The notes below the pieces were generated by a model. That model had not been told where the DNA came from. It did no database searches and saw nothing but the letters and a program-made list of their open reading frames with translations. Below, in pieces: positions 1-57,811 of a DNA stretch of 57,811 bases. The stretch comes from Escherichia phage vB_EcoS_AVIO78A. Position 1 is the stretch's first letter. Every line of letters starts with the position of its first letter. The DNA lies in sequence record MZ726797.1; one strand, given 5' to 3'. The position numbers were made by a program, and so were the translations under genes.

Positions 1-260
1 TATAGAAAGATAGAGATAGTGCATATAGTGTATTAACTGTAAATAGAGCTAAAATAAAAGTCTGGGAGATACCTATTGTAATCTATGTTTTTATGCAAGT
101 CTTTGAAATCATTGTGATTATGGGTTACGTATTTATGTATGTGATCGAAAATTAGTGCATGTTGTGCATTAACTGTAAACTTAATACTAACATTGTATTA
201 GCTGTAAAACAGGGCGTGTGGACAACCCGTGGGTATCTGTGGGAAACTAATTTAAAATTT
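1..260. repeat. AT-rich non-coding region with iterated motifs (GTRYATTARCTGTAAA x3; TGCATGTTGTGC); continues the repeat region at the window end; candidate pac/origin/early-promoter region
   Basis: direct reading of repeated motifs; no ORF with RBS. Confidence 0.55.
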
Positions 261-275
261 ATGGGAGACAAATTT

Positions 276-911
276 ATGAAAATTTCAGACCGGGCTAAAA
301 GGGCTGCTCTGGAGTTGTCGCCGGAACAGCTCAAATTCGCCAACCTGTGGTTAGATCGTGTCAATAACGGCTTCAGCAATACGCGATGCGTTTTAGAGGC
401 TTATCCGGGTCACACGTCTGATGCAGCGGCTGCAACGACCGCACACCGCCTCCTGTCGAATACAAAGGTGTTGAACTATCTGGACGCGATGGGAAGTCAT
501 GCGCTTGAATCTGTCGGGGAATCGTTAACGAGTCGTGTCGAGTGGTGGAAGCGCGCGGCAAGCACGGCTGAAGAATTACTGGAACCATACTGCCAACGCG
601 TCATCGTTCCTGGTGAAGACGACACGGAAGCGAAACACTTGTGGGTGAACAGTACCGACGATATCCCCAGTCATCTTCAACAGTACGTAGTTTGCTACAA
701 GCGTTACATGCTGGGTGGATACATTCTGGTGACGCGTGAACTGTTCGACCCGAAAACTCGTGCAAAAGCGTCTGAGCAACTGGATAAAATCACCGGGAAC
801 AGTATCGACCGTGTGGAACTGTCTGGTGTGGTTGGTAACGTGGTTCAGAGTGTTCCTGAAGGTGCAACTATCGACGACATCGCACAACTGTATCAGAAGG
901 CGCTTAAATAG
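276..911 (+). CDS. terminase small subunit (putative)
   Basis: ORF 159..911 trimmed to ATG 276 preceded by GGGAGA; N-terminal region resembles TerS DNA-binding domains; immediately upstream region is iteron-rich. Confidence 0.55.
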   Translation: MKISDRAKRAALELSPEQLKFANLWLDRVNNGFSNTRCVLEAYPGHTSDAAAATTAHRLLSNTKVLNYLDAMGSHALESVGESLTSRVEWWKRAASTAEELLEPYCQRVIVPGEDDTEAKHLWVNSTDDIPSHLQQYVVCYKRYMLGGYILVTRELFDPKTRAKASEQLDKITGNSIDRVELSGVVGNVVQSVPEGATIDDIAQLYQKALK

Positions 912-1242
912 GCGGTTGTTCCGGCTTAAATCGTGCCGGAAACCGTTTGCGTTTTCGATAAACAGGGTTGAGTGGTGCAAGTGTACTGATAAGGGTATTA
1001 AGCTCGTCAGAGAGCGTTTTAGGTGTGGGAAGATTTGTATTAATGAAACTTTTCGCGTCATCAAGAGTTCTAAAGAAGCCATAATTTTTGTGGTTCATTG
1101 TCACGTTGTATGGGTAATCACAGTTAAAACTTAAAGTCATAAAATAGATCCTGCCAATTTCTTTACCATTCTCAAAAATCGCAAGGTCTTTCGTAAGCAG
1201 TGAACCTGTTCCTAAAGCATATGCTGGTTCAAAAGTTTTCAT
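904..1242 (-). CDS. hypothetical protein
   Basis: ORF track; ATGA overlap with upstream small gene; C-terminus overlaps TerS end. Confidence 0.4.
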   Translation of the reverse strand: MKTFEPAYALGTGSLLTKDLAIFENGKEIGRIYFMTLSFNCDYPYNVTMNHKNYGFFRTLDDAKSFINTNLPTPKTLSDELNTLISTLAPLNPVYRKRKRFPARFKPEQPPI

Positions 1243-1391
1243 TTGAATTCATACTCCACAATACCAAATTCGTTAATAATTTGTGCTTTATAAAAACAAC
1301 CTTTCGATGCCAGTTTATAGGCTTGTTCCATAGTCATTTCACGATATTCAACCATTGAGTTTTCTGTTTCTAATATCATCAGTGTAACCAT
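1239..1391 (-). CDS. small hypothetical protein (~50 aa)
   Basis: ATG with GAGGAA RBS just downstream of promoter at 1450; stop overlaps next start (ATGA); below ORF-track size cutoff. Confidence 0.4.
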   Translation of the reverse strand: MVTLMILETENSMVEYREMTMEQAYKLASKGCFYKAQIINEFGIVEYEFK

Positions 1392-1426
1392 TTTCCTGTT
1401 CCTCACAATTCGTTGTCTATGTGAGT

Positions 1427-1470
1427 AATTTACACGTCCTTGTGTAATCCGTCAAGAATTATTTTAAATA
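1427..1470 (-). promoter_or_regulatory. conserved sigma70-like promoter (UP element AAAATAATTC, -35 TTGACG, 17 bp spacer, -10 TAAATT)
   Basis: member of 14-copy motif family; correct distance upstream of a minus-strand gene. Confidence 0.6.
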
Positions 1471-1491
1471 AAACCCCGGAACTAACCGGGG
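1461..1491 (-). terminator. intrinsic terminator (minus strand)
   Basis: hairpin CCCCGG-AACTAA-CCGGGG followed by T-rich tract on minus strand, directly after stop of 1501..1836. Confidence 0.5.
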
Positions 1492-1500
1492 AAATGTTCA

Positions 1501-1836
1501 TTATTCGCCCAACGCTTCTTTCAACAACCGATACGTTTCAGGACATTTGCCGGATCCGCGTTCACGTTCATAAGCTGCACTAATAGCGTCCCAGTTTTCA
1601 ATCACCCCTTTAAACGCCGGACACTTTTCAGCAATCAATGGAAAACTGTTTCTGATTTCTGGCACAGCTTCAACCAGGAACCAACAACGACGGAAATCGG
1701 CAACATCCCGTGGTGCATGAAATCCCCAATCACCACCCATTTCATTACCTGTGTGAATACACACCATCGTTTTAGAACTCAGTCCCGTTTCACCAGAACA
1801 TAACCACTGAATAATACGTTCCTGTTCTGTTTTCAT
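1501..1836 (-). CDS. hypothetical protein
   Basis: ORF track; stop/start overlap with rdgC-like gene. Confidence 0.5.
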
Positions 1837-2747
1837 CGTTTAGCTTCCCCACCCAAAGCAGTGATAAGTTGTTTGATCAGCGCTGAAAGTTCACCTGTCA
1901 TTAGTACAAAATCAGCGTCAAATCGTGCCAGAACATCTTCAAGGTCAATATCGTCATTCTGTCCGATCAGTTCATCACAGAACTTCACACGGTTTAATGT
2001 CATGCTGTCAGTTAGCGTAAACGTTACCCGCTGCTGCCAGTCCAGAGCCAGCTTTGTAACGACTTTCCCTGCTTCAATATGTGTGGCTATTTCATCACTG
2101 GTTAAATCCTGTTTTTTAACGCGTGCAACACCACCATCAGCCAGGATCGCTTTCAGTTCAGCAGCGTCACCCATTGTGAAACCTGTTGGCGCGTTTCCTG
2201 AACGTACCCACTCCGTTGTTGTCAGTTCAACAGGGTTTTCAGTTGTCAGTGGGACTACAGGCAGACTACCCAGGGATTTACGTAACAGCGCTAACGCATC
2301 TTCAGCCCGTTTAGCACTGGGCGCATCAACCACAATCAACCCGTTAGTGATGTCGATCCACAACTGTGTACGACTGTTTTTAACGAACGCCCGTGGTAAC
2401 AGACTGTGCAACACTTCATCTTTCAGCGCGTCTTTCTCTGTTTTCTTCAGCTTACGCGCCTGTTCAGCTTCCAGTTTGGCGATTCGCGCGTTCAGATGCT
2501 GTTTAATGACCGGACCCGGAATAATCTTTTCCTGTTTCTGGATGGTCAGCAGATATTGCCCGTTAGCCTGGTGAACCAGTGTCCGATGTTGTTCAGTTGC
2601 CGGAACCCATCCAGTACGCGCCATATCCTGTGAACCACATGGATTGAATTGAAACGCACACAAGCTGTCTTCCAGCGTTGGCAACTGGGCCATTAATTGC
2701 ATCGGGTTAGTCAGACGATAAATGATTGCATTTTTAAAGAAGTTCAT
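1833..2747 (-). CDS. rdgC: recombination-associated protein RdgC homolog
   Basis: near full-length similarity to enterobacterial RdgC, e.g. [55 protein letters not shown]. Confidence 0.85.
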
Positions 2748-2941
2748 AGTTCAATGTCCTGTGGTTTGATAGTAACTTTTCCGTCAAGAACAACAGTGTT
2801 TACACCACTTAGTTTTTGTTCTTCGTATAAATCAAGTTCAACATTAATTCCGACGATTGAGGCTTCGTGTATCGCACAGTTTAACTGTTTAATGAGGTCT
2901 GAAATTCTACGCTGATAATCTTGTGCTTCTGATAGTTTCAT
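2744..2941 (-). CDS. hypothetical protein
   Basis: ORF track; overlapping stop/start with neighbours. Confidence 0.45.
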
Positions 2942-3135
2942 ACACCACCTTCATTTTTAATATATTCAGCAACTAAATCTTTGACTTCTACAATTTTAAC
3001 AGCACCGTTATAATCAACCTGAATATGACAGTGACCATAACGCGCCGCTGTTAACCTGGCGTCGTTCAGTATTTTTAAATCTTTCAATACTTGTTCAATT
3101 GCTTGTTGTTTAATCACAGATTCGTGCACAGTCAT
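2938..3135 (-). CDS. hypothetical protein
   Basis: ORF track; ATGA overlap with upstream small gene. Confidence 0.45.
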   Translation of the reverse strand: MTVHESVIKQQAIEQVLKDLKILNDARLTAARYGHCHIQVDYNGAVKIVEVKDLVAEYIKNEGGV

Positions 3136-3287
3136 TTCCGGTTCCTTCTTTTCTTCGCCTCACGTCGGGCTTTTGCAATACCTGTTTTACGATGTGGTTG
3201 TTTACGATCAGTAATAATTCCTTGTGGTGGAACGCCCCACAAAGCGTTAGCGGAACCTAATAATTTAATCGCGTAATCAAGAATCAT
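3132..3287 (-). CDS. small basic hypothetical protein (~51 aa)
   Basis: ATG start, ATGA overlaps at both ends; lysine/arginine-rich C-terminus. Confidence 0.35.
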   Translation of the reverse strand: MILDYAIKLLGSANALWGVPPQGIITDRKQPHRKTGIAKARREAKKRRNRK

Positions 3288-3550
3288 ACGTTCACCACTT
3301 TTAAATCAGGTGAAAGGCTACGATGGTCGTGATGACCGTTCGTAGTAAATGAGAAAGTGTAATCGCATTGTTCACCATCGAACGTGAAGGGGATTTGAAA
3401 CCCTGTATCGTCAGTGATGCGAACTTTAACCGGGTATTCAGCTTGCGGATCGACTGCTACAACAGTGCCGAACGGTTTAGATTTGCGACGTGCGAGAATT
3501 TCTAACAGTCGTGGACTGGTGATTTCCACGTGTTGACCAGTTTTAAACAT
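3284..3550 (-). CDS. hypothetical protein
   Basis: ORF 3284..3577 trimmed to ATG 3550 (GGAG RBS, downstream of promoter -10). Confidence 0.5.
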   Translation of the reverse strand: MFKTGQHVEITSPRLLEILARRKSKPFGTVVAVDPQAEYPVKVRITDDTGFQIPFTFDGEQCDYTFSFTTNGHHDHRSLSPDLKVVNV

Positions 3551-3582
3551 GGTGATAACTCCAGTTGTTTTACACAAACTGA

Positions 3583-3626
3583 AGTCTATCTGATAATGTG
3601 TAAACCGTCAAGAATTATTTTAAACT
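3583..3626 (-). promoter_or_regulatory. conserved promoter (-35 TTGACG, -10 TAGACT); lies inside the 3-prime end of upstream ORF
   Basis: motif family member. Confidence 0.55.
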
Positions 3627-3792
3627 GTCCATCACTGTCTGCAGCGTAACAAATACCGTGATTGTAGATTGTCGCAGTTCGTGTAATGCGTTGATAGTCT
3701 GAGCATTGGTTACGAACACGCAGGTCATACCCGGATTGTATGATTAGCCAGGTTGCAATAATGGCGAGTAATTTTAAAACGTATCTGAACAT
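3586..3792 (-). CDS. hypothetical protein with hydrophobic N-terminus (possible signal/TM)
   Basis: ORF track trimmed to ATG 3792. Confidence 0.4.
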   Translation of the reverse strand: MFRYVLKLLAIIATWLIIQSGYDLRVRNQCSDYQRITRTATIYNHGICYAADSDGQFKIILDGLHIIR

Positions 3793-3863
3793 GTTCCGCA
3801 CTCCTGTTTGATAGTTTCAGGGTAGTGCGGAACTGGCGAAGATGGTATAGGATTTACGATAAT

Positions 3864-4259
3864 TTAACAGAGGTTTCGGCTGGCGTAAAACTTTGTACCG
3901 ACTGGCATACGTTCCATGTTGAGTTTTCCACGCAGGTATTTGTATGTTTCACCGGGAGAACGTAGTTCTGCGTCACACGGTCTTTCAACAATTTCACCCA
4001 CGGGATCACCTAACGCGCCTTTCCATCCTTCCCACATTGCAGTCATAGTGATAAACCAGACACTACCTAAACTGGCTTTCTTATTCTCCCAGAACCAGTC
4101 GATGAACTCTATCGACATCCCATGCTGTTTTGCAATTTCGTAACGGTCATCCACGCTTTCAACCCTCCACCCATGTTTAGCACGATTCATAGCGGTCCGT
4201 TCATCATTCGTGGTGAACAGTACGCGCCCGGATTTATGACAAATGTTCCAAGTCGTCAT
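3864..4259 (-). CDS. hypothetical protein
   Basis: ORF track. Confidence 0.5.
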   Translation of the reverse strand: MTTWNICHKSGRVLFTTNDERTAMNRAKHGWRVESVDDRYEIAKQHGMSIEFIDWFWENKKASLGSVWFITMTAMWEGWKGALGDPVGEIVERPCDAELRSPGETYKYLRGKLNMERMPVGTKFYASRNLC

Positions 4260-4311
4260 TTCGCTAATACACCAATAATGAAAATTAGCATGTAGAATAA
4301 AACATTACGGG

Positions 4312-4470
4312 TCATAATTCATAAACCTTAAAACTACCGCCTGAATAGCGATGTTTATTACACAACTTACAACGGTGTTCCTGAGTGGCGTAATTACGTT
4401 CATCACCGTGGGTAGTACGATATAAATACCATTCGTGTTTACAGAATAATCGTTTGAGAAATATCTTCAT
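4312..4470 (-). CDS. small Cys/His-containing protein (possible zinc ribbon, ~52 aa)
   Basis: ATG with strong GAGGAGGGG RBS; CxxH...CxxC spacing; below ORF-track cutoff. Confidence 0.45.
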   Translation of the reverse strand: MKIFLKRLFCKHEWYLYRTTHGDERNYATQEHRCKLCNKHRYSGGSFKVYEL

Positions 4471-4473
4471 AGT

Positions 4474-4668
4474 TCAATAACCCCTCCTCGACTGGTAATC
4501 AATTTTCTTCAGTGATTGTTGCACAATCTGCCAGGACGATAACATGAATAATTGCGCGTATTGCCCCAGTGCTAAATTTCGTGGTTTATCCTGATAAGCG
4601 TAAATCGTCGCAACATCATCAGCTTCCAGACGGATCCGCCACGGTGTCAGAGTTGGTTTATCGCCCAT
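4474..4668 (-). CDS. hypothetical protein
   Basis: ORF 4474..4704 (TTG) trimmed to ATG 4668; overlaps upstream stop. Confidence 0.45.
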   Translation of the reverse strand: MGDKPTLTPWRIRLEADDVATIYAYQDKPRNLALGQYAQLFMLSSWQIVQQSLKKIDYQSRRGY

Positions 4669-4993
4669 GTTCGATGCTCTCCAGTAGTTCACGAATGTTT
4701 TCAATTACACGTTGTTTTGTCTGAGTAGTGACACACACCCCATCAGTGCGACCGAACGTATTCAGGACCGTTTGAAGCATGTAAGTCATAAGTTCAGTAT
4801 TATAAAGTTTTACGAATATTGAAAGATCGCCACCAATTTCAACAGTGTCTACATCATCTTCAAAATATGAAAATGTAGTGTCTTTAAAATGAACACAGTA
4901 AACGGCATTTTGCCCGTATTCAGGTTGTGCATTACGTTCAAGACGAACGGTAAGAACTTCTTTAAATAATCCGTTGTGGTCTTTAATTTTCAT
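4658..4993 (-). CDS. hypothetical protein
   Basis: ORF 4658..5038 trimmed to ATG 4993 with AGGAG RBS. Confidence 0.5.
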   Translation of the reverse strand: MKIKDHNGLFKEVLTVRLERNAQPEYGQNAVYCVHFKDTTFSYFEDDVDTVEIGGDLSIFVKLYNTELMTYMLQTVLNTFGRTDGVCVTTQTKQRVIENIRELLESIEHGR

Positions 4994-5025
4994 ACCTGTG
5001 TTACTCCTGTTCAATTGATGATCAG

Positions 5026-5069
5026 AGTCTGACACCACCTCTGTAATCTGTCAAGAATTATTTTAAACC
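5026..5069 (-). promoter_or_regulatory. conserved promoter (-35 TTGACA, weak -10)
   Basis: motif family member upstream of the 4993 gene. Confidence 0.5.
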
Positions 5070-5130
5070 TCTGTTACCACCTGTCACCCGTGGTAAACTG
5101 TACAGAACAGTTACAAACGGACCGACAATC

Positions 5131-6894
5131 ATGAATAAGTTTACTGGAAATATTCATAATTACCCGCGTTGGCGGGATGCTTACGCAAACGACGAACGTA
5201 TCTGGCGAAAAGGTCAGCCACGCCCGGATTACAAACAGTGTTACATTGACCGTATTAACCTGTTAAATCGTATGCGCACGGATCGGGCAATTGTCCCGGT
5301 ACTGAAAAAGTATTACGAAACAAACCCGGTAGCGTTTATCCTCGACTGGGCGTTTACTTACGACCCGCGTAACGTCGGTACTGAATATCCACCCAACATG
5401 CCTTTCTGCCTTTTTGAACGTCAAATCGACATGGTTCAGTTTGTTTACGAAGCGCTTGAAGATAAAGAGAAAGGGCTTTGGGAAAAATCGCGAGATTACG
5501 GTGCAACCTGGGTAGCCTGTGGCTTGTCCGTGTGGGCGTGGCTGTATCGTCCTGGTTCTTCAGTTGGCTGGGGATCACGTAAAGAACAGCTTGTTGATAA
5601 ACTGGGCGACCCGGATAGTATTTTTGAAAAGATTCGCCAGATTATTCGCGCATTACCACCAGAATTACGCCCTGTTGGTCTGCGTGAAAAAGACCATCTG
5701 GTTTATATGAAATGTATCAACCCTGAAAACGGTGCGACAATTACTGGTGAAGCTGGTGACAACATTGGTCGTGGTGGTCGTAAATCTGTTTACTTTCTCG
5801 ACGAAGCGGCACACGTAGATCGTCCTGAACTGATCGAAGCGTCGTTGTCAGCTAACACCAACGTCCGTATTGATATCAGTTCGGTTAATGGCGTTGGTAA
5901 CGTTTTTTATCGTAATCGTAAAGCTGGTCTGGAGTGGGAACCGGGCAAAAAATTACCTCGTGGTAAATTGCGTGTTATGGTTCTGGACTGGCGCGATCAC
6001 CCAGCTAAAGATGACGAATGGTATAAGCGAGAAAAACAATCTTTCGCTGAAAAAGGTTTACAGCATATTTTCGCACAGGAAGTTGACCGCGATTATGCCG
6101 CTGCTGTTCAGGGCGTGTTGATTAAAGCTGAATGGGTACGCGCTGCTTTTGATGCTTTCCGTGACACAGAATGGCGCAAAGCTAATGGACTACTTACACC
6201 AACAGGTCAACGTATCGCCGGACAGGACGCAGCAGACGGTGGTGAAGATGCCAGTGCGCTGGTAATTGCTCACGGTGTATTCCTGACACATCTGCAACTT
6301 GACCACAGGGGCGCTGAACTGGCTGCACCAGGAATGTTGACTATGGCTAATATGCTGGGTGTTGATGAATACTGGTACGAAGTTAACGGTGTTGGTACAG
6401 GCGTTAAAGTAGCGGCAAATGACCGAAAAGATACTTTACGCTTCCGTGTGCGTCCGTGGTTACCGAATGGAAAAGTTGTGGATCCGGGCGGTGATATTAT
6501 CGGTGGTACGAAACCTGGCGATAAAGACCGTAAATCAAACAAAGATTATTTCTCAAATTATAAAGCACAGGCATCGTGGGCGTTACGCTTGCGTTGTCAG
6601 CGAATTTATAAATGGTATGTGGAAGGTCAACCACAGGATCCAGACGAAATCATTCTGATTGATCCATCACTGGAAAATGCACAACGGTTAGAAGCTGAGT
6701 TAAGTCAGCCAACGTATACAAGTAACGGTGCCGGGAAGATTGTGATCGACAAAAAACCAAATGGAAGTAAGTCGCCAAACTTTTTCGATGCTGCGGTTAT
6801 TGCACTATCACCAAAACGTACCGAATTCGTTGAAGAACCGTTTACTGGCGGTGTGAATCCTGTTGGTACTCCTGAATATGGTGACATTTTTTAA
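5131..6894 (+). CDS. terminase large subunit
   Basis: 587 aa following TerS-like gene; ATPase-like segment KSRDYGATW and acidic FLDEAAH motif; followed by terminator. Confidence 0.75.
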   Translation: MNKFTGNIHNYPRWRDAYANDERIWRKGQPRPDYKQCYIDRINLLNRMRTDRAIVPVLKKYYETNPVAFILDWAFTYDPRNVGTEYPPNMPFCLFERQIDMVQFVYEALEDKEKGLWEKSRDYGATWVACGLSVWAWLYRPGSSVGWGSRKEQLVDKLGDPDSIFEKIRQIIRALPPELRPVGLREKDHLVYMKCINPENGATITGEAGDNIGRGGRKSVYFLDEAAHVDRPELIEASLSANTNVRIDISSVNGVGNVFYRNRKAGLEWEPGKKLPRGKLRVMVLDWRDHPAKDDEWYKREKQSFAEKGLQHIFAQEVDRDYAAAVQGVLIKAEWVRAAFDAFRDTEWRKANGLLTPTGQRIAGQDAADGGEDASALVIAHGVFLTHLQLDHRGAELAAPGMLTMANMLGVDEYWYEVNGVGTGVKVAANDRKDTLRFRVRPWLPNGKVVDPGGDIIGGTKPGDKDRKSNKDYFSNYKAQASWALRLRCQRIYKWYVEGQPQDPDEIILIDPSLENAQRLEAELSQPTYTSNGAGKIVIDKKPNGSKSPNFFDAAVIALSPKRTEFVEEPFTGGVNPVGTPEYGDIF

Positions 6895-6901
6895 ACAGTG
6901 T

Positions 6902-6931
6902 GGCGGGAATATTCCCGCCCGTTTTCTTTTT
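6902..6931 (+). terminator. intrinsic terminator after terminase gene
   Basis: GGCGGGAATATTCCCGCC hairpin plus T-rich tract. Confidence 0.65.
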
Positions 6932-6968
6932 AATTCTTGACAAATTACATTATAAATGTTTGTAAATT
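6922..6968 (+). promoter_or_regulatory. candidate promoter of accessory operon (UP-like, -35 TTGACA, -10 uncertain)
   Basis: resembles the conserved promoter family but spacer to a good -10 is atypical. Confidence 0.35.
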
Positions 6969-7055
6969 ATCTGTTAGATTAATGTAACACGTCTATACTC
7001 CTGTAGGTAACCAATCGGTTACAGTTAATTAACATTCTCTCACAGGAGTTTCAAC

Positions 7056-7160
7056 ATGTCTGACATGACTTTAGTTCCCACTGGCGGTTTCGGCGGTGAA
7101 GCTGGCGCGGCTGCACTTGGCGGTGGTATCGGTGGTCTTATCGGTTCCTGGTCGCGGTAA
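7056..7160 (+). CDS. short Gly-rich ORF (34 aa) overlapping start of next gene; possible leader or frameshift partner
   Basis: ATG with AGGAG RBS at correct spacing; translation MSDMTLVPTGGFGGEAGAAALGGGIGGLIGSWSR. Confidence 0.35.
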   Translation: MSDMTLVPTGGFGGEAGAAALGGGIGGLIGSWSR

Positions 7161-7713
7161 CTTTGGTGGTCCTGTAGAAGTTCAAGCCTCTGTAGATACC
7201 AACGCTATTCTGCAAGCTATCAATAACGGTACTCTTCAGACCATTCAGGGTCAGAATGGTACTAACCTGACTGTTGAACGCTCAGCAGCTTCTACCTATA
7301 ACGGTCTGACCCAACAGAACACACAAAACCTGCTGGCAAACGTTCAAGGTTTTGCAGGTCTGAACACGCAGATTCAACAGGGTACTAACACTGTGACCAA
7401 TGCGATCTGTGCATCTGAAACTGCGGCACTGACTCGTTCTTTCCAGGCACAGTTAGCGGCTGAGAAGTGTTGCTGCGAAACCAACCTGAATATCGAACGT
7501 CAGGCAGAAGCAACTCGTGCACTGATCCGTGACCAGTTCGCACAGTCTCAGGCTGTTCTGATTTGTGACCTGAAATCTCAGATTCAAACGCGTGACTTCC
7601 AGTTGTCTCAATTGTCACAAACGTCTCAGTTGGCGTGCAAAATTAACCAGGTCGATCAGCTTATTAACTTCAAGCTGCCTACTCCGCAAACTCCACCGAC
7701 TGGCTGCTGCTAA
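7096..7713 (+). CDS. Gln/Asn/Thr-rich Cys-containing protein with signal-peptide-like N-terminus
   Basis: ORF track (GTG start, no internal Met); N-terminus KLARLHLAVVSVVLSV; C-terminal GCC; start ambiguous. Confidence 0.45.
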   Translation: MKLARLHLAVVSVVLSVPGRGNFGGPVEVQASVDTNAILQAINNGTLQTIQGQNGTNLTVERSAASTYNGLTQQNTQNLLANVQGFAGLNTQIQQGTNTVTNAICASETAALTRSFQAQLAAEKCCCETNLNIERQAEATRALIRDQFAQSQAVLICDLKSQIQTRDFQLSQLSQTSQLACKINQVDQLINFKLPTPQTPPTGCC

Positions 7714-7763
7714 TTGGTCAACTAAGCGCCTCTGTACGGGGCGCTTTAACAGGAGATAAGAGT

Positions 7764-8123
7764 ATGCATTACAAACCGTATTACGTTATCAAAAAAGACG
7801 ATGATGACGATGAAGAGGAAGATGTAGAAATTCATCACCATCATCATTATCACCACGGGCATCACCCGGACACGACGGGAGTATTTCATCATGATAGCTA
7901 TGCTGGCGAACATGGTTCAGTTATGGCCCATGTTAAAGCACGTATGGATAACCCTCCTTCGACTTGGGCGTCGTACCACGATAAGCCCGGCGGGATGATG
8001 TCCATTGTTGAAATGGAATATCGCGAACTGATGGAAGAAAAAGCCGAAGGTTCGACGTCTGGTATTAAAAAAGAGCTAACGGATCTGGCTGCAGCCTGTA
8101 TCAACGCGCTTAAAAAGATGTAA
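7764..8123 (+). CDS. Asp/Glu- and His-rich protein (possible metal-binding)
   Basis: ATG with AGGAGA RBS; DDDDDEEEDVEIHHHHHYHHGHH tract. Confidence 0.55.
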   Translation: MHYKPYYVIKKDDDDDEEEDVEIHHHHHYHHGHHPDTTGVFHHDSYAGEHGSVMAHVKARMDNPPSTWASYHDKPGGMMSIVEMEYRELMEEKAEGSTSGIKKELTDLAAACINALKKM

Positions 8124-8139
8124 CTAACAGGAAACCGAC

Positions 8140-8637
8140 ATGCAGAATATTAACGCAGGTATGGGTGTCACCCAGTTTAACGGTATGAAACCGCGAAGCA
8201 CTATTAACATTGGTGGTGTGGAGTGGTCATTACGTCGGGATGCCACTGACTCAACAACAATGTTTCCTCACCCGAAGGTAAGCTGGCTTAACGCTGGTTG
8301 TGAACCGATGGGTGATGGTCGTTTTCATTACTGTTGGATTTTGGGTGTGATTCCCCCGACACCGGGGACAATCGAACGACCTGTTAATGTGATGTATGTT
8401 GGTTTCCATCAATTTAAAATTAATATCGCACCTAATTCAATTAGTCAGGCTGATTTAGACAGGATGCATGTTTATGTCAGCGATACTTCTCATTTTGCTG
8501 GTGAATTTGTCAGTAAGTTTTTAGGTACAGAACCTGTGGAAACTCGTGAAAATATCAGCCCGTGGCCCCCGATGAATGATCCTCGTGAGCAACCAAAAGT
8601 AGCCAAAAATAAGGTAAACGAAGATGACGAAGAATGA
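8140..8637 (+). CDS. hypothetical protein
   Basis: ORF track with RBS; acidic C-terminus. Confidence 0.5.
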   Translation: MQNINAGMGVTQFNGMKPRSTINIGGVEWSLRRDATDSTTMFPHPKVSWLNAGCEPMGDGRFHYCWILGVIPPTPGTIERPVNVMYVGFHQFKINIAPNSISQADLDRMHVYVSDTSHFAGEFVSKFLGTEPVETRENISPWPPMNDPREQPKVAKNKVNEDDEE

Positions 8638-8878
8638 AGGGGTAGACAAAGTAGTCGAAAGTCTGGGGTTACGAGCACACGTAATCGTAGACGAAGGTCA
8701 CAGTCAAGAAGCGATCATGAAGTCGGCATTTAACGATTTTAAAGCGTTGGGTTCTATGAGCGGGATCATGGCAGTGATGACTACCGGGAAATTAAGTCAG
8801 CAACAGTTAGATCTGGCACAACGTATCGCTGTGAAAGTAATTGCCGTTTTAGGTCTTAAAGAGTCAGAAAAAGCGTAA
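8624..8878 (+). CDS. hypothetical protein
   Basis: ORF track; overlaps previous gene end. Confidence 0.5.
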   Translation: MTKNEGVDKVVESLGLRAHVIVDEGHSQEAIMKSAFNDFKALGSMSGIMAVMTTGKLSQQQLDLAQRIAVKVIAVLGLKESEKA

Positions 8879-8892
8879 AAAAGGTGATTATT

Positions 8893-9057
8893 ATGTGTTG
8901 TAGAACATCGTGTTGTCTGGGAAGTCCTGCTACGCAATTTGGTCTTCTTCAATCACAGATTGCACATACTCAGGTCGTTTTCAGAGGGTTTACCAGTCCG
9001 TTCATAGTACCATTACAGTTTTCCGCGTTCACGTTTAGACCTTTTGTATTTTACTGA
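8893..9057 (+). CDS. candidate small Cys-rich peptide (54 aa)
   Basis: ATG 7 nt after AAGGTGA; MCCRTSCCLG N-terminus; ends before terminator; may instead be untranslated. Confidence 0.25.
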   Translation: MCCRTSCCLGSPATQFGLLQSQIAHTQVVFRGFTSPFIVPLQFSAFTFRPFVFY

Positions 9058-18214: not shown

Positions 18215-18526
18215 TTATTTAATGATTAATGTTGGTTGTAAGTCTTTTTCATACCAAGTCCAACCAATGCATGTACCATCTTCAGCATCAACATATGGTT
18301 TCAACCAGTCGATAAATTGTTCAATCTCACCACCATAATTTTTAATATCGCTACGACTAAAAATATATTGAGCATCGGTGAAATCAAATTTAGGACAACT
18401 ATTTATTACTTCCGGGTGATGATAAAAACTGCTACAACTACCAATAAAATTCCATCTGGGGAGACTGAAAAACTTATGTTGTGGTAGTTTCTCTGGTTCT
18501 TTTTTCACCACAGAACATATGTGCAA
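18215..18526 (-). CDS. hypothetical protein; no ATG start (TTG only) - possibly C-terminal part of a +1 frameshift product
   Basis: ORF track; overlaps 18474..18599 in the +1 frame. Confidence 0.35.
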   Translation of the reverse strand: MHICSVVKKEPEKLPQHKFFSLPRWNFIGSCSSFYHHPEVINSCPKFDFTDAQYIFSRSDIKNYGGEIEQFIDWLKPYVDAEDGTCIGWTWYEKDLQPTLIIK

Positions 18527-18599
18527 TAACAGCTTTCACATCCACAGGTACATTTTCTTTAATCTGACACTTCAACACTAATTCGGTATACATTCCCAT
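18474..18599 (-). CDS. small ORF (41 aa); possibly N-terminal part of a +1 frameshift product
   Basis: ORF 18474..18674 trimmed to ATG 18599 with GAGGGTG RBS. Confidence 0.35.
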   Translation of the reverse strand: MGMYTELVLKCQIKENVPVDVKAVIAHMFCGEKRTRETTTT

Positions 18600-18645
18600 T
18601 TTCACACCCTCGTTCATAAGCAACCCATTGCTGCTTCCCGTGATA

Positions 18646-18689
18646 AAGATACACCACCGCTTGTAATCCGTCAAGAATTATTTTAAAGA
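18646..18689 (-). promoter_or_regulatory. conserved promoter (-35 TTGACG, -10 TATCTT)
   Basis: motif family member. Confidence 0.6.
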
Positions 18690-18960
18690 TACAGTTAATA
18701 CAGAACGTGTACTAACTGTACATGGTTTTACATAGGTTTCATGATTTTGAGTTGCAGCTAATACAGAACGTGTATTAGTAGATCATAGATTCATAGATCA
18801 CGTCATGTTTATTTTTTAACCGATCCTTCTCTATCTTATTCTTTTTATTATCTTTTTATAGATAACATAGAAAACATAAATAAATAGAAGAGTAGTATAA
18901 GTAGTAAAAGTTGCTGCAAGTAGGAGAGGTTTAAAAGGTATAGAGAGTCGCATACTTCCC
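18690..18960. repeat. non-coding AT-rich region with direct repeats (TAATACAGAACGTGTAYTA x2) and a ~95 bp element also present at 57715..57811
   Basis: direct comparison of 18801..18905 with 57715..57811. Confidence 0.6.
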
Positions 18961-18969
18961 ATGAATCTA

Positions 18970-19013
18970 TACGTAAAATAATTCTTGACGGATTACATCG
19001 ACACAACTACCCT
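18970..19013 (+). promoter_or_regulatory. conserved promoter, rightward (-35 TTGACG, -10 TACCCT)
   Basis: motif family member upstream of head gene block. Confidence 0.55.
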
Positions 19014-19043
19014 GTGGTTAAGAGAACAAGAAGGGTTGAATGT

Positions 19044-19391
19044 ATGGATCCGAACATCAGGGTTGCTACAGACGAATTCATTCGTCGCGCCCGTAAAATT
19101 CACGGTGATCGTTACGACTACTCATTCAGCATTGTTGAAGATAGTTCCAGTACAGTGGTTATTATTGACCGTGAAACTAATACAGTGTTTTTCCAGGTTG
19201 TCGCTGAACATCTGGACGGTGTTGAACCAGTAACCACTGCTGTTGAACCGGTAACGACTGCTGTTGAGCCGATCAAGAATCTTTCTGAGATATTCAGTAA
19301 CGTCATAAACAGCGTGTATCACCAGTGCAATTATTCATCTGAAATGTTAGAATTTAGTCATGTTGAAACAATACGAGGACAATCCCCGTGA
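19044..19391 (+). CDS. hypothetical protein with EPVTTAV tandem repeat
   Basis: ORF 19014..19391 trimmed to ATG 19044 with AAGAAGGG RBS. Confidence 0.5.
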   Translation: MDPNIRVATDEFIRRARKIHGDRYDYSFSIVEDSSSTVVIIDRETNTVFFQVVAEHLDGVEPVTTAVEPVTTAVEPIKNLSEIFSNVINSVYHQCNYSSEMLEFSHVETIRGQSP

Positions 19392-19798
19392 TTAACGTAA
19401 AAGTTAATAAGGTTGACAACTCACTACGTATGGTATTCGGTTGGGGTAGTATCTGTAAAAAACGTAATCAGGAGACAGGTCAGTTAGAAATTTACACAGA
19501 CACGGACAACGAGCAATTCCCCGAGGATGTCACTCTGAAAGCATGGCTGGACTTCATGAATTCTGATCAGCGCATCATGGACAATATGCACAATGAACAA
19601 CCTGTTGGGAAAGTTGTGTTTGCGTTCCCGATGACTGAAGACATTGCAGCAAGTTTTGGGCTGGTTGATAAACTGGATCAGACAGGCGTCATTGTTGGTA
19701 CGTTGATAACTGATGACGAAGTTTTGAAAAAGTTTCAGACTGGTGAATATACGGGATATAGTATCGGTGGAACTGCATATTATGAGGATGTGGAATAA
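19388..19798 (+). CDS. hypothetical head-module protein
   Basis: ORF track (GTG start overlapping previous stop); position before scaffold-like gene. Confidence 0.4.
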   Translation: MINVKVNKVDNSLRMVFGWGSICKKRNQETGQLEIYTDTDNEQFPEDVTLKAWLDFMNSDQRIMDNMHNEQPVGKVVFAFPMTEDIAASFGLVDKLDQTGVIVGTLITDDEVLKKFQTGEYTGYSIGGTAYYEDVE

Positions 19799-21063
19799 TG
19801 CGTACAGATGGTACTAATCATTTACGCCGCGCTAAATCGATGAAGATCGGTTTTCTGTCCGGCGTGACAAAACCTGCTCACGAGGGGGCAAATGCTCTTG
19901 TTCTTAAATTACATTCAGAACCGCCTGCTGTTGTTCTTTTAAAGTCAACATTCAGCGCAGCACTGGCTGAAAAAGAACTTGAACAGAAAGTTCGTGATTT
20001 CCTCTCTAATTCGTGGATGTTGAATGATGCGCTTTATGAAGCAGCAGAGGATATTGCAAAAGATGATTCTATTACCGATAAACAAGCAGCATTGCGTGAC
20101 GCGGTAAATGAATATATTATAACGTTGCAACAGGCCGCTGGTATTTCGATGAATAAAGCGAAAAGTGGTAAAACTGAAGACGGTGAAGTTTTCCCGGCAT
20201 CTGATTATGCATATGTACCAGATCCAGAAAAACCTTCAACCTGGAAACTTCGTTTAACAGCTACCCCTGGCGGTGAACCTGATGCGCGTATTGTAGGCGC
20301 TGCACTTGCTGCATTAGGTCCGGGTTATCGCGGTAACAAAGTTGAAATCCCTGAAGCCGATTTAGCAGGTGTGAAAAACAAACTCCGATCCGCGTGGAAA
20401 AAATTACACCCGGACCAGGAAGTACCTCAAGTTTTAAAAACGGCAGAGGAAATCGAAATGTCCGAACTGGAACTGGAAAAATACAAAGCCCTGGCTGAGA
20501 TGAACGACGTCCATAAGGCGTATCATAATTCTCTGCCTGAATCTGATCAGGAAGCATTCCGTAAAATGGATGCGACTGCTCGCGATGCCCTCGTGACGAT
20601 GGCTAAACAGGCTGATGAATCGTTTACCACGATTGCGGGTCAGGTTGTTCAGAAGTCTGTAGCTGGTCCGATGTATGACGTTCTGAAATCTCAGGACGAA
20701 CAACTTCGCAAAGCACAGACTGAAGCGGCACTGGCGAAAGCTGAAAAAACCGTGAACACTGATTTCGCACACATTCCGGGTGAAATGGTACAGAAAACCC
20801 AGATGGTTATGACTCTTGAGCGTTTACCGGAAGCGGATCGTAATTTCCTGGTTGAAAAACTCAAACAGGCCGACGAACTCTGGAAAGCACGTAAAGAGCC
20901 AGCCGCGCCGAATGGTAGTGGTAAAGGTTCCAGTGCACTGGAAGACATGATCAACGAATGGCTGAAAGCAAATCCGGGTAAAACACGCACCCAGGCTATG
21001 CAGGCCATTTCTGCAACTAAAAAAGGTCAGGAAGCAATCGAAGCGATGCGAGGTGACGAATAA
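19798..21063 (+). CDS. scaffolding-like protein (putative)
   Basis: 421 aa, charged and helix-rich, immediately upstream of decoration-like and capsid genes. Confidence 0.4.
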   Translation: MRTDGTNHLRRAKSMKIGFLSGVTKPAHEGANALVLKLHSEPPAVVLLKSTFSAALAEKELEQKVRDFLSNSWMLNDALYEAAEDIAKDDSITDKQAALRDAVNEYIITLQQAAGISMNKAKSGKTEDGEVFPASDYAYVPDPEKPSTWKLRLTATPGGEPDARIVGAALAALGPGYRGNKVEIPEADLAGVKNKLRSAWKKLHPDQEVPQVLKTAEEIEMSELELEKYKALAEMNDVHKAYHNSLPESDQEAFRKMDATARDALVTMAKQADESFTTIAGQVVQKSVAGPMYDVLKSQDEQLRKAQTEAALAKAEKTVNTDFAHIPGEMVQKTQMVMTLERLPEADRNFLVEKLKQADELWKARKEPAAPNGSGKGSSALEDMINEWLKANPGKTRTQAMQAISATKKGQEAIEAMRGDE

Positions 21064-21473
21064 TGGCTAAGAACAGCAAAATCTACTGGAACTATGAGCG
21101 CCCGACCCGTGCCGTTGCATCCGTGGCTATTTCGGCAGGTGTTGGTCTTGTTCTGGATACCAGTTTAGGTGACACTAACCAGTGTGTACCTAAATATAAA
21201 CTCCCAACGGCTGGCGGTCGTATCGACGGTGTAGCTGTTGATGATGCCACTGCTGGTGTATTCTTCGACCTGGTAAACGAAAAAGAAAAATTCGTACCAG
21301 TAAAAGCTGCTGCAACGTTCGCCACAGGTGTTGAGCTTGCTGTTGGTGCTGACGGACGATTCCAGACCGCTACTACTGATCAACTGGTTGTGGCTATTTC
21401 TCAAACTGGTGCCACTGCTGAAAACCAGGTAGTTACCGCATTACTTATTGCACCGTATTCTAAAGGAGCATAA
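21063..21473 (+). CDS. head decoration-like protein (putative)
   Basis: 136 aa Ala/Gly/Val-rich small protein directly before major capsid gene. Confidence 0.35.
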   Translation: MAKNSKIYWNYERPTRAVASVAISAGVGLVLDTSLGDTNQCVPKYKLPTAGGRIDGVAVDDATAGVFFDLVNEKEKFVPVKAAATFATGVELAVGADGRFQTATTDQLVVAISQTGATAENQVVTALLIAPYSKGA

Positions 21474-21476
21474 CCG

Positions 21477-22496
21477 ATGAGTTACAAACAGAATTTTCGC
21501 GACGTTGGCGCACCAGATACATTCCTGTCTAACTTTTCTGTAAGTTACTGGCAGGATACATCACTGTTTGTCGGCACTCGTTATTTCCCGGTAGTTCCTG
21601 TTAATCAGGCTGCTGGTAAGTTTCTGACTTACCCGAAAGGGTATTTCGGTCGTCCGGTTAACTCCAAACGTGCCGAAGATGGTGTTGCTAACACTATTGG
21701 TTATAAAACCAAAAATCAGGGCTATACTGTTGATGACGATGCGATCCGTATCTTTATTTCTGACAAAAAACGTGCAAACGTGCAAAACGGTCAGCAACTG
21801 GATATGGAAGCATCAGCAGTAACCACAGATGCGTTACTGATCAACAAAGAAGTGGATTTTGCTGAAAAATTCCTGACCGCTGGTAAATGGGGTCTTGATT
21901 TCCAGGGCAAAGACGCGTCTCCGTCCACGGGCGAATTCCTGAAATGGTCTAATGCGAATGCCGATCCGATTGGTGATATCCTGTCACGTCGTGTTGCGTT
22001 CTCTCTGGCATCCGGTGGTCGTCGCTGGAATAAAGCACTGATGACGCTGGACGTGTATGACGCACTGACCCGTAGCCCGGCTGTTATTGACCGCATTAAC
22101 GGTGGTTCTACCACTAAGAATCCGGGAATCGTGACTAAACAGGCACTGGCTGCACTGCTGGAAGTTGACGAACTGGAAATCATGCAATCTGTGGTCAACA
22201 TGGCTGCTGATGGCGTTGAAGACGGTGACGGCAATCCGATGTCAGACTTCCAGTTTGCTAAAACTGGTGTGCTGATGCTCAACTATGTCGAACCGACTGT
22301 TGGTAATATGAAACCTGTTGCTGCTGCTGGCTTCGTGTGGAACGAGTTCATCGATCTTGGCGTTAACAACGGTCCGTCTATCCGTACCTATCCGGGTGTT
22401 GAAGGTCGCCGTGGTAATTTCGTTGAAGCGGAATTTGCCATTGATGTTCAGATGGTTGCACCTGACCTGGGCGTTCTGTTCTACGACGCGGTTTAA
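21477..22496 (+). CDS. major capsid protein (putative)
   Basis: 339 aa; AAGGAG RBS; position after scaffold/decoration; strong terminator downstream. Confidence 0.6.
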   Translation: MSYKQNFRDVGAPDTFLSNFSVSYWQDTSLFVGTRYFPVVPVNQAAGKFLTYPKGYFGRPVNSKRAEDGVANTIGYKTKNQGYTVDDDAIRIFISDKKRANVQNGQQLDMEASAVTTDALLINKEVDFAEKFLTAGKWGLDFQGKDASPSTGEFLKWSNANADPIGDILSRRVAFSLASGGRRWNKALMTLDVYDALTRSPAVIDRINGGSTTKNPGIVTKQALAALLEVDELEIMQSVVNMAADGVEDGDGNPMSDFQFAKTGVLMLNYVEPTVGNMKPVAAAGFVWNEFIDLGVNNGPSIRTYPGVEGRRGNFVEAEFAIDVQMVAPDLGVLFYDAV

Positions 22497-22515
22497 TAAC
22501 AACTGTGGTATCATT

Positions 22516-22545
22516 AAGGGGTGGCTTATGCTGCCCCTTTTTTCA
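22516..22545 (+). terminator. intrinsic terminator after capsid gene
   Basis: AAGGGGTGGC..GCTGCCCCTT hairpin plus T6. Confidence 0.7.
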
Positions 22546-22558
22546 TGAGGTTAAAATC

Positions 22559-22912
22559 ATGCGTAATTCATATGATCCGTCACTGAAATATGTTTTCACC
22601 CGTCCGATGCTGTGGAATGGTAAACAGATGTCCGCTGGCGATAAAGTATCAACATCAAAAGCTACCCCGGCTGTTTTAAATGCCCTTGTGCGTATGCATC
22701 ACATTGAACCAGCTACTGCGACTGTTGAAGAACCAGTGACTGTAGCAATCGAAGAATCGGCATCAACCACAGCTGCTGAAATCCGACGTGACGCGCCAAA
22801 AACCTATAACGTTTATGTTATGGGTATGCCGATGAATTCAGAATCGTTTAGTAGTAAAAGTGCCGCTGCTGAATGGTGTGAATCACAAGGCTTGACATAT
22901 AACTATTCTTGA
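22559..22912 (+). CDS. hypothetical protein
   Basis: ORF 22505..22912 trimmed to ATG 22559 with GAGG RBS. Confidence 0.45.
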   Translation: MRNSYDPSLKYVFTRPMLWNGKQMSAGDKVSTSKATPAVLNALVRMHHIEPATATVEEPVTVAIEESASTTAAEIRRDAPKTYNVYVMGMPMNSESFSSKSAAAEWCESQGLTYNYS

Positions 22913-23389
22913 CCTATTGTTAAGTCAGTGACAGAACTGCATAGCAGACACTATCACTTAATCGGTCGAAAGACGCCGGATAAACGTAACCGGCACATAA
23001 CAGATAAGAGCATTGAGTCGATAATCGTGAAGAGTCGGCGCGCCTGGTTAGCCAGTGCTCTTATCGTTGTGGTGAATTGCAGTTCTCAGAAACAACCAGA
23101 AGATAAGCGCCTGGCACTGCAACCAAACACTCGCTGATAAGGAGGTGATCCTTATCTTGCTGGCGGGAAAGCCGCAAATCGTGGGTAAAGCATGTTGTGA
23201 AACATCCTGAACTGCGTGTCGTTTTACATAACTGGTTATTCACGTGTCACGCATAGGGGTATGTTGGGACGTCAGGTGTGGATGACCAGTTATGTAAAAC
23301 CCTCATTATCACCCAGAGCCATTTGCCGTCTGTTTAAGACGGCTTTTTTTCGTGCTAATATAACGAAAACATTTCTCACAGGTGATCAC
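22913..23389 (+). other. ~480 bp apparently non-coding, highly structured region (nested inverted repeats, consensus SD-like TAAGGAGGTGATC, terminator-like hairpin at ~23324..23350)
   Basis: direct reading; no convincing ORF with RBS. Confidence 0.45.
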
Positions 23390-23800
23390 ATGGCTATTAC
23401 AGTTGAAGGTATTCGTTATTTGATCAGTGTCCCTGATGTTACTGATGAACAAATTCAGTGGTACATTGACAACGGTTATACAAATCCTCTCAGTATTTGC
23501 GTCGCTCTCTGTGATTATATGGCGTCCATCGCCAGTAACGATACTGATATTAAAGTAGGTCCGATCTCACTCAGCAGTAGTCAGTCAGCAGACGCCTGGA
23601 ATAAACTTAAAAAAGATTTTATTTTACGTATTAATACTGGCGCTGATTCAGGTGGCGGTTTGTTAGGTGGTTTTATGGGTGTTGGTGGAGCTACGTTAAC
23701 TGGCGCTGGTATGCAACCCGCTATTCAACGTGGTCAGTTCGACAACCCACCTGTAACACTTGAAACCGGTGGTCGTGCACTTAACGAGGGTGAACGGTGA
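23390..23800 (+). CDS. head-tail connector/adaptor-like protein (putative)
   Basis: ORF 23216..23800 trimmed to ATG 23390 (AGGTGA RBS); alternative start 23261 would span the hairpin. Confidence 0.35.
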   Translation: MAITVEGIRYLISVPDVTDEQIQWYIDNGYTNPLSICVALCDYMASIASNDTDIKVGPISLSSSQSADAWNKLKKDFILRINTGADSGGGLLGGFMGVGGATLTGAGMQPAIQRGQFDNPPVTLETGGRALNEGER

Positions 23801-24174
23801 TGGCAGACAAACGTCAAAGTGTCCTGAACGGTGTTACTCGTGCACTTGATGAAGTAGGTGAGGATTTGACGGTAAAACGTGTGACAACGGTTCCCAACCC
23901 GTCTAATCCTACATTACCGGGTACAACCGTTACTGAATCACACACCTGTCGTGGTTATATTTACCCATTAGAAAAATGGGATCCGACTACTATGACCAGG
24001 ATAACTACGACGATGGTAATTATGGATAGTCAGAGTTTTGAACCACGATTCGTTCCTGATCGTGGCGATGTTGTAGTTGATGAACGTGGTAAAGAATATC
24101 GCCTTCTTGATCGTCAAAACCCACGATTGTTAGGAGACGATATGGCATTTATTCACCCTGTTGGAGCTGCCTGA
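23797..24174 (+). CDS. head-tail joining protein (putative)
   Basis: position; overlapping stop/start. Confidence 0.3.
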   Translation: MMADKRQSVLNGVTRALDEVGEDLTVKRVTTVPNPSNPTLPGTTVTESHTCRGYIYPLEKWDPTTMTRITTTMVIMDSQSFEPRFVPDRGDVVVDERGKEYRLLDRQNPRLLGDDMAFIHPVGAA

Positions 24175-24607
24175 TATGGCTAAGGCTAACGTTAATGACA
24201 TAAACCGTATAACAGGTGTCTTTAAAGACATTAAAGCTGACCTGCGAGATTTTACCGATCGTGAAGTCATCCGGTATGTCCTGACGTTACGTAATATTCT
24301 TGTCAGTGAACCACCTGACGGTACACCTGTGGATATAGGCTGGGCAAGCAACAACTGGTGGTTCGATCAGGGGCAACCCGCTAATAGTCCTGATACACCA
24401 ACAGGTAATGTTGAAGCCAGTAAAGCACGTATCGAACAGGATACGGTCACTATCAGCAGTATTAAAGTTAATGGTCAGGAACTGCATATTACTAACAACG
24501 TTCCTTACATTGGGGTTCTCAATGGTGGTAGCAGTACACAGACACCTTCCGGGTTTGTCGAACGTGCTATATTAAAAGCCGGAATAATGGTGAGGTTTAA
24601 TCAGTGA
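24161..24607 (+). CDS. neck/tail completion protein (putative)
   Basis: position in head-tail joining block. Confidence 0.3.
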   Translation: MELPDMAKANVNDINRITGVFKDIKADLRDFTDREVIRYVLTLRNILVSEPPDGTPVDIGWASNNWWFDQGQPANSPDTPTGNVEASKARIEQDTVTISSIKVNGQELHITNNVPYIGVLNGGSSTQTPSGFVERAILKAGIMVRFNQ

Positions 24608-25029
24608 TGACACTCTCAGATGTTTCAGGAATTGTTTATAATCGCGTTCTGGCGAATCTCCCCGTGGAAATTACGCCTGACAGATTTACAATCGCTTCTG
24701 GTCAACTCCCTGATGACACTACAGAAAAACCCGGTCTGATTCTGACACACAATCCCGGTCCGTGGACAATAACCACGCTGGGTGGGGAAGGTGTTTGTCG
24801 CCGTCGTTTAAGAACAGGAAACGTTTTTTTACAGGTACGCACACCTGCTCAGTATGGTATGGACACTTTGAGTATTGATATTGCGGATCGGCTTGCAAAA
24901 TTATTTGAAGGTGTCTGGCAGGACCGCCCGTTAATTTACACGAGTGTTGATATTCGTCATCAGGGTCGTGATAACGCGTGGTTTTTAACGAACGTCGTAC
25001 TTAGTTACGAATACGAAGAAATATATTAA
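24604..25029 (+). CDS. tail terminator-like protein (putative)
   Basis: position immediately before major tail gene. Confidence 0.3.
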   Translation: MMTLSDVSGIVYNRVLANLPVEITPDRFTIASGQLPDDTTEKPGLILTHNPGPWTITTLGGEGVCRRRLRTGNVFLQVRTPAQYGMDTLSIDIADRLAKLFEGVWQDRPLIYTSVDIRHQGRDNAWFLTNVVLSYEYEEIY

Positions 25030-25065
25030 ACTACGAATGATTGCAATCAAACGAGGCTTAGAACA

Positions 25066-26523
25066 ATGGCTGAATCAATTTTTAAATGTTCGCAAACACC
25101 TGCGGCTGACGTAAACGCAACACGACTCAGTGTGGCAAAAGTCTGTGAACCTGTTTCTGGTACACCCTGGACGGTTCAACAACCGAATGAAATCAGTTCT
25201 TACAGTGCTGATATTACAAAGACTCAGCGTACACCGATCAGTACGGACCGATCTGCACGTAAAGGCACGGTAACTAACGTTGAAGTTGCACCGGGCTTTC
25301 AGACAGACCTGACACTTGATACGTTCCGCTACTGGGGTGACGGATTCCTTTATAGTAAATGGGTCGGTGCTGGTGCAATTGATATTGACGTTACCAGTGT
25401 TGGCGCAGACGCTTATAACGTTACTACTCTTGATGCGGCATTACCTGAAGGTGCTCTTGTTTATGCGACAGGCTTTACACTGGCTGCAAACAACGGTTTG
25501 AAAACTGTAGGCGCTGATAGTACCACTACAGCTATCAACGTGTCAGGGCTTACTGCCGAAGCGTCACCGCCTGCTGAAGCTCGTTTGTATCTCGTGGGTT
25601 ATGCTGCCGCGTCTGGTGATATCGCTGTTAACAGTAATGGTCAGTTGACATCTACTACCCTGGATTTTTCCACACTGGGTTTAGTACCGGGACAGTATAT
25701 TTATATTGATGGTCTAACACAGTCGGTTACCAGTAAAATGGCCCGCGTGACTATGGTTGGTGATCATGTTCTGACTCTCGCTAACAGTGAATTCACCACT
25801 GAAGAAGGTACGGGTAAAACTGTACGTTTATTTGTTTCCGGTTTTGTTCGAAACGTTCCTGTTGATTCTGCAGAGTTCGTGAAAACTGAATACACGATGG
25901 AAGCACGTTACAACACGACACCTGTTATTTATGAATATGCGCGTGCTGTAGCTGCAAATCAGATGACGATTAACGCGCCGTTGACCGAAAAAATGACAAT
26001 GGATTTGACGTTTGTTGCGCAAGACTTGTCAGCACCGTCAGAAACCGCGCTACCGGGTTCCGGGTATATTGAATTCGTGGCTAACGAAGCGTACAACACC
26101 GTAACGAACCTGAACCGTGTACGACTGACCGGGATTGATGATAGTGGACTCAGTACGTTCCTGAAAGACGTTACTGTCACCGTGAATAACAACGTGTCAG
26201 GTGAAAACGTGCTGGGCGTGATGGGTGCTGCGTTTACCAACATCGGTAACCTGGAAATCACGATGGAAACTGAAACGGTGATGACGGACGGTGCTGTATT
26301 GGCTGCGATCCGTAACAACGCGACCGTTAACTTCGAACTTGCTGGGGTAAACGGTGATGGTGCAATCGTGGTTAACATTCCTGCGATGACGCTGGGTGAC
26401 GGTTCCAAGAACCTTGCAACGGGCGAAAAAGTGAAAGTCACTGTTAGCGGTAACGCCCACGAAGAAGAGTCGATCGGTTTTATGATTGGGTTTAGCTTGT
26501 TCCCGTACTTGCCTACAGCATGA
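25066..26523 (+). CDS. major tail protein (putative)
   Basis: 485 aa Thr/Val/Ala-rich; before tail chaperone frameshift pair; strong terminator downstream. Confidence 0.5.
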   Translation: MAESIFKCSQTPAADVNATRLSVAKVCEPVSGTPWTVQQPNEISSYSADITKTQRTPISTDRSARKGTVTNVEVAPGFQTDLTLDTFRYWGDGFLYSKWVGAGAIDIDVTSVGADAYNVTTLDAALPEGALVYATGFTLAANNGLKTVGADSTTTAINVSGLTAEASPPAEARLYLVGYAAASGDIAVNSNGQLTSTTLDFSTLGLVPGQYIYIDGLTQSVTSKMARVTMVGDHVLTLANSEFTTEEGTGKTVRLFVSGFVRNVPVDSAEFVKTEYTMEARYNTTPVIYEYARAVAANQMTINAPLTEKMTMDLTFVAQDLSAPSETALPGSGYIEFVANEAYNTVTNLNRVRLTGIDDSGLSTFLKDVTVTVNNNVSGENVLGVMGAAFTNIGNLEITMETETVMTDGAVLAAIRNNATVNFELAGVNGDGAIVVNIPAMTLGDGSKNLATGEKVKVTVSGNAHEEESIGFMIGFSLFPYLPTA

Positions 26524-26542
26524 CATGGTGGATGGTAGTTTT

Positions 26543-26568
26543 GCCCCGGACAGTTCCGGGGCTTTTTT
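26543..26568 (+). terminator. intrinsic terminator (identical hairpin to 9066)
   Basis: GCCCCGGACAGTTCCGGGGC plus T6. Confidence 0.7.
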
Positions 26569-26569
26569 G

Positions 26570-26737
26570 TTAGCGTTTGGCGAGATAGTCACAACGGGCG
26601 ATTGCTAAATCTGCAGTCTTGTACGAAGACTCACTTGTTGAATGGGTTGTTCCAATAACCATTACATGATATCCGTCTTTGTTTTTTAGAACCCAAAACT
26701 TACCGTTTTCATGAATAATATTTTTCTCTTTGGTCAT
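26570..26737 (-). CDS. small hypothetical protein (55 aa) inserted between major tail and chaperone genes
   Basis: ATG with GAGGATAA RBS about 25 nt downstream of conserved promoter; MTKEKNIIHENGKFW. Confidence 0.45.
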   Translation of the reverse strand: MTKEKNIIHENGKFWVLKNKDGYHVMVIGTTHSTSESSYKTADLAIARCDYLAKR

Positions 26738-26768
26738 CGTCTTATCCTCAGTTCGTTTCGTTGAGTTA

Positions 26769-26812
26769 AAGATACCTTAACAGGTGCAATTCGTCAAGAA
26801 TTATTTTAAATC
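26769..26812 (-). promoter_or_regulatory. conserved promoter (-35 TTGACG, -10 TATCTT)
   Basis: motif family member. Confidence 0.55.
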
Positions 26813-26874
26813 TCTTGCGTAATTTGTACAGAACTATTATTATATAATCGTCTACTACATAAAAGGTAAAAACC

Positions 26875-27297
26875 ATGTCAAAGTTTGACCATTTGAAAAA
26901 AGCACTTTCCCCATTAGTGCTGAAGTCTTCTGCTGAACTGATTTTAAATGAAAATTTCAGTATCACCGTGTTGAACCTGAACACCGCTAACCAGGTATAT
27001 AACGTAACAGTTGCGGACTATGTAAAACAGAACGGTGCGTTGTCTGAAAACTTCTTTGAAAAACTGTGGAATCAGGAATATACACCAGAAGGTGTTAAGT
27101 TCGTGGCTAACGTTCTTATGCTGGACTGGAAACTGATTGGTGAAGATGACAAACCGGAACCATTCAGTGTTGAAGAAGCTATTGAACTGTTAAGTGATGA
27201 ACGTTTTGGTCAGGTGATCTACAGTCGTGTTATTCAGTTCGCAATTAATTCCGCATTCTTCAAGGACGAATGGGAAAAACAGATTGAAAAAAACTGA
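26875..27297 (+). CDS. tail assembly chaperone (G-like)
   Basis: position before tape measure; slippery heptamer at its 3-prime end. Confidence 0.65.
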   Translation: MSKFDHLKKALSPLVLKSSAELILNENFSITVLNLNTANQVYNVTVADYVKQNGALSENFFEKLWNQEYTPEGVKFVANVLMLDWKLIGEDDKPEPFSVEEAIELLSDERFGQVIYSRVIQFAINSAFFKDEWEKQIEKN

Positions 27298-27593
27298 TTG
27301 ACTTCCTCTTGTGGAACGATAAGACAGACGGGGACGACCTGGACTGGGTTACACAAGGGGCGGCTGCACGTGGTATATCTGTTCCGGTTGTTGTACAGAA
27401 ACGTCCTGAATTGCGACCTGATGCTATCTTTTACTGGAATGCTTATTTGGACCTGATGGAAGCTGATTGGGTTGCTTGTGAGCGTTATGCACGGGTGTAT
27501 AACGTTGATGTACAATTCTTGTGGAAATTATTGATAGCATTGCGGTCTGCACGTGTTGCCGAGATGAAGAAAAATAAACATAAGCCCGGTTAA
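26875..27593 (+). CDS. tail assembly chaperone G-T fusion via -1 programmed frameshift at A_AAA_AAC (27288..27294)
   Basis: -1 frame is open from the slippery site through 27593 and has no ATG of its own (TTG only). Confidence 0.6.
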
Positions 27594-27607
27594 CGCCGGG
27601 CTTTTTC
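27584..27607 (+). terminator. hairpin plus T5 (possible attenuator before tape measure gene)
   Basis: GCCCGGTTAACGCCGGGC followed by TTTTT. Confidence 0.45.
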
Positions 27608-27664
27608 ATATATTATGGTTAACGTGTTAAACTGCGTACATGCTTCACGAAAAGGTTAACCAAC

Positions 27665-30580
27665 ATGGCACAATATCCTATTGATATTAAGATTGATACC
27701 GGTTCGGCTGACCGCAATCTTAATAATCTTAACAGTCAGTTAGATCAGACTGAAAAATCAACCATAGCTGCTGCACAGGCTGCTAATCAGTTATCTGTGG
27801 CTGAACAGCAGGTTGCAAAAGCAGCACAGCAACTGGCACAACAACAAGCTAATCAGGCTGCACGTACTATAGCAACTGCTCGCGCTACTCGTGAAGCGGC
27901 AACAGCACAACTACAGCTTGAAAAATCACTTTCTGCATCTACTGATAACTTTCATGTTATTGCACGTTTACAGGCGCAAGTTAAACAAGCTACTGAGGCT
28001 GAAACAAAAGCTACAGAGCAATTGAAAAACAGTCTTAAACAACTTGTACCTGAACAGAAAAAAGTCATAGAAAATACTAAGCAGGTAGAAACCAGCACTA
28101 ACAAAACAACAGGCGCTCTTGAAACACTTGTCACTGGTGCAAAAGCATTTGTTGGTTTACAGATTGCAGGGTCACTTTACGACTGGGGTAAAGCGTTTGT
28201 AGATACTGCAACGAAAGTTGAACTGCTACAGAGTCGCATTAATCTGTACACATCAACGTCGGTTGAATCACAACAGATTTTTGCGCAATTAGTACAACAG
28301 GCTAACCGTGCTGGTACAGATATTGACGCTGTGGCAAACAGTTTTCAGCGTTTTGCCGCTGCTGGTAAAGATGCCGGGATTAGTAATCAGGTTATTTTAC
28401 AGTTTACCGACAACCTGCAAAAAATGGCCCGTGTATCTGGCGCATCCAGTGCTGAAGCATCTGCGGCTATTTATCAATTATCACAGGCGTTTGCATCTGG
28501 TCGTTTGCAGGGGGATGAATTCCGATCTGTGTCAGAACAGTTACCAACTGTTCTTCAGGTGCTGGCTAAACAAATGGGTGTCACCACGGGGGAACTTAAA
28601 CAGTTAGGTTCTGATGGTGAAATTACCCGTGATAAACTGTTGTTGTTAAACAACGCGACTGATGAAATCAGCGCACAGTTCGATAAACTTCCTCGTTCTG
28701 TAGATCAATCTGCTACTGCGTTACGTAACAATCTGTCCGTGGCTATCGCTGAACTCGATCAGCAGATTGGCGCATCTAAATTCCTGGCTAAATTCCTGGA
28801 CCTGTTAGCAGGTGGTGTATCGGGTACAACAGAGTTAATAAAAGCCGCTGCAGGTGCTGACAAACTGGCACAAGCCACTAACAATCTGAACAGTGTTACC
28901 GCAAAACGTGAAGCCAATCTGAAAGAAATTGCAGATCTGGAAGCACAAATTCAGCGTGGGTATACAACACAGTCAATTGGTGGGTATACAAAATTTGTTG
29001 GTGACACCAGTGCTGCACAGAAGAAATTAAACGAACTTAAAAAACTTGATGTTCAGTTAACAAAACAACAAGCAGAAGCACAACGAGGGGTTGTTCAGGC
29101 TACTCCGTTGGGTAAGGGTGTTGCTGAAAATCTTGCAAATCAGGCAAGCACTTTACAGGCGAGTATTACGGCTGCTCAGGCTGCCGGACGTCCTGACGCC
29201 GAATCTGCAAAACAGATTAAAAATCTGAAAGAACAGATCACTTACACCCAGGCGCTTGCTGACGGTAATTATGAACTGGCAGCAAGTCAGAAACTGGGTA
29301 ATAAAGCAACGAAGGAACAGATTGCAGACTATGCTGCGTTGTTGAAACAACAGGCAGAATATAAAGAAAATCAAAAGAACCAGAAGAAATCAGCGAGTGC
29401 TGAAGCGTCTGCGGCTAAACGTGCACAGAAAGAACTGGAACGTAATCAGGCTGCTAACCAGAAATACCTGAAAACACTTCAGGATAAAATCAATGCTGGT
29501 AATTATGATGTTCAGTTAGCACGCGAACAGGTTCAGATTGCTTTAACACAGGGGTCGTCTGTTGAACAACTTACAGCAACATATCAGAAAGAATATCAGG
29601 TACGTCAACAGTTAACGCTGGCTTCACAACAAGCAGAAGCACAGTCACGACTGAATAAAGACGCGACTGATGCTGAACGTGCCGCTGTTGATGCGCATGT
29701 AGCGGCATTGCAACGACAACAGCAGGCGCAACAGTTAGCTGGTCAGGTTTCACAGGTACAAACCGATGTACAGGGTGAGTTGAACCCGTACCAATCACAG
29801 GTTGATCAGGTTAATCAGCAGGAAGCACAACGCCTTACTGTCATACAACAAGCCCGTGAACAAGATTTAATCAACGAGCAACAATACCAGGACATGAAAA
29901 CGCAGATTCAACAGGCCGGGGAACAAGCCCGTACGAATCTTGCAAATGCTAACTACAGCTTGTTGCTACAATCCAGTGCTGATTTTTTGGGTCAAATGGC
30001 TGCTGGTCTGGCACAATCTAAAGGTGAGCAATCAAACGCGTATAAAGCGATGTTTGCACTGTCTAAAGCCTTTAGTATCGCACAGGCGAGTATTAACCTG
30101 TGGACAGCCGTTAGTCAGGCTATGGCGTTGCCGTTCCCGGCGAATATTCCATTCATTGCACAGGCTTTATCATACGGAACAAGCGTGTTGGGTAATATTC
30201 AGTCTGTGGCTGCAACAGGTTTTGCAACGGGTGGTTATGTTAAAGGGCCGGGTACAGGTCAGAGTGACAGTATAAACGCACGTTTGAGTAATGGTGAGTT
30301 TGTCAGTACCAAACAGGCTACCAGTCGTTATCGTAGCACTCTGGAAGCAATGAATCGTGGCACATATACACCAGGATCTGAAGGTGGTTCGTCACCTAAT
30401 ATTCAGGTTCATAATTACGGTGGTGAACGTGTTCAGGTGAAACAAGGATTAACACGAGATGACGTAGTGCTTATCATAGGTGAAGAATTCCCACGACAAT
30501 CAGCGGCACAATGGAATGACCCGTACAGTCAGACGAATAAAGCGTTCAGGTCTAACTATGATGCGAACAGGAAAATATAA
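27665..30580 (+). CDS. tail tape measure protein
   Basis: 971 aa; Ala/Gln-rich coiled-coil composition; position. Confidence 0.85.
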   Translation: MAQYPIDIKIDTGSADRNLNNLNSQLDQTEKSTIAAAQAANQLSVAEQQVAKAAQQLAQQQANQAARTIATARATREAATAQLQLEKSLSASTDNFHVIARLQAQVKQATEAETKATEQLKNSLKQLVPEQKKVIENTKQVETSTNKTTGALETLVTGAKAFVGLQIAGSLYDWGKAFVDTATKVELLQSRINLYTSTSVESQQIFAQLVQQANRAGTDIDAVANSFQRFAAAGKDAGISNQVILQFTDNLQKMARVSGASSAEASAAIYQLSQAFASGRLQGDEFRSVSEQLPTVLQVLAKQMGVTTGELKQLGSDGEITRDKLLLLNNATDEISAQFDKLPRSVDQSATALRNNLSVAIAELDQQIGASKFLAKFLDLLAGGVSGTTELIKAAAGADKLAQATNNLNSVTAKREANLKEIADLEAQIQRGYTTQSIGGYTKFVGDTSAAQKKLNELKKLDVQLTKQQAEAQRGVVQATPLGKGVAENLANQASTLQASITAAQAAGRPDAESAKQIKNLKEQITYTQALADGNYELAASQKLGNKATKEQIADYAALLKQQAEYKENQKNQKKSASAEASAAKRAQKELERNQAANQKYLKTLQDKINAGNYDVQLAREQVQIALTQGSSVEQLTATYQKEYQVRQQLTLASQQAEAQSRLNKDATDAERAAVDAHVAALQRQQQAQQLAGQVSQVQTDVQGELNPYQSQVDQVNQQEAQRLTVIQQAREQDLINEQQYQDMKTQIQQAGEQARTNLANANYSLLLQSSADFLGQMAAGLAQSKGEQSNAYKAMFALSKAFSIAQASINLWTAVSQAMALPFPANIPFIAQALSYGTSVLGNIQSVAATGFATGGYVKGPGTGQSDSINARLSNGEFVSTKQATSRYRSTLEAMNRGTYTPGSEGGSSPNIQVHNYGGERVQVKQGLTRDDVVLIIGEEFPRQSAAQWNDPYSQTNKAFRSNYDANRKI

Positions 30581-31083
30581 TGAGCAATACAGATGATTTA
30601 CCACGACTTGAGTACGGCGCGAAAATGGTGTTACCTGAGCGTGATAATTACAGTTATAACCCACCGTGGGGTGTAACTAAATCTGATATTTCCGGGACGC
30701 TATCACGGTTAGGTCGTAGCGCCTTTGGTGGTCCTGCTCAGGTATCGTGTACAATTCAGTTATATAGTCCTGCGATGCTTCAGTGGTGGGACGATTTTTA
30801 TAATCTGGAAATCGCTGAAGGTAGTAAGCGGTTTGTGATGCAACTGTTTGTGAACGGTTTGATTCAGGAACACGTTGTTCAGATTGTCAGTAACCCGTCA
30901 TCCTCTGTTGTAGGATGGAAAGGATCTGTCGATCTACAGTTGCAAGCTGTTCCTGTAATCGACCGTTGCGCAATGGCATCACGATTGTTAATCACTAAAT
31001 GCCAGGGTGATTACGCTGCTTGTTACCTTAAAGAAATTATTGATACTGGCCTACTCTTAAATAACGCGTGGACACCAGAATGA
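30580..31083 (+). CDS. minor tail protein (M-like / distal tail)
   Basis: position after tape measure. Confidence 0.45.
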   Translation: MSNTDDLPRLEYGAKMVLPERDNYSYNPPWGVTKSDISGTLSRLGRSAFGGPAQVSCTIQLYSPAMLQWWDDFYNLEIAEGSKRFVMQLFVNGLIQEHVVQIVSNPSSSVVGWKGSVDLQLQAVPVIDRCAMASRLLITKCQGDYAACYLKEIIDTGLLLNNAWTPE

Positions 31084-31586
31084 AAGACGAACTGCGTGAA
31101 TTATTAACGGTCGCAACAACTGGTAAAGGTGTTGTTGACGGTGTGAAACTGAATCATAGTTCATGGCCTAATCCGCTATACATCACCAGTGTTTATCCGG
31201 GATTTATCGCTGTACATGAAGACGGTAAGGAATATGAGTACGAATACGTTCCGATGTCCGTCAAGAAGGCGAATAAACAAAACGATTTATCACAGGATTA
31301 TTCATTCACCATTCAGGATCTGAATGAAGTTGTCGGTGTATATCTGGATTTAATTCCGCTTGACAGTAATGAAAAACCATCTGTTGAATTGCGAACGTTT
31401 GTTTACCGTGAAGATGGTTCCATATCTGATATTCAGGATGGACCATATCTTCTGGAATCTGGCGATATTACTACTGAACCACAGGGTTGTACGTTTACAG
31501 CGTCACCACCTATTACAAACTTTGCCGGGACAGGTGAATTATATACGTTTGAACGTTTTCCTACACTGCTGGCGTACGCAACATGA
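31068..31586 (+). CDS. minor tail protein (L-like)
   Basis: position. Confidence 0.4.
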   Translation: MDTRMKDELRELLTVATTGKGVVDGVKLNHSSWPNPLYITSVYPGFIAVHEDGKEYEYEYVPMSVKKANKQNDLSQDYSFTIQDLNEVVGVYLDLIPLDSNEKPSVELRTFVYREDGSISDIQDGPYLLESGDITTEPQGCTFTASPPITNFAGTGELYTFERFPTLLAYAT

Positions 31587-31942
31587 TCGGCGATCGCTAC
31601 GATATTGACAAATGGAATTGTACACACGAGGTTAGTCAGTGGTATCAGATCAACAACTACCCACACGTATTGAAAACTGTTTCAGGTGATGAATGGGATA
31701 TTGCGTTTGTCAGATGGATGCGAAAACGTTTTTTACCAATTACCACACCGGAACAAGGTGCACTCGTACTGATGAAAAACAGATATTCAGGCGGTTTTCA
31801 TGTTGGCGTGTGGGATTGTGGAATGGTTCATCATTGTTATCAACCACCGGGTGATTCACCAGGACAGACAATCAGATCACCTTTAAGTATAATCAAGACA
31901 GCACATAAAGAAATCACGTTCTGGAGAATGAAAAGTGTCTAA
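31583..31942 (+). CDS. tail assembly protein (K-like, possible NlpC/P60-type Cys/His peptidase fold)
   Basis: position; conserved Cys and His residues. Confidence 0.35.
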   Translation: MIGDRYDIDKWNCTHEVSQWYQINNYPHVLKTVSGDEWDIAFVRWMRKRFLPITTPEQGALVLMKNRYSGGFHVGVWDCGMVHHCYQPPGDSPGQTIRSPLSIIKTAHKEITFWRMKSV

Positions 31943-34463
31943 AGTCATTTATCACACTAACCCTGTTGAACACGCTGATAACGTTGACTTTGGTGAATGG
32001 ATGCTGAAACGCTGGCCCGTGGGTACAGTTCGTCCGCGTGGGTTACTGATTTATAAAAATGATGAGAACATCACCCAAAAGTGGGTTACTGACCCCAGCG
32101 TGTTAACTGATCCTGACGCTATTTATCATATTTATGAACTACCAAAAGGTGGAGTGGTTAGTGCAATAACGAAAGTTATTAGCACAATTTTAAACCCCAT
32201 TTTAAAATTGTTCATGCCGAATACCAGTGCGTCGGCTAATCTTAAAAACTCACGTTCAGCATCGTCTAACAACGCGCTTCAGGGGCGTACTAATGCTTCA
32301 CGACCGGGTGAACGTATTTCTGATATCCGTGGTCGTGTACTGGCATATCCTGACCTGTTAATGGACTACCGAATCTTCATTGACCGAACAGAATATGAAG
32401 TTCAGTTTCTGTGTCTGGGCGCTGGTGAATACGAAGTCGAAGACGTTCGTGACGGTATTACACCTGCTTTAAATATCAGTGGTGAAAAATTAGACTTTTA
32501 TAAAAAAGGTAATGCGCCCGGTTATGGTTCGCCGTATATGAATATCGGTGGTGCAATTGATATCAACACTTTCCCGATCATGGTTACCAAGTCGTCGAAC
32601 GAAGCAGACGGGTCTGAAGTCAAGCCGCCAAACTATGCTGATATTAATAAAGCAAGTTTTAAAATTTACAGCACAGGTGAAATTGATACTACGATTTCTA
32701 GTGATGATAACACTACGATTGATTGGTCTGAACGTGCACCAATCGGTAGTAAAATACGTTTATCGCAATTTTACAGTTTTACACCTAACACGTTACCGTT
32801 AAACACGTATGTACGTAATGACCTGTCCGGTGAATATGATGTTATTTATGCAGGTGAGAATACGTTAATCATTGATACTACTGGTCGTGAAGGTTGGGAT
32901 GCTCTGTCTGAAAGTGGTCAGGCTGCATATACACAGGCTTATTTGCGAAACGATGGTTACTGGGAACTTGAAACCACTGAAGGAAGTGGAAGTATTTTAT
33001 ACAAGTTTTCACCGTCTCTTGACAGTACCACGCCGTATATTGTCGGACCTTATCTGATCGACAGTGCTGATAAGTTGATGATTAACCTTTATGCACAGAA
33101 TGGCGTGTATAAAACGGATGGTGATATTTATCCGTTTACATGTGACTTCCAGGTAATCTTGTCAGACCCGAACGGTGTGAAAGCAAATGTTACACACTCT
33201 ATGTCTGTCCGCGGTCGTTATACAGAAGCAGTAGGTAATTCATTAATCGTGGACAACCCTTTTGATGGTCCTGTTAACGTGTCTGTAAGACGACTATCAA
33301 ATACAGACAAAGATTTCGAAGGGTCTGTTGTTGACAACATCAAGTGGCGCGATTTATACGCTATTACAAATGTTTCTCCGCGTTCCTATGGTGATGTGAC
33401 ATTGATCCATACAGTGACGAAAGCAACAAACGCTGCACTGAAACAAAAAGAACGTAAATTAAACATGATTGCAACCCGTGTGTACAACGGTGTTGCAAGT
33501 AGTAATTTTGCAGACGTTGTAATGTCAATGCACACAGATCCTTTATTTGGTCGTCGAACATTAGATACCATTGATCGCGATGCTTTATATGCTGTTCAGG
33601 AACAACTTCTTGAATATTTTGGTGACCATCGAGCAATTGAAGTTGGCTATACGTTTGATAATAACAGTACGACGTACGAAGAAGGATTGGACACTATCTG
33701 TAACACGGTAAATGTTAAACCGTATCAGATCGGTAGTGTATTGTATTTTTGGCCTGAATTACCGCAAGACCAGTCCGCAATGCAGTTTGGTCATGCGTTT
33801 AAGATTCCTGACAGTGATAAACGCACACGTTCTTTCGCACCGCCTAAAGAATACACTGGTGTTCAGGTTAAATACTTCGACCGCGATGAAAAATCATATT
33901 TGTATGTAACCAAAGGTGAAGAAACAAACCTTAATAAGATAGATCTTGTTGCGTGTCAGTCGCGATATCTTGCAAACATTCGCGCTAATCGTGAGATGAA
34001 TAAGTTACGTTATCAACGTATCACCCATGAGTGTACAGCGCTTAGTATCGGGTTACAGGCTACCCCAGGTATGCGTGTGGATATGATTGATAATACCCGT
34101 ATGAAACAGCACGAAGGCGTTGTAGTTGATGTTGACGGTTTAACGCTTATTCTTAGTGATCCTGTTACGTTCACCACGGGTAATACATACAGTATAACGT
34201 TAACCCACCGACTGGGAACACTTGAAAATATTCCTGTAACTGCCGGGGATGATGAATTTTCAGTGGTAATGGCTTATCAACCGTCTGAAGAAATTTACAC
34301 GGGGTGGTTACGTGACCGTACAGCCTATATAATCCGTGCGGATAACGAACGTAGCAAATTAGCGATGCTTGTTCAGAGTATGGAACCGTCAGGAAGGGAT
34401 AACAATTATCAGGTAGGTTTAACGTGCATCAATTACGATGCACGTTATTATCAGGATGATTAA
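31935..34463 (+). CDS. tail tip / host specificity protein (J-like)
   Basis: 842 aa at end of tail block. Confidence 0.55.
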   Translation: MSKVIYHTNPVEHADNVDFGEWMLKRWPVGTVRPRGLLIYKNDENITQKWVTDPSVLTDPDAIYHIYELPKGGVVSAITKVISTILNPILKLFMPNTSASANLKNSRSASSNNALQGRTNASRPGERISDIRGRVLAYPDLLMDYRIFIDRTEYEVQFLCLGAGEYEVEDVRDGITPALNISGEKLDFYKKGNAPGYGSPYMNIGGAIDINTFPIMVTKSSNEADGSEVKPPNYADINKASFKIYSTGEIDTTISSDDNTTIDWSERAPIGSKIRLSQFYSFTPNTLPLNTYVRNDLSGEYDVIYAGENTLIIDTTGREGWDALSESGQAAYTQAYLRNDGYWELETTEGSGSILYKFSPSLDSTTPYIVGPYLIDSADKLMINLYAQNGVYKTDGDIYPFTCDFQVILSDPNGVKANVTHSMSVRGRYTEAVGNSLIVDNPFDGPVNVSVRRLSNTDKDFEGSVVDNIKWRDLYAITNVSPRSYGDVTLIHTVTKATNAALKQKERKLNMIATRVYNGVASSNFADVVMSMHTDPLFGRRTLDTIDRDALYAVQEQLLEYFGDHRAIEVGYTFDNNSTTYEEGLDTICNTVNVKPYQIGSVLYFWPELPQDQSAMQFGHAFKIPDSDKRTRSFAPPKEYTGVQVKYFDRDEKSYLYVTKGEETNLNKIDLVACQSRYLANIRANREMNKLRYQRITHECTALSIGLQATPGMRVDMIDNTRMKQHEGVVVDVDGLTLILSDPVTFTTGNTYSITLTHRLGTLENIPVTAGDDEFSVVMAYQPSEEIYTGWLRDRTAYIIRADNERSKLAMLVQSMEPSGRDNNYQVGLTCINYDARYYQDD

Positions 34464-36499
34464 ATCAATCCGTAAACGACATTGTGTATCGTGACGTCGC
34501 CAACAACAGAGGAAACATTAAAATTAATTTCAGCTTTGTAAGCTCCTGGTGGAACGCAATCCACCAAAGCATAAAAATTGAATGTGCCCCCTACTGGGAT
34601 GTTATACCCTATGGAATTTGCGACAGCATTTCCAGCCTGGTCCAGAAATCTAATTGTCGCTAGGGTTGTTGTTGCATTTTTAGCCCAAAAACCAAACTGG
34701 AAATATCTACCAGGCTCACAATCAATAACTGATTGAGTGAAGTTAGCTGAAGCATCTGCGGAGGGAACATTAATAATTATTGATGTTGAGAACATCATGT
34801 CATTAGGTACGTCATTGTTATATGATGCCGTAACAACACCTGTACCAGTTTGCGAGAGTGTCCAGTTAGATATGTTAAAAAACTGTCCTGAGCCATTACT
34901 AATACTATTAATATAAGGGCTTACAATGCACCCTAAATTCCAGTTACTTGTGATAAATCCTGCCCGTGGATAGCACCCTCTGGACATTACTTTTTTGCTC
35001 GCGCCACCTATCAACTGCCTGGTAGGGAATCCAGTGGCAATAGTAGTGTTCCCGTACAAAGGCAGGGAGCAATTGCTAAGAATAACCACGCCGTCATCGT
35101 TACTTACCACAGGAACAGAACTAAATCCGACAGGCAGTAATACTGTTGAGTCTTTGATGCTTAATCTTGAACTTCCTGCAACGGTAAAGCCAACAAAACT
35201 CTGACCAGGTTGATATTCTATATTTCCGTTGGAAAAAACAACCGTAGCACTATCTGATAATGCTATAGCAGGGTCGAAATAATCTGCTTTCTTACCAGCA
35301 GGAAGTGAGCAGCTATCGAATATAAATTGACCATTAACAAACGTGAAAGGTCCGCCGTTGTCAACCATCCAGCAGTGATTAAATTTTATAACCTCACCTG
35401 AATTCGCTGGTGAATTGAAAATAGCAGAATTTGTAAAACTTCTGGACAACGTACATTTATCAAAAAGGATACGATATGCATTATCAAGAAACTCAATTCC
35501 GGCAGTTGAGATAAACCCACTATTAGAGATTCTTAACTCTGATACTTCACCACTAGTAGAACCACCGATAGCCAATTTCCTGGTCCCTTTTCCAACAAAT
35601 GACACACCACTCATCAAAGCATTTGCGTTAACTGCATCTCTGTTAGTGTAATCCGCGCCTGTATTAATAATGGTTAGGTAGTAGTCACCCGTTACGGAAG
35701 CAGATTCTGTTAAAGTGCATTTATTTTTTCCAATAAGTGCGCCTTTTGCTATGTCTAAAACAATCGGTGTTGTTATCTCACCAGAAACAGGGACTACACA
35801 GTCAAATCCGGCAGAATTTATTTTGTTGATGAATACCGCCAAATCTTCGGTCCCAGTATAGCCAGCATCATACACATCCACGGTGCCATTGAAGAATTTT
35901 CTTTTCCATACCACCCCACTTCCTGAGAAGGTAACAATATTGTCTATAGTGGTATCCTCGCTAACAGCTACCATAATACCACCGCCAAGATTAAACCCGC
36001 TCACATACGAGTCAAGAATTATGGAATCGCCGATTGATCCTGATATTGATGATAACTCAGAAACTGATGATACAGTCCCTATATAAGACAAACCATTTGA
36101 TTTGTTTAAATCAGAACGTAACATTAAATCCGTCTGATTAACCCAGTGTGTAGCATCAATACCACCCGTAGTTGCAGGTGTTGAACCAGGTGGAACAATT
36201 TTAGGCAATGCACCCATCCACTGATAATAATTACCCTCTGATTCATATAATAGAGTTTCCCAACGATGATTTATCGTACCACCTGCTTCAAAAGAACCAT
36301 CAGCAGGTTTAAAACCAACCGAACTAAAAAAACCATCAAGCGTCGGATTAGTAACTGATTCGCCACGGATTGTATCTGTCACTTCCAGTGCAGGATTACC
36401 AGCAGCATCACGACTTTTCGCAACGTGTTCAATATGTAAAATCGCTTGTTTGCCTGTTTTCAAATCATCAGCACTGATATAATCGTTACAGTTAGCCAT
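34460..36499 (-). CDS. tail fibre / tailspike-like receptor-binding protein, reverse-oriented; composition suggests beta-helix (possible depolymerase)
   Basis: ORF 34460..36526 (TTG) trimmed to ATG 36499 with GGAGA RBS; 679 aa Gly/Ser/Asn/Thr-rich. Confidence 0.5.
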   Translation of the reverse strand: MANCNDYISADDLKTGKQAILHIEHVAKSRDAAGNPALEVTDTIRGESVTNPTLDGFFSSVGFKPADGSFEAGGTINHRWETLLYESEGNYYQWMGALPKIVPPGSTPATTGGIDATHWVNQTDLMLRSDLNKSNGLSYIGTVSSVSELSSISGSIGDSIILDSYVSGFNLGGGIMVAVSEDTTIDNIVTFSGSGVVWKRKFFNGTVDVYDAGYTGTEDLAVFINKINSAGFDCVVPVSGEITTPIVLDIAKGALIGKNKCTLTESASVTGDYYLTIINTGADYTNRDAVNANALMSGVSFVGKGTRKLAIGGSTSGEVSELRISNSGFISTAGIEFLDNAYRILFDKCTLSRSFTNSAIFNSPANSGEVIKFNHCWMVDNGGPFTFVNGQFIFDSCSLPAGKKADYFDPAIALSDSATVVFSNGNIEYQPGQSFVGFTVAGSSRLSIKDSTVLLPVGFSSVPVVSNDDGVVILSNCSLPLYGNTTIATGFPTRQLIGGASKKVMSRGCYPRAGFITSNWNLGCIVSPYINSISNGSGQFFNISNWTLSQTGTGVVTASYNNDVPNDMMFSTSIIINVPSADASANFTQSVIDCEPGRYFQFGFWAKNATTTLATIRFLDQAGNAVANSIGYNIPVGGTFNFYALVDCVPPGAYKAEINFNVSSVVGDVTIHNVVYGLI

Positions 36500-36525
36500 C
36501 TTTAAGTCTCCAGGAGTGTAGAACA

Positions 36526-36849
36526 ATGTCTGATAACCCAGTGTTGAGGTATTGGCCTATAATAGCATTTGTTGCCACGGGGTTGGTAGGTTACGGGGTA
36601 ACTCAAAACCAAATCAATTCTAATGAAAAAGATATTGCAGATGCAAAAACCTATGCGCATGAGGCGCTCAATCTGGCAAAGCGAGTGGAATCCCGTGTGG
36701 ATGTTCATGATATCAAAATCGAATATCAGGCAACACAGAACGCTGAAATTCTCACCAGTGTTAAAGAGCTAACACAGTCAACAAATGACCTGAAAGTTGT
36801 TATTGAAGGTTTGAAAGCGGAACAACGTAAAACCGGGAGTAAGCAATGA
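36526..36849 (+). CDS. membrane-anchored coiled-coil protein at head of lysis cassette (possible holin/antiholin)
   Basis: N-terminal TM segment then coiled coil. Confidence 0.3.
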   Translation: MSDNPVLRYWPIIAFVATGLVGYGVTQNQINSNEKDIADAKTYAHEALNLAKRVESRVDVHDIKIEYQATQNAEILTSVKELTQSTNDLKVVIEGLKAEQRKTGSKQ

Positions 36850-37235
36850 GTAACTTTAAATTCAGCCAGAGAAGTGAAAATAATCTGAAAGGGGTTAACC
36901 CGGATCTTGTGAAAATCGTGCGTCGGGCACTTCAGTTGTCACCCGTTGATTTCGGTATCACAGAAGGTTTACGAACTGTTGAAAGACAACGACAACTGGT
37001 TGCGGCAGGTAAGAGTCAGACAATGAACAGTCGCCATATTTCGGGTCATGCTGTGGATGTATTTGCTTATCCTACATCTGCCGGGTCGTGGGAGTGGAAG
37101 TATTACGAACAAATTGCCACTGCATTTAAACAGGCTGCAAAAGAACTGAATATCCCTGTTGAATGGGGTGGTGACTGGAAAACACTGAAAGATGGTCCAC
37201 ACTTCCAGTTACCACATGCGAAATATCCCGCGTGA
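36846..37235 (+). CDS. endolysin (L-alanyl-D-glutamate peptidase, M15/VanY-like)
   Basis: SRHISGHAVDVFAYP-type metal-binding motif; size; adjacent holin and spanins. Confidence 0.7.
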   Translation: MSNFKFSQRSENNLKGVNPDLVKIVRRALQLSPVDFGITEGLRTVERQRQLVAAGKSQTMNSRHISGHAVDVFAYPTSAGSWEWKYYEQIATAFKQAAKELNIPVEWGGDWKTLKDGPHFQLPHAKYPA

Positions 37236-37245
37236 GATAACAATC

Positions 37246-37476
37246 ATGGATAAATTCAGCATATTACGTAACACAACCGGGGGGATCTCTTTAAGCCGCG
37301 CACAAGCGGCTTTAGGCTTCCTCGTGGTGACAGGTATTCTGATTTACCAGGCAGTAGACCGCACACTTGATGATACAGTGTTATTAACCTATTTCGGTTT
37401 CTGTATAGGTCAGTATGTTGGTGCTAAAAAAATCGCTGTAGATAAACAACGAGGTACACCAAATGACAACCCGTAG
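37246..37476 (+). CDS. holin-like small membrane protein
   Basis: ORF 37192..37476 trimmed to ATG 37246; two hydrophobic segments. Confidence 0.4.
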   Translation: MDKFSILRNTTGGISLSRAQAALGFLVVTGILIYQAVDRTLDDTVLLTYFGFCIGQYVGAKKIAVDKQRGTPNDNP

Positions 37477-37861
37477 TGTGTTAATCACCGTTGTTGCAAC
37501 TGTTCTGGTATTAGGTGCCGGTGCTTATACATGTTATCACGCTGGGTATAAAGCACGGGTAAACGAAGAACGTCAGGAACGTTTAGAGGATGCACAACGG
37601 GAACAACAAAGGTTAAAAGCACAACAGGAACTTGCGGATGATGTACTTCGTGGTTTAGCTGACTGGTCGCAGAATACTAAAATCGTGGAAATACGACATG
37701 AAAAGACTAATACTGTTTTTCGTAACGAGTGTCTTACTTCTGAATATCAACGCTTGTACAACGAACGAGTTACCGAAGCAGAAGCCCGTTTATCAGGCCG
37801 CATTAGTTCAGAAGTGTCAGACCGAAAACCTTCCACGGCTGAACGGTCTGACAGGAAGTGA
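37463..37861 (+). CDS. i-spanin (Rz-like)
   Basis: N-terminal TM, charged coiled-coil body, contains embedded o-spanin ORF. Confidence 0.6.
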   Translation: MTTRSVLITVVATVLVLGAGAYTCYHAGYKARVNEERQERLEDAQREQQRLKAQQELADDVLRGLADWSQNTKIVEIRHEKTNTVFRNECLTSEYQRLYNERVTEAEARLSGRISSEVSDRKPSTAERSDRK

Positions 37862-37946
37862 TTCAACAGATGTTAATGACCAGTGGTTAGATATTTATTT
37901 CAAATGTGCAACTATTCACAACGCATTAGTAGACAGTCTTCAGTAA
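37698..37946 (+). CDS. o-spanin (Rz1-like lipoprotein) embedded in and extending past i-spanin
   Basis: signal peptide with INAC lipobox, alternate frame within 37463..37861. Confidence 0.6.
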   Translation: MKRLILFFVTSVLLLNINACTTNELPKQKPVYQAALVQKCQTENLPRLNGLTGSDSTDVNDQWLDIYFKCATIHNALVDSLQ

Positions 37947-38159
37947 ATCTTCAACCGACACCTCAATCCACGATGCGGGAACCGGATATTCAGTCCGGTA
38001 CATGAACAAGGATGTTCCTATCAACCCGTGTGGATCTGTTTTAATCCCTCGCATGTTCAACAACGGAAAAAACTGTTCACGCGTTTGTGGTAATCGTGCA
38101 AAGCGTCCTGTCGGGCGTTTAGCAGGATCCATAGGGTTGAATTCAACGATTGTGGACAT
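37926..38159 (-). CDS. hypothetical protein
   Basis: ORF track. Confidence 0.4.
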   Translation of the reverse strand: MSTIVEFNPMDPAKRPTGRFARLPQTREQFFPLLNMRGIKTDPHGLIGTSLFMYRTEYPVPASWIEVSVEDLLKTVY

Positions 38160-38664
38160 AACAATAACTCCTGTACGCTTGTCGTTTTATTTTCTGATAG
38201 TCGGAAACTTTTACAGATCTCGTTTTACATTCACCGATATGATGTGGATCGAAAACAAACATCACCTGTGAACGGTCATTTCCTCCTGCTGGTAACCCGG
38301 TGTCAGGATCTACAAACGCTATACGACCTTTAAATACCCATAGTTCTGAACAATGTGTCAGTGCTTTATGAAACCAGTCTGCAGACGTCATAGCGTTCAC
38401 AAGTAATAACGAACCAGTTCCCTGATGGATGGTGGTTATTATTTTATTAACCCAGGGAGACGGATCGCTGTATGGTGGGTTGCACCAGATGAACCCACCA
38501 CCATTACTTTGAACAATCGAATGCCAGTCTTTATTCAGACTATCGGTGATAAACAACGAACATTTAGCGTTAGAACCATCGGTACACACATCAAGAACAA
38601 GTGGGAATTCACGAGAAACGTTATCAATAAAATCCCACGGTGTTTCCCAGTTGTCTTTAGCCAT
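38143..38664 (-). CDS. DNA N6-adenine methyltransferase (phage Dam-type)
   Basis: ORF 38143..38991 trimmed to ATG 38664 (MAKDNWETPWDF); NPPY catalytic motif. Confidence 0.7.
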   Translation of the reverse strand: MAKDNWETPWDFIDNVSREFPLVLDVCTDGSNAKCSLFITDSLNKDWHSIVQSNGGGFIWCNPPYSDPSPWVNKIITTIHQGTGSLLLVNAMTSADWFHKALTHCSELWVFKGRIAFVDPDTGLPAGGNDRSQVMFVFDPHHIGECKTRSVKVSDYQKIKRQAYRSYCYVHNR

Positions 38665-39010
38665 GTTCCGGTACGCTCTCCACGCTGTAATAAACGGGGA
38701 TACCCAGACGTTCAGCTTCTGCAATTTCTGCCAGCGTACCAGATGAACGACGATAATCAGGAAGCACCAGAACAGCGTCACAGCGGCGCATAACTTCAAG
38801 CGTGCCTGACAGGTAGTATTCAGGTTGTATATTGCGTAAACCGCCGTCAAAGTCCCACAATTCGGTGTTCTTGTGAGGAATAACCGGGAACCATCCCGGA
38901 CGTTGTAAAGCCAGTCGTTTACCTGCCTGTTCAGCGCGTGACACGTTACGGGATGTTTTAAGCGCACAATCAGCACGATAAGGCCCGGCAATGTAACAGA
39001 GTTTAATCAT
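38657..39010 (-). CDS. nucleoside 2-deoxyribosyltransferase-like protein (DUF4406-like)
   Basis: ORF 38657..39040 trimmed to ATG 39010; MIKLCYIAGPY...CDAVLVLP...SSGTLAEIAEAERLGIPV. Confidence 0.5.
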   Translation of the reverse strand: MIKLCYIAGPYRADCALKTSRNVSRAEQAGKRLALQRPGWFPVIPHKNTELWDFDGGLRNIQPEYYLSGTLEVMRRCDAVLVLPDYRRSSGTLAEIAEAERLGIPVYYSVESVPEHG

Positions 39011-39350
39011 GGTTGTTTTCCTGCGTTTGTAAGAACACAATCATTGCGGCACGGAGTGGGTTAGCGTGAATAACACATGAGTCATCCGCATAAATCATTT
39101 CTGTCGCATCACCAGTAATTCCATCAATAGCAGCATTGTCAGGTAAAGCGATCCATGATGAATCTGTTGAAACAATACTAATTTTATTTTCAATAATAAT
39201 CGGCATTGCATCAGTCGGATTAGTGGTATATTTGAAACCGCCCCGTGACCAACAACCTTGTATATCTTTATCGTCAGCATGAACACCGTAAATAACTTTC
39301 AAAACAAGGCGATCAATATCTCTATCATTCATCTTACTGTAATCAGTCAT
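39003..39350 (-). CDS. hypothetical protein
   Basis: ORF track. Confidence 0.45.
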   Translation of the reverse strand: MTDYSKMNDRDIDRLVLKVIYGVHADDKDIQGCWSRGGFKYTTNPTDAMPIIIENKISIVSTDSSWIALPDNAAIDGITGDATEMIYADDSCVIHANPLRAAMIVFLQTQENNHD

Positions 39351-39879
39351 GACGATTCATCCCTTCTAACATGTCCCAGATAAGCGCAACACGACGCGGG
39401 TCAGTGCTGATAGTGTGTAGAGTTTCACATCCGTAATGCCACCCCCAGCGAACGGATAATTCTGACAGCAGATAACCACGGGAATTAGCCAGTTCAGCCA
39501 GTTCACCGGGTTTAAATGTCGTTGTATTAGGTTCTGTAAGAACACGAGTACCACAGATAGCGTCACTGATGCGCCACGGTTTCATCAGGTCATCAACTTT
39601 GTACCAGTTACTGATACTGATTTCAGATGTTCCCCAGCGTACAGCCAGTTTCAGACGTTCCTGACGGGCCGGGAACATTGGCATTTGTGGTAAACGCAGT
39701 TGGATCTGTTCTGCAGGTTCGAACATATCATCGTCTGTTAAACGAAATTCACCACGGTCATCAATATAAAAACCACGGGAACGACCATCACGGGTGAACC
39801 CATCAACACGGTTGTAAATTTTACCAGGAGTAAAGACACCAATCGGTGAACCAGCTACAAATTTGTGTGAAGTATGCAT
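39343..39879 (-). CDS. hypothetical protein
   Basis: ORF track. Confidence 0.45.
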   Translation of the reverse strand: MHTSHKFVAGSPIGVFTPGKIYNRVDGFTRDGRSRGFYIDDRGEFRLTDDDMFEPAEQIQLRLPQMPMFPARQERLKLAVRWGTSEISISNWYKVDDLMKPWRISDAICGTRVLTEPNTTTFKPGELAELANSRGYLLSELSVRWGWHYGCETLHTISTDPRRVALIWDMLEGMNRHD

Positions 39880-39918
39880 TGTTATCGCCTCAATAAGTTT
39901 TAAATAATTCTATACGGT

Positions 39919-41775
39919 TTACCGAAGTGGTGCAACGAGTTTTTCAGCTTCTTTGATGTAAAAATCATAATTTAGCGTTGCCCGGTTAAAACGTTTCATG
40001 TCGTTGCACTCCGTGGTCAACCAACCTTTGCACACTGACATACGGCGCTCAGGCGCGTCAGGGTTCAGTTTCAGTGATTTTGCCAGTGGTGGCATGACTT
40101 TTGTCAACGGTGCACCATCTGTACTGACGTAATAACGGGTAATGTTCTGAACCTGTTTATCACCCCATAATAACTTGCTGTTACGCGGTACTTTCGTCAC
40201 CAACATAAAATCGTGAATGTCTTCGTGTGATGTTATAAAATCACGAATGTCTTTATTGTGTACCAGTGCTGCTTCAGCAGCTTTTGCGACAACCTGCATA
40301 CTGTGGTTTTGATGCCAACCCAGATCAACACTGTGACAATAAGCGCCTTTACGTTTAACCTTCTTACCACCTTCGTAAACAGCGATATAATTATTTACAT
40401 CGCGAATAAACATCACGTCATAAATCGCTTCTTCAAGCTGGAGTCTGGTTAATTTTTCCCACGCGTGACGAACCTGTTCTACTTGTTCGGTAAACACTCG
40501 TGGCACGTAAACCGTAAGACCATCTGTGTTAGCCTGGATCATGGACAAACCAGGGATTTTCAGAAGTTCTTCAGCCAACATACACAAAAGTAATTGTCCG
40601 TTAATCGTAATAGCCATTGTATAAGCAGGATCGTAGAACGGGCTGTATACGTTATTACTGTCACCATACACACCGTTTAACGCTAGTTTTAACATTGCAT
40701 TTTCTGGTGTACCTTTCGGGTAACTGGAACGCATGTCATAAACATTTTTATAAATGGTGCAAAATTGTTTACCCAGATGTGCTGGATAAAGTTCATTACT
40801 GATCGCAAGGTTCGGGTAAAAACTGGCAACGTCCAGATCGATGATCACATAATTTTCAGTGGACCTGATAGTTTGAGACTCAATAGACCCGTGGATACCA
40901 CCCGTACCAAAATCAAACGAGAACCCGTTAATGTCTGCGCTTAAATCCGTGAATACACCTTTTGTTTCAGTGATGACCTGTTGGCGTAACCAGTTAAGAA
41001 CACGATTAAATTCAGGCTGTTCAAAACGGACATAAGGGAAAATCACACTGTTCAATGCGATTGACGGTCTGTGCGTCTGTCGTGGTTTTCTACTACCCGG
41101 TTCGAAACATTGAATACCTGATTTTTCAAGTTCCATAATGAAATAGTCTTTACCGATTTTCGTGTCATTATGGTTCATGAAATTACGACCGTATTTAGCA
41201 GAAAGTTCACGACGAAAATCTATCAGCTTTTTACTGTGTTTATAAAACATCAAAGTCGCTTTTAAATCGTGTATCAGATATTGACGAAGCGTATCAATTT
41301 GAGAATCGGTTAAATAAGTCCCTGGCGTAAATGGGAGGTCTTCAATGTTTTCCATTCTCATGTTGAATTCAAGTGTTTTCAGACTTGTTCGTTTTGCCTG
41401 ATTGTCGAAATGATGAATTTTATATAAATCAAGCTGGGGAACTATCCAGTCTTTTTCCCACACCATATGAGCAAAACGATTTTCATCACCAGCGTTAATT
41501 ATCGAATCACCTTTTTTATAAATGTCTGCGTTGGTGATATACATGATATTGTTCAAAATAGAATGCTGAACAGGATAGTCGTAACCCAGATTGTTATAAC
41601 CAACTTCTTCATCACGATGTTCACGTAAATATTCTGTGAACAGGTAAAAAGCCTGACGATCATCGCGACGATGTGAAATCTCAAAAATATAAGGTGTTTC
41701 AGTTAACGCGTGAATAGCACCGAACAGAAAAACATTAGGATAGTTTTCAATATCGTGAACGTAAGCATCTGACAT
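39919..41775 (-). CDS. DNA polymerase (compact, family-B-like motifs)
   Basis: DLDVASFYPN (motif A-like), KLALNGVYGDS (motif B-like), ANTDGL (motif C-like), N-terminal DxE and YxxxD exonuclease-like motifs. Confidence 0.55.
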   Translation of the reverse strand: MSDAYVHDIENYPNVFLFGAIHALTETPYIFEISHRRDDRQAFYLFTEYLREHRDEEVGYNNLGYDYPVQHSILNNIMYITNADIYKKGDSIINAGDENRFAHMVWEKDWIVPQLDLYKIHHFDNQAKRTSLKTLEFNMRMENIEDLPFTPGTYLTDSQIDTLRQYLIHDLKATLMFYKHSKKLIDFRRELSAKYGRNFMNHNDTKIGKDYFIMELEKSGIQCFEPGSRKPRQTHRPSIALNSVIFPYVRFEQPEFNRVLNWLRQQVITETKGVFTDLSADINGFSFDFGTGGIHGSIESQTIRSTENYVIIDLDVASFYPNLAISNELYPAHLGKQFCTIYKNVYDMRSSYPKGTPENAMLKLALNGVYGDSNNVYSPFYDPAYTMAITINGQLLLCMLAEELLKIPGLSMIQANTDGLTVYVPRVFTEQVEQVRHAWEKLTRLQLEEAIYDVMFIRDVNNYIAVYEGGKKVKRKGAYCHSVDLGWHQNHSMQVVAKAAEAALVHNKDIRDFITSHEDIHDFMLVTKVPRNSKLLWGDKQVQNITRYYVSTDGAPLTKVMPPLAKSLKLNPDAPERRMSVCKGWLTTECNDMKRFNRATLNYDFYIKEAEKLVAPLR

Positions 41776-41855
41776 AATAAAATCCTGATAAGTAAATGGG
41801 GCACTATGGCCCCATGTCTGTTTAAAGCGGTATGTCGTCCCAGTTCCAGTAACTA

Positions 41856-42887
41856 TCAGTAACCGTTACCGTTGAGAAAATTCGGGGCCGGGGTGGTCAT
41901 TACCATATAACCGTTAGCGATCAGTTGTTCATCGTTCCAACCTTGCGCAATAAACTGTTCGTAAGTTGCACCACCTGCTTTTTCAGTCATTACTTTTACA
42001 GGTGCTGCCGCTGGTGTAGGCGTTGCTACAGGTGCTGCCGCTGGTGTAGGCGTTGCTACAGGTGCTGCCGCTGGTGTAGGCGTTGCTACAGGTGCTGCCG
42101 CTGGTGTAGGCGCTGCTACAGGTGCTGCCGCTGGTGTAGGCGTTGCTACAGGTGCTGCCGCTGGTGTAGGCGTTGCTACAGGTGCTGCCGCTGGTGTAGG
42201 CGTTGCTACAGGTGCTGCCGCTGGTGTAGGCGCTGCTACAGGTGCTGCCGCTGGTGTAGGCGCTGCTACAGGTGCTGCCGCTGGTGTTACGCCGATCGGA
42301 CGTGCACCTTCAGGCATTGCAGGAGCAGCACCGAACACAGATGCAGGAGCCGGACCAGAAATGATTTCTTCACCCGCATAAAGCAATTGCGCCATTTCCA
42401 TGTTGATATATACGCCAGCCTGATTACCTGTACGACCGTTTGCAACAGATGATCCGCTGATACGGTAGTAATAACCTTTTTTCGCCAGATTTTTATCAAT
42501 AACTGGCTGGTACGCTGCGTTATAAACCGGACACGCATCAATAGCCACGTTGCGTGAGAAACCAATTACCCAGTGACCAGCATAACCAGTTTTACTCGCA
42601 TGTTTCGGATCGTCACCGTTAATAATTTTCCATGCGAAAGTGGGTTGTTGTGGTTCGCCGTTCACATAGTGTGAGTTAGCCACTCGCATAATCGCCTGGA
42701 ATACCGCACCCAGTTCACCTTGTTCTTCCCACCAGTTCGCCGCTGTTTTAGGAAACGCCAGGCCAACCCACCAGTTGTGTTTTTCAGGTGCTAACGGTTT
42801 ATTTTCGTGGTCATGAGTGTTGATATCGAAAAAAGAACCGCCAACCAGACGACCAACCGGAGTTACAAAAGATTCTTTCTGTGCCAT
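41856..42887 (-). CDS. ssDNA-binding protein-like (DUF2815-like N-domain) with Pro/Ala repeat linker and conserved C-terminal motif
   Basis: VGRL...FPK pattern; PAAAPVA[TA]PT x ~9.5; C-terminal TYEQFIAQGWNDEQL. Confidence 0.5.
   Translation of the reverse strand: MAQKESFVTPVGRLVGGSFFDINTHDHENKPLAPEKHNWWVGLAFPKTAANWWEEQGELGAVFQAIMRVANSHYVNGEPQQPTFAWKIINGDDPKHASKTGYAGHWVIGFSRNVAIDACPVYNAAYQPVIDKNLAKKGYYYRISGSSVANGRTGNQAGVYINMEMAQLLYAGEEIISGPAPASVFGAAPAMPEGARPIGVTPAAAPVAAPTPAAAPVAAPTPAAAPVATPTPAAAPVATPTPAAAPVATPTPAAAPVAAPTPAAAPVATPTPAAAPVATPTPAAAPVATPTPAAAPVKVMTEKAGGATYEQFIAQGWNDEQLIANGYMVMTTPAPNFLNGNGY
41996..42288. repeat. tandem 30-bp repeat (~9.5 copies) encoding the Pro/Ala linker
   Basis: GGTGCTGCCGCTGGTGTAGGCG[T/C]TGCTACA repeated contiguously. 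Confidence 0.9.
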
Positions 42888-42902
42888 GTTATTAACCTTC
42901 TT

Positions 42903-44048
42903 TTAAAGTGGACGTGCGCCAGTCGGCATCGTCACGGGTTTGTTAAAAACAGATTCTGCCAGTGTGCTGTGACCTTTACGCGGGTCACTGTCAGGTACTA
43001 AAACTGGCTGACCTTCTGGTTTTGTCGTACACATGTCAACAAGTGCCGGAGGCAGTGATTTTTCCAGTGTTGACAACGGTTTTAATTTACGTTCGTACAA
43101 TGTTTCAGGGTTTACACCAAACATGGGTGCAGCACCGATCAGTTTTCCTTCGTCCGTAAGCTGACGTCGGGTTTGCTTTGTTGCAAGTTTAAAACCCGGT
43201 AAAGCCTTACCCATGCGAACAAAATGTAACCCCTGAGTATGTAACGCTGTTTTTGCTTCAGAAGAACGCGTATACAGTTCTTCAAGAAGTGCCAGACGAC
43301 GCGCTACTTCTTCTGGCGTAAGTGATGGTGGTGCATCAAGAACAGTAGCCAATTCTAAAACCCTCTCATACATCGCCGGACACATACCACGCGCCGGACA
43401 GTAATGACAATGACTACCAACATTTAACGGTGCGTCTGGTTTATGTGCTTCGTTAAACCCGTGTTTAAATCGTTCAGCCCATTCCATCAATGTTGTCCGG
43501 TTAAACTCCCACCGTCTTACAAGTCCGAGTGGGTGATAAGCCCGTGGCTGAACAATTGTGAACACAACGCGCTTAACAGTATCAATACAACGTTGGTCCA
43601 GTGCGTAATAGACCCCCTGTGAATTATCAACTGCTTCAACTGCGATATGACCGTATTTATAATCCCATACGTAAAGCGTATCAGTATTAAAATCATACCA
43701 GCGATAATCACAGGTTCCGTACTGACCGGGTAACAACCAGTCAATGTGAATGCGAACTTCTGAAAACAGCGGATCAAGTTTCGCACCAACTGAAAGAACA
43801 TCTGCTATAAAGTCATCCGCGTAAATATGCATGTCTTCAGTAACCTGAACACCGTTAGGAGCAAGACACGGCATTAATGGCGGTTTGCCTTTAATCTTCT
43901 GTTCTAACACCCAGTGCCCGGCTGTACCTTCTTCAGCACTGGGTGATGATGGTTCTACATAGTCAATCCGCTGTGACAGTTGAACGCTACCCGGACAAGC
44001 TAACCAACGTTTTGATCCACTGGCACTAAAGGTAGCGTGACTGGTCAT
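42903..44048 (-). CDS. PD-(D/E)XK-type nuclease (DUF2800/Cas4-like, putative)
   Basis: N-terminal SASGSKRWLACPGS pattern; C-terminal Cys cluster; adjacent to SSB-like gene. Confidence 0.5.
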   Translation of the reverse strand: MTSHATFSASGSKRWLACPGSVQLSQRIDYVEPSSPSAEEGTAGHWVLEQKIKGKPPLMPCLAPNGVQVTEDMHIYADDFIADVLSVGAKLDPLFSEVRIHIDWLLPGQYGTCDYRWYDFNTDTLYVWDYKYGHIAVEAVDNSQGVYYALDQRCIDTVKRVVFTIVQPRAYHPLGLVRRWEFNRTTLMEWAERFKHGFNEAHKPDAPLNVGSHCHYCPARGMCPAMYERVLELATVLDAPPSLTPEEVARRLALLEELYTRSSEAKTALHTQGLHFVRMGKALPGFKLATKQTRRQLTDEGKLIGAAPMFGVNPETLYERKLKPLSTLEKSLPPALVDMCTTKPEGQPVLVPDSDPRKGHSTLAESVFNKPVTMPTGARPL

Positions 44049-44800
44049 CAGAATGCTCCACCCATTTGTTTAACAGATTCAGCCTGACCAACAATGTTTT
44101 CAGCATCAGCCGGGGCCGCGTTAATGCGTTCAATCAGTTCGATGATAGATTTCAGTTTTACCGGGTCGTCAATCTGCATCACGTTCTGAGTTTCATACAG
44201 TCCCATGATTCGCTGACTTAATGGCGCAGCACGGTCACCCGTAATTTGTCCAAACATCTGCATCAGTGCTGACTGAAGAACCTGTGTGTTATAAACTTTA
44301 GCCGGATCCGTGGTTACAGGTTGCTCGACAGGCGCGACTGGTGCAGCCGGTGCTGCTGGTACAACTGGAGCTACCGGAGCGGCAGGAACCGCTGGAGCAG
44401 GATCAACAGGTGCTACATAACCTGGTGCAAGTTCTGCAGGTCCGGTATAACGCCCTGCTTCAACTGCTTCAGCGATAAGTTCACGTTTAACACCGTCAAC
44501 AAACGCTTCATCCAGTTTTTTCTTTTGACGCCACAGACCATCACCTTTGTTCAGGGATTTACTGTCAGTGTGGATACGCGGATCATGACGCAAACCCCAT
44601 TTGTCGAACTCTTCAGTACTGGTTTCGTTATCGTCAACATCTTCAGTTGGTGCAGATACAACAGGCAGTGATTCAGCAACGACAGAAACAATTTCTTCTT
44701 TCGTAATCGGTGCGACACTGTTACCAGCAATCGCTGCTGCCAGATTGTTGATCGCAGTTTCCAGACCCGGAGCAGTTACAAGTAATTTAACTTCGAACAT
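44048..44800 (-). CDS. hypothetical protein with Pro/Ala-rich linker
   Basis: ORF track; first gene after tandem promoters. Confidence 0.5.
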   Translation of the reverse strand: MFEVKLLVTAPGLETAINNLAAAIAGNSVAPITKEEIVSVVAESLPVVSAPTEDVDDNETSTEEFDKWGLRHDPRIHTDSKSLNKGDGLWRQKKKLDEAFVDGVKRELIAEAVEAGRYTGPAELAPGYVAPVDPAPAVPAAPVAPVVPAAPAAPVAPVEQPVTTDPAKVYNTQVLQSALMQMFGQITGDRAAPLSQRIMGLYETQNVMQIDDPVKLKSIIELIERINAAPADAENIVGQAESVKQMGGAF

Positions 44801-44832
44801 TACGTTTTCCTCTTGTTGTTTGGTTGTCGCTA

Positions 44833-44876
44833 ACTTTAAAAGGTGTTGTGCAATCTGTCAAGAATTATTTTACACT
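44833..44876 (-). promoter_or_regulatory. conserved promoter (-35 TTGACA, -10 TAAAGT), proximal of tandem pair
   Basis: motif family member. Confidence 0.6.
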
Positions 44877-44894
44877 CGCCTTTCGTTGATGCAG

Positions 44895-44939
44895 ATGTTA
44901 GAGGAATAAGTTGCAATGCGTCAAGAACTATTTTAAACT
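44895..44939 (-). promoter_or_regulatory. conserved promoter (-35 TTGACG, -10 TAACAT), distal of tandem pair
   Basis: motif family member. Confidence 0.55.
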
Positions 44940-44970
44940 TTTTTCACGATTCGATATTACAGGGTAGAAA

Positions 44971-46632
44971 ATGAAAGCTCGTTATTATCAGACTGAAGCT
45001 ATCAATAACGTATGTCAGGCATGGTCAAGCGGTGCTGACGACGTGATTCTTGTGCTTCCCACGGGGGCAGGAAAAACGTTCTGTATGTCTGAACTGGTAA
45101 AAACAAGAGACGGTGTAAAAGTCATCCAGGCACACCGTAAAGAACTGGTTAGTCAAATCGCAATGGCTGTTGCTCGCCAGGGGTTAGCACACAGATTTAT
45201 AGCGCAAAAAGATACTGTTAAGTTTGCAACTAATCAGCAGATGAAAACGCTTGGTTACAGTACCTATTCCCCCGGTGCTGACATCGTTATTACCAGTTCA
45301 CAAACGTTAAGAACAAAACAGTACGAACGATGGTACAACGACGTGTCTCTTGTGTTTAGCGACGAAGCGCATCACCTGGTGCGTGGCACACAGTGGGGAG
45401 ACTGCCGGGAAAAATTCCCTAACGCTAAAGGTCTGGGTGTTACAGCTACACCGATCCGTGCTGACGGTAAAGGCTTGGGTCGTCATGCGTCAGGTTACGC
45501 AGATCAGATGATCATTGGTCCGTCAATGCGTGAGTTAATCAGTCAACAACATCTGGCCGATTATCGTCTGATTATGGCTGAAACAGACCTGGAATTAACT
45601 GCAGAAATGATTTCCCATACAACGGGTGATTACAAACCATCTGCGTTAAAAAAAGCGATGGAAGATTCAAACATTGTTGGTGATACCGTCAGTACGTGGA
45701 AAACGTACGCAGACGGTTTGCTCACTGTTGTGTTTACGTGTGATGTGGATTCTGCTGAAGCACTGGCACAAGAATTTCGCGATGCGGGTATTCCAGCAGA
45801 GGCGATCAGCTCACGAAACAGCAATCAGGAACGAGCGGATATCCTGGAACGTTTTGAACGACGTAAAACACTCGTGCTGTGTAACAACGATTTATTCGGT
45901 GAAGGATACGATTGTCCGGCAATGGAATGTGCAGTAATGGACCGTCCCACAGAATCTTACTCTTTGTTTGTACAACAAATGGGTCGACCATTGCGTTTCA
46001 AACCGGGTAAAAAAGCACTGATTATTGATAAAGTCGGTAATGTTCGTCGATTTCTGACCCGTGGTTTTCCACTTCCCGATCAGCATTACAACTGGTCTTT
46101 AGATGACCGCGACCGTCGTTCGTCAAACAGCAGTGGGAACAGTAATACAACATGCACAAACAAGGGTGATCCTGATAACGGTATCCCACCGTGTCTGAAG
46201 CCTTATCCGTCTGGTCTTCCGTGCTGCCCGTATTGTGGTCATGTTCCTGAAAAAGCCGAACGCTCAGGCCCGGATCGTGTAGAAGGTAATTTACGTGAAC
46301 TGACACCTGAAGAACTGGAAGAATTACGCCGGGCAGTTGTGATAATCGACCGTGATCCTGTTGCAGTAAAAGAACAAATGTTAAACGCTGGTGCACCCCC
46401 TGTTGCAGCTTACAGTGCAATGAAAAACATTCAGGCAATGAACGATGCACAGCGTAAGTTACGCAGCATGATCACCACATGGGCAGGTATTCAACGTGAT
46501 AAAGGTATACCCGTTGATGACGCTTACAAGATGTTTTACAGGGTGTTTGGTGTTGATGTACTTAGTGCACAGGGCTTACGTACTCGTGAAGCTAATGAAC
46601 TCGCCGCAAGGGTTGCAAGTTCATTAATCTGA
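44971..46632 (+). CDS. superfamily 2 helicase with internal zinc ribbon
   Basis: Walker A PTGAGKT, DEAH-like FSDEAHH, CCPYCGH. Confidence 0.7.
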   Translation: MKARYYQTEAINNVCQAWSSGADDVILVLPTGAGKTFCMSELVKTRDGVKVIQAHRKELVSQIAMAVARQGLAHRFIAQKDTVKFATNQQMKTLGYSTYSPGADIVITSSQTLRTKQYERWYNDVSLVFSDEAHHLVRGTQWGDCREKFPNAKGLGVTATPIRADGKGLGRHASGYADQMIIGPSMRELISQQHLADYRLIMAETDLELTAEMISHTTGDYKPSALKKAMEDSNIVGDTVSTWKTYADGLLTVVFTCDVDSAEALAQEFRDAGIPAEAISSRNSNQERADILERFERRKTLVLCNNDLFGEGYDCPAMECAVMDRPTESYSLFVQQMGRPLRFKPGKKALIIDKVGNVRRFLTRGFPLPDQHYNWSLDDRDRRSSNSSGNSNTTCTNKGDPDNGIPPCLKPYPSGLPCCPYCGHVPEKAERSGPDRVEGNLRELTPEELEELRRAVVIIDRDPVAVKEQMLNAGAPPVAAYSAMKNIQAMNDAQRKLRSMITTWAGIQRDKGIPVDDAYKMFYRVFGVDVLSAQGLRTREANELAARVASSLI

Positions 46633-46673
46633 TGGTAATCTGCATAGAAATATTTTAAACGTAAGGAACTGTA

Positions 46674-47180
46674 ATGCGTGATTTGATGGTTGACATTGAA
46701 ACGTGTGGTACTAAACCGGGTTGTGCAGTGCTGTCAATTGGCGCTGTTTATTTTGATCGTCAGGGTAATATTGGTGAAACGTTTTACGCATCAATGGGTT
46801 TTAATGCACTTGCTTATGGTCACACGGACCCTGACACTATGAAGTGGTGGTCGCAGCAGTCAGAACAAGCACAAAAAGATGCTTTTGGTGGTACTGCCGA
46901 TCCTGTTCAGGTTGCTAAAGATTTTGCCAAATTCATCTGGCACGATGCTAAACCGTGGGGAAATGGTTGCACATTCGATATCACTATTCTGGAAGCATGG
47001 TTTAATGCTGTTGGGGTTCGTTGCCCGTGGAAGTTCTGGAATGTTCGTGATGTTCGTACAGCTGTTGATTTGCTGGGTATTAACCCGAAAGAATTTACCC
47101 GTGACGGTACTTACCACAACGCGTTAGACGACTGTTTACACCAGATTAAACATCTTACTAGTGGGACTAAAACATTATGA
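46674..47180 (+). CDS. DEDD-family 3-prime-5-prime exonuclease (DnaQ-like)
   Basis: N-terminal MVDIETCG (Exo I-like), C-terminal HNALDD. Confidence 0.6.
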   Translation: MRDLMVDIETCGTKPGCAVLSIGAVYFDRQGNIGETFYASMGFNALAYGHTDPDTMKWWSQQSEQAQKDAFGGTADPVQVAKDFAKFIWHDAKPWGNGCTFDITILEAWFNAVGVRCPWKFWNVRDVRTAVDLLGINPKEFTRDGTYHNALDDCLHQIKHLTSGTKTL

Positions 47181-47668
47181 CAACGCTTGAACAATGGGCG
47201 ATTCGTCACGGTATTAGTCAGATGGCGTTGTACGAGTTATACGCGCTTTATCAGCCTGATGGGACACCACACGAAGACGGTGTAAGTGAAAGCGCCACCA
47301 GTAAAGAGTGTGAACTGATTGCGGCACGTTCCGGGCAACGTATCTGGCGTAATAACTCAGGTGCTCTGAAAAACGAAAAAGGAATGATGGTTCGTTATGG
47401 TCTTGGTAACACCAGTGCGAAAATCAACGCTGTTATGAAGTCAAGCGACTACATCGGCATTAAAACCAAAATCGTTACACCGGATATGATCGGTTCGAAA
47501 GTGGGCATCTTTATTGCTGCCGAAATGAAACGCCCTGACTGGCACATGATCCCCAGTGATAAACGTGCACAAGCACAGGCCACTTTCGGTGCGATTGTTG
47601 AAAACGCAGGTGGTGAATTTCGTTTCATCACTCACCCTTCACAATTTGAAAAATGGATTAAACAATGA
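47177..47668 (+). CDS. VRR-NUC-type nuclease (putative)
   Basis: SDYIGI...EMK resembling a PD-(D/E)xK core. Confidence 0.45.
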   Translation: MTTLEQWAIRHGISQMALYELYALYQPDGTPHEDGVSESATSKECELIAARSGQRIWRNNSGALKNEKGMMVRYGLGNTSAKINAVMKSSDYIGIKTKIVTPDMIGSKVGIFIAAEMKRPDWHMIPSDKRAQAQATFGAIVENAGGEFRFITHPSQFEKWIKQ

Positions 47669-47838
47669 ATACTGAACGCATCGAACGTCTGCAAAAACTG
47701 ATTGATAACCACGGTATTGAAGCTGTTGCCAAACGTCTGAACGTTACTGAAATTCATGTTAAACGTAATCTGCTTACCGGGCGATCTGCTATCAACCTGG
47801 TCAAACTGATGGCTGCTGAACGTCAGTTCGGAGCGTAA
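47665..47838 (+). CDS. small helix-turn-helix protein (57 aa)
   Basis: ATGA overlap with previous stop; ends 4 nt before primase start; AVAKRLNVTEIHVKRNL. Confidence 0.5.
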   Translation: MNTERIERLQKLIDNHGIEAVAKRLNVTEIHVKRNLLTGRSAINLVKLMAAERQFGA

Positions 47839-47841
47839 ATT

Positions 47842-50196
47842 ATGAAAGGGTTACTGAACCGTAAACAGTGGGTCATGTGGCGACTTGAGACAGTCGCCGA
47901 TCGTCCAAAACCAACGAAAGTACCATACAGCCCGGTACACGGTTATAAAGCCAGTACCACTAACCCTAACGATTGGTCTGACTATCACACCGCGTTGGGT
48001 ATGGCGCAAATGTACGGTATGTCTGGTGTTGGTTTCGTATTCACAGAAAACGACCCTTATTTCTTTATCGATGTTGATAACTGTCTGGTAGATCAGGCAA
48101 CAGCTACGTGGTCACCACTGGCGCATGAATTCGTAAACCGTTTTCCAAATGCTTACACTGAAGTCAGTCAGTCAGGAACAGGTTTGCATATCATCTGTGC
48201 TTATACCAGCATACCGGAAGGTTTTAACAGTCTGAACGACCAGAAAACCGGGCTGGAAATGTACTGGCGTGATCGTTTCGTCGCGATGACGCTCACGGGT
48301 AATGGTGATGTTGATATTGATTATACCCAGGGTATTCATGATTCTATTGCCCGGTATGGTCGTATCCGTTCAGACCGTTCCGCACGCTGGACAACAGCAC
48401 CCTGTGATGACTGGTCAGGTCCGGCAGACGATGATGAACTGATTAAAATGGCGTTAAATTCGTCCAGTGCTGCTTCAGTATTTGGTAATAAAGCGTCATT
48501 TGCAGATCTGTGGAATGCAAACGTTGAACGCCTGTCTGTGTCATATCCCAGCGACCAGGGAAAAGACTACAATGCATCTGCCGCTGATGCTGCCCTGTGC
48601 TCACACCTTGCGTTCTGGACCGGGAAAGATTGCGAACGCATTGAACGGTTGTTTAACCGTTCCGGGCTGGTTCGTGGTAAATGGACAGACCGTCAGGATT
48701 ACCGTGAGAATACGATTCTGGGCGCTGTGGAACGTTGCGATACTGTTTATCGTAGTCAACCGACGCTGACACCAGAACTGATGAAAGCAGTCACACCAGC
48801 GCCTGCCATCGTTCCTAACGGTGGAACACCTGCGTACATGAGTGTGAAACCCGGTGAAGGTGCATATGGTTCAAACCATACGGTTAACGCATCCACGTTC
48901 GTTAATAACTATTATCCGAACAACACATTGATTTTTGTCCAGCAACAGCCGTACCGGTTCAACGGTCGTGTGTGGGAACGTGTCAGTGAAGATGAATTGA
49001 AACATCAGATATCCATGGCAATGCTTGCCAGCGAACCAAAAGCTGACGTGATTAATGGTACGTACAAGGTTTTGTCGTATTTATTCACACGCGCTGATCG
49101 TGAGCTTGGAACATGGCCCGGCGTTGATGTATCACACTATATTGTTTGTCAGAACGGGATACTGGATGTACATACGGGTAAATGTGATGCACATAACCCG
49201 GATTTCTTTACGACCAGTATTTTACCGTATAGCTACGACCCGTTTGCTCGCGCACCAGCGTTTGAACAGTTTTTAAATACAACTCTGGAAGGTGATCAGG
49301 AACGTATTGCACTGTTGCAGGAATGGCTGGGTTATATGCTTGTCAACTCGTATGACTATCAGAAAGCGATGCTGTTGATTGGTGCGCCACGTTCCGGTAA
49401 AGGTACGATCGGTCGTATTATTCAGGCACTGGTAGGTGACGAAGCATATGCAGGGATCACACTGGAGGGTTTAGCAAGTGATGCGGTACTTGAAACTGTG
49501 CTGGATAAATCTGTGCTGTTTATTGGTGATGCTCACAGTGTGTCCGGGCCTGATCGCAACCGAATTCTGGACCGTTTCAAATCTATTACAGGTTGTGATG
49601 CGATTCCGGTTAATCGTAAGTATAAAGGTGCATGGAACGGTCGTTTACCTGGACGTATGACACTGGCTGCTAACAACATCCCGGCATTTGCTGATGATTC
49701 CGGTGCAATGGCTAACCGTTTGCTGATCCTACCGTTCAACATTTCGTTCCTGGGTCGTGAAGATACTACTCTGGAAGCACGACTGATGAAAGAACTACCG
49801 GGGATCTGTAACTGGGCGATTGAAGGTTTGCAACGGTTACGTGCAAACGGACGGTTTACTGAACCAAAAGCAAGTCTGGAAGAACGTCAGGAAATTATGG
49901 ATCAACAATCACCACTTAGAAGTTTTATCAGAGATTGTTGCGAATTGGTATCTGATGGTGAGGTGCACACTGAAGAACTCTATGGTCGTTATCGTCTCTG
50001 GAAAACACAGGAAGGTGGTCCAGCAATGACTAAAACTGCATTTAGTCGGGCGTTTAAATCCACCCTTCGTGGTAAAGTGAAAAAAGACGTCGTTAATATA
50101 AATAACGTTCGACTAAACGGTTTCAGGGGTATTCGTCTTCTCCCTTTTCAGTCAACAGCTAACGTAGTGCCTTTCCCACCTGCGAGTAACGGTTAG
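47842..50196 (+). CDS. primase-helicase (primase/polymerase-like N-domain fused to P4/D5-type helicase)
   Basis: 784 aa; Walker A GAPRSGKGT in C-terminal half; N-terminal FIDVDN acidic motif. Confidence 0.7.
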   Translation: MKGLLNRKQWVMWRLETVADRPKPTKVPYSPVHGYKASTTNPNDWSDYHTALGMAQMYGMSGVGFVFTENDPYFFIDVDNCLVDQATATWSPLAHEFVNRFPNAYTEVSQSGTGLHIICAYTSIPEGFNSLNDQKTGLEMYWRDRFVAMTLTGNGDVDIDYTQGIHDSIARYGRIRSDRSARWTTAPCDDWSGPADDDELIKMALNSSSAASVFGNKASFADLWNANVERLSVSYPSDQGKDYNASAADAALCSHLAFWTGKDCERIERLFNRSGLVRGKWTDRQDYRENTILGAVERCDTVYRSQPTLTPELMKAVTPAPAIVPNGGTPAYMSVKPGEGAYGSNHTVNASTFVNNYYPNNTLIFVQQQPYRFNGRVWERVSEDELKHQISMAMLASEPKADVINGTYKVLSYLFTRADRELGTWPGVDVSHYIVCQNGILDVHTGKCDAHNPDFFTTSILPYSYDPFARAPAFEQFLNTTLEGDQERIALLQEWLGYMLVNSYDYQKAMLLIGAPRSGKGTIGRIIQALVGDEAYAGITLEGLASDAVLETVLDKSVLFIGDAHSVSGPDRNRILDRFKSITGCDAIPVNRKYKGAWNGRLPGRMTLAANNIPAFADDSGAMANRLLILPFNISFLGREDTTLEARLMKELPGICNWAIEGLQRLRANGRFTEPKASLEERQEIMDQQSPLRSFIRDCCELVSDGEVHTEELYGRYRLWKTQEGGPAMTKTAFSRAFKSTLRGKVKKDVVNINNVRLNGFRGIRLLPFQSTANVVPFPPASNG

Positions 50197-50210
50197 TCAT
50201 TGCACAAGGA

Positions 50211-50255
50211 TGTGTAAAATAATTCTTGACGAATTACAGATGTGTACGCTATAGT
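50211..50255 (+). promoter_or_regulatory. conserved promoter, rightward (-35 TTGACG, -10 TATAGT)
   Basis: motif family member; followed by AAGGAG RBS and ATG 50287. Confidence 0.6.
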
Positions 50256-50286
50256 CTGTACATCAAGTGAACAAGGAGTGATTGTT

Positions 50287-50499
50287 ATGAAACCACGCTA
50301 CCGATTAATGAGACTTTCACAGTGTCCTAACGGAACACGGTTTTATTTTTATCGTCTGAAGCAACTATTACCTTTCACGTTAATTGCTAACAGTTTCAAG
50401 AAACACGAAAGTATTTATCACGAGGGTCATGATTTTAATATAACCGCGCGAAAATACAGAACGTCTATTCATAAACTTGTGTGGGCTAAGGTGAACTAA
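50287..50499 (+). CDS. hypothetical protein
   Basis: ORF 50242..50499 trimmed to ATG 50287. Confidence 0.45.
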   Translation: MKPRYRLMRLSQCPNGTRFYFYRLKQLLPFTLIANSFKKHESIYHEGHDFNITARKYRTSIHKLVWAKVN

Positions 50500-50501
50500 T
50501 T

Positions 50502-50741
50502 ATGGGTGGTCGTGGGTCATGTCGTCGAACTCGTTCGTTACGTTGTAGCAAATGTTATGAGCGAAATCTACGTGACTATCTTTTAGGATACGGTGCTCGT
50601 AACTGGGAAAACGTTGAAGTTACTGGTGAAAATGGAAACACTTACACCTGCCGTTGTGAATCCTGTGGTCACACTTATCAAACAACATCAGCGGCTGCAC
50701 GTCGCGAATGGAAGTGGAAGAAAAACCATGTTAATAACTAG
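50502..50741 (+). CDS. zinc-finger protein
   Basis: CSKC...CRCESCGH. Confidence 0.45.
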   Translation: MGGRGSCRRTRSLRCSKCYERNLRDYLLGYGARNWENVEVTGENGNTYTCRCESCGHTYQTTSAAARREWKWKKNHVNN

Positions 50742-50973
50742 TATTTTCATACTTGTATTTTGGATAATCATCGTTATACGTATAATTATTTGTGCTGTCA
50801 TACAAAGAAAAATGATTGATTTTTATTATTCTGATGAAAGTGGTTGGGACACACATCAACAGAGCATTTTTGATGCTTACCCACAATTAGATACTTTCAA
50901 AATGATTTTTAAATTCTGGGTATGGCCTATGTCAAAATTCTATCCTGAATACAGGAAAGGTAAAAAACCATGA
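50728..50973 (+). CDS. small membrane protein
   Basis: ORF 50593..50973 trimmed to ATG 50728; hydrophobic N-terminus. Confidence 0.4.
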   Translation: MLITSIFILVFWIIIVIRIIICAVIQRKMIDFYYSDESGWDTHQQSIFDAYPQLDTFKMIFKFWVWPMSKFYPEYRKGKKP

Positions 50974-51167
50974 AAAACATATTTGACCGTTTAATTACTG
51001 CTATTGTTTTCCTTGTATCCGTAACGCTCGCGTCTTGCATTGTCGGACTAATGACCCGTGGTAATCATGCGGAAACACCGTGGTGGTTTCTGGCAGGTCT
51101 TGGATTATTAGCGGCTGCTGCATCAATTGGCGCTTGCATGTGGGGAGTGAAAAACGATCATGACTGA
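50970..51167 (+). CDS. small membrane protein (2 TM)
   Basis: ORF track. Confidence 0.45.
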   Translation: MKNIFDRLITAIVFLVSVTLASCIVGLMTRGNHAETPWWFLAGLGLLAAAASIGACMWGVKNDHD

Positions 51168-51375
51168 GTTCGGTGCTGTAATCAAAAAAGAAGACCGTTA
51201 TGCACATATTGATACCCGGATTACCTGGGTTGATATCAGTGAAGCTACCCTGTTCAGTTCAACTTACATGGCTGGAGTTGCACTTAAAGCACTTCGCGAT
51301 CAGGGTTTCAATTGTAAAAAAGTAACAATCGCGCCTGTTAAAATCACACGAATTGTCGAGGAGACAGAAGGATGA
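51160..51375 (+). CDS. hypothetical protein
   Basis: ORF track. Confidence 0.4.
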   Translation: MTEFGAVIKKEDRYAHIDTRITWVDISEATLFSSTYMAGVALKALRDQGFNCKKVTIAPVKITRIVEETEG

Positions 51376-51767
51376 TAATAGTCGTCACTGGTGGTCGTGA
51401 CTTCAACGACAGAACAGCAGTGTTTTCCGCGTTAGGACTACTTCACAAACAATTTCCGATTACCGAACTAATCGAAGGTGGTGCGTCAGGTGTTGATAAC
51501 CTGTGTAAGCAGTGGGCGCAATTACACGGTATTCCTGTGCGTAGTTGCCCGGCAGCATGGGACGATCTGACTGTACCGGGTGTGGTTGTAAAACAAGGTA
51601 AGTACGGGCCTTATAACGCTGTTGCAGGTCATCAACGCAATCAGGCAATGTTAGAGGGTGAACCACGGCCTACATACGGTGTTGTGTTCCCCGGTGGGCG
51701 AGGTACTGCTGATATGCACCGTCGCATGTTGAAAGCTGGTTTAACTGTGTGGGTTCCGTATGGTTGA
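51372..51767 (+). CDS. SLOG-superfamily (DUF2493/LOG-like) nucleotide-binding protein
   Basis: MIIVVTGGRDF, GGASGVD, FPGGRGT Rossmann-like motifs. Confidence 0.5.
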   Translation: MIIVVTGGRDFNDRTAVFSALGLLHKQFPITELIEGGASGVDNLCKQWAQLHGIPVRSCPAAWDDLTVPGVVVKQGKYGPYNAVAGHQRNQAMLEGEPRPTYGVVFPGGRGTADMHRRMLKAGLTVWVPYG

Positions 51768-52182
51768 TAGTTTCAGTGGTGAATATCGTTGGTTAAGTAA
51801 TTTTTGGCCTGTACCTGTCAACTATGATGGGTACGTTTTTAAAACGGTGGAACATGCTTATCAAGCGCTGAAATGTAAATATTATAATGACTTTCTGGAG
51901 GTTAAAAACTGTGACACACCCGGTCAGGCTAAACGTCTTGCACGTCAAAAAATCATGCGTGACGACTGGGAACAAATTAAAACTCAGGTGATGTTTTATC
52001 TTCTGCAGCAGAAATTTTCTAACCCTAAAATGTGGGCTTTACTCGTTGCCACAGGTGATCAACCAATCGTTGAAGGTAACGAGTGGGGTGATACATTCTG
52101 GGGTGTTTGCAGTGGTAAAGGTGAAAATCATTTAGGTAAAATGATAATGGCTATTCGCGCCGGATATCAAACTTACCTTTAA
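51760..52182 (+). CDS. NADAR-domain protein (YbiA-like)
   Basis: WLSNFW near N-terminus, EHAYQALK, FWGVC - pattern typical of NADAR/DUF1768. Confidence 0.55.
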   Translation: MVDSFSGEYRWLSNFWPVPVNYDGYVFKTVEHAYQALKCKYYNDFLEVKNCDTPGQAKRLARQKIMRDDWEQIKTQVMFYLLQQKFSNPKMWALLVATGDQPIVEGNEWGDTFWGVCSGKGENHLGKMIMAIRAGYQTYL

Positions 52183-52219
52183 AATAGTTCTTGACAGATT
52201 ACCAACCCTCCCCGATAAT
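52176..52219 (+). promoter_or_regulatory. conserved promoter, rightward (-35 TTGACA, 17 bp, -10 GATAAT)
   Basis: best sigma70 match of the family. Confidence 0.65.
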
Positions 52220-52220
52220 T

Positions 52221-52245
52221 AGCCTCAGTTAACACACATGAGGCT
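52221..52245 (+). promoter_or_regulatory. inverted-repeat element AGCCTCA-N11-TGAGGCT at the predicted transcription start, inverted copy of the 16159 hairpin; candidate operator or 5-prime UTR hairpin
   Basis: direct reading. Confidence 0.45.
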
Positions 52246-52253
52246 AAACACAA

Positions 52254-53021
52254 ATGGCTAACATTAACTCCATTCGCAAGCTGTCTGATACCGATAAAAC
52301 CAACGTAAAACGTGGTAACGCATATCGCATTGATCCGCGTATTATCAAGATTCGTCCAGGACATAACCCACGGGGTGTGTTTACCGACAACTACTGGGAA
52401 ACTGAAGCAGCACTGGCACACATTGAAAACTTTCGTCAGGCTTATACCAATGGCGATTTCGTTCCACCCATCGTGGTACAGGTTGTTGACGGTGTTCCGT
52501 ATGTTCAGGATGGTGAGCATCGTTTACGTGGTGTATTGGCAGCTATTAAAGCCGGGACGCCGATTCTGACAGTAGATGTTGTTGAATCATCTGGTGATGA
52601 ACTACAACAGACCCTGACACTGTTAAAAGGTAATGAAGGTAAACCGTGGTCACCTGTTGAACGTGCTGTTATTTACGGTCGTTTCCGTTCATATGGCATG
52701 AGTGTTGAGCAGATCGCTACACAGGTTGGTAAAACCGTCCAACACGTTTACGAACAACTGAATATTCTTGATATGCCGCTGGAACTTAAACGCCGTATCC
52801 AGAACGGTGAAATCAGCGCATCAGCAGCCATTCGTCAGTTTAAAGCAGGTGATAAAGAACCAGTAGTCACGCGTCGTCCGCCTGCTAAACTGGTACGGTC
52901 TGCAGTGGAAGCAATCCGTGGTGAATGGTCTGTAACCCGTTCGGAAGGTGGTAAAGTCCTGGTTGAACTTACCGCTGAACAGTTTGAAGCGTTAAAAGCA
53001 CTGAAGGAGCACCAGTTATGA
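52254..53021 (+). CDS. ParB-like nuclease-domain protein
   Basis: DGEHRLRG motif typical of ParB/Srx N-terminal domain. Confidence 0.55.
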   Translation: MANINSIRKLSDTDKTNVKRGNAYRIDPRIIKIRPGHNPRGVFTDNYWETEAALAHIENFRQAYTNGDFVPPIVVQVVDGVPYVQDGEHRLRGVLAAIKAGTPILTVDVVESSGDELQQTLTLLKGNEGKPWSPVERAVIYGRFRSYGMSVEQIATQVGKTVQHVYEQLNILDMPLELKRRIQNGEISASAAIRQFKAGDKEPVVTRRPPAKLVRSAVEAIRGEWSVTRSEGGKVLVELTAEQFEALKALKEHQL

Positions 53022-53209
53022 AAAACCGCAAGGCAAAGATTCTGTTAGTTCGTAGAAACGCTCCCGGCGTCTGGCAGTGGGTGAGACTCAGCAACAGACG
53101 GATGGGGTTGATGAAACATTACGGGATGATGGATTGTGGTTTTTGCAAAAAGCCCAGCGCGGCGCAAAACCGCTGGAAAAACCACTGTCGCATTAATAAG
53201 GAAAACTGA
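53018..53209 (+). CDS. small basic protein
   Basis: ORF track; ATGA overlap. Confidence 0.4.
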   Translation: MKNRKAKILLVRRNAPGVWQWVRLSNRRMGLMKHYGMMDCGFCKKPSAAQNRWKNHCRINKEN

Positions 53210-53210
53210 T

Positions 53211-53474
53211 ATGGCAACTTTGACAAAAAAAGAACGGGCATGGTTGAACGAATTACAGGACGTTCTTGATCGCTGCCCATCACCGAAAAAAATTGGTTTT
53301 TACACCATTGGCGATAAAAGCATTTACCTGTATGACCTGCGCCGCATGGATGAAATCATGGAGGCTCTTGATAATCGTTCGTCAATGGATTGGTGTGTTG
53401 CTGTTCATGATATGAATGCCGGATTTGATGAAAAGATTTTATTCCCCTCATCAGTTGAAAGTACAGCAGGATAA
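53211..53474 (+). CDS. hypothetical protein
   Basis: ORF 53136..53474 trimmed to ATG 53211 with AAGGA RBS. Confidence 0.45.
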   Translation: MATLTKKERAWLNELQDVLDRCPSPKKIGFYTIGDKSIYLYDLRRMDEIMEALDNRSSMDWCVAVHDMNAGFDEKILFPSSVESTAG

Positions 53475-53484
53475 GGACTAACAC

Positions 53485-53898
53485 ATGACCACTATTACCA
53501 AAGAGCGACTGCTGACAATCAGGCAGTGGCGCGAAACATACGGACCTGGTAGCAACGTTGTACTGCCAGCAGAAGAAGCGGAAGAACTGGCACGAATTGC
53601 TCTGGCATCGCTGGAAGCAGAGCCGATAGGTTTCCGTTGCAGGCGCAATGATAACCTTGGTGATTGGAGTTACGTATATCATCGAGAGCCAGATGATTTT
53701 GAGCGCAAACATTTAGTGATAGAGGGCATTTACGCCGCCCCTCCAGCACCGGTAGTGCCTGAAGAAGCAACTCCGGAAAACGTAGAAATGCTCTCTGGCT
53801 ATGTTTCAACGTACAAATTAACCGATAGCGAGCGCGATATTGCTGCCGAAATATGGAACGCCTGCCGCGCCGCCATGATTCAGGGAAAAGGAGAGTGA
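53485..53898 (+). CDS. hypothetical protein
   Basis: ORF track. Confidence 0.5.
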   Translation: MTTITKERLLTIRQWRETYGPGSNVVLPAEEAEELARIALASLEAEPIGFRCRRNDNLGDWSYVYHREPDDFERKHLVIEGIYAAPPAPVVPEEATPENVEMLSGYVSTYKLTDSERDIAAEIWNACRAAMIQGKGE

Positions 53899-53928
53899 TA
53901 TGACCACTATAACCGGGAGTAAAAAGAA

Positions 53929-54192
53929 ATGACTAAAATATACGTTACAAAATATGCGTTAACAACTGGTGTTTTCAGTGTAGATGCTAAAATAAAATCA
54001 GATGGTACAAGTGCAACTTTCGACGACAAAAGAAACATGCCACAGTTTGTTTATGGTAGAGATTTTTGGTTGACACCGGAAGAGGCTTTTATTGATTGCG
54101 AGCGTCGTCGAATAAACAAATTAAAATCTCTGGAGAAACAGAAACAACAAATCGAAAGTTTAAACTTTCAACTTATTAAGGAACGTTTATGA
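53929..54192 (+). CDS. hypothetical protein
   Basis: ORF track. Confidence 0.45.
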   Translation: MTKIYVTKYALTTGVFSVDAKIKSDGTSATFDDKRNMPQFVYGRDFWLTPEEAFIDCERRRINKLKSLEKQKQQIESLNFQLIKERL

Positions 54193-54413
54193 CTATCCGA
54201 CTGATGAATCCAACCGTTGCCCGTGATATTAAACCGGGTGACAAGATTGAAGTATTTAACGAGTGGTACTGGGTACGTTATATCAATTACCACGGGTCAC
54301 AGATTACGCTTCGTTTACAGCCGGAAGAGGAACCGCTATCACCATTTTGCGAAAACGACCGCGTTGTGGTGACAGTGCCAGAAGATCTAATGATTGATGT
54401 CGAGGTGCGTTAA
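54189..54413 (+). CDS. hypothetical protein
   Basis: ORF track. Confidence 0.45.
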   Translation: MTIRLMNPTVARDIKPGDKIEVFNEWYWVRYINYHGSQITLRLQPEEEPLSPFCENDRVVVTVPEDLMIDVEVR

Positions 54414-54665
54414 ATGACTGTATATGAAATGGAAGGTTTTCTTCGTGGTAAATGTGTTCCGGGCGACCTGAAAGTTAACGAAACAAACGCTGAATATCTG
54501 GTACGTAAGTTAACACTTGTGGATCAACAACTGGAAGCACTGGATAAACTAGCAGGTCAATTTCTACAATTATCAATGGAACGTGGCGGTCGTGTTTCAA
54601 CCGCGTATGCTGAGTGTGCTGATTTGTTGGCTAGAACTGTTCGCGACATAAGGAAAAACACATGA
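54414..54665 (+). CDS. hypothetical protein
   Basis: ORF track. Confidence 0.45.
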   Translation: MTVYEMEGFLRGKCVPGDLKVNETNAEYLVRKLTLVDQQLEALDKLAGQFLQLSMERGGRVSTAYAECADLLARTVRDIRKNT

Positions 54666-54868
54666 ATACTAACGATTATTTATATCTTGTATTAGTTCCA
54701 ATTGCTGAGGTATTCAGATCACGTTTTCCGAAGGGTTCTGCGCCTTTTAGTGCTATTCGTAACAATAAAACCTGTCGCGTTAAATTTACAAGCAAACGGC
54801 TTGAAAAAGAATGGCAGGAATTTTGTAAAAATAACGAATTGAAAAATGATCCAAAACTGGAATACTAA
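54662..54868 (+). CDS. hypothetical protein
   Basis: ORF track. Confidence 0.45.
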   Translation: MNTNDYLYLVLVPIAEVFRSRFPKGSAPFSAIRNNKTCRVKFTSKRLEKEWQEFCKNNELKNDPKLEY

Positions 54869-55112
54869 CAGGTTCCCTCGTAACGGTTTGAAGTGGTCCG
54901 CACGAGATTTGGCGTTATTAAAAATTAATGCAGGAAAGATCAGTGCGGACGAAATAGCGTATTACCTTCGCCGGGACGTTGAAGCGGTGCACATTAAAGC
55001 GTCACGTCTCGGTATATCACTGGTAACCAATAAATGTAAACGTGGTCATGCGCGAGTTTACCAAAAAGGTAGATGGCGCTGTCCTGAGTGTAGAAAATTA
55101 AAAGGGTATTGA
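54846..55112 (+). CDS. putative DNA-binding protein (HTH-like segment plus C-terminal zinc ribbon)
   Basis: ISADEIAYYLRRDVEAVHIKASRLG; CxxC...CPEC. Confidence 0.4.
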   Translation: MIQNWNTNRFPRNGLKWSARDLALLKINAGKISADEIAYYLRRDVEAVHIKASRLGISLVTNKCKRGHARVYQKGRWRCPECRKLKGY

Positions 55113-55408
55113 AGATGAGCACTAAAGAAATTGTTAAAGCACTTGAAACTGGTGACTGGTCTAATGTGTCTGTTGGTAACAAAGCGATCATTCAGGCGGC
55201 TATTAATGAATTAAAATCATTAAGTGAAAGTCGTTTATCACTAGCTCAAAACGCACTGGAAATGTGCAATGAAGTCTTTTGTGCTGGTTATCATGAGTCA
55301 ATGATATATAAAGGAATGATGGAAAGTACAGGTAATCGTAATAAATTCCCACACCCCATAAAAACTGTTATTGAAACTGCTATACAGGTGATCGCTGATG
55401 AAAATTAA
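55109..55408 (+). CDS. hypothetical protein
   Basis: ORF track. Confidence 0.45.
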   Translation: MKMSTKEIVKALETGDWSNVSVGNKAIIQAAINELKSLSESRLSLAQNALEMCNEVFCAGYHESMIYKGMMESTGNRNKFPHPIKTVIETAIQVIADEN

Positions 55409-55631
55409 AAACATGGCTGCAAGTGGTCTGTCAGGCCGTATCTTTTACGGTACGATGGAAACAAAAGACGGTGGTCAGTCTGGTAAATGGTTAGCAGGAA
55501 AGCAAGACGTTACTGATATGGCGATCCGTGCAGTTGCTGAACATTGTCATCTGACAGGAAACGAATATTCATTTACGCTTAACGACGGTCGTGTGATTAC
55601 ACTGGCAGTAACAGAGGTACAACCATCATGA
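55398..55631 (+). CDS. hypothetical protein
   Basis: ORF track. Confidence 0.45.
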   Translation: MKIKNMAASGLSGRIFYGTMETKDGGQSGKWLAGKQDVTDMAIRAVAEHCHLTGNEYSFTLNDGRVITLAVTEVQPS

Positions 55632-56197
55632 CACCTGAACAATTCGCAACAGCAGCACACGGTGATCAACTTCGTAAGTACACCAACGACCCATATGTGA
55701 ACCACTGCCGGAACGTTGCTGAACTGGTTAAACGCTATGGTGGTACGCCGGATATGGTTACCGCTGCCTGGCTACATGACGTCGTTGAAGATACGCCCGT
55801 GACTGTGGGTGATGTGTGTTCGCAATTCGGTGAAACTGTGGCACGTTATGTTGATCAGCTTACTGATGTGAGTCGTCCACACCACGGCAACCGCGTTAAA
55901 CGTAAAGCACGGGATATCGACCATTTATCACTGGTTGAACCTGTGGTGAAAACTATAAAACTGTGTGATCTACTGGATAACACATCTTCAATTGTCCGAC
56001 ACGATCCGAAGTTTGCTGTAACATACCTGGCTGAAAAACAACTCATGCTTGCTCACCTGTCAGACGCAAGCAACCAGGAGCTATACGCGCTTGTTGAGCG
56101 TGAATTGTTCAAAGCCAAATACAAACTAACGAATGTCCAGTTGACCGCGTTTGACAAACACTACGACGCACTGGTTAAAGCGATGGGGGAGTTGTGA
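55628..56197 (+). CDS. HD-domain phosphohydrolase (RelA/SpoT-type hydrolase fold; possible (p)ppGpp or signalling-nucleotide hydrolase)
   Basis: HGDQLRKYTNDPYVNHCRNVA...AAWLHDVVEDT matches the HD motif pattern. Confidence 0.6.
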   Translation: MTPEQFATAAHGDQLRKYTNDPYVNHCRNVAELVKRYGGTPDMVTAAWLHDVVEDTPVTVGDVCSQFGETVARYVDQLTDVSRPHHGNRVKRKARDIDHLSLVEPVVKTIKLCDLLDNTSSIVRHDPKFAVTYLAEKQLMLAHLSDASNQELYALVERELFKAKYKLTNVQLTAFDKHYDALVKAMGEL

Positions 56198-56409
56198 TTA
56201 TGAATAAAGCGTCGCCTGTAGAAATACGCAAGTGTCTTGAAATGGCAAACAGTCTTGCACACGCAGGGATTAGATTTGTCCCTGTACCGGTAACCAGTGA
56301 TGATGAATTTAATTCGCTGGTTTCTCATTCTTACGGGATACTGGACAAAATAGCAGACGATTGTGACACCACCAACCGCCAGTTCGAAAGCCTGGCTAAT
56401 CATGAATAA
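56194..56409 (+). CDS. hypothetical protein
   Basis: ORF track. Confidence 0.45.
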   Translation: MIMNKASPVEIRKCLEMANSLAHAGIRFVPVPVTSDDEFNSLVSHSYGILDKIADDCDTTNRQFESLANHE

Positions 56410-56472
56410 CTACCTGTTCATACTATTCATCAGTGCGCTCTATGTGGCGCACGTTTTCTATGAGGTGTACCG

Positions 56473-56667
56473 ATGAAGAATCATGATGCAACGAAACTCG
56501 ATCAAGCGTTTTTGATTAACAAATTCTATGAGCGTTATCCGCTTTCTGAATTTAAAAATGATTCCGAAAGAGCAGACGCACTAGGTTATTTCATGGCAGG
56601 TGCTGAATTACAACGATTGGGTCATTTTATCGAATACAATGACAAGGATGATAGCGACGAATACTAA
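56473..56667 (+). CDS. hypothetical acidic protein
   Basis: ORF track. Confidence 0.45.
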   Translation: MKNHDATKLDQAFLINKFYERYPLSEFKNDSERADALGYFMAGAELQRLGHFIEYNDKDDSDEY

Positions 56668-56668
56668 C

Positions 56669-56702
56669 AAAAAAAGCGGGGTAATTATCCCCGCTATCTT
56701 TA
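56669..56702. terminator. bidirectional terminator between convergent genes
   Basis: AGCGGGGTAATTATCCCCGCT hairpin flanked by A-run and T-rich tract. Confidence 0.6.

Positions 56703-57811: not shown

Follow-up and report, generated by a model that had tools for sequence, protein, structure and literature searches.

Five short open reading frames (ORFs), each below a length cutoff of 60 amino acids, raise the question of whether they are genuine genes of Escherichia phage vB_EcoS_AVIO78A and, if so, whether they serve the phage as anti-defence proteins or small regulators, as an earlier note had proposed. The window analysed here, 57,811 nt in length, is the complete genome of this virulent, 9NA-like siphophage (GenBank MZ726797). 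Judged from sequence, the five ORFs are genuine, conserved and already annotated small phage genes, which makes the finding correct and ordinary, and as a whole they are very probably best explained as independent genes of AVIO78A, not as one system.

Coding evidence for the five ORFs

The ORFs begin with ATG, as claimed, at exactly the coordinates that the earlier note had given without a strand: ORF1 (1239..1391), ORF2 (3132..3287), ORF3 (4312..4470) and ORF4 (26570..26737) are encoded on the minus strand, and ORF5 (47665..47838) on the plus strand. The earlier note was right about the stop/start overlaps too, which take the form of ATGA at the stop of ORF1 (1239-1242, shared with the start of the downstream gene 904..1242), at both ends of ORF2 (3284-3287 and 3132-3135) and at the start of ORF5 (47665-47668, shared with the upstream nuclease gene). 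The good ribosome-binding sites that had been reported are found upstream of ORF1 (GAGG, 9 nt), ORF2 (GGTGA, 4 nt), ORF3 (GAGGAGGGG, about 10 nt) and ORF4 (GAGGA, 8 nt); for ORF5 the description does not strictly hold, its Shine-Dalgarno sequence being a weak GGA, and translation of ORF5 probably relies on translational coupling.

Within the four ORFs that have orthologues in 9NA-like relatives (ORF4 has none in the six genomes compared), pN/pS is the lowest of the six frames in the frame of the ORF itself, at 0.27 for ORF1, 0.36 for ORF2, 0.16 for ORF3 and 0.15 for ORF5, and the same four frames contain no in-frame stops in the relatives. Matches by tblastn are found in 441 phage records for ORF1, 4 for ORF2, 20 for ORF3, 50 for ORF4 and 29 for ORF5. 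Conservation in related genomes, which had been suggested as a check, takes two forms: ORF1, ORF2, ORF3 and ORF5 are kept in 9NA-like relatives, and ORF4 in the 50 records from phages of other genera. The proposal that these are real genes is fully borne out by their conservation, by the purifying selection acting on them and by the annotation already in GenBank.

The implied novelty, that the genes had escaped notice under a 60-aa cutoff, falls away for this genome. All five exact proteins have already been deposited at NCBI as hypothetical proteins, those of ORF1 to ORF4 under the names AVIO78A_003, AVIO78A_008, AVIO78A_012 and AVIO78A_057. No difference separates the five from annotated proteins of AVIO78A and 9NA-like phages (9NA gp73, PJ16_003/009/079, Bas82_0073/0100, PDP46_0011/0078): the sequences are identical or orthologous and positions and lengths are the same, such that known genes have been re-discovered. 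As for function, the deposited records go no further than ‘DNA binding protein’, a label applied to ORF5 in PJ16 and PDP46.

ORF4 and the promoters of the genome

ORF4 (55 aa, phrog_20712) lies where it had been placed, flanked by the genes of the major tail tube and the tail assembly chaperone, and has the promoter of its own that had been claimed for it. This promoter (26769..26811, minus strand) is an exact copy of a 20-nt motif, 32 nt upstream of the start codon, with a -35 element TTGACG (26797..26792), a 17-nt spacer and a -10 element TATCTT (26774..26769). Transcription by the host RNA polymerase is predicted from such a sigma-70-type promoter, even though ORF4 is situated within the late tail module. 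The slot is bounded on the left by the hairpin that terminates the major tail tube gene (26543..26562, plus strand). The T-run of this hairpin is on the plus strand only, so the hairpin does not qualify as a canonical terminator of the ORF4 transcript, and on the strand of ORF4 itself there is no canonical terminator, only a hairpin that lacks a U-run.

The content of the slot differs between relatives. In PJ16 it is empty: the terminator of the tail tube gene runs straight into TTGCGTAATTTG upstream of the chaperone gene, and the slot measures 105 nt, compared with 351 nt in AVIO78A. Other relatives carry unrelated genes in the slot, and the cargo of Bas82 (Bas82_0044) has no similarity to ORF4. 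No orthologue of ORF4 is present in the six 9NA-like genomes compared; its homologues, in 50 phage genomes, include SP6 gp1, gp06 of Webervirus NJS1 and, in FSL SP-031, a gene standing alone on the opposite strand. These genome comparisons mark ORF4 as cargo gained by horizontal transfer, which lies behind a promoter of the backbone in a variable slot.

Morons, in the concept of Juhala and Hendrix, are reportedly additional genes that carry a promoter and a terminator of their own and separate two genes standing side by side in related phages. ORF4 is moron-like in that it lies with its promoter between tail tube and chaperone genes that adjoin in the close relative PJ16, and in that it has its own promoter and runs on the strand opposite to its neighbours. 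It is unlike morons in three respects: AVIO78A is virulent, so that there is no expression from a prophage state; the promoter is part of a backbone common to most relatives, the cargo alone changing; and the cargo strand is without a canonical terminator.

The promoter of ORF4 is one of 13 near-identical copies of the 20-nt motif in the genome (0.02 expected), each upstream of a correctly oriented gene. Copies at 1450, 3606 and 5049 drive leftward operons of accessory genes in the left arm, to which ORF1, ORF2 and ORF3 belong and whose genes are chained by ATGA overlaps. Many copies of a strongly conserved sigma-70-like promoter beside small accessory genes whose set differs from one close relative to the next are reminiscent of PeSLs, the promoter-terminator cassettes known from T4-type phages (Arbiol et al. 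2010, PMC2839356; Comeau et al. 2014, PMC4122927). ORF4 and its promoter might accordingly be part of PeSL-like mobile cassettes that shuffle small genes among 9NA-like phages, a reading that we consider unlikely. Its appeal lies in the 13 near-identical promoters, in a slot that is enclosed by a terminator hairpin and a conserved promoter and varies in cargo among relatives, and in the copy at 1450, which adjoins a terminator hairpin (1473..1490). In addition, 12 of 113 clusters of homology breakpoints, mapped in six relatives, fall within 60 nt of the motif, against 2.9 expected at random positions (p = 0.0005). This enrichment is gone when gene ends are used as the control (7.9 ± 2.7 expected, p = 0.09), and an association of motif and breakpoints, which reaches significance only when random positions are the reference, was not adopted. 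A repeated unit of promoter plus stem-loop was likewise rejected, as 12 of the 13 promoters have no adjoining hairpin; since a stem-loop adjoins just one of them, the composite that defines PeSLs is not general in AVIO78A.

The preferred reading, independent small genes with ORF4 as acquired cargo, is also to be weighed against the proposal that the small proteins include at least one anti-defence or host-takeover factor, with ORF4 as the foremost candidate. This we regard as improbable. In its favour are the position of ORF4, which has a sigma-70-type promoter to itself within the late tail module and occupies a slot for variable cargo, and the SP6 homologue gp1, which is the very first gene of the SP6 genome and lies upstream of an Ocr-like anti-restriction gene. 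The patchy occurrence of ORF1, ORF3 and ORF4 across unrelated phage groups is typical of accessory genes.

Sequence searches lend the anti-defence claim no support. None of the five ORFs has a significant match to a characterised anti-defence inhibitor in PDB, Pfam, NCBIfam or PADLOC. Searches of the PDB with single sequences (ORF1, ORF3, ORF4 and ORF5) and with profiles (ORF2, ORF4 and ORF5, from alignments A1, A2 and A3, respectively) gave nothing, or artefactual matches to designed repeat proteins. Pfam scans of all members of the ORF2 to ORF5 alignments returned nothing above threshold, the NCBIfam and PADLOC libraries gave zero matches, and a word-indexed protein search returned close relatives only; the families are without functional annotation. 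A combination of the two ideas is less likely still, namely that ORF4, as a member of the SP6 gp1 family, is early host-takeover or counter-defence cargo swapped among 9NA-like siphophages via a promoter-bounded slot in the tail cluster, the 13 promoters doubling as recombination linkers. If true, these promoters would be both transcription signals and linkers that shuffle small genes, a siphophage counterpart of the T4-type PeSLs.

Predicted properties of the small proteins

Functional assignments rest on predicted folds and residue patterns because ORF3, ORF4 and ORF5 match no Pfam or NCBIfam family. ORF5, ORF4 and ORF1 are reasonable, if unremarkable, targets for functional screens. The modelled fold of ORF4 weakly resembles the AP2/ERF domain and the N-terminal arm-binding domain of lambda integrase, DNA-binding domains built from a three-stranded sheet and a C-terminal helix, and ORF4 may bind DNA through a comparable arrangement of a three- or four-stranded sheet and a helix.

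ORF5 (57 aa) corresponds to 9NA gp73, Bas82_0073 and PDP46_0078 and is identical to proteins of Sasha, Sergei and Solent at NCBI. It fills the gap before the primase gene, as had been described, its stop lying 3 nt ahead of the primase start codon, and counts among the core genes in the replication operon (helicase, exonuclease, nuclease, ORF5, primase). The HTH-like character attributed to ORF5 is upheld at the level of predicted structure, a four-helix lambda-repressor-like fold of the Cro/C1 (XRE) type, and not at the level of sequence: ORF5 and the 15 other rows of alignment A3 match neither HTH_3 or HTH_XRE nor any other HTH family of Pfam at E ≤ 10, and the only Pfam match in the scan of this alignment is Sigma70_r4 (E 0.12). 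The predicted fold and the size resemble those of Cro/C1 regulators of about 57-70 aa, such as Aca10, Xfaso1 Cro and the controller C-proteins. ORF5 differs from them in the missing sequence match to Pfam HTH families and in its location, being in a replication operon by the primase gene, with no anti-CRISPR, repressor or restriction-modification gene alongside. The model suggests that ORF5 is a Cro/XRE-type DNA-binding protein, which most likely regulates or assists the coupled replication module by binding an operator or origin next to the primase-helicase. No convincing operator-like inverted repeats were found in the divergent control region 44780-44990, only the duplicated promoter motif.

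ORF3 (52 aa, phrog_3036) is a Cys/His mini-protein with the pattern C-x-H...C-x2-C, whose residues C10, H12, C34 and C37 do not vary among 9 sequences of very distantly related phages, from enterobacterial siphophages to a cyanophage, a T5-like phage and a jumbo phage of Dickeya. Translated phage loci from tblastn were added to this alignment, as the word-indexed protein search gave two matches. The four invariant residues make the zinc-ribbon-like reading plausible; against a true zinc ribbon, the first knuckle is CxH, not CxxC, and zinc-finger families of Pfam match single members of the alignment only, below thresholds (best zf-4CXXC_R1, E 0.0012; Zn_Ribbon_1, E 0.33). ORF3 is predicted to be a zinc-binding mini-protein with C10, H12, C34 and C37 as its ligands.

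ORF1 (50 aa, UAW58788.1) belongs to the DUF7170 family: it passes the Pfam gathering threshold of PF23776 (60.4 bits against a cutoff of 27), with residues 1-50 covering positions 1-51 of the 52 in the model, and matches phrog_4653 (E 9e-22). One member of its cluster is named ‘DUF7170 family protein’ at NCBI. No activity can be inferred from this membership. Its sigma-70-type promoter (1427..1469, minus strand), adjoining the hairpin at 1473..1490, has an UP-like A/T tract, a -35 element TTGACG (1455..1450), a 17-nt spacer and a -10 element TAAATT (1432..1427). ORF1 and its partner 904..1242 were considered as a two-gene module and rejected, the partner being found in 3 phage records and ORF1 in 441.

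ORF2 and further small genes

ORF2 (51 aa, UAW58793.1) is lineage-specific. Its basic C-terminal motif, KQPHRKTGIAKARREAKKRRNRK, is conserved, and nothing but RKTG..R.A.K in this motif is invariant in 8 relatives found among 1.84 billion representatives; its position upstream of rdgC is kept in a 60-kb metagenomic phage contig. The Arg/Lys-rich tail may bind nucleic acid or another polyanion; it could also be a compositional feature instead of a binding motif. That some of the ORFs are chance open frames, ORF2 in particular as the antisense shadow of a plus-strand ORF at 3091..3276, is very improbable: the latter is slightly longer (61 aa), has an apparent pN/pS of 0.45 against 0.36 for ORF2 and is free of stops in close relatives, but it starts with TTG, would be alone on the plus strand and is broken by stops in distant relatives, whereas ORF2 stays open there with its C-terminal motif kept, shares the strand of all its neighbours with ATGA overlaps on both sides, and is already annotated in PJ16, Bas82 and AVIO78A.

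The list of the earlier note is incomplete, as the genome holds at least four more genes shorter than 60 aa. A 54-aa gene at 8893..9057 (plus strand; pN/pS 0.24, ribosome-binding site AGGTGA) is annotated in relatives as 9NA gp15 and Bas82_0006. A 53-aa gene at 9365..9526 (minus strand; pN/pS 0.31) is AVIO78A_022, equivalent to 9NA gp17, with the exact protein deposited as UAW58807.1. The 47-aa gene at 16000..16143 (plus strand; pN/pS 0.23) starts with GTG and equals 9NA gp32, PJ16_035 and Bas82_0024, its exact protein being found on 416 contigs. The 53-aa gene at 17654..17815 (minus strand; pN/pS 0.16) is AVIO78A_042, equivalent to Bas82_0029 and PDP46_0037, deposited as UAW58827.1. The value of the finding is mainly one of quality control: with a 60-aa cutoff, at least nine genuine genes of a 57.8-kb phage go unseen, about 9% of its genes, although they had been called before by standard phage annotation. 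As a minor point of annotation, a few genomes in the databases still lack the homologues of ORF3 and ORF5 or assign them to the wrong strand.

Coding status of five small frames

The sequence examined is the whole genome of Escherichia phage vB_EcoS_AVIO78A (GenBank MZ726797; 57.8 kb), already published with its annotation; the phage is placed in Sashavirus and was isolated on APEC O78 (PMC10612097). In a megablast search with the first 6 kb of this genome, the closest records belong to 9NA-like siphophages (Nonanavirus and Sashavirus), with PJ16 nearest at 94.5%, followed by BDX09P1, PDP46, Bas82, Sergei and 9NA. An earlier note, made from the sequence alone, had proposed five small frames as genes, and all five are found exactly where it placed them: ORF1 (1239..1391), ORF2 (3132..3287), ORF3 (4312..4470) and ORF4 (26570..26737) on the minus strand, and ORF5 (47665..47838) on the plus strand. 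The stop/start overlaps described there are real ATGA junctions: one at the stop codon of ORF1, one at each end of ORF2 and one at the start codon of ORF5. Good ribosome-binding sites hold for ORF1-4, with the Shine-Dalgarno sequences GAGG, GGTGA, GAGGAGGGG and GAGGA, respectively, at spacings of 4-12 nt, but not for ORF5, where the Shine-Dalgarno is weak and translation probably depends on translational coupling.

To compare selection across reading frames, the genome was aligned to six relatives and two partial loci, and synonymous and non-synonymous differences were counted in all six frames. The pN/pS ratio is 0.27 for ORF1, 0.36 for ORF2, 0.16 for ORF3 and 0.15 for ORF5, the annotated frame being the lowest in each testable case, and none of these four frames is interrupted by an in-frame stop in any aligned relative. 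Homologues are detected by tblastn in 441 records for ORF1, 4 for ORF2, 20 for ORF3 and 29 for ORF5. No orthologue of ORF4 is present in the six 9NA-like genomes compared; tblastn matches its protein at identities of 53-77% in 50 records from other phage groups, among them Klebsiella Webervirus, Salmonella SP6 and Cornellvirus, and Ralstonia, Bordetella and Variovorax phages. The low pN/pS ratios, the absence of in-frame stops and the conservation in phage records show that all five ORFs are real genes, bearing out the proposal. Coding evidence is weakest for ORF2, given the overlapping 61-aa ORF on the antisense strand (3091..3276); the antisense frame is rejected as the gene in its place, being broken by stops in distant relatives in which the ORF2 frame is open.

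The finding is of low interest as a discovery, because all five genes are already known, deposited as hypothetical proteins and belonging to known or PHROG-catalogued families. An exact-sequence look-up finds every one of the proteins in NCBI: those of ORF1-4 are AVIO78A_003, _008, _012 and _057 of this phage, and that of ORF5 has exact counterparts in Sasha, Sergei and Solent. The relatives' annotations of these small genes include PJ16_003, PJ16_009, Bas82_0100, PDP46_0011, 9NA gp73, Bas82_0073 and PDP46_0078. There are also missed annotations: Morganella phage Henu15 was deposited without its ORF5 homologue (record L019, 1492..1653, plus strand), the ORF3 homologue of Enterobacter phage KKP_3711 lies unannotated between tRNA genes (record L026, ~598..822, plus strand), and that of KP13-27 is overlaid by an annotated opposite-strand ORF (record L014, 21402..21548, minus strand).

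Protein families of ORF1, ORF2, ORF3 and ORF5

The suggestion that such genes encode anti-defence proteins is unsupported rather than refuted, with no link to known defence or counter-defence proteins found for any of the five in PDB sequences, NCBIfam or PADLOC. ORF1 (50 aa) belongs over its full length to Pfam DUF7170 and also to phrog_4653, a family that ranges over Kagunavirus, Klebsiella, T4-like Krischvirus, Aeromonas, Campylobacter and Vibrio phages; none of the papers searched mentions DUF7170. The downstream gene (904..1242, minus strand) does not travel with ORF1. This neighbour encodes 112 aa here vs 78 aa in PJ16 and KP13-27; its added 3' stretch runs convergently into the end of the small terminase gene (159..911) and could stem from the loss of a stop codon.

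A search of 1.84 billion representative proteins gives just eight relatives for ORF2 (51 aa), all sharing the C-terminal motif KQPHRKTGIAKARREAKKRRNRK and diverging in their N-terminal halves. One of them, 54% identical, is encoded on a 60-kb metagenomic phage contig, again in the position upstream of rdgC. The motif resembles arginine-rich nucleic-acid-binding peptides, a resemblance that is no more than a lead. In P0049, an 82-aa metagenomic protein, the first 45 residues of ORF2 are followed by the C-terminal end of the product of gene 2744..2941 (corresponding to 2744..3287, minus strand), a fusion that would imply a deletion variant from which the intervening gene has been removed.

ORF3 (52 aa) matches phrog_3036 and has homologues in Klebsiella 9NA-like phages, a Dickeya jumbo phage, Synechococcus phage S-CRM01 and a T5-like Enterobacter phage. 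Across these distant phages C10, H12, C34 and C37 are invariant, as are W14, R18, D23 and E24, and the first four are compatible with a putative four-ligand zinc site. The description of ORF3 as zinc-ribbon-like is nevertheless just plausible, because its first knuckle is CxH and no zinc-finger profile gives a significant match. For ORF5 the helix-turn-helix-like reading is supported. Its homologue in PJ16 (record L006, 47885..48160) and in some metagenomic relatives (protein P0011) is longer, at 91 aa, through a 34-residue N-terminal extension absent in AVIO78A.

ORF4, its promoter and the tail-module slot

ORF4 (55 aa), the most interesting of the five, is in structure a moron-like cargo gene, and a DNA-binding role is tentatively predicted for it. 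The 20-mer CGTCAAGAATTATTTTAAAT lies just upstream and occurs in 13 genomic copies against 0.02 expected (1450, 3606, 5049, 11086, 13309, 14915, 18669, 18971(-), 26792, 44856, 44919, 50212(-) and 52177(-)). The claim that ORF4 has its own promoter is supported: the copy is exact, upstream and in matching orientation, which makes it a bona fide copy of this phage's sigma-70-type promoter. All 13 copies are upstream of a gene in matching orientation. Read in the other direction, each copy gives an A/T-rich tract, a -35 TTGACG and a conserved gATTaCA, within a promoter sequence of ~26 nt (TTTAAAATAATTCTTGACG-gATTaCA) that is followed 17-18 nt downstream by a -10-like hexamer. Since conservation reaches well past the -35 hexamer, a putative UP element or regulator binding site is suggested.

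A variable cargo slot separates the major tail tube gene from the tail assembly chaperone gene (26524..26874 here; 25708..25812 in PJ16, record L006; 21277..21724 in L008 and 1525..2334 in L003, two further records compared), and this promoter-bounded slot within the tail module is of modest interest as a side finding. Behind the same promoter, Bas82, PDP46 and KP13-27 carry an 87-aa gene unrelated to ORF4, and Sasha a 207-aa gene. The 9NA slot has no ORF >36 aa, and that of PJ16 is empty of both promoter and cargo, the terminator running straight into the sequence ahead of the chaperone gene. ORF4 itself recurs at 98% identity in the same slot of three metagenomic contigs. Elsewhere, its homologues open the gene order of SP6, lie in the early region of Webervirus NJS1 and, in FSL SP-031, stand alone on the opposite strand between the head and lysis genes.

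In T4-type phages, the promoter-terminator cassettes termed PeSL shuffle genes (PMC2839356). Homology breakpoints with the six relatives fall near the AVIO78A motifs in 12 of 113 cases vs 2.9 at random positions (p = 0.0005), an excess that is not significant against a gene-end control (7.9 +/- 2.7 expected; p = 0.09). The defining terminator composite is seen at 1/13 promoters, the copy at 1450 only, which is directly adjoined by a terminator hairpin at 1470..1497 (CCCCGG-TTAGTT-CCGGGG, then TTTT on the minus strand). The analogy therefore fails on its defining structure, and a PeSL-like cassette system is improbable here.

Further small genes

A completeness scan covered every ORF of 25-59 aa outside longer supported genes. 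The entries of the earlier note are correct, but its list is incomplete, as four more genes bear the same signature: 8893..9057 (plus strand; pN/pS 0.24), 9365..9526 (minus strand; AVIO78A_022; 0.31), 16000..16143 (plus strand; GTG start; 0.23) and 17654..17815 (minus strand; AVIO78A_042; 0.16). All four are under purifying selection (pN/pS 0.16-0.31) and annotated in relatives. Two further candidates, 18831..18962 (minus strand) and 44843..44974 (plus strand), are equivocal.

Follow-up and report, generated by a model that had tools for sequence, protein, structure and literature searches.

The genome of Escherichia phage vB_EcoS_AVIO78A (MZ726797.1) carries a short, almost unchanged sequence in front of many of its gene blocks, and the question raised by this repeat is what kind of element it is and whether a phage factor is needed for its function. 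The window, i.e., the whole stretch of 57,811 nt that was analysed, comprises the entire genome of a Sashavirus (9NA-like) siphophage. The closest named genomes are those of Escherichia phages PDP46 and Bas82 (96-97% identity to the window), and Salmonella phage 9NA and Klebsiella phage Carvaje show HSP identities to it of about 67-88%, with an overall DNA identity of about 70-85%. The 9NA-like group is said to have been compared by Zeng and colleagues in J Virol in 2019; for 9NA-like phages, the literature within our reach yielded neither start-site nor expression data. On the basis of the sequence, we assign a probability of about 80% to the view that the 13 strong copies are sigma-70-type promoters for the unmodified host RNA polymerase, most likely of an early (pre-replicative) class. 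This is a familiar kind of phage feature and not a new system.

The repeat, TTTAAAATAATTC-TTGACR-NATTRCA, is 26 bp long and tops the ranking of non-tandem repeats in the genome. Its limits in the information profile are -13 to +12 counted from the first T of TTGAC, with 1-2 bits per position inside and the background level on either side. The fourteen-copy element of the original prediction is borne out as 13 near-exact copies and a fourteenth, at 6937 on the + strand, that is real but degenerate. The - strand carries ten of the strong copies (1450, 3606, 5049, 11086, 13309, 14915, 18669, 26792, 44856 and 44919) and the + strand three (18975, 50216 and 52181); the positions given originally are right, the + strand figures (6937, 18985, 50226 and 52191) denoting the first T of TTGAC and the - strand figures the low end of the 16-mer. 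When the whole window was searched for AAAATAATTCTTGACR, 13 matches with at most one mismatch were obtained; with up to three mismatches the number was 15, whereas 100 shuffles gave 2.3 on average and 8 at most. The matches at 39901 and 51949, with three mismatches each, were excluded from the promoter family. The copies and the associated terminators are as follows.

1427..1468 (-), copy 1: block at 1443-1468, TTGACG, 17-bp spacer, -10 TAAATT at 1427-1432; faces two small genes, 1391 to 904
1474..1491 (-), intrinsic terminator ending the copy 2 unit and abutting copy 1, which forms a terminator-promoter junction
3583..3624 (-), copy 2: -10 TAGACT; six genes, 3550 to 1501, including one for an RdgC-like protein; the unit stops at the terminator 1474-1491
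5026..5067 (-), copy 3: -35 TTGACA, -10 CAGACT; four small genes, 4993 to 3864; divergent from terL (5131)
6924..6949 (+), degenerate copy: TTTTTAATTC-TTGACA-AATTACA, no clear -10; directly after the terL terminator (6902-6919) and ahead of the rightward block 7056-8878
11063..11104 (-), copy 4: -10 TATGCT; heads seven small genes (11031 to 9051) and diverges from the portal gene (11174)
12536..12557, bidirectional terminator separating the portal gene from the leftward cassette of copies 5 and 6
13286..13327 (-), copy 5: -10 TAACCT; two genes, 13255 to 12563; the unit stops at the bidirectional terminator 12536-12557
14891..14933 (-), copy 6: TTGACA-CATTGCA, 18-bp spacer, -10 TAACAT; a dUTPase gene and three more, 14856 to 13318
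18646..18687 (-), copy 7: -10 TATCTT; five to six small genes, 18617 to 17143
18972..19013 (+), copy 8: -10 TACCCT; gene 19044-19391, named DUF723 in PDP46
26769..26810 (-), copy 9: -10 TATCTT; a single 55-aa gene, 26737 to 26570, between the tail tube and tail chaperone genes
44833..44874 (-), copy 10, proximal member of a tandem pair: -10 TAAAGT; heads the leftward operon for replication and nucleotide metabolism, 44800 to 37926
44895..44937 (-), copy 11, distal member of the pair: AAAATAGTTC, 18-bp spacer, -10 TAACAT; 63 bp upstream of copy 10; the start of the divergent helicase gene is 36 bp away
50213..50255 (+), copy 12: 18-bp spacer, -10 TATAGT; seven small genes, 50287-52182, encoding YAcAr/SLOG-domain and NADAR-domain proteins among others
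52178..52219 (+), copy 13: AAAATAGTTC-TTGACA-GATTACC, -10 GATAAT; about 14 genes, 52254-56667, the first for a ParB-like HTH protein
56675..56695, bidirectional terminator at the end of the rightward unit of copy 13

In the strong copies and the degenerate one alike, TTGACR corresponds to the -35 hexamer and follows a TC, in agreement with the extended consensus tcTTGACat. An invariant A-tract, AAAATAAT, spans about -45 to -38 and takes the place of the proximal UP subsite, where it may be contacted by the alpha-CTD; a conserved distal subsite is absent, the information being about zero upstream of -48. All 13 strong copies have a TAnnnT -10 at 17 or 18 bp past the -35, and this part of the original prediction therefore holds for them and fails at 6937, where there is no credible -10. 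A single sigma-70-type class with a UP-like A-tract is supported by this consensus -35 and by the -10 at 17-18 bp. The -10 had been described as weak or poor and a phage factor had been suspected on that account, and neither view could be maintained. Among 57 copies collected from five genomes, 41 have a spacer of 17 bp, 13 one of 18 bp and three one of 16 bp; A-11 is retained in 56 of the 57, T-7 in 52 and T-12 in 51, and the -10 scores 4.5 bits on average, whereas shifted control windows give -1.6 to -2.3. The -10 of lambda PL and T7 A1 is GATACT, and a promoter combining a consensus -35 and optimal spacing with such a -10 does not require an activator. Conservation and score of the -10, together with the consensus -35 and the optimal spacing, thus indicate that a phage factor is not needed.

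Every one of the 14 copies points at a gene with a Shine-Dalgarno sequence, as expected from the earlier statement that each copy precedes a gene block, and the distance from the -35 to the start codon is 57-64 nt in 12 of them. The module would be read in this order: the proximal UP-like A-tract, the extended -35 tcTTGACR, a spacer of 17-18 bp opening with NATTRCA, the TAnnnT -10, a predicted transcription start about 7 nt past the -10 (often the A of CAT), and a leader of about 21-28 nt with the Shine-Dalgarno sequence before the first gene. In 9NA and Carvaje the 26-bp block is unaltered, the spacers diverge and the -10 retains T-12, A-11 and T-7. Site-specific variants are also maintained. 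The TTGACA-CATTGCA variant of copy 6 is present at the same site in Sergei and PDP46 (CATTACA in 9NA), and the GATTACC variant at 52191 is kept in its 9NA counterpart; this persistence at orthologous sites points to purifying selection on the block and not to homogenisation of the copies. The degenerate copy, too, is kept in Sergei and 9NA. In Proteus relatives TTGACRNATTRCA is kept and the upstream part differs, and the Vibrio relative has no such promoter family.

These data bear on the idea that the block is not a promoter at all but a replication, packaging or partition site or a selfish repeat, with hexamers that are coincidental. Copies 7 and 8 do form a perfect 24-bp inverted pair, with arms 288 bp apart, around a repeat-rich non-coding region, and a ParB-like protein is encoded by the phage. 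The copies are, however, dispersed at operon heads without clustering, all 14 face a gene whose start codon is at a near-fixed distance, and a position-specific TAnnnT is maintained although the spacers drift, which makes this idea very improbable.

Copies and genera agree over 26 bp, which is more than the known contacts of RNA polymerase explain, and we know of no polymerase partner for NATTRCA. This part of the block could belong to a composite promoter-operator, in which a trans-acting protein of phage or host recognises NATTRCA or the imperfect dyad TAATTC-N5-GAATTA, and shuts off, or is required for, the whole class together. NATTRCA, in which TT-R-C hardly varies, matches the -35 in conservation and persists in the Proteus relative despite the changed upstream part; the dyad is centred on the -35 and reaches a 14/17 palindrome in the best copy (50226); the phage encodes NinH-like and ParB-like HTH proteins; and palindromes of 19 bp that have a similar half-site, TARTRCA, form clusters in two non-coding regions. 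These palindromes are, however, absent from 9NA and Carvaje, which retain the promoter block, and none of about 60 cassette proteins could be assigned to a regulator family. Moreover, an early promoter of a virulent phage has to fire before any phage protein exists. An overlapping operator for a dimeric repressor was rejected, because the dyad (at most 14/17 in the window) is not conserved as a unit; the Proteus variant loses its left half (ATGGC in place of AATTC) and keeps ATTRCA. The same 26-bp block is the single promoter of a HicB/HicA-like pair in Klebsiella prophages that have no proteins in common with the window phage. Its apparent use as a unit in these unrelated prophages argues against a factor specific to the window phage. 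We regard the composite promoter-operator as unlikely.

Under the preferred reading as host sigma-70 promoters, the arrangement of the gene blocks can be interpreted as follows. Ten leftward cassettes between morphogenesis genes had been proposed. Eight leftward copies do head such small cassettes, but the tandem pair 44856/44919 heads a 7-kb leftward DNA-replication operon. The three strong copies on the + strand head accessory blocks, and the degenerate one at 6937 precedes a fourth rightward block. Together the 13 strong copies head about 65 of about 100 genes, in line with the proposed division of the genome into transcription blocks. Among them are genes for a dUTPase, RdgC and proteins with NADAR, SLOG or HD domains, as well as the polymerase operon and many genes of unknown function, and this content fits early and accessory functions. 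The early promoters would thus drive leftward cassettes of unknown-function, accessory and counter-defence-type genes wedged among the rightward virion genes, as well as the leftward replication operon and the right-arm accessory blocks. The core virion and lysis genes do not have the element. An extended -10 of the form TGnTAnnnT, with no -35, was found at 17 of 98 genes (6.6 expected), in the virion and lysis blocks, and such motifs are conserved upstream of terL, 16187, 22559, 23390 and the holin gene; this points to a separate class for these blocks, presumably a late one. The split is less clean at copy 8, which would read into head genes, its target gene overlapping the start of the head protease gene. 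The helicase-primase operon, for which an early function is expected, has no copy of the element.

Strong early promoters have been described classically in virulent coliphages (T4 early, T5 early and T7 A1-A3); they and the PeSL cassettes of T4-type phages, treated below, are the nearest analogues of the window family. The window promoters resemble them in the predicted use of unmodified host sigma-70 holoenzyme, in the near-consensus -35 and an A-rich stretch in the -40s that would act as a UP element, in the similarity of copies beyond both hexamers, and in the presence of several copies per genome that define an early class. They differ in having another consensus with an invariant -35 side and a variable -10 half, and in being scattered through structural genes and not gathered in one early region. 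A T4 middle (MotA/AsiA) promoter was rejected for the present block, which has a consensus -35 and RNATTRCA at -30; the MotA box, (a/t)(a/t)(a/t)TGCTTtA, lies near -30 and replaces the -35 hexamer. No protein of the MotA or AsiA family was seen among the proteins scanned.

T4 AsiA, and gp39 and gp76 of Thermus phage P23-45, shut off -35-dependent early promoters while extended -10 promoters stay active. Similarly, the early units of the window would rely on -35 and UP features, and its virion and lysis blocks carry conserved TGnTAnnnT; an early/late polymerase switch might, purely by analogy, be imagined in the window phage; no AsiA-like or gp39-like protein was recognised among the scanned phage proteins.

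Lambdoid morons are autonomous promoter-gene-terminator units within late operons. The window units, e.g., the single-gene one at 26570-26810, likewise place small accessory genes among virion genes and provide them with a sigma-70 promoter, and in some cases a terminator, of their own. In contrast to morons, they belong to a virulent phage and have no prophage expression, have one promoter sequence in common, and are mostly multi-gene units on the opposite strand. Their positions are conserved to the Proteus relative and partly to the Vibrio relative: leftward blocks occupy the same positions in the former, and in the latter come after the portal, capsid and tail-tube genes, which shows that the cassettes were not inserted recently.

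In T4-type phages, promoter-early stem-loop (PeSL) regulatory cassettes have been described (Arbiol et al., 2010, PMC2839356; Comeau et al., 2014, PMC4122927). In both cases a strong sigma-70-like early promoter with an AT-rich upstream part stands before small genes of unknown function in variable regions amid core genes, and the element leads into a Shine-Dalgarno sequence and a start codon; the end points of replacements coincide with the PeSL motif, and several in the window are exactly at block edges. The window phage is, however, an unrelated 58-kb siphovirus with 13-14 copies, compared with about 50, its cassettes run against the virion genes, and its block adds a conserved NATTRCA behind the -35. 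The stem-loop or terminator, which is integral to PeSLs, is not part of the window block: a terminator is immediately upstream in two of the 14 copies only (1450 and 6937), and the spacer and leader fold better than shuffles (z < -3) in only three of 13. The leader of copy 13 has a stable hairpin (z = -5.6).

The block might, as proposed for PeSLs, serve besides its promoter role as a homology patch for swapping, inserting or deleting cassettes, in which case recombination would account for part of its uniformity and distribution. Homology breakpoints against relatives lie at or within 3 bp of block edges at 5039-5042, 3598, 13329, 44872, 52178 and 1460, and seven to eight are no more than 40 bp from a block, where 1.2-1.3 would be expected genome-wide; when intergenic breakpoints alone are counted, the excess is weak (5-6 observed, 3.5-4 expected). 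On one side of the shared block at the terL junction, the window has another spacer, leader and first gene than PDP46, and the terL region next to it is about 95% identical between the two. Copy 8 and its gene are found only in some relatives, being missing from Sergei, 9NA and Carvaje; non-orthologous copies have spacer and leader in common (1455/13314, i.e., copies 1 and 5, and 5054/50226); and the block occurs in unrelated prophages without any common gene. On the other hand, orthologous sites hold their own variants, most copies lack the stem-loop half of a PeSL, and the case for recombination at the block comes from end points only. We therefore hold this additional role to be possible but doubtful.

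A wider proposal would be that the block is a portable "super-promoter" passed horizontally between unrelated Enterobacteriaceae phages, with NATTRCA as a new promoter element for the polymerase or a conserved host factor, and with a two-class switch operated by a phage protein; we consider it decidedly unlikely. If it were true, early promoters would be -35/UP-dependent and late promoters of the extended -10 type, and a phage protein disabling sigma region 4 or the alpha-CTD would flip expression from early to late. The block was also found as a CRISPR spacer in Yersinia.

The sequence AAAATAATTCTTGACR represents the top non-tandem repeat of the genome, and it occurs 13 times in the window when at most one mismatch is permitted. 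When up to three mismatches were permitted, 15 matches were obtained; 100 shuffles gave an expectation of 2.3 and never more than 8. Alignment anchored on TTGAC defined a sharply bounded 26-bp block common to the copies, TTTAAAATAATTC-TTGACR-NATTRCA, with 1–2 bits of information per position inside the block and almost zero on either side. The repeated family noticed in the original prediction is therefore real, on the basis of 13 near-exact copies. The fourteenth copy, at 6937, is present directly after the terL terminator, but it is degenerate and lacks a convincing -10. The A-tract of the block lies at about -45 to -38, the position expected of a proximal UP subsite, and the TC preceding TTGAC fits the known extended -35 consensus; the information profile gave no conserved distal UP subsite upstream of the block.

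Megablast placed the window in the Sashavirus/9NA-like group of virulent siphophages. Escherichia phage PDP46, Sashavirus BDX09P1 and KarinMuster (Bas82) show 96–97% identity over most of the window, the Salmonella phages Sasha, Sergei and Solent about 89–96%, and 9NA about 84%. Because the window has the same starting point as the Sergei and Sasha records, and because its two ends together form a single repeat-rich non-coding region, the genome looks complete and circularly permuted. Gene order is that of annotated relatives: rightward virion genes (terS, terL, portal, prohead protein, head genes and tail genes), with leftward small-gene blocks between them, are followed by a leftward tail fibre, rightward lysis genes, the leftward replication operon and finally the helicase-primase operon and the accessory arm, both rightward. 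Promoter features are absent from every GenBank record examined, and we found no description of these promoters in the searchable literature, although an earlier account is possible.

The -10 region was analysed in a combined set of 57 copies taken from the window and from Sergei, 9NA, PDP46 and Klebsiella phage Carvaje. The strong copies have a TAnnnT hexamer 17 or 18 bp past the -35, and of the pooled copies 41 have their best -10 at a 17-bp spacer, 13 at 18 bp and 3 at 16 bp. These hexamers match 3–5 of the six consensus positions and keep the critical bases (T-12 in 51/57, A-11 in 56/57 and T-7 in 52/57), with a mean score of 4.5 bits versus -1.6 to -2.3 for the same search in shifted windows, and the earlier description of the -10 as poor is not borne out. 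All 14 copies in the window are directed at a gene with a Shine-Dalgarno sequence, and in 12 of them the start codon lies 57–64 nt from the first T of the -35, giving predicted leaders of 21–28 nt. The hexamer placement and this co-orientation uphold the proposed sigma70-type reading. HSPs of 9NA and Carvaje are about 67–88% identical to the window, yet at orthologous junctions the block itself is identical; the spacer and leader sequences diverge, and the -10 holds its position and key bases. Site-specific variants, such as TTGACA-CATTGCA at the dUTPase cassette and GATTACC at the copy whose TTGAC begins at 52191, are kept at orthologous sites, and the uniformity of the block is therefore ascribed to purifying selection, not to continual homogenisation.

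Four independent lines, i.e., -10 placement, gene orientation, conservation and use outside the lineage, support a promoter. Judged from the sequence, the block is a conserved predicted early promoter family of a virulent phage, of a familiar kind, and very probably a compact strong promoter; its early timing is what we infer. A consensus -35 at optimal spacing with such a -10 makes an activator unnecessary, as in lambda PL and T7 A1, and the first promoters of a virulent phage must work before any phage protein exists. The phage factor suggested earlier as a possible requirement is not supported, given the consensus -35, the adequate -10 and the occurrence of the block in unrelated prophages.

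Eight leftward copies (1450, 3606, 5049, 11086, 13309, 14915, 18669 and 26792) head cassettes of 1–7 genes amid virion genes. Ten such cassettes between morphogenesis genes had been claimed, and the claim stands for these eight; the other two copies, 44856 and 44919, form a tandem promoter of a 7-kb leftward operon encoding DNA polymerase, annealing protein, exonuclease and methylase. Rightward copies 50216 and 52181 precede right-arm blocks, and copy 18975 serves a single gene (DUF723 in PDP46), the coding region of which overlaps the beginning of the head protease gene; this promoter–gene unit is absent from Sergei, 9NA and Carvaje. About two-thirds of the genes fall within the 13 predicted units, several of which are bounded by the following strong intrinsic terminators.

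1474-1491: intrinsic terminator
12536-12557: intrinsic terminator
56675-56695: intrinsic terminator

Elsewhere, one terminator hairpin, GCCCCGGACAGTTCCGGGGC, is used twice (9066-9085 and 26543-26562), and the hairpin GCCTCAG...CTGAGGC also occurs twice, with its loop inverted (16158-16181 and 52211-52235).

Recognisable products of the units are a dUTPase, RdgC, a VG64/RDF-like protein and proteins with NADAR, SLOG, HD and ParB-HTH domains, the rest being mostly of unknown function, and this set fits an early or accessory class. As regulators, Pfam and PHROGs scans of about 60 cassette proteins gave only NinH-like and ParB-HTH domains. The right-arm segments 51372-52182 and 55628-56197 encode SLOG (YAcAr), NADAR and HD domain proteins; such domains are often tied to nucleotide-signal or ADP-ribose processing, and these genes are possible counter-defence candidates. 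More generally, the promoter sites can flag small unknown genes as likely early host-takeover or counter-defence genes.

Within NATTRCA, TT-R-C is almost invariant, and we know of no RNA polymerase contact there. A DNA-shape effect is a possible explanation. A trans-acting factor reading NATTRCA appears improbable to us, and a factor confined to 9NA-like phages is made less likely by the use of the block in unrelated prophages. An operator dyad centred on the -35, TAATTC-N5-GAATTA, is matched at up to 14 of 17 positions, but it is weakened by a Proteus relative that keeps ATTRCA and has lost the left half. On comparison by eye with consensus sequences of host-factor sites (IHF, Fis, CRP and LacI-family half-sites), no convincing match was seen in the block. 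A bidirectional promoter with opposite-strand TGYAAT as its -10 was rejected because four leftward and all rightward copies face no gene on that side, and the hexamer also lacks a TG or a -35 partner. An overlapping second promoter with TTRCA as its -35 was likewise rejected, since reading of the 57-copy table gave no consistent -10 at 17 bp.

A separate set of eleven 19-bp imperfect palindromes, TARTRCA-N5-TGYAYTA, is clustered in two non-coding regions.

17-35, 153-171 and 182-200: TARTRCA-N5-TGYAYTA palindromes
18696-18714 and 18759-18777: the same
57528-57693: the same

These are also found in Sergei and PDP46 and are absent from 9NA and Carvaje; a link between them and ATTRCA was rejected because the latter two phages have the promoters without the palindromes. 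They may be sites for a phage HTH protein, such as the ParB-like one encoded at 52254-53021, or may belong to pac or ori.

Outside the close relatives, Proteus phage RS10pmA (capsid 61% identical) shares the interleaved gene layout and has at least five copies of a related family, ...TTTAAAATATGGC-TTGACA-GATTRCAGG...; because it keeps TTGACRNATTRCA and differs in the upstream half, TTGACRNATTRCA is the older part. In Vibrio phage VpaJT_1 (capsid 54% identical), leftward blocks follow the portal, capsid and tail-tube genes, and no such repeat family was found. An exact-pattern scan of IMG/VR gave 57 loci, 46 of them 9NA-like, and full-length 9NA-like contigs usually carry 7–10 exact copies each. 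Another ten loci come from temperate phages of Klebsiella/Enterobacter that are unrelated, e.g., ST512-KPC3phi13.3, which have one identical 26-bp block each with its own -10, heading a pair of genes for 85-aa HicB-like and 65-aa HicA-like proteins flanked by the tail fibre and antirepressor genes; no protein homology links these phages to the window.

MK422448.1, ~3700-4300: block with HicB-/HicA-like locus
another temperate-phage contig, ~6660-6682, minus strand: block

One further IMG/VR locus, in an unidentified virus, has the block inside a tRNA cluster. Among bacterial genomes (about 100,000 species, one genome each) only three exact matches were found, which indicates a phage element and not a host chromosomal one. 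Two are in metagenome-assembled genomes and were judged to be chance promoter look-alikes. The third, in Yersinia pekkanenii (NZ_CQAZ01000023.1, ~3700-3740 of the stretch examined), is a 32-nt CRISPR spacer, TTAAAATAATTCTTGACGTATTGCACTGATGT, flanked by type I-F-like repeats, GTTCACTGCCGTACAGGCAGCTTAGAAA. Directed at a conserved promoter that is present in many copies, a spacer of this kind would strike such a phage at numerous positions.

The element was not found in the rightward virion or lysis blocks, several of which start only 33–80 bp behind a leftward copy. When the regions upstream of these virion and lysis blocks were aligned across genera, conserved islands of extended -10 type without a -35 were obtained.

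terL: upstream motif TGGTAAACT
portal: upstream motif TGATATAAC
16187 and holin: upstream motif TGATATAAT
22559: upstream motif TGGTATCAT
23390: upstream motif TGCTAATAT (9NA, TGATAGAAT; Carvaje, TGCTAAAAT)

TGnTAnnnT occurs 24–70 nt upstream of 17 of the 98 genes, against 6.6 expected, and the sites that precede terL, portal, 16187, 22559, 23390 and holin show conservation between genera.

5091-5099, 11126-11134, 16148-16156 and 19345-19353, plus strand: TGnTAnnnT without a -35, before virion/lysis blocks
22506-22514, ~23353-23361, ~27625-27633 and 36475-36483, plus strand: the same

We regard these motifs as candidate late promoters. At 16148-16186 and 22506-22545 the candidate -10 is immediately 5' of a strong terminator hairpin abutting the start codon; a transcript initiated at 16148 or 22506 would begin within the stem and escape termination, and upstream transcripts would stop. 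The contrast between invariant -35/UP early promoters and extended -10 late blocks suggests a two-class programme and a testable switch mechanism. T4 AsiA and gp39 of Thermus phage P23-45 control programmes of this type; since no AsiA-like or gp39-like protein was recognised among the proteins scanned, we treat such a switch as a hypothesis.

Homology to relatives often begins or ends at block edges (5039-5042, 3598, 13329, 44872, 52178 and 1460). At the junction with terL, one flank of the same block differs between the window and PDP46 in its spacer, leader and first gene. Within 40 bp of a block we counted 7–8 homology end points versus 1.2–1.3 expected genome-wide, or 5–6 versus 3.5–4 for intergenic end points alone, and some non-orthologous copies have spacer and leader in common. 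This resembles the modular shuffling proposed for promoter-early stem-loop cassettes (PeSLs) of T4-type phages, whereas the stem-loop half is largely absent here; a stem-loop as an integral part was rejected, being significant in only 3 of the 13 copies. In our analysis the element behaves as the promoter part of a PeSL does, and we do not class it as a member of the PeSL family.

The promoter family leaves the current understanding of phage transcription unchanged, and it can be used as a ready transcription map for the poorly studied Sashavirus, Nonanavirus and Carvajevirus. The block could also serve as a promoter in engineering. Being strictly conserved, it is a marker of the phage group and a multi-copy target, and one Yersinia CRISPR spacer is already known to match it.

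Several other features of the window were recorded. The first gene after the degenerate copy, 7056-7713, matches Sergei gp19 over 32 residues and then continues in a different frame, owing to a frameshift in a glycine-rich run; the gene is a genuine pseudogene, or the shift is an assembly indel. In-frame coding tandem repeats are present at 41997-42290 (30 bp x ~10, Gp2.5-like annealing protein gene) and 56826-56915 (21 bp x ~5, leftward gene 56700-57476). About 105 bp of T-rich non-coding sequence is present twice with about 88% identity, upstream of the head genes (18791-18895) and at the genome end (57706-57811). Rfam and tRNA scans of the window gave no matches, including for 22913-23350 (plus strand), a strongly structured (z = -4.7) non-coding stretch of 438 nt between a capsid-proximal gene and the neck genes, which has a TTGAC-containing promoter-like site before it and a terminator at its end; at the equivalent place Carvaje has a tRNA-Ser.

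What the first reader, a model, noticed from the sequence alone, without database searches (positions are those of the whole stretch)
1833..2747. Host-like RdgC in a phage accessory cassette
Seen in sequence: long stretches identical or near-identical to enterobacterial RdgC. Established knowledge: RdgC is a DNA-binding ring protein that modulates RecA-mediated recombination. Inference: acquired from the host and used to tune recombination or replication restart during infection.
Basis: partly seen in the sequence, partly recalled or inferred. Interest (0 to 1): 0.5.

Follow-up and report, generated by a model that had tools for sequence, protein, structure and literature searches.

The report
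Phage-lineage RdgC gene, already annotated
The gene is a real, intact copy of the bacterial DNA-ring protein RdgC carried by a 9NA-like virulent phage, but it was not recently taken from the host, it is already annotated in sister phages, and its role in infection is still untested.

Summary
Window 1833..2747 (minus strand) is a 304-aa ORF that matches Pfam RdgC over its full length (E 9e-115). It is 66.6% identical to E. coli K-12 RdgC, with four identical runs of 14-18 residues. All ten residues shown by mutagenesis to be needed in E. coli RdgC are conserved, the predicted fold matches 2OWL (TM 0.84), and dN/dS is about 0.1.

The window is a whole 9NA-like (Nonanavirus/Sashavirus) siphovirus genome, 95% identical to phage PJ16. 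The gene lies in a leftward variable cassette between terS and terL. It is the fifth gene of a six-gene operon joined by ATGA overlaps, running from a repeated sigma-70-type promoter motif to a terminator.

"Acquired from the host" is only loosely right. No chromosomal RdgC exceeds 67% identity, while E. coli and Salmonella share 93%. Synonymous sites are saturated and GC3 has drifted towards the phage value. The 9NA-like copies form one clade (200/200 bootstraps) whose divergence tracks TerL. Its nearest branches are all phage- or prophage-borne, though with weak support.

Most likely function, by inference only: a DNA-encircling clamp that keeps host RecA off phage DNA. The phage has its own exonuclease and annealase. 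Homologues are already annotated (SP069, Sergei, P1 hrdC). Interest is low.

The parts
1833..2747 (-). rdgC homologue, 304 aa
   Evidence: Full-length match to Pfam PF04381 at E 9e-115, to PDB 2owl at E 3e-128 and to phrog_724 at E 3e-128. All 10 functional residues are conserved. AlphaFold model has pLDDT 80 and TM 0.84 to 2owl.
1501..1836 (-). orf111, last gene of the operon. It overlaps the rdgC stop by ATGA. Function unknown (phrog_1229).
   Evidence: Coordinates and overlap read. phrog_1229 at E 6e-40. Homologues are in lambdoid, PY54, Mu-like and Vibrio phages and are not obligately next to rdgC. It is adjacent to rdgC in Klebsiella phage BU9 too.
1474..1491 (-). Intrinsic-terminator-like hairpin CCCCGG-loop-CCGGGG followed by TTTTATTT, 10 nt after the orf111 stop
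   Evidence: Terminator scan; sequence read.
3600..3621 (-). Promoter motif AAAATAATTCTTGACGGTTTAC (-35 TTGACG, 17 nt, TAGACT). Proposed start of the rdgC transcription unit.
   Evidence: One of 13 copies of the motif, 0 expected by chance. -10-like hexamers are listed. A GGAG RBS and ATG at 3550 follow.
2744..3550 (-). Four small upstream ORFs of the same unit (3550..3284, 3287..3132, 3135..2938, 2941..2744). Each is joined to the next by a 4-nt ATGA overlap. All are of unknown function.
   Evidence: Coordinates and overlaps read. There are only weak or no PHROG or Pfam matches.
5043..5064 (-). Copy of the same promoter motif at the head of the whole leftward cassette, in the divergent terL-upstream spacer
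   Evidence: The motif core is conserved at this place in 9NA, Sasha and Klebsiella phage BU9; PJ16 differs there.
1444..1465 (-). Third copy of the promoter motif, just downstream of the terminator. It would drive the last two cassette ORFs (1406..1239, 1242..904).
904..5038 (-). Variable leftward accessory cassette (about 13 ORFs) between terS and terL
   Evidence: Content differs between relatives.
159..911 (+). Small terminase subunit, the conserved left flank. The annotated start in relatives is the internal ATG.
   Evidence: phrog_51; relatives' annotation.
5131..6894 (+). Large terminase subunit, the conserved right flank
   Evidence: 100% identical to PJ16 and PDP46 TerL.
41856..44048 (-). 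Context: the phage's own exonuclease (42903..44048) and Gp2.5-like ssDNA-binding/annealing protein (41856..42887), upstream of the DNA polymerase gene (39919..41775). The operon is headed by the same promoter motif (44913-44934 and 44850-44871).

Best explanation
The gene encodes a functional phage version of RdgC. [quoted passage not shown] The basic finger domain loads the ring onto DNA, where it clamps tightly and without sequence specificity around duplex DNA.

The gene is transcribed by host RNA polymerase from a strong sigma-70-type promoter family. That family also heads the phage's exonuclease / Gp2.5-like annealase / DNA polymerase operon. The protein would therefore accumulate while phage DNA replicates.

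Its most likely job is to raise RdgC dosage on phage DNA. That would prevent host RecA, loaded by RecFOR or RecBCD, from extending filaments or completing strand exchange on phage replication intermediates. Gaps and ends would then be handled by the phage's own RecA-independent exonuclease and annealase, and RecA*-dependent outputs such as SOS would be damped.

Shown here: identity, intactness, purifying selection, operon anatomy, phylogenetic position. Inferred: ring formation, DNA binding, timing of expression, RecA antagonism during infection.

The gene is an old resident of the 9NA-like phage lineage. It is dispensable and has been lost repeatedly. It is not a recent host capture.
For: Identity.

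Functional residues from Briggs et al. 2010 (PMC2965237). The fingertip residues R97, K98, K100 and K101, the gate residues R118 and F120, and the horseshoe residues Q212, E218, H222 and K227 are all present in the window protein. Each is kept in 96-121 of 121 clade members.

Fold: the predicted structure matches 2owl and 2owy with TM 0.83-0.84.

Selection: dN/dS is 0.10-0.13 within the phage clade.

Operon: promoter motif at 3621..3600, five ATGA overlaps and a terminator at 1491..1474. The same motif sits upstream of the exonuclease/annealase/polymerase operon. No RecA-like recombinase was seen among the annotated or scanned genes of the close relative Bas82 or the window.

Lineage: 15 of 19 distinct 9NA-like phages keep an intact copy. 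RdgC identity tracks TerL identity: 100/96.7, 96/87, 92/82 and 87/79%. Clade support is 200/200.
Against: No experiment on any phage RdgC was found in the searchable library. P1 hrdC is non-essential for lytic growth by CRISPRi (PMC10695390).

The gene is absent from 9NA, Sasha and 536P12 and is truncated in Carvaje, so any benefit is conditional.

Expression timing is inferred from a promoter motif only. Promoter-like consensus hits in this region are no more frequent than in shuffles (13 found against 11.6 expected). The support comes from the 22-nt motif, not from the generic scan.

The host already makes RdgC, so a dosage argument is not compelling by itself. Eleven clade-specific fixed substitutions could signal a changed function.
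Confidence: 0.5

Rival explanations
1. Replication helper rather than RecA antagonist. The ring stabilises duplex DNA at phage forks, ends or concatemer junctions, or assists restart of phage replication, whatever RecA is doing.
For: In lambdoid phages and prophages, RdgC sits directly after the CII-O-P/DnaC replication genes. E. coli rdgC interacts genetically with priA and priB replication restart (PMC2965237; PMC11077077). Here it shares a promoter family with the replication genes.
Against: In E. coli the restart phenotype is itself explained through RecFOR/RecA, so this is not cleanly separable from the main explanation. In this phage the gene is not next to the replication module (about 37 kb away).
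Confidence: 0.2
2. Conflict function: a RexA-like exclusion factor, or a counter-defence factor acting on host immunity or on competing phages, rather than a recombination modulator.
Against: The protein is a close, full-length RdgC with every DNA-loading and ring-interface residue intact, not a RexA-like divergent form. No PADLOC model matches it or its neighbours. This phage group has no recognisable lysogeny module in the annotation of Bas82. Bas82, which carries the gene, is not notably resistant to the tested defence systems (PMC11990801).
Confidence: 0.12
3. One reading: a recent capture of the current host's rdgC.
For: Long identical peptide runs and an overall Enterobacterales-type sequence.
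Against: Identity to every chromosomal copy found is 67% or less, against 84-93% among Enterobacteriaceae. Synonymous sites are saturated. GC3 has moved towards the phage value. There is no mak/ppnP synteny. The clade is shared by Escherichia, Salmonella and Klebsiella phages and parallels TerL. The gene lies inside the Enterobacteriaceae clade in only 7 of 200 bootstraps.
Confidence: 0.03
4. It is an exonuclease, as many GenBank, PHROG and Pfam labels say.
For: Labels only: Pfam 'Putative exonuclease, RdgC', phrog_724 'exonuclease recombination-associated' and several phage records.
Against: The papers read here describe RdgC as a non-specific DNA-binding ring that inhibits RecA, with no catalytic site discussed. 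From my own recollection, not checked here because the paper is not held, Moore et al. 2003 found no nuclease activity. The label is historical.
Confidence: 0.02
5. A decaying passenger gene with no function in the phage.
For: Lost in 9NA, Sasha and 536P12, and truncated in Carvaje.
Against: dN/dS is about 0.1 over dS up to 1.1-1.5. The frame is intact in 121 clade members from about 55-60 kb phage contigs. All functional residues are kept.
Confidence: 0.03

Closest known systems
E. coli RdgC (PDB 2OWL; Pfam PF04381)
   Same: Same length (304 against 303 aa) and 66.6% identity. Full-length profile match and same predicted fold (TM 0.84). Fingertip, gate and horseshoe residues are identical.
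   Different: Encoded by a virulent phage in a leftward accessory operon, not at the chromosomal ppnP-rdgC-mak locus. It scores below the cut-off of the Enterobacteriaceae equivalog model NF001460 (473 against 501 bits). It has 11 clade-specific fixed substitutions and a divergent N-terminus, MNFFKNAI against MLWFKNLM.
RdgC of sister 9NA-like phages (PJ16_006, Sergei, Solent, SP069 'RdgC exonuclease', Bas82, Klebsiella phages BU9, KP13-27 and VLCpiS10a)
   Same: Orthologues at 79-97% identity in the same terS-terL cassette, already annotated as RdgC or recombination-associated protein.
   Different: Only small differences in cassette content. For example, PJ16 has an extra 55-aa ORF between rdgC and the orf111 homologue.
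Phage P1 HrdC (homologue of RdgC) and RdgC of lambdoid phages and prophages
   Same: All are phage-borne RdgC-family proteins, 59-67% identical to the window protein. They are its nearest neighbours in the NJ tree.
   Different: They have different genomic settings: P1 has uhr-hrdC-dmt under C1 control, and lambdoids have O-P-RdgC or repressor-adjacent copies. They are temperate phages. Grouping with the 9NA clade has weak support (9-42%; all mobile copies monophyletic in 67 of 200 bootstraps).
Lambda RexA
   Same: Shares the RdgC-type centre and base domains and non-specific DNA binding, according to PMC11077077.

Membership tests
RdgC family (Pfam PF04381 / NCBIfam PRK00321) | Full-length significant match to the family profile | tested here: met
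   PF04381 at 383 bits against a cut-off of 25, covering profile positions 2-298 of 298. NF001462 at 415 bits against a cut-off of 330.
RdgC family (Pfam PF04381 / NCBIfam PRK00321) | RdgC fold (base, centre and tip/finger domains as in 2OWL and 2OWY) | tested here: met
   The AlphaFold2 model (mean pLDDT 80.4, pTM 0.76) hits 2owl and 2owy at E 4e-37 and 3e-30 with TM 0.83-0.84. Residues 204-230, the horseshoe helix, are low-confidence in the monomer model.
RdgC family (Pfam PF04381 / NCBIfam PRK00321) | Basic fingertip needed to load onto circular DNA (E. coli R97, K98, K100, K101) | tested here: met
   All four are identical in the window protein. They are kept in 119, 96, 120 and 121 of 121 clade members. 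Their role is from PMC2965237.
RdgC family (Pfam PF04381 / NCBIfam PRK00321) | Dimer-interface residues (gate R118, F120; horseshoe Q212, E218, H222, K227) | tested here: met
   All six are identical in 121 of 121 clade members. Their role is from PMC2965237.
RdgC family (Pfam PF04381 / NCBIfam PRK00321) | Toroidal dimer that encircles DNA; non-specific ds/ssDNA binding | not testable with these tools
   Only a monomer could be modelled. This is inferred from conserved interface residues.
RdgC family (Pfam PF04381 / NCBIfam PRK00321) | Inhibition of RecA strand exchange and LexA cleavage; rescue of the priA rdgC synthetic defect | not testable with these tools
   Needs biochemistry and genetics.
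Chromosomal rdgC orthologue of Enterobacteriaceae (the host gene itself) | Scores above the equivalog cut-off and groups with chromosomal copies | tested here: not met
   NF001460 at 473 bits, below the 501 cut-off. Identity to any chromosomal copy is 67% or less. Inside the Enterobacteriaceae clade in 7 of 200 bootstraps.
Chromosomal rdgC orthologue of Enterobacteriaceae (the host gene itself) | Conserved ppnP-rdgC-mak neighbourhood | tested here: not met
   Nearly all chromosomal MLWFKN-type loci carry mak and/or ppnP (E. coli map). The window gene is flanked by small phage ORFs.
Rex-like exclusion proteins (lambda RexA) | RexA-type sequence or a match to a defence-system model; RexB partner | tested here: not met
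   There is no PADLOC hit for RdgC or five other cassette ORFs, including orf111. The protein is a close RdgC rather than a divergent RexA-like form. Whether PADLOC holds a RexA model was not checked.

The most novel reading that the evidence does not exclude
Phage-borne RdgCs (9NA-like phages, P1 HrdC, the O-P-RdgC genes of lambdoid prophages) might form one old viral lineage. Its job would be counter-defence: coating phage DNA to stop RecA* signalling, which would block SOS, RecA-dependent abortive infection and induction of resident prophages.

Its repeated loss (9NA, Sasha, 536P12, truncation in Carvaje) would reflect hosts that sense it. In a preprint screen, over-expressed E. coli rdgC was among the triggers of the Salmonella retron-Sen2 toxin/antitoxin (10.1101/2020.06.22.160242). 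9NA, which lacks the gene, is recorded with S. Typhimurium LT2 as its host.

Because the ring-interface residues are identical to the host's, mixed phage/host RdgC rings are also possible.
Probability: 0.1. Interest if true: 0.6.

Novelty: already known. Interest (0 to 1): 0.17.

Why it matters
As a gene call it adds nothing. The same gene is annotated in PJ16 (96.7% identical), Sergei, Solent, SP069, Bas82 and others. Phage RdgC homologues occur in 508 of 50,697 phage records, including P1 hrdC.

Three points are worth keeping.
- The common database label 'exonuclease' is misleading.
- The gene is not a fresh host capture. It is a long-resident phage gene under purifying selection, whose nearest relatives are other phage or prophage copies.
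- No phage RdgC has been characterised experimentally in the literature I could search.

The natural presence/absence series within one phage genus offers an easy test of what a viral RecA modulator does during lytic infection: PJ16 and Bas82 carry the gene, Sasha and 536P12 lack it, and Carvaje has a truncation.

Tried and rejected
1. Is orf111 (1501..1836), which overlaps the rdgC stop, an obligate partner or the counterpart of the pyrophosphatase/Uhr gene next to RdgC in Xenorhabdus prophages and P1? There is no similarity. phrog_1229 homologues occur widely in lambdoid, Mu-like and Vibrio phages without adjacent rdgC. Rejected as a dedicated partner.

2. Pfam, PHROG and PADLOC scans of the cassette ORFs gave only unknown-function families or nothing.

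3. Literature searches for functional work on phage RdgC or HrdC found none. The 'HrdC' term mostly hit the unrelated HRDC helicase domain. Zeng et al. 2019 on 9NA-like phages and Moore et al. 2003 are not held.

4. The generic sigma-70 scan was uninformative (13 hits against 11.6 expected). The useful signal was the 22-nt repeated motif.

5. I tried to show that all mobile RdgC copies form one clade. The NJ topology says so, but bootstrap support is only 67 of 200, and long-branch attraction cannot be excluded. No maximum-likelihood program was available.

6. The antisense ORF 1861..2574 (+) has no family match and I treat it as spurious.

Full report
**What is there.** The window contains an ORF at exactly 1833..2747 on the minus strand, 304 aa with an ATG start.
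- It matches Pfam PF04381 (RdgC) end to end at E 9.3e-115.
- It matches the NCBIfam RdgC models and phrog_724.
- It matches the solved E. coli RdgC structure 2OWL at E 3e-128 and the P. aeruginosa structure 2OWY at E 9e-67.
- Amino-acid identity to E. coli K-12 RdgC is 66.6%.
- The two proteins share four identical runs of 14-18 residues.

The similarity is uneven. Identity is 80-84% across the finger and gate region (residues 76-125) and across residues 151-175. It is only 36-40% at residues 1-25 and 51-75. At the DNA level the match to E. coli rdgC is about 70% over 77% of the gene.

**What genome this is.** The first 8 kb are 95% identical to Escherichia phage vB_EcoS_PJ16. They are 83-95% identical to other 9NA-like siphoviruses classified as Nonanavirus or Sashavirus. 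TerL is 100% identical to that of PJ16 and PDP46. At 57.8 kb, the window is essentially a whole genome of this type. The close relative Bas82 and the window encode their own DNA polymerase, helicase, primase, two exonucleases and a Gp2.5-like ssDNA-binding/annealing protein. No RecA-like recombinase is annotated or was seen.

**Is the protein intact and functional?** Briggs et al. 2010 (PMC2965237) showed by mutagenesis that E. coli RdgC needs three sets of residues:
- the basic fingertip (R97, K98, K100, K101) to load onto circular DNA;
- the gate residues R118 and F120;
- the horseshoe residues Q212, E218, H222 and K227, which form the tight ring required for activity in vivo.

All ten are present in the window protein, and each is kept in 96 to 121 of 121 members of its clade. 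An AlphaFold2 model (mean pLDDT 80.4) superposes on 2OWL and 2OWY with TM 0.83-0.84. The only long low-confidence stretch is the horseshoe helix, which in the crystal is a dimer contact. Pairwise dN/dS within the phage clade is 0.10-0.13 at dS up to 1.1-1.5. This is a gene maintained by selection, not a decaying passenger.

**Anatomy of the locus.** rdgC lies in a leftward block of about 13 ORFs (904..5038). The block is inserted between the rightward terS (159..911) and terL (5131..6894) genes. The block is hypervariable. Phage 9NA has nine unrelated small ORFs there and Sasha has three, neither with rdgC. PJ16 and the Klebsiella phage BU9 carry rdgC.

A 22-nt motif, AAAATAATTCTTGACrGATTrC, occurs 13 times in the window against none expected.
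- Each copy carries a consensus -35 hexamer, an A/T-rich tract upstream and a TAnnnT hexamer 17-18 nt downstream. It looks like a family of host-RNA-polymerase promoters.
- Three copies point leftward in this cassette, at 5064..5043, 3621..3600 and 1465..1444.
- The core of the copy in the terL-upstream spacer is conserved in 9NA, Sasha and BU9.
- Downstream of the 3621..3600 copy come a GGAG ribosome-binding site and an ATG at 3550.
- Six ORFs follow, joined by five ATGA overlaps. rdgC is the fifth and the 111-aa ORF 1836..1501 is the last.
- A GC-rich hairpin with a T-run at 1491..1474 follows.

I read this as one translationally coupled operon. Two further motif copies (44934..44913 and 44871..44850) head the exonuclease / annealase / DNA polymerase operon. 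That suggests co-expression with replication genes, but this is inference only.

The other cassette ORFs belong to unknown-function PHROGs or to none. None of the six cassette proteins scanned, rdgC included, matches PADLOC. The ORF after rdgC (phrog_1229) is widespread in lambdoid, Mu-like and Vibrio phages without adjacent rdgC. It is unrelated to the pyrophosphatase-type genes that flank RdgC in P1 and in a Xenorhabdus prophage. I do not regard it as a dedicated partner.

**Where the gene came from.**
- A scan of one genome per bacterial species returned 80 loci. The best chromosomal match is 67%.
- In my alignment, chromosomal RdgCs are 84-93% identical within Enterobacteriaceae (E. coli and Salmonella share 93%). 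E. coli and Providencia still share 70%, yet the phage protein is only 59-67% identical to all of them.
- Synonymous differences from E. coli are saturated, with pS 0.74.
- GC3 is 0.446, against 0.586 for E. coli rdgC and 0.385 +/- 0.048 for the phage's long ORFs.
- More than 120 protein clusters at 81-96% identity exist in public data, many on 55-60 kb contigs.
- In the phage collection, 15 of 19 distinct 9NA-like phages carry an intact copy. RdgC identity falls in step with TerL identity: 100/96.7% for PJ16, 96/87% for Salmonella phages, and 92/82% and 87/79% for Klebsiella phages.
- The clade is recovered in 200 of 200 NJ bootstraps. It falls inside the Enterobacteriaceae chromosomal clade in only 7 of 200.

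The gene has therefore been inherited vertically in this phage lineage since before its Escherichia-, Salmonella- and Klebsiella-infecting branches split. It was then lost in 9NA, Sasha and 536P12, and reduced to its C-terminal 103 residues in Carvaje.

Relative to Pseudomonas, the whole group is clearly of Enterobacterales type, with 100% support. An ancient capture from some enterobacterium is therefore likely. The current host is not the donor.

**Nearest relatives.** Chromosomal copies start MLWFKN and sit next to mak and/or ppnP. Eleven bacterial loci lack that synteny.
- Seven have the phage-like N-terminus MNFFKNAI (Xenorhabdus, Proteus, Providencia alcalifaciens and a probably mis-binned MAG).
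- Four are 377-382-aa 'long' forms (Serratia, Pectobacterium, Brenneria).
- The three I examined lie in lambdoid prophages, directly after CII, O-like and P/DnaC-like genes.
- Sequenced temperate phages show the same O-P-RdgC or repressor-adjacent arrangements. The latter matches a remark by Casjens and colleagues (PMC12315714).

In the NJ tree the 20 leaves nearest the window protein are all phage- or prophage-borne. The deep nodes have only 9-42% support, however, and all mobile copies are monophyletic in just 67 of 200 replicates. A single viral RdgC lineage is therefore suggested, not shown. Attraction of fast-evolving branches is a live alternative.

**How it most likely works.** Published work reports several properties of E. 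coli RdgC:
- it is a ring dimer that clamps DNA non-specifically;
- it counters RecFOR-mediated RecA loading;
- translocating helicases and polymerases are proposed to displace it through the finger.

Every residue tied to these properties is conserved. The phage has its own RecA-independent exonuclease/annealase pair. The best-supported reading is that the phage raises RdgC dosage during replication. That would keep host RecA off its gapped and branched intermediates and damp RecA*-dependent responses. I put about 0.5 on this mechanism, and above 0.95 on the protein being a functional RdgC.

The rivals are:
- a RecA-independent role in replication or duplex stabilisation (0.2), which the replication-gene linkage in lambdoids favours;
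- a conflict role such as Rex-like exclusion or counter-defence (about 0.12). The RexA-RdgC structural kinship prompts this. The close RdgC sequence, the absence of PADLOC hits and the unremarkable defence sensitivity of Bas82 argue against it;
- recent host capture, exonuclease activity, and passenger status, which the data above effectively exclude.

**Known or new.** The gene is already annotated as RdgC or 'recombination-associated protein' in PJ16, Sergei, Solent, SP069, Bas82 and several Klebsiella phages. P1 hrdC has been recognised as an RdgC homologue in the P1 genome annotation and is non-essential by CRISPRi. RdgC homologues occur in 508 phage records. The finding is therefore already known as a gene.

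I found no functional study of a phage-encoded RdgC in the searchable literature, so the function remains open. The genus offers natural presence, absence and truncation variants for a simple test. Interest is low.

Noticed in passing
window 1444-1465, 3600-3621, 5043-5064, 11080-11101, 13303-13324, 14909-14930, 18663-18684, 18975-18996, 26786-26807, 44850-44871, 44913-44934, 50216-50237, 52181-52202: A 22-nt motif AAAATAATTCTTGACrGATTrC occurs 13 times (0 expected). Each copy has a TAnnnT hexamer 17-18 nt downstream. It looks like a genome-wide family of sigma-70-type promoters with a UP-like tract. Three copies lie in the terS-terL cassette and two head the exonuclease/annealase/polymerase operon. 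What the other eight drive was not checked.
   Followed up: partly
window 41937-42347: About 14 tandem copies of a 30-nt unit lie inside the Gp2.5-like ssDNA-binding/annealing gene (41856..42887, minus strand). Local GC is 0.526, the highest in the window. This implies a 10-aa repeat in the protein.
   Followed up: no
window 17-184, 57528-57706 and 56826-56930: Dispersed copies of TAGTGCATGTTGTGCATTA-like sequence lie at both window ends, just upstream of terS. A 21-nt tandem repeat (TACAGGTGGTTCCACTCGTGA, about 4.5 copies) lies nearby. These may be packaging or regulatory repeats (D4, D6, D8).
   Followed up: no
window 18792-18891 and 57707-57806: Two 100-nt A/T-rich copies are 91% identical and 39 kb apart (D7).
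   Followed up: no
L089 (Klebsiella phage Carvaje) 2680-3012: A 110-aa ORF annotated 'RdgC exonuclease' is only the C-terminal 103 residues of RdgC (87% identical to window residues 202-304). It lacks the finger and gate, so it is a deletion remnant.
   Followed up: yes
L022, L065, L077, L078 (Serratia, Pectobacterium, Brenneria); L071, L075 (Xenorhabdus, Proteus): Second, non-syntenic RdgC copies occur in bacterial genomes. The three loci examined (L071, L075, L078) lie in lambdoid prophages right after O and P/DnaC-like genes. Four copies are 377-382-aa 'long' forms with a C-terminal extension; in L078 the long form is followed by a DNA methyltransferase/PAPS-reductase-like gene. P1 has the comparable uhr-hrdC-dmt arrangement.
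   Followed up: partly
window 1501-1836: The 111-aa ORF after rdgC (phrog_1229, unknown function) has homologues in HK022, 434, Stx phages, PY54, SuMu and many Vibrio phages. Some Vibrio phages carry both it and an RdgC homologue, but about 17 kb apart.
   Followed up: partly
L086 (GenBank OR851377, 'Salmonella phage S.Kent 1-2-1', 1994 bp) and L067 (Ignatzschineria MAG contig): The 'phage' contig carries a chromosomal-type RdgC 93% identical to that of E. coli K-12, so it is probably host DNA. The Ignatzschineria MAG contig carries an RdgC that groups tightly with the Proteus cibi prophage copy (100% bootstrap), so it is possibly mis-binned.
   Followed up: no

Follow-up and report, generated by a model that had tools for sequence, protein, structure and literature searches.

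The window analyzed here is the 57,811-nt record of Escherichia phage vB_EcoS_AVIO78A (MZ726797.1), a Sashavirus/9NA-like siphophage that is about 96% identical to Sashavirus BDX09P1, to 536P12 and to E. coli phage KarinMuster (Bas82). At 5131-6894 lies the large terminase gene; after it comes a locus in which a short frame with a strong start is overlapped by a much longer one, shifted by +1. The features of this locus and of its surroundings are given in Table 1.

The main elements of the start region read as in the original prediction. The ATG at 7056 is preceded by AGGAG and a 7-nt spacer (TTTCAAC), its frame has 34 codons (MSDMTLVPTGGFGGEAGAAALGGGIGGLIGSWSR) and ends on CGG followed by TAA at 7158-7160, and the +1 frame is open over 7075-7713 without any ATG. 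The GTG at 7096, thought to be the only place where the long frame could begin, is indeed the first possible start of that frame and has a weak GGCGG 8 nt upstream, but it is not the sole start available. TTG 7117, GTG 7123 and GTG 7132 are further in-frame starts, and the next one downstream of 7132 is GTG 7393. The duplex with the anti-Shine-Dalgarno sequence is computed at -5.5 kcal/mol for GTG 7096, against -6.9 for ATG 7056, and the best SD-like pairing among the starts of the +1 frame is that of GTG 7132 (-6.4).

Table 1. Position of the disrupted gene, its regulatory elements and its neighbors in the window.
Feature	Coordinates	Strand	Remarks
Intrinsic-terminator-like hairpin with T-run	6902..6928	+	After the terminase gene; separates it from the broken gene
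Palindrome/hairpin GTAACC-AATC-GGTTAC	7007..7022	+	5' leader, 34 nt before the ATG, just past a TATACT box
Shine-Dalgarno AGGAG	7044..7048	+	Conserved ribosome-binding site of the intact gene
5' gene remnant, 34-codon mechanical ORF1	7056..7160	+	Codons 1-32 native
Zone open in both frames, 83 nt	7075..7157	+	Contains NTG 7096, 7117, 7123 and 7132 of the +1 frame
Deletion junction, TGGT (4-nt microhomology left over)	7149..7152	+	DNA alignment, in-silico repair
3' gene remnant, +1 frame, native residues G45-C231	7150..7713	+	Stop 7711-7713
GC-rich hairpin AAGCGCC-N9-GGCGCTT	7724..7746	+	Directly 3' of the stop; homologous Sasha site annotated as terminator
119-aa Asp/Glu- and His-rich protein, phrog_9157	7764-8123		Downstream cassette
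165-aa protein, phrog_8329	8140-8637		Downstream cassette
84-aa protein, phrog_7239	8624-8878		Downstream cassette

Relatives, setting and product of the gene

Comparison with homologous phages, a check put forward together with the original prediction, was decisive for the frame question. PJ16, Bas82, Sasha, Sergei, 536P12 and BDX09P1 each have a single ORF of 225-233 codons that begins at the equivalent ATG. A search with the 205-aa ORF as query against 5.8 billion proteins returned 182 homologues, the best of which are 225-235 aa long and cover query residues ~19-205 (91% of the ORF) with an identity of up to 100%. Among the best 120 of the 182, a conserved MSDMTL-type N-terminus is found in 119. 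Likewise, 29 of the 31 loci that bear the family in IMG/VR are intact. The gene belongs to phrog_9288, a family of unknown function whose proteins normally have 225-235 aa. Sasha gp07 matches the profile of this family over positions 1-233 of 234 (E 1.8e-131), and residues 19-205 of the second ORF of the window match it over positions 46-233 of 234 (E 5.8e-95). This ORF is a member by profile, and the window holds no uninterrupted ORF that would run from the conserved MSDMTL start to a C-terminus of the GCC type. The window copy is thus a disrupted member of phrog_9288, and since both pieces match one conserved family, the feature is no chance pattern of ORFs.

The conservation extends to the very beginning of the protein. 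Residues M1, M4, L6, P8, G11, G13, G17, A19, G22, G26 (invariant), G30, S31, G34, G36 and G39 are conserved family-wide, and the N-terminal elements follow one another in the order DMTLxP, G22-x3-G26-x3-G30-x3-G34 and GNG[FW]GG. Since the N-terminus is conserved across the family, the ATG at 7056 is the true start. The CACAGGAG-N7-ATG arrangement is shared unchanged by PJ16, Bas82, Sasha and the metagenome orthologues.

The setting of the gene is also shared. The orthologues Sasha gp07 (APU92763.1), Bas82_0002 (XPK41718.1) and PJ16_015 (WKV24518.1) are found at the same position, behind the large terminase gene, and share with the window copy the SD, the ATG and the downstream three-gene cassette; by contrast, the window copy falls into ORFs of 34 and 205 codons and is missing 38 nt. 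Together with these three small genes, phrog_9288 forms a four-gene cassette that moves between Sashavirus, Seuratvirus and Hanrivervirus. In Sashavirus the large terminase gene precedes it, in Seuratvirus and Hanrivervirus the lateral tail-fibre genes do, and the T5-like Epseptimavirus have a homologue without the cassette, likewise after the tail-fibre genes. The palindrome of the leader recurs ~25-45 nt upstream of the start codons of the family in several phage genera, past a TATACT or TATGCT box (for example in L014 at 2340-2355, and in L007, L025, L032, L036, L037, L045 and other loci). Its arms vary in a compensatory way (GTAAC/GTTAC, GTAGC/GCTAC, GTGGC/GCCAC, GCGAAC/GTTCGC); a stem-loop at the 5' end of the mRNA and a dimeric operator are both conceivable. 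The gene probably has a leader of its own for expression, with a terminator-like hairpin on either side. Elsewhere in the window, at 41997-42287, a self-offset blastn ladder against Bas82 at 30-nt steps indicates a tandem array of 30-nt repeats in the orthologue of the Bas82_0067 gene for an ssDNA-annealing protein.

In the intact protein, the tail is PTPxTPPTGCC, and the predicted helix carries an invariant CCC that is part of CCCETN in almost every member. AlphaFold models it, at low confidence (mean pLDDT 61), as disordered over residues 1-60, followed by a single helix of ~155 residues (61-217) and the Pro/Cys tail. Hydropathy on the Kyte-Doolittle scale (19 residues) peaks at 1.14 in this clade; only distant homologues reach 1.5-1.7, at the aligned position. 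In the latter (phrog_16490; L050 and L053), a clearly hydrophobic helix stands where the enterobacterial members have the glycine zipper, and after it come, as in those members, a GGWGGNGFGNRG-type linker and the CCCETN motif. The model and these comparisons suggest that in the intact product a flexible Gly linker would connect a membrane anchor to a long helical rod with cysteines. Our best guess is that it is an accessory or "moron"-type protein acting on the envelope.

This predicted architecture resembles that of Rz-type i-spanins and of other type II membrane proteins with periplasmic coiled coils, in that the intact protein, too, would be anchored at its N-terminus and have a long domain of helix, cysteines that are conserved and a C-terminus rich in Pro. 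However, we found no sequence or profile similarity between Rz-type i-spanins and the phrog_9288 protein, whose gene lies outside the lysis cassette and has no embedded or adjacent lipoprotein partner. The annotated holin, endolysin, Rz-like spanin and o-spanin of Bas82 are at 32645-34065, and by synteny this phage, too, has separate genes for the Rz-like spanin and the o-spanin. Searches for other relatives gave no match at or near the curated cut-offs in Pfam and NCBIfam, no significant match in a profile search of the PDB or with Foldseek against BFVD, and only families of "unknown function" in PHROGs. The genomic context of the distant phrog_16490 homologues was uninformative on function, and a full-text literature search returned nothing on the phrog_9288 family. 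Some records name its proteins "lateral tail fiber chaperone" (KurtStettler, PJ16) or "sugar-binding protein", which are misnomers. The first of these names fits the Peptidase_S74-type C-terminus of a tail fibre that is fused upstream in KurtStettler; this fusion is likely the source of the name and is no evidence on the phrog_9288 protein itself. The DMTLV motif and the Gly/Trp-rich region may recall the TonB boxes and unstructured translocation domains of colicins, a kinship that we do not claim.

A 38-nt deletion in the Gly/Trp tract

The DNA alignment shows that the window gene equals the metagenomic orthologue ERZ13616926 minus exactly 38 nt (TCGGTAACGGTTGGGGTGGCGGTGGTGGCTGGGGTGGT). The lost nucleotides are TCGGTAACGGYTGGGGTGGCGGTGGTGGCTGGGGTGGT, which encode FGNGWGGGGGWGG. 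Because 38 is not a multiple of 3 (38 mod 3 = 2), the reading frame breaks. When the 38 nt are put back in silico, the result is an ORF of 696 nt coding for 231 aa that are 100% identical to protein P0001 and 93-100% identical to the phrog_9288 relatives; at the DNA level, the repaired gene and the ERZ13616926 orthologue have 6 differences over the 696 nt, all of them synonymous.

The two mechanical ORFs are readily explained by this loss. ORF1 is identical to residues 1-32 of P0001 and holds the conserved MSDMTLVP motif and the glycine zipper G22-x3-G26-x3-G30. Its codons 33-34 (S, R) and the TAA are GGT CGC GGT AAC in the wrong frame: as the gene is repaired by re-inserting the 38 nt, the stop is an out-of-frame GGT-AAC, and the sequence flanking it is identical to that of the intact genes, where it is read as GGT CGC GGT AAC. 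The 205-codon ORF at 7096-7713 begins with 18 codons that are Gly codons read out of frame (MKLARLHLAVVSVVLSVP). The two-frame start is therefore one conserved, uncharacterised phage gene, split by a 38-nt deletion that is private to this genome. The gene has no other decay, which indicates that the lesion is recent.

Both copies of TGGT at the ends of the deletion sit in imperfect repeats, TGGTTCGGTAAC and TGGTCGCGGTAAC, within a tract of Gly and Trp codons. Deletions between short direct repeats through replication slippage are of the classical lacI type. Likewise, the endpoints here lie in 4-nt microhomology within imperfect repeats of 12-13 nt, and the window retains one copy of the repeat. 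There is nothing unusual in this, and a loss flanked by short repeats fits the classical signature of replication slippage or microhomology-mediated deletion. Either kind of event between the two TGGT copies may have produced the deletion.

Ribosomes that start at the strong, conserved SD and ATG would make a stub of 34 residues, namely 32 native ones, Ser-Arg and the stop. The remaining 187 native codons, in the +1 frame, would at best be weakly translated from poor NTG starts located inside the translated stub, and any C-terminal product would be without the conserved anchor. Judging from these features, the allele is probably null or severely hypomorphic. The gene is accessory and dispensable, which would be why the phage tolerates such an allele.

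Damage to the gene in other phages and competing explanations

Remnants and broken copies of the gene occur in other phages. The product gp12 of 9NA (AIB07015.1, 62 aa; locus L015, KJ802832.1, 5959-6524) is what is left of the same gene, broken in the same tract as in the window: the first 45 residues are kept and are followed by unrelated sequence. The loss amounts to ~1.2 kb in 9NA versus 38 nt in the window. It starts from the 3' edge of the Gly/Trp tract. Lost with the remainder of the phrog_9288 gene were the His-rich gene and, of the gene for the 165-aa protein, the 5' third; the C-terminal 116 residues of this protein are now gp13. In Skure the gene has an in-frame TAG, in phage 36 a 1-nt deletion in the Gly tract and in SRR25721713 an indel of 1-2 nt in that tract, and it is degraded in Rokbiter and 2019SD1. 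Two Seuratvirus records have in-frame deletion fusions with sequences of the upstream tail-fibre gene. In KurtStettler (L008, MZ501091.1, 533-2065) a Peptidase_S74-type tail-fibre C-terminus is joined at GGE|AGAA, and in SHIN8 (L016, PP627280.1, 3114-3722) the last 72 residues follow a tail-fibre N-terminus, the lateral tail fibre being deleted.

A profile search of 1.84 billion representatives gives a larger view of such cases. It returned about two dozen short ORFs with the N-terminus only, about ten of which break in or just past GNG[FW]. Beyond the single cases named in this section, about eight clusters of N-terminal fragments break there, P0160, P0175, P0177, P0181, P0184 and P0216 among them. 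Three broken cases were read at the DNA level (L074, L075 and L076/L077): two are G4-to-G3 changes in TGGGGT and the third is a +1 change in a T-run. The same G4-to-G3 frameshift is present in L076 (ERZ28635815) and L077 (ERZ27318465), with the gene at 1201-1898, in backgrounds that are 94% identical and come from different samples. This broken allele therefore persists in natural phage populations. Overall, the tract stands out as an indel hot spot: breaks in GNG[FW]GG are recurrent, as they are found in the window, L014, L040, L074, L075, L076/L077 and further truncated clusters. They are nevertheless a minority, with 1 of 120 protein clusters and 2 of 31 IMG/VR loci affected. The tract also varies in frame (P0009, P0005 and 536P12 lack 3, 4 and 6 residues, respectively), and the length of the linker varies widely across the family.

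The original prediction had considered three origins for the two frames: a recoding site, a leader peptide and an indel. Programmed +1 (or -2) frameshifting would join the frames of 7056 and 7096 into a functional protein with a linker 13 residues shorter. The 83-nt overlap is compatible with this, as is the CGG-TAA-C end of ORF1, which places a rare codon (CGG is a rare arginine codon in E. coli) next to a stop, a pairing that can favour +1 slippage. Linkers shortened in frame also occur naturally, so that the loss of some linker residues could be tolerated. But the two-frame arrangement is not conserved, every close relative having a single ORF, and since the sequence at the site is identical to that of intact genes, it is not selected for recoding. 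Furthermore, a shift from CGG to GGU makes tRNA re-pairing impossible, an SD-like stimulator upstream, as in prfB, is absent, and the only plausible slip site, CCC-A at 7077, would put out-of-frame residues in place of the conserved glycine zipper. Reading 7075-7157 for an X_XXY_YYZ heptamer, a CUU_UGA_C-like motif with an upstream SD, or a homopolymer run gave none, and among the +1, -2 and transcriptional-slippage motifs for which the overlap was checked, none would restore the native protein. The locus resembles the +1 frameshift of prfB and the -1 frameshift of lambda G/GT-type tail chaperones in its overlapping frames and in having a strong start on the first frame only; unlike them, it has no conserved slippery site or two-frame layout. 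The tail-chaperone frameshift of this phage group is elsewhere, in Bas82_0045 and 0046. We thus regard frameshifting as highly improbable. Had a translated leader peptide of 34 codons evolved to be coupled to a GTG-initiated gene of 205 codons, or to regulate it, this would account for a strong SD and ATG upstream of a long ORF devoid of ATG, and for the NTG codons with weak SD-like sequences at 7096 and 7132. With a Kyte-Doolittle value of 2.03 over 15 residues, the out-of-frame N-terminus MKLARLHLAVVSVVLSV is hydrophobic and looks like a signal anchor. Yet this "leader" is the conserved N-terminus of the full-length protein, and neither the short ORF nor the GTG start is conserved as a separate unit in the homologues, which are single ORFs. 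Profile and BLAST matches to the 205-codon ORF begin at residue 19, its first 18 codons having no counterpart in the family. An N-terminus of the MKLARLHL type is absent among the homologues returned from the 5.8 billion proteins, and the corresponding out-of-frame ORF, a by-product of GGY codons, is also present inside the intact genes of 536P12 and BDX09P1. There is hardly any probability left for a leader peptide.

The third option, a sequencing indel in the Gly tract, was right about the place and about the kind of change, but the change is a 38-nt deletion rather than an error of 1-2 nt, and a real mutation is likelier than a base-calling error. If the deletion is real, it could be part of a contingency system, in which indels in a hypermutable Gly/Trp tract switch an accessory envelope protein on and off and the window carries the OFF variant. 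This would agree with the many independent frame breaks in one tract of ~60 nt in several phage genera, with the frequent in-frame length variants, with the persistence of one broken allele in two natural backgrounds, and with the deletions of 9NA and of the window, which share an endpoint within a few nt, at TGGGGTGGT|C. On the other hand, the tract has no long perfect repeat like those of phase-variation loci: its runs are short (G4, T4), and the 18-nt unit, present in two copies, is imperfectly repeated, which is a long way from the classical phase-variable tract. Only about 3-7% of alleles are broken, a 38-nt deletion is not readily reversible, low-coverage metagenome contigs may add errors (L075 has 1.5x coverage), and lesions are also found outside the tract (Skure TAG, SHIN8, rokbiter), as fits the simple loss of a dispensable gene. 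We find such a contingency tract very unlikely. It is similarly doubtful, though worth stating, that the G4 runs at TGG-GGT and the 18-nt near-repeats make the tract a selected, hypermutable toggle of a membrane-anchored accessory protein that is OFF in the window, and equally doubtful that such a toggle spans the unrelated siphophage lineages Sashavirus, Queuovirinae, Drexlerviridae and T5-like phages. In a variant of the idea, MKLARLHLAVVSVVLSV could be a surrogate signal anchor, with the GTG-initiated product still reaching the envelope. Our results favour ordinary mutational decay over adaptive breakage. Finally, the phage may have an intact 696-nt gene from which consensus calling, polishing or the assembly itself dropped the 38 nt. 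This sequence alone has the lesion, the remainder of the gene is so perfectly preserved that the repaired protein is identical to P0001, the tract is of low complexity with a near-tandem 18-nt unit (GGCTGGGGTGG), and the same assembly has a private homopolymer +1 frameshift near 18500 that is typical of sequencing error. Against this, a 38-nt loss is not a typical base-calling error and is far above the usual indel errors of the platforms. The longest exact repeats flanking the deletion, TGGT and CGGTAAC (4-7 nt), are too short for k-mer-graph collapse, as the k-mers of assemblers are normally far longer. Real, inherited lesions are known in the same tract, such as the G4-to-G3 allele in two samples with different backgrounds and the 9NA deletion, which is in the genome of a long-kept laboratory phage, and breaks are found in only 2 of the ~80 genes comparable with Bas82. 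An artefact is therefore unlikely, even if it keeps a real share of the probability, and we put a genuine, very recent mutation in a dispensable accessory gene at roughly 65%.

Two observations bear on how far the assembly can be trusted. The survey of frame breaks was a protein-level check against Bas82, a blastn scan being too noisy at 96% identity, and with 2 of ~80 genes broken the assembly is not generally poor. The other break, at 18215-18674 (- strand), is in an A-run near 18500 that has six A (GTGAAAAAAGAACC, coding strand) against five in Bas82; the matches in PDP46 and 536P12 also have one base less than the window and are intact. The additional base splits the 127-aa orthologue of Bas82_0031/PDP46_0039 into ORFs of 66 and 103 aa, and is private to this genome. 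It looks like a sequencing error, and this change from A5 to A6 lowers the trust in the indel accuracy of the assembly and raises the odds of an artefact. The 38-nt deletion itself and its exact limits are established, and none of the public collections searched contains it: the junction pattern GGTTCCTGGTCGYGGTAAYTT had 0 matches in viral_contigs and 3 in metagenome_contigs, all by chance in unrelated sequence.

Consequences for annotation and for the phrog_9288 family

The locus is a case of ordinary gene disruption, unless the break is an assembly error. Positions 7056-7713 should be annotated as a single disrupted gene or pseudogene, and not as a leader peptide followed by a gene with a GTG start, nor as a recoding site. 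The break at 7056-7713 and the A-run at 18500 are the two places to be flagged for the indel accuracy of this assembly.

The case adds to the evidence that phrog_9288 is a dispensable accessory gene, of which loss, or breakage within the low-complexity tract, is a repeated event. Should the recurrent breakage be adaptive, virulent phages would have here one of the few examples of a contingency-type switch. The broken copies are also useful for assigning a function to phrog_9288, because they provide natural knock-outs: 9NA, Skure, SHIN8, phage 36 and the phage studied here.

Follow-up and report, generated by a model that had tools for sequence, protein, structure and literature searches.

A non-coding mosaic of RNA modules between the head and tail genes of Escherichia phage vB_EcoS_AVIO78A and a hairpin family shared with phage lambda

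RNase III processing hairpins are well known from the R-sites of phage T7, from the N-leader and sib of phage lambda and from the processing stems of 16S and 23S rRNA. Non-coding RNAs are also found in phage tRNA clusters or beside the tRNAs of prophages, as is the case for the species 1 and 2 RNAs of T4 and for GOLLD and ROOL. In the Y RNAs, among them YrlA, a long conserved basal stem built from the 5' and 3' ends contains a bulge and carries an apical module that varies and in some cases resembles part of a tRNA (T-arm). The boxA elements of antitermination read UGCUCUUUAACAA in rrn operons and CGCUCUUA in lambda. Furthermore, lambdoid prophages encode the small RNAs AgvB, AsxR, StxS and Pas in the "moron" region downstream of PR' (PMC4104026; PMC7547250; bioRxiv 10.64898/2026.05.13.724894). 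According to this same literature, about 42 nt at the 3' end of AgvB are conserved and 14-18 nt at its 5' end are variable.

The window analysed in this work is the whole stretch of 57,811 nucleotides from Escherichia phage vB_EcoS_AVIO78A (MZ726797.1). It contains an island at about 22913-23390 between head and tail genes, delimited by the stop of the upstream ORF at 22912 and the ATG of a tail-side gene at 23391 (Table 1). A first-pass annotation had proposed a non-coding island of about 480 bp at 22913-23389, and these limits are correct. The island is non-coding: none of its ORFs combines a ribosome-binding site with a length and frame conserved among relatives. The longer ones, at 22928-23137 (+) and 23061-23243 (-), and a GTG extension of the tail gene (23216-23390) are not conserved among close relatives, where they are broken by payload swaps and by indels that are not multiples of three. 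Nor do related phages carry a conserved protein-coding gene here, an outcome that the first-pass annotation had named as contradicting its reading.

Table 1. Positions, in window coordinates, of the features in and next to the island
Feature	Position	Strand	Remarks
Sigma-70-like promoter into the island (predicted)	22892-22920	+	-35 TTGACA 22892-22897, 17-nt spacer, -10 TATTGT 22915-22920
5' leader	22926-22974	+	includes AGAACUGCA 22933-22941
Long-range perfect 9-nt pair	22933-22941 / 23078-23086
H0, 5-bp hairpin GCCGG-N10-CCGGC	22975-22994	+	directly 5' of R1
R1 hairpin	22996-23071	+	outer 6-bp stem 22996-23001 / 23066-23071, bulged A 23002
R1 inner 13-bp stem (inverted repeat, 13-nt arms)	23003-23015 / 23053-23065
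R1 apical payload, lambda type	23016-23052
R1 3' tail GUGAAU and degenerate 3' hairpin	23072-23100	+	family consensus GCGCA-GGCUGA-UGCGC
Small hairpin CCAG...CUGG, then CA-rich CACUGCAACCAAACAC	23096-23130	+	hairpin 23096-23114
Module C	23131-23216	+
Palindrome GATAAGGA-GGTGA-TCCTTATC	23136-23156		in module C
TTG micro-ORF	23157-23210	+	17 codons, 6 nt past GGTGATC of the perfect SD
Hairpin Ca, GCGG-GAAAG-CCGC	23163-23175		in module C
Hairpin Cb, AUGUU-GUGA-AACAU	23192-23205		in module C
Module D, long hairpin	23217-23305	+	arms 23221-23243 / 23278-23300; z = -5.34
Inverted repeat, 23-nt arms	23221-23243 / 23278-23300		91% complementary
Module D apical hairpin GCAUA-GGGG-UAUGU	23251-23264
CCUCAUUAUCACC	23301-23313	+	complementary to module C SD and to GGUGAU of the tail-gene RBS
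Intrinsic terminator	23325-23350	+	stem-loop 23325-23343 (7 bp, 5 G-C pairs, loop of 5), then T7 23344-23350
Extended -10 promoter-like motif TGcTAATAT for tail genes (predicted)	23353-23361	+	read from sequence
Tail-side gene RBS AGGTGATC and ATG 23391	23380-23393	+

The strong structure that had been claimed is borne out by folding. On the plus strand the island reaches a minimum free energy of -164.2 kcal/mol versus -130.0 +/- 6.7 for 100 shuffled sequences, none of which folds as low (z = -5.08); z for the minus strand is -4.83. Inverted repeats, likewise noted before, are present as well: one with 23-nt arms, one with 13-nt arms, and a long-range perfect pair of 9 nt, in which AGAACUGCA of the leader can pair at 9/9 positions with UGCAGUUCU so that the R1 unit described below is enclosed; this pairing is also part of the minimum free energy structure. 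Structurally, the island consists of RNA modules arranged as a mosaic and bounded by a sigma-70-like promoter and an intrinsic terminator. A search of Rfam 15, which had been suggested as a check, yielded no family for these modules: zero families reached the gathering threshold in the whole window, only terminator-driven chance matches were obtained for the island at E up to 10 (isrP 20.6 versus a threshold of 45, suhB 15.8 versus 41, STnc560 13.7 versus 55), and the only hits at threshold in 17 related loci were tRNAs and one group II intron. ARAGORN predicts no tRNA in the window, and RF00005 does not match the island even when E values up to 10 are allowed.

The core of the island (22975-23077) represents a single member of a hairpin family for which we coin the name R1 and which matches no Rfam family. 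R1 consists of a bulged basal stem of about 19 bp, whose arms are conserved, topped by an exchangeable apical payload. The window copy exhibits the full succession of an H0 hairpin or terminator, the left arm CACAAC-A-GGUAAGAGCAUUG, a payload, the right arm CAGUGCUCUUNCC-GUUGUG and the GUGAAU tail. No other sense copy is present in the window; this one matches the covariance model over its full length with 94.8 bits (E 1.6e-26), a score that holds by construction because the window sequence is part of the seed alignment; independent support comes from blastn identities of 90-93% to lambda, INT55 and Klebsiella phages. The local fold has a z of -3.65. An arm-like stretch at 23093-23163, noticed by eye as a possible second copy, is not supported by the covariance model. 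The window payload is 97% identical to lambda 44787-44869 and only 50% identical to that of phage Sasha; as judged by this identity, the R1 copies of the window and of lambda carry the same payload.

Copies of R1 are found in lambda, where the hairpin lies 7 nt past the 6S RNA terminator. They are also present in P1-like plasmids and among Skatevirus, Jedunavirus, Sashavirus and 9NA-like phages. Among the first 100 sources searched, the covariance model found at least about 110 sense-strand matches with 24-114 bits, compared to 18-28 bits for antisense matches, and two additional searches returned more copies. A loose-pattern scan of genome contigs, for which about 70 chance matches were expected, left only Enterobacterales loci after application of the model. 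At least 62 distinct payload sequences were counted in a first tally and at least 66 in a slightly wider one; at least 30 unrelated payload types can be distinguished among them. Within a type, payloads remain 82-92% identical even where the arms share only 65-84%. The position of H0 is taken by GCUCC/GGAGC, GCCAC/GUGGC or CCUCG/CGAGG stems or by an intrinsic terminator (tR' in lambda) at other loci, and 61 of 128 R1 loci have a T-run there. The 3' hairpin of R1 is found in its consensus form in 41 of 128 loci, and its helix 3 varies between GC, CG, AU and UA. The payload loop has no complement in the window above chance, 16 payloads compared with E. coli genomes matched unannotated spots only and no annotated RNA gene, and strings of R1 and payload sequence had no match in the full-text literature.

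Covariance analysis against related phages, likewise proposed at the outset, revealed that the R1 stems and the hairpins of module C are kept by compensatory changes. In the R1 alignment, which was fitted to the model itself, 90.7% of the cells are paired and sliding the partners lowers this to 32-52%, both sides have changed in 16 of 24 pairs, and none of 500 shuffles reaches the observed values. The covariation leans on about a dozen diverged copies, whose arms are fully compensated, because most copies were collected by a pattern fixing the arms, so that little arm variation was sampled. On the sense strand, G.U exceeds A.C by 61:5. The compensatory changes in the stems and this strand bias therefore point to an RNA made from the sense strand. 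The part of the first-pass annotation that spoke of a structured RNA is thus supported, since three island modules keep their helices through compensatory changes in other phages, wobbles are strand-biased, and homologous islands lie between promoters and terminators of their own.

It is unlikely that R1 and its neighbors are selfish or structural DNA, that is mobile palindromes or recombination linkers whose RNA structure is incidental, although several features would fit such an origin. R1 copies are 88-93% identical between otherwise unrelated phages, form tandem arrays of up to three copies and combine identical arms with unrelated interiors; a single genus (SP069, PDP46, BDX09P1) exhibits presence and absence, duplication and fused-arm derivatives of R1; and AAC...GTT at the base of the stem together with an extrahelical base is loosely attC-like. 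Imperfect palindromes of this kind, located in transcribed intergenic DNA, spread between genomes and modularly shuffled, recall REP/BIME, ERIC and the PeSL of T4, and conserved inverted ends with extrahelical bases around a variable centre recall attC sites. R1 differs from all of these in the strand bias of its wobbles, its co-orientation with tRNAs and the conservation of its interiors by type. The 61:5 ratio fits RNA rather than duplex or cruciform DNA, co-orientation with tRNAs and promoters is strict, the payload types themselves are conserved, and the small flanking hairpins H0 and H3 covary. In addition, the "empty" junction of SP069 shows no clean target-site duplication, and neither an integrase nor a transposase lies alongside R1 in the loci examined.

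Two specific identities of this sort were rejected. The attC consensus of integrons, R'' RYYYAAC and R' GTTRRRY, is matched neither by the window (ACATAAC / GTTGTGG) nor by lambda (GCACAAC / GTTGTGC), the annotated neighborhoods contain no integrase, and the units between copies are tRNAs or non-coding RNA and not ORF cassettes. A MITE or REP palindrome would not be expected to have an interior of at least 30 unrelated types, to lack a clean duplication in SP069 and to possess strand-biased wobbles. Near-identical arms around unrelated interiors could also come from recombination at the DNA level.

R1 resembles RNase III processing hairpins in being a stem of about 20 bp with a bulge or mismatch, located between functional units of a polycistronic transcript and present in related copies within and between phages. 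Substrates of RNase III typically offer roughly two helical turns of double-stranded RNA, in many cases interrupted by a bulge or internal loop; this geometry is present at 22996-23071, where 6 bp, a bulged A and 13 bp follow one another and make R1 a candidate site. On the other hand, the arms of R1 are conserved in sequence across unrelated phages, and the T7 R-sites lack an apical domain that is hypervariable in type and conserved within type. A conserved bulged basal stem with a variable apical module also characterizes the Y RNAs; yet R1 has no match in Rfam, hence none to a Y RNA if Rfam includes such a model, and T-arm hairpins occur in only 3 of 30 payload types (0.09 expected). To our knowledge, E. 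coli K-12 is devoid of Rsr/Ro60.

The right arm of R1 brings to mind antitermination of the rrn type, in which CAGUGCUCUU(U/A) followed by GUUGUGGUG, taken as counterparts of rrn boxA and boxC, would load NusB/NusE and shield the untranslated island from Rho. GCUCUUU or GCUCUUA is indeed present in nearly all consensus R1 copies, and R1 stands at the start of long untranslated stretches. Still, we consider this hardly credible: the motif is hidden within the paired 19-bp stem, agrees with boxA at no more than 7 of 12 positions, and is lost from diverged copies that keep the pairing (GAUCUUA, AUUCUCAU, ACUAUUCC, CGCCGUUUCC). As a boxA element proper, which is single-stranded, GCUCUUUAACAA-like and conserved in sequence, the arm was rejected as only GCUCUU(U/A) matches and is base-paired.

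The lambdoid small RNAs AgvB, AsxR, StxS and Pas share the genomic region of the lambdoid R1 copies and the principle of a conserved scaffold with a variable part. Moreover, CACAACA, the target motif of GcvB, also starts the left arm of R1, where it is base-paired. They are nevertheless different RNAs from the same neighborhood, Hfq-binding molecules of 51-74 nt that end in a terminator and are unlike R1 in sequence and architecture; the Rfam models for AgvB, AsxR and STnc100 match neither the window nor the 17 related loci. The M3 RNA of phi80, a hairpin substrate of RNase P, was also discarded, as the phi80 record describes an oop homologue and phi80 is without R1.

Like the T4 species 1 and 2 RNAs, GOLLD and ROOL, the modules described here are structured RNA genes co-located and co-oriented with phage tRNAs; they differ from GOLLD and ROOL in that they have no Rfam match and form a string of small independent hairpins instead of one large ornate fold. 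Island modules are always co-oriented with any neighboring tRNA genes. All tRNAs within 1.5 kb of an R1 copy are on the strand of R1, and 39 of 129 loci have a consensus-like promoter upstream of R1 on its own strand, the corresponding number for the opposite strand being 0 of 129. The idea of CACAAC as a general tRNA leader was dropped since it is found in only 3 of 30 tRNA contexts. Could the modules, then, be functionless leaders, spacers and processing signals left over from lost tRNA genes? In the Klebsiella relatives KPN_H2 and Carvaje the same site holds R1 plus a tRNA-Ser located exactly between the CA-rich motif, which in KPN_H2 directly precedes the tRNA, and module C, a place without tRNA in the window; INT55 has a degenerate tRNA adjoining R1, and R1 directly abuts a tRNA at some loci (L016, L029, L002). 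Such decay is very unlikely all the same, as lambda and the Jedunaviruses keep modules without any tRNA, the latter with an intact strong promoter and terminator, as nine Sashaviruses share 100% identity both in module D and in the sequence downstream of the payload, and as compensatory changes preserve the helices.

Module C is conserved in 9NA-like, Klebsiella and Jedunavirus phages, with GAGGUG and AUCUUGCUG as invariant parts. Hairpins Ca and Cb have one compensatory pair each, GC to AU and UA to CG, each in three sequences. The palindrome with a perfect consensus Shine-Dalgarno sequence, pointed out in the first-pass annotation, is present in this module; TAAGGAGGTGATC at 23138-23150 occurs once in the window, and the SD-like TAAGGAGGTGATCC (23138-23151) is a perfect 14-nt complement of the 3' end of 16S rRNA. 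The earlier statement that no ORF here has a credible ribosome-binding site has to be qualified for the micro-ORF, which lies 6 nt past GGTGATC of the perfect SD. This ORF comprises 17 codons in 9NA-like phages and is shortened to six in the Jedunavirus homologues, and its substitutions track RNA pairing, not codon position. Similarity of the islands to rrn operons is confined to the 14-nt complement in the window and, in the Jedunavirus island, to a stretch that copies helix 11 of 16S rRNA; matches to the 5' flank of 23S noticed by eye were not significant on search and were dropped.

The 5' leader is conserved in Sashaviruses, and AGAACTGCATAGCAGAC is also present in KPN_H2 and Carvaje. Module D is found in nine Sashavirus records only; its apical motif recurs within a different long stem of Skatevirus islands. 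The promoter ahead of the island has 10 of 12 consensus matches, and the arrangement TTGACT-17-TATTGT is also present in 9NA, KPN_H2 and Carvaje, with TATCGT in SP069; this conservation may partly reflect coding because the -35 element sits in the last codons of the upstream ORF.

A canonical terminator about 40 nt before the tail-gene ATG had been recognized earlier, and the terminator scan, which returned three terminator-like sites in the region versus 0.8 expected, locates it with a T-run ending 40 nt upstream. Its G+C-rich stem-loop is directly followed by the T-run, as is typical of intrinsic terminators, and it is kept in Sasha, 9NA, SP069 (with altered loop and stem) and KPN_H2. This terminator is genuine and must restrict transcription running on from the head genes. 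Between it and the ribosome-binding site of the tail-side gene, which the Sasha annotation places with the start at the corresponding position, lies a conserved extended -10 motif (TGnTAnAAT); its counterparts are TGcTAAAAT in KPN_H2 and, despite a 22-nt indel, TGaTAGAAT in 9NA and SP069. Judged by this conservation, the motif could restart transcription of the tail genes.

These observations bear on the proposal in the first-pass annotation that the island is an attenuator controlling tail gene expression. A cis-acting attenuator or insulator would use the folded leader and the terminator to set read-through from the head operon or translation of the first tail gene, with alternative SD-like and anti-SD-like pairings exposing or hiding the terminator or the tail RBS. 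A strong terminator close to the ATG, the ability of CCUCAUUAUCACC to pair with the SD of module C or with GGUGAU, and a co-oriented head-tail position in all Sashavirus and 9NA-like phages are in line with this. The proposal is nonetheless unsupported and in our view distinctly unlikely. 9NA, SP069 and KPN_H2 retain the terminator but lack module D and CCUCAUUAUCACC, the latter unconserved outside Sashavirus. The modules also occur without tail genes downstream: the late leader of lambda and the tRNA islands of P1-like plasmids are such cases, as are Skatevirus and Jedunavirus units that lie antisense to structural (tail or baseplate) genes and are equipped with a TTGACA-17 promoter and a terminator of their own; some islands with R1 and module C have no co-oriented gene downstream. 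A link to a regulated downstream gene across relatives, as expected of an attenuator or riboswitch, was found neither for R1 nor for module C, and no antiterminator pairing competes with the stem at 23325-23343 in the minimum free energy or centroid structure. The conserved extended -10 motif past the terminator points in the same direction. The island probably does not serve to switch the tail genes.

Lambdoid, P1-like, Sashavirus, 9NA-like, Skatevirus and Jedunavirus genomes contain these modules in different combinations, their secondary structure being conserved. We tentatively favor, at slightly less than an even chance, the view that the island is a compact non-coding RNA unit, a tRNA-less local version of the tRNA/ncRNA islands of enterobacterial phages, whose payloads act in trans. 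Host RNA polymerase would transcribe the unit from the promoter preceding it or by read-through from the head genes and would stop at the terminator, which would insulate the head from the tail unit, tail transcription restarting at the extended -10 promoter. Host RNase III would cut the long stems and, where tRNAs abut, tRNA-processing enzymes would contribute, such that stable hairpin RNAs are released; the product would be a stable RNA, probably cut by RNase III, that presents the payloads. The payloads and the anti-16S module would then act in trans as decoys or sponges on host translation or RNA-processing factors and not in cis on the tail genes. In favor of mimicry of the translation apparatus are the 14-nt complement of the 16S 3' end, the helix-11 copy of the Jedunavirus island and the T-arm hairpins among the payload types. 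Transcription, promoter use, processing and RNA stability in the island are all deduced from sequence.

A broader idea, which we regard as speculative and rather improbable, is that R1 is a general RNA scaffold of enterobacterial phages, including lambda and P1-like plasmids, and that "decoy islands" mimic the translation apparatus. The conserved basal stem would direct host processing, and the small functional RNA borne at the tip would be one of dozens. Decoy islands would consist of R1 with tRNAs, tRNA-like arms, the 16S helix-11 copy and the perfect anti-16S-3'-end sequence, and might blunt RNA-targeting host immunity or manipulate ribosomes; an arms race would have left its mark in the rapid exchange of payloads among nearly identical phages.

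In lambda, R1 is one of two long stem structures near the start of the late transcript, and the title of Daniels et al. 1988, as cited in PMC7547250, places RNase III processing sites in that vicinity. The lambda sites could fall in the tR' hairpin instead of R1. The GenBank records of lambda contain no RNase III feature in the late-leader region, and the global minimum free energy structure of the 600-nt lambda leader is devoid of R1, its right arm pairing elsewhere.

If the R1 elements are functional RNAs, a structured RNA 7 nt past the lambda 6S RNA terminator, which hundreds of E. coli prophages and the P1-like plasmids carry too, has been overlooked. Our preferred reading, if true, would provide a handle on what phage tRNA islands do besides supplying tRNAs and on why stable non-coding RNAs adjoin them, and a conserved stem with an exchangeable tip would constitute a natural host-processed scaffold for the expression of small RNAs. 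Even if they are only mobile palindromes or remnants, they would still explain the hypervariable hotspot between head and tail genes in Sashavirus and 9NA-like phages. Many database records place hypothetical proteins over R1-type elements, lambda orf-64 among them, and these annotations would need revision if the elements are functional RNAs.

The elements that make up the island between the head and tail genes (22913-23390, + strand) are non-coding and modular, shared horizontally, conserved in structure and strand-specific, and come with promoter and terminator signals. The source genome is that of a Sashavirus-like siphophage, and the 501 bases around the island are 94-96% identical to those of Escherichia phage Bas82, the Sashavirus 536P12 and Salmonella phage Sasha (BLAST). 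It is flanked by a small ORF that comes after the major capsid gene and stops at 22912, and by the first tail-side gene, whose ATG is at 23391. Compared with shuffled sequence the island folds with z = -5.08 on the + and -4.83 on the - strand, in agreement with the highly structured region claimed by the first-pass annotation, and the inverted repeats, the palindrome with a consensus Shine-Dalgarno (SD) sequence and the canonical terminator hairpin described there were all found. Island ORFs are not kept among close relatives, which bears out its non-coding status.

Features of the island and its immediate surroundings (window coordinates)
Feature	Position	Remarks
Intrinsic terminator	22516-22548	10-bp stem and T-run, strong; right after the major capsid gene, before small ORF 22560-22912; source of a weak isrP match in Rfam
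Putative promoter TTGACA-17-TATTGT	22892-22920	points into the island; kept in 9NA-like phages
Direct repeat GAACTGC	22934-22940, 23209-23215	brackets R1 and module C; both positions also in KPN_H2
R1 hairpin	22996-23071	bulged stem with apical payload
R1 apical payload	23016-23052	
Module C	23131-23216	
SD sequence TAAGGAGGTGATC	23138-23150	lies within the palindrome
Module D	23217-23305	
Terminator hairpin	23325-23343	followed by T7
Extended -10-like motif TGcTAATAT	23353-23361	directly past the island terminator, before the tail RBS

The island is a mosaic whose parts differ in distribution. According to BLAST, 22984-23078 (R1) has hits in 126-153 records of phages (of Salmonella, Escherichia and Klebsiella, and lambda itself) as well as in some 760 E. 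coli replicons, at 175 places in chromosomes and 590 in plasmids, 23140-23216 (module C) is common to 9NA-like and Klebsiella phages and 76-78% identical in Jedunavirus myophages, and 23212-23312 (module D) occurs only in nine Sashavirus records, all identical. Alignment of nine relatives revealed whole modules gained and lost: the first 140 nt are missing in SP069, PDP46 carries an additional fused-arm unit, two hairpin elements are present in BDX09P1, and 9NA has a different sequence where R1 would be. KPN_H2 and Carvaje combine R1 with a tRNA-Ser at the same site. The GAACTGC repeat pair may be a recombination junction or chance.

An R1 unit consists of a small hairpin or terminator, CACAAC-A-GGUAAGAGCAUUG, a variable interior, CAGUGCUCUU(U/A)(C/U)C-GUUGUG, GUGAAU and, in many cases, another small hairpin. 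The lambda match (44787-44869) lies 7 nt past the 6S RNA end at tR'; that of a P1-like plasmid lies among clustered tRNAs, and additional copies there, alike in their closing stem and different inside, directly follow tRNA 3' ends. Scanning IMG/VR with fixed arms and a free interior gave at least 120 loci, and the interiors among the matches listed (27-109 nt) comprise at least 62-66 distinct sequences by tally and at least 30 unrelated types. A covariance model (CM) built from 36 copies detected a single sense copy within the window (94.8 bits at 22969-23100) and about 110 in the first 100 sources, some in tandems of two or three; two further CM searches added more. CM-confirmed copies are limited to Enterobacterales and their phages, except for one MAG labelled Cellvibrionaceae. 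A second window hit (35521-35604, - strand, 7.6 bits, E 0.66) covered the 3' tail and hairpin only and was taken as chance. Six loci from three Morganella morganii genomes (L174, L175, L207, L208, L210, L211; L numbers denote extracted related loci with local coordinates) matched the inner-arm pattern with partial CM scores (22-24 bits, model positions 36-102) and may represent a distinct R1 relative or chance. The 'hypothetical protein' CDSs annotated across R1, namely orf-64 (lambda 44621-44815, L219), PDP46_0046 (L130 504-725), Bas77_0057 (L009 2166-2648) and one in ST147-VIM1phi7.2 (L008 2523-2660), are probably not genes.

In diverged copies the stem is preserved by compensatory changes (AUGAGAGUAUUG/CAGUAUUCUCAU, GGAAAUAGUAUUG/CAGUACUAUUCCC, ACUAUC/GAUAGU, ACAUC/GAUGU). 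In the R1 alignment 90.7% of cells are paired versus 32-52% with slid partners, both sides changed in 16 of 24 pairs, and none of 500 shuffles reached the observed pairing values; these figures depend on a model-fitted alignment and a sample picked by fixed arms, and the dozen diverged copies are therefore weighted most. Across 39 distinct arm sets G.U exceeds A.C by 61:5, consistent with a helix formed by sense-strand RNA. Beside this signal, selfish DNA palindromes or recombination linkers, as the horizontal sharing might suggest, are an unlikely reading.

Payloads and arms are separately evolving modules. One payload type was found with different arms (payload identity 82-92% where arms reach only 65-84%), and in the nine-relative alignment three unrelated payloads occupy the island site among Sashaviruses 94-99% identical elsewhere; the window payload shares 97% identity with that of lambda, against only 50% with that of Sasha. 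Sixteen payloads searched against E. coli genomes matched only unannotated spots and no annotated RNA gene. The Rfam search proposed earlier returned no family for R1 or module C, and no paper on either was found by sequence string. Three of 30 payload types among the IMG/VR matches listed contain a canonical T-arm hairpin (0.09 expected). Neither R1 nor module C is matched by the tRNA model. A decayed tRNA island is a very improbable reading. The closest known systems include RNase III processing hairpins, unexplained ncRNAs of phage tRNA clusters (T4 species 1 and 2, GOLLD, ROOL), prophage anti-sRNAs of the PR' region, intergenic palindromes and attC sites, and Y RNAs; wherever testable, membership failed. 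Unusual in R1 is a conserved stem bearing exchangeable tips, each individually conserved, and we regard R1 as a family of phage non-coding RNAs or processing hairpins.

In module C, GAGGUG and AUCUUGCUG are invariant, and each of its two hairpins shows one compensatory pair; its SD-like sequence in the window is perfectly complementary to the 16S 3' end over 14 nt. The TTG micro-ORF that follows this sequence is 17 codons long among 9NA-like phages and 6 codons long in Jedunavirus, so a conserved peptide is unlikely. The very stable module D hairpin (z = -5.3) has a GGGG-loop apex that recurs within a different stem in Skatevirus islands. Helix 11 of 16S rRNA is present as a 47-nt copy in the Jedunavirus island (L134 1621-1667, Escherichia phage ZCEC13; same segment in L135; Rfam SSU model E 1.1e-7; 29 nt 86% identical to E. 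coli rrsH) with a compensatory stem change (AUGGUG..CACCAU against UAGGUG..CACCUA).

The first-pass annotation had proposed a structured RNA or an attenuator of tail gene expression; genomic context points to the former, an RNA unit, rather than a tail switch. The Skatevirus island is antisense to tail genes and has its own promoter (TTGACA-17-TAGATT) and terminator, and the Jedunavirus island (about 480 nt, without tRNA) runs antisense to baseplate genes and comprises promoter, R1, module C, an R1-type 3' hairpin and terminator. Conservation of the extended -10-like motif (TGnTAnAAT; TGcTAAAAT in KPN_H2, TGaTAGAAT in 9NA and SP069, kept despite a 22-nt indel) suggests that the tail genes may have their own promoter. 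A cis attenuator, despite the terminator ahead of the tail gene, is thus decidedly unlikely. In the loci examined, any tRNA lying no more than 1.5 kb from an R1 copy shares its strand. Of 129 loci, 39 have a consensus-like promoter upstream on the R1 strand, and none carries one on the opposite strand. Most copies are situated between a Q-type antiterminator and a holin, directly past a tR'-like terminator, with a T-run just upstream in 61 of 128 loci. A boxA-type signal is extremely improbable. Very probably, the island is an assembly of ncRNA modules related to the tRNA islands of phages.

A mechanism combining processing with trans-acting payloads is conceivable, if doubtful. The island would be made as a stable RNA whose stems of about 20 bp would be substrates of host RNase III, as suggested by the established length requirement of this enzyme and a 1988 study that, by its title, reportedly describes RNase III sites close to where lambda late RNA begins. 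Once excised, payload hairpins would act in trans, as would the anti-16S module.

At some loci (L016 8085-8225; L053; L119) tRNA-Arg(TCT) starts at, or 2-3 nt within, the GUG that ends the outer stem of R1; the 3' end of R1 would therefore be set by RNase P cleavage, and its outer stem competes with the acceptor stem. A group II intron (RF02005, 186.6 bits; 13005-13230) lies about 5 kb from the R1-tRNA-Arg unit on the IMG/VR contig L016. In the P1-like plasmid pCREC455-3 (L002 4235-4810) the tRNA/R1 island adjoins a Tad2 (anti-Thoeris) gene and is located just upstream of pacA.

Follow-up and report, generated by a model that had tools for sequence, protein, structure and literature searches.

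A probable programmed -1 ribosomal frameshift at A_AAA_AAC in the G/GT tail assembly chaperone locus of Escherichia phage vB_EcoS_AVIO78A

Between its major tail tube and tape measure protein genes, Escherichia phage vB_EcoS_AVIO78A, a Sashavirus/9NA-like siphophage, carries a reading frame for a tail assembly chaperone that ends in a TGA, and a second frame, displaced by -1, that overlaps the end of the first and continues toward the tape measure gene. This arrangement raises the question of how the second frame comes to be translated, as a gene in its own right or as an extension of the first protein. The first-pass annotation of this DNA had proposed a -1 frameshift for the chaperone, of the G/GT kind that is conserved upstream of tape measure genes. 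Our analysis of the window, by which we mean the entire stretch of 57,811 nt under study (record MZ726797.1), supports this proposal by the register of the slippery heptamer, by gene order, homology and conservation, and by the annotation of the orthologous loci of phages Sasha and 9NA. On the strength of these sequence comparisons, we regard a programmed -1 ribosomal frameshift of the lambda G/GT type as very probable. The features concerned are these:

24604..25029, tail terminator gene (phrog_179)
25066..26523, + strand, major tail tube protein gene (PF18906 Phage_tube_2, E 2e-17), annotated in Sasha and 9NA
26875..27297, + strand, ORF of the G-like tail assembly chaperone, 140 aa, zero frame (phrog_8233, E 4e-48)
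27272..27275, + strand, weak GGGA resembling a Shine-Dalgarno sequence, 12 nt 5' of the heptamer, a possible stimulator, doubtful in this phage
27285..27287, + strand, TGA in the -1 frame, limiting the shift zone to 7 nt
27288..27294, + strand, slippery heptamer A_AAA_AAC, the proposed -1 shift site, in register and invariant in 28/28 loci
27294..27593, + strand, T extension (LIDFLLWNDK...KHKPG), 99 codons plus TAA, -1 frame (phrog_8233, E 1e-30)
26875..27593, + strand, predicted GT fusion, 239 aa, join(26875..27294, 27294..27593), matching Sasha gp45 in length and join
27582..27603, + strand, terminator-like hairpin with T run overlapping the end of T, an annotated terminator in Sasha
27665..30580, + strand, tape measure protein gene (PF20155 TMP_3, E 7e-53; phrog_1107, E 1e-185)

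Direct reading of the sequence shows that the 140-aa ORF at 26875..27297 (+) ends in ...CAG ATT GAA AAA AAC TGA. The heptamer A_AAA_AAC occupies positions 27288-27294, where the first-pass annotation had placed it, and both our reading and a recomputation put it into the X_XXY_YYZ register of the zero frame. It had further been described as lying at the end of the G-like ORF, one codon before the stop; the position at the end of the ORF holds, but there are zero codons between the two, as AAC (27292-27294) is the last sense codon of G and the stop codon TGA (27295-27297) follows immediately 3' of it. From 27288 onward, the -1 frame meets no stop codon before the TAA at 27591-27593 and thus extends to 27593 as claimed, 99 codons past the shift point. 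It also lacks an ATG of its own in the sense of the original proposal, the first in-frame ATG being found only at 27456 (codon 54). Directly 5' of the heptamer, the TGA at 27285-27287 shuts the -1 frame. Because this stop codon abuts the heptamer, the productive overlap of the two frames is exactly 7 nt long and consists of the heptamer itself, which in this phage is the sole place where a -1 shift yields a long product. Only the window and Sasha have a TGA in this abutting position; the overlap amounts to 16-70 nt in the other relatives.

The 7-mer AAAAAAC is by no means rare in this genome; the window contains it 20 times, where shuffled sequences lead one to expect 25 copies. Since it is not enriched, the case for a shift site depends on register, position and conservation, and not on rarity. 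When XXXYYYZ heptamers lying in frame were counted in ORFs of at least 100 aa in all six frames of the window (n=59), only one, that at 27288-27294, was found to lie where a real gene ends and the -1 frame continues for long. The few other heptamers with long continuations belong to spurious ORFs nested in bigger genes, such as 29940..30275 within the tape measure gene. A G_GGA_AAG at 48622-48628, in frame in ORF 48467..48769 and followed by a -1 frame of 522 codons, was likewise considered and dismissed as a recoding candidate, because this ORF is nested in the gene 47842..50196, whose real frame is the presumed "-1 frame".

The order of events that we propose for the chaperone locus is simple. 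Most ribosomes would translate 26875..27297 and stop at the TGA, thereby producing the 140-aa chaperone G. A minority would slip back by one base on A_AAA_AAC, with tRNA-Lys leaving AAA and tRNA-Asn leaving AAC to pair anew with AAA AAA; these ribosomes would then read CTG at 27294 and go on to 27593, yielding a GT protein of 239 aa with the predicted junction ...QIEKN|LIDFLLW.... As in lambda, one would expect the tape measure protein to be bound by the G part and the major tail tube protein to be recruited by the T part; the ratio of GT to G would be fixed and low, and neither protein would be expected in the virion. We infer that it is the ribosome that shifts, how often it does so and what the two proteins do; in the literature consulted on 9NA- and Sasha-type phages, we found no experimental demonstration of the frameshift or of the fusion protein.

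The relationship of the two frames to known chaperones is evident from profile comparisons. G matches phrog_8233, "tail assembly chaperone", at profile positions 5-140 of 271 (E 4e-48), and T matches positions 141-250 of the same profile (E 1e-30). The two matches are contiguous, from which it follows that this profile was built from fused GT proteins and that the window reproduces their fusion point. G also matches phrog_313 (E 1.5e-18); no Pfam family matches it, and a PDB sequence search with a G profile returned nothing meaningful (E about 0.8, to TetR proteins). T of the window scores 23.5 bits against PF23812 Phage_TAC_18, below the cutoff of 27, and this family matches all 15 homologous T segments, with a best E of 1.5e-13. 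The AlphaFold model of G (pLDDT 86) finds annotated tail and tape-measure chaperones among the predicted structures of the BFVD at E 2e-5 to 7e-3, with TM values of only about 0.5; these come from unrelated phages and include proteins of the Caulobacter phages CcrColossus and Sansa, Stenotrophomonas phage BUCT548, Xanthomonas phage Suba and Proteus phage PM135. The overlapping G/T pair lies between the genes for the major tail tube protein, which in 9NA has been identified by N-terminal sequencing (PMC4153490), and the tape measure protein; this is the canonical G/GT place and corresponds to one of the criteria given by Xu et al. (2004).

Searches with tblastn using either G or T retrieved about 93 phage records each. 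Among the matches listed, the G match ends in every host group on the very base where the T match begins, and this overlap of 1 nt is the signature of a -1 junction. For a closer view of the site itself, we compared 28 loci, comprising the window, 14 diverse phage loci (Sasha, 9NA, three Klebsiella phages, one Morganella phage, one contig from bat faeces, two Proteus phages and five Vibrio phages) and 13 IMG/VR loci. All 28 have A_AAA_AAC in register within the stretch of open -1 frame, separated from the stop codon of G by 0-1 codons, and their G proteins range in identity from 25 to 99%. A gapless alignment of 131 nt around the site has as its longest invariant run the 8-mer AAAAAACT, which contains the heptamer; the next longest run measures 3 nt. 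The codon 5' of the heptamer is GAA, ACA, GTA, ATA or CTA, encoding E, T, V, I or L, and it ends in A in every case. All three synonymous sites within the heptamer are invariant, compared with 2 of the 41 third positions in the flanks. AlphaFold assigns a pLDDT <50 to the five C-terminal residues of G and thus predicts disorder there, so that a structural constraint is an unlikely cause of the invariance of the Lys-Asn pair. Such invariance shows that selection acts on the nucleotides of the heptamer and not through the encoded residues. Conservation of the arrangement and of the shift site beyond what coding requires is again what Xu et al. (2004) look for in such systems.

The two closest described loci already carry this interpretation in their database entries. 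In the GenBank record of Sasha (KX987158), gp44 corresponds to G, and gp45 is entered as a joined CDS labelled "frameshift product"; in that of 9NA (KJ802832), gp48 corresponds to G and gp49 is said to be "translated with -1 frameshift". The feature is therefore already known, as depositors have annotated the -1 frameshift in the Sasha and 9NA orthologues. The records of other relatives are uneven in this respect. T has been left unannotated in the public records of the Klebsiella phages e270.1, Carvaje and VLCpiS10a, which have the A_AAA_AAC junction, and in the Vibrio phages and the Proteus phages Isfahan and RS10pmA, where the A_AAA_AAC junction is present as well, T appears as a separate gene with non-homologous starts.

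Could T simply be an independent gene? An ORF listing does offer a TTG-started ORF at 27309..27593, corresponding to 94 aa, and separate CDSs termed "tail chaperonin" or "tail assembly protein" have been annotated in Vibrio phage K453 and in the Proteus phages Isfahan and RS10pmA. Initiation at this TTG or at another internal start is nevertheless very improbable. The downstream frame offers no conserved start: TTG 27309 in the -1 frame is not preceded by a Shine-Dalgarno sequence, and the candidate starts fall, depending on the phage, at codons 3, 5, 8, 18, 29 or 39, most of them without a Shine-Dalgarno sequence. The T frame of 9NA, 90 codons long (2305-2577 of the 9NA locus compared), contains no ATG, GTG or TTG at all. 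Moreover, the amino acid sequence is conserved (L-x-x-x-L-x-W/F...) from the codon that immediately follows the heptamer in the -1 frame, upstream of all candidate starts. A downstream ORF devoid of its own start and Shine-Dalgarno sequence, with conservation reaching up to the shift site, is what Xu et al. (2004) describe for frameshifted T parts, and the separate T genes in some Vibrio and Proteus records are most simply viewed as artefacts of gene callers. Still harder to credit is the notion that there is no feature here at all, either because a heptamer happens by chance to lie at the end of an ORF, or because a sequencing indel in the A run has split a single gene. AAAAAAC is as common in the window as chance predicts (20 against 25 copies), and homopolymer runs are prone to sequencing errors; yet the identical split, frame relation and heptamer recur in 28 independently sequenced genomes or contigs, and synonymous sites are frozen in the heptamer only.

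A shift of frame might also arise during transcription. RNA polymerase could stutter on the seven A residues at 27287-27293 and add one A to some of the mRNAs, giving rise to a fusion with the junction ...EKK|LIDF... that involves no ribosomal slip. The site is a homopolymeric A run, one inserted A leads into the same frame as a -1 ribosomal shift, and no conserved RNA stimulator was found, all of which would suit such a process. Productive transcriptional slippage in bacteria, however, usually needs about 9 or more A or T residues and works independently of the codon register, and the run comprises merely six A in most relatives (ACA AAA AAC, GTA AAA AAC). The long homopolymer and the indifference to register that characterize programmed transcriptional slippage are not found at this locus. 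Furthermore, none of the 28 loci departs from the zero-frame register or from C as the last base of the heptamer (position 7), as predicted by a ribosomal X_XXY_YYZ mechanism and not by a polymerase mechanism that is independent of register. We thus consider transcriptional slippage quite improbable as the source of the GT protein, and favor programmed -1 ribosomal frameshifting.

For a stimulatory RNA structure, our results at this locus are negative. Three segments downstream of the heptamer, around 27295-27420, folded with z-scores of -0.5, -1.0 and +0.3; a fourth folded segment, which also spans the heptamer, reached -1.9. RNAalifold detected 0 consensus pairs in an alignment of 15 sequences. 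A 9-bp hairpin (27305-27313/27352-27360) was evaluated as a conserved element and discarded, as it was 51% paired across the relatives, no better than slid controls. An Rfam scan of 26800-27700 returned sub-threshold leader-like matches only, and these are due to the terminator hairpin. Hence, there is no conserved downstream stem-loop or pseudoknot of the kind that belongs to a dnaX-type cassette.

Upstream of the heptamer, the picture is less uniform. A purine-rich Shine-Dalgarno-like element is present in 15/15 loci 6-11 nt upstream of the heptamer (27266-27287 in the window and homologous positions elsewhere). In the window, this element is the GGGA at 27272-27275, whose duplex with the 3' end of 16S rRNA has a predicted energy of -4.2 kcal/mol, a value reached by 19% of background windows. 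For the Klebsiella phages and 9NA, the predicted energy is -7.3 kcal/mol, which 2% of background windows attain; it is -9.5 kcal/mol in Vibrio phage VpaJT_1 and -10.2 kcal/mol in the Morganella phage. The element is made up largely of a conserved Trp-Glu codon pair, and since its conservation is confounded by these codons, we treat a Shine-Dalgarno-like stimulator as a possibility and not as a finding. The stop codon that adjoins the heptamer could, in principle, also slow the ribosome.

These observations invite a bolder reading, which we consider rather unlikely. A_AAA_AAC(T), frozen against the G stop and accompanied in several lineages by an upstream Shine-Dalgarno-like element, might constitute a distinct cassette that does without RNA structure, or part of the GT protein might stem from stuttering of the polymerase on the A run. 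If such a structure-free cassette were real, a deliberately low GT:G ratio would be set by the adjacent stop codon and the interaction with the anti-Shine-Dalgarno sequence, and not by a fold of the mRNA, in phages whose hosts extend from the Enterobacteriaceae to Vibrio.

The heptamer of lambda is G_GGA_AAG, as opposed to the A_AAA_AAC of this phage. The lambda system has been described in a series of studies (Levin, Hendrix & Casjens 1993; Xu, Hendrix & Duda 2004, 2013, 2014; summarized in PMC5009743). Lambda produces G and GT at a critical ratio of about 30:1; the tape measure protein is the partner of G and the tail tube protein that of T, and both chaperone products are absent from the virion (PMC5009743). 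This phage resembles lambda in the position of the genes, in the -1 direction of the shift and its location near the 3' end of G, and in a T part that lacks its own start; it also gave no sign of an essential RNA structure downstream. We detected no sequence similarity between its G and T and either G or T of lambda, however. It differs further in that the heptamer abuts the G stop, in that T belongs with Phage_TAC_18, and in that G is without a Pfam family.

The cassette of the E. coli dnaX gene consists of A_AAA_AAG, an upstream Shine-Dalgarno-like element and a downstream hairpin. An A-rich heptamer encoding Lys is common to both systems; the purine-rich Shine-Dalgarno-like element 6-11 nt upstream of it, which is strong in some of the relatives of our phage, is reminiscent of the dnaX stimulator and may be a second point in common. 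The dnaX heptamer ends in G, whereas the heptamer discussed here ends in C, the phage family has no conserved downstream hairpin, and the Shine-Dalgarno-like element of the window is weak. A_AAA_AAC itself is a known shift site in E. coli, though one much weaker than A_AAA_AAG (PMC5009743). Weak shifting on A_AAA_AAC fits a low fraction of GT, and it fits selection for C over G at position 7. The same heptamer has been reported as the shift site of the g-t tail chaperone genes in the haloarchaeal siphovirus HCTV-2 (PMC5009743), an unrelated virus with an archaeal host that is likened to our phage by the shift heptamer alone.

Far closer are the orthologous pairs Sasha gp44/gp45 and 9NA gp48/gp49, with identities of 97% and 88%, respectively, for G, and of 96% and 84% for T. 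In both, the same heptamer stands where G ends, and the tail tube and tape measure genes flank the pair. In 9NA, by contrast, the two frames overlap by 25 nt and the T part is 9 codons shorter; Sasha differs upstream of G, where a 624-bp gene follows the tail tube gene in place of the 55-aa reverse ORF of this phage.

The main value of these findings lies in annotation. The locus can be entered as a joined CDS, join(26875..27294, 27294..27593), for a GT chaperone of 239 aa, and the same join rule would allow those relatives to be corrected whose T part is missing from GenBank or has been given an arbitrary start. Beyond this, the locus is one more clean example of conserved G/GT recoding and does not change the standing of any open question. 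As its productive zone is the bare 7-nt heptamer, it would also provide a tidy minimal reporter for shifting on A_AAA_AAC in enterobacteria.

The surroundings of the G/GT unit deserve a few separate remarks. Terminator-like hairpins with T runs flank it on either side, one at 26543-26562 after the tail tube gene and one at 27582-27603; both of these bracketing terminators are annotated in Sasha as well. The second hairpin overlaps the stop codon of T and looks bidirectional. By its location, it places a terminator between G/GT and the tape measure gene, and no sigma-70-like promoter was detected upstream of 27665, where the tape measure gene begins. What lies between the tail tube gene and G varies from relative to relative. 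In this phage, it is the small reverse ORF at 26570..26737 (- strand, 55 aa; phrog_20712, E 2e-27) and intergenic DNA up to 26874, and the 624-bp gene that Sasha carries in this place is also in reverse orientation; the gene found there measures 219 bp in Carvaje and 498 bp in the Proteus phages, and the Vibrio phages have other small genes in the same position.
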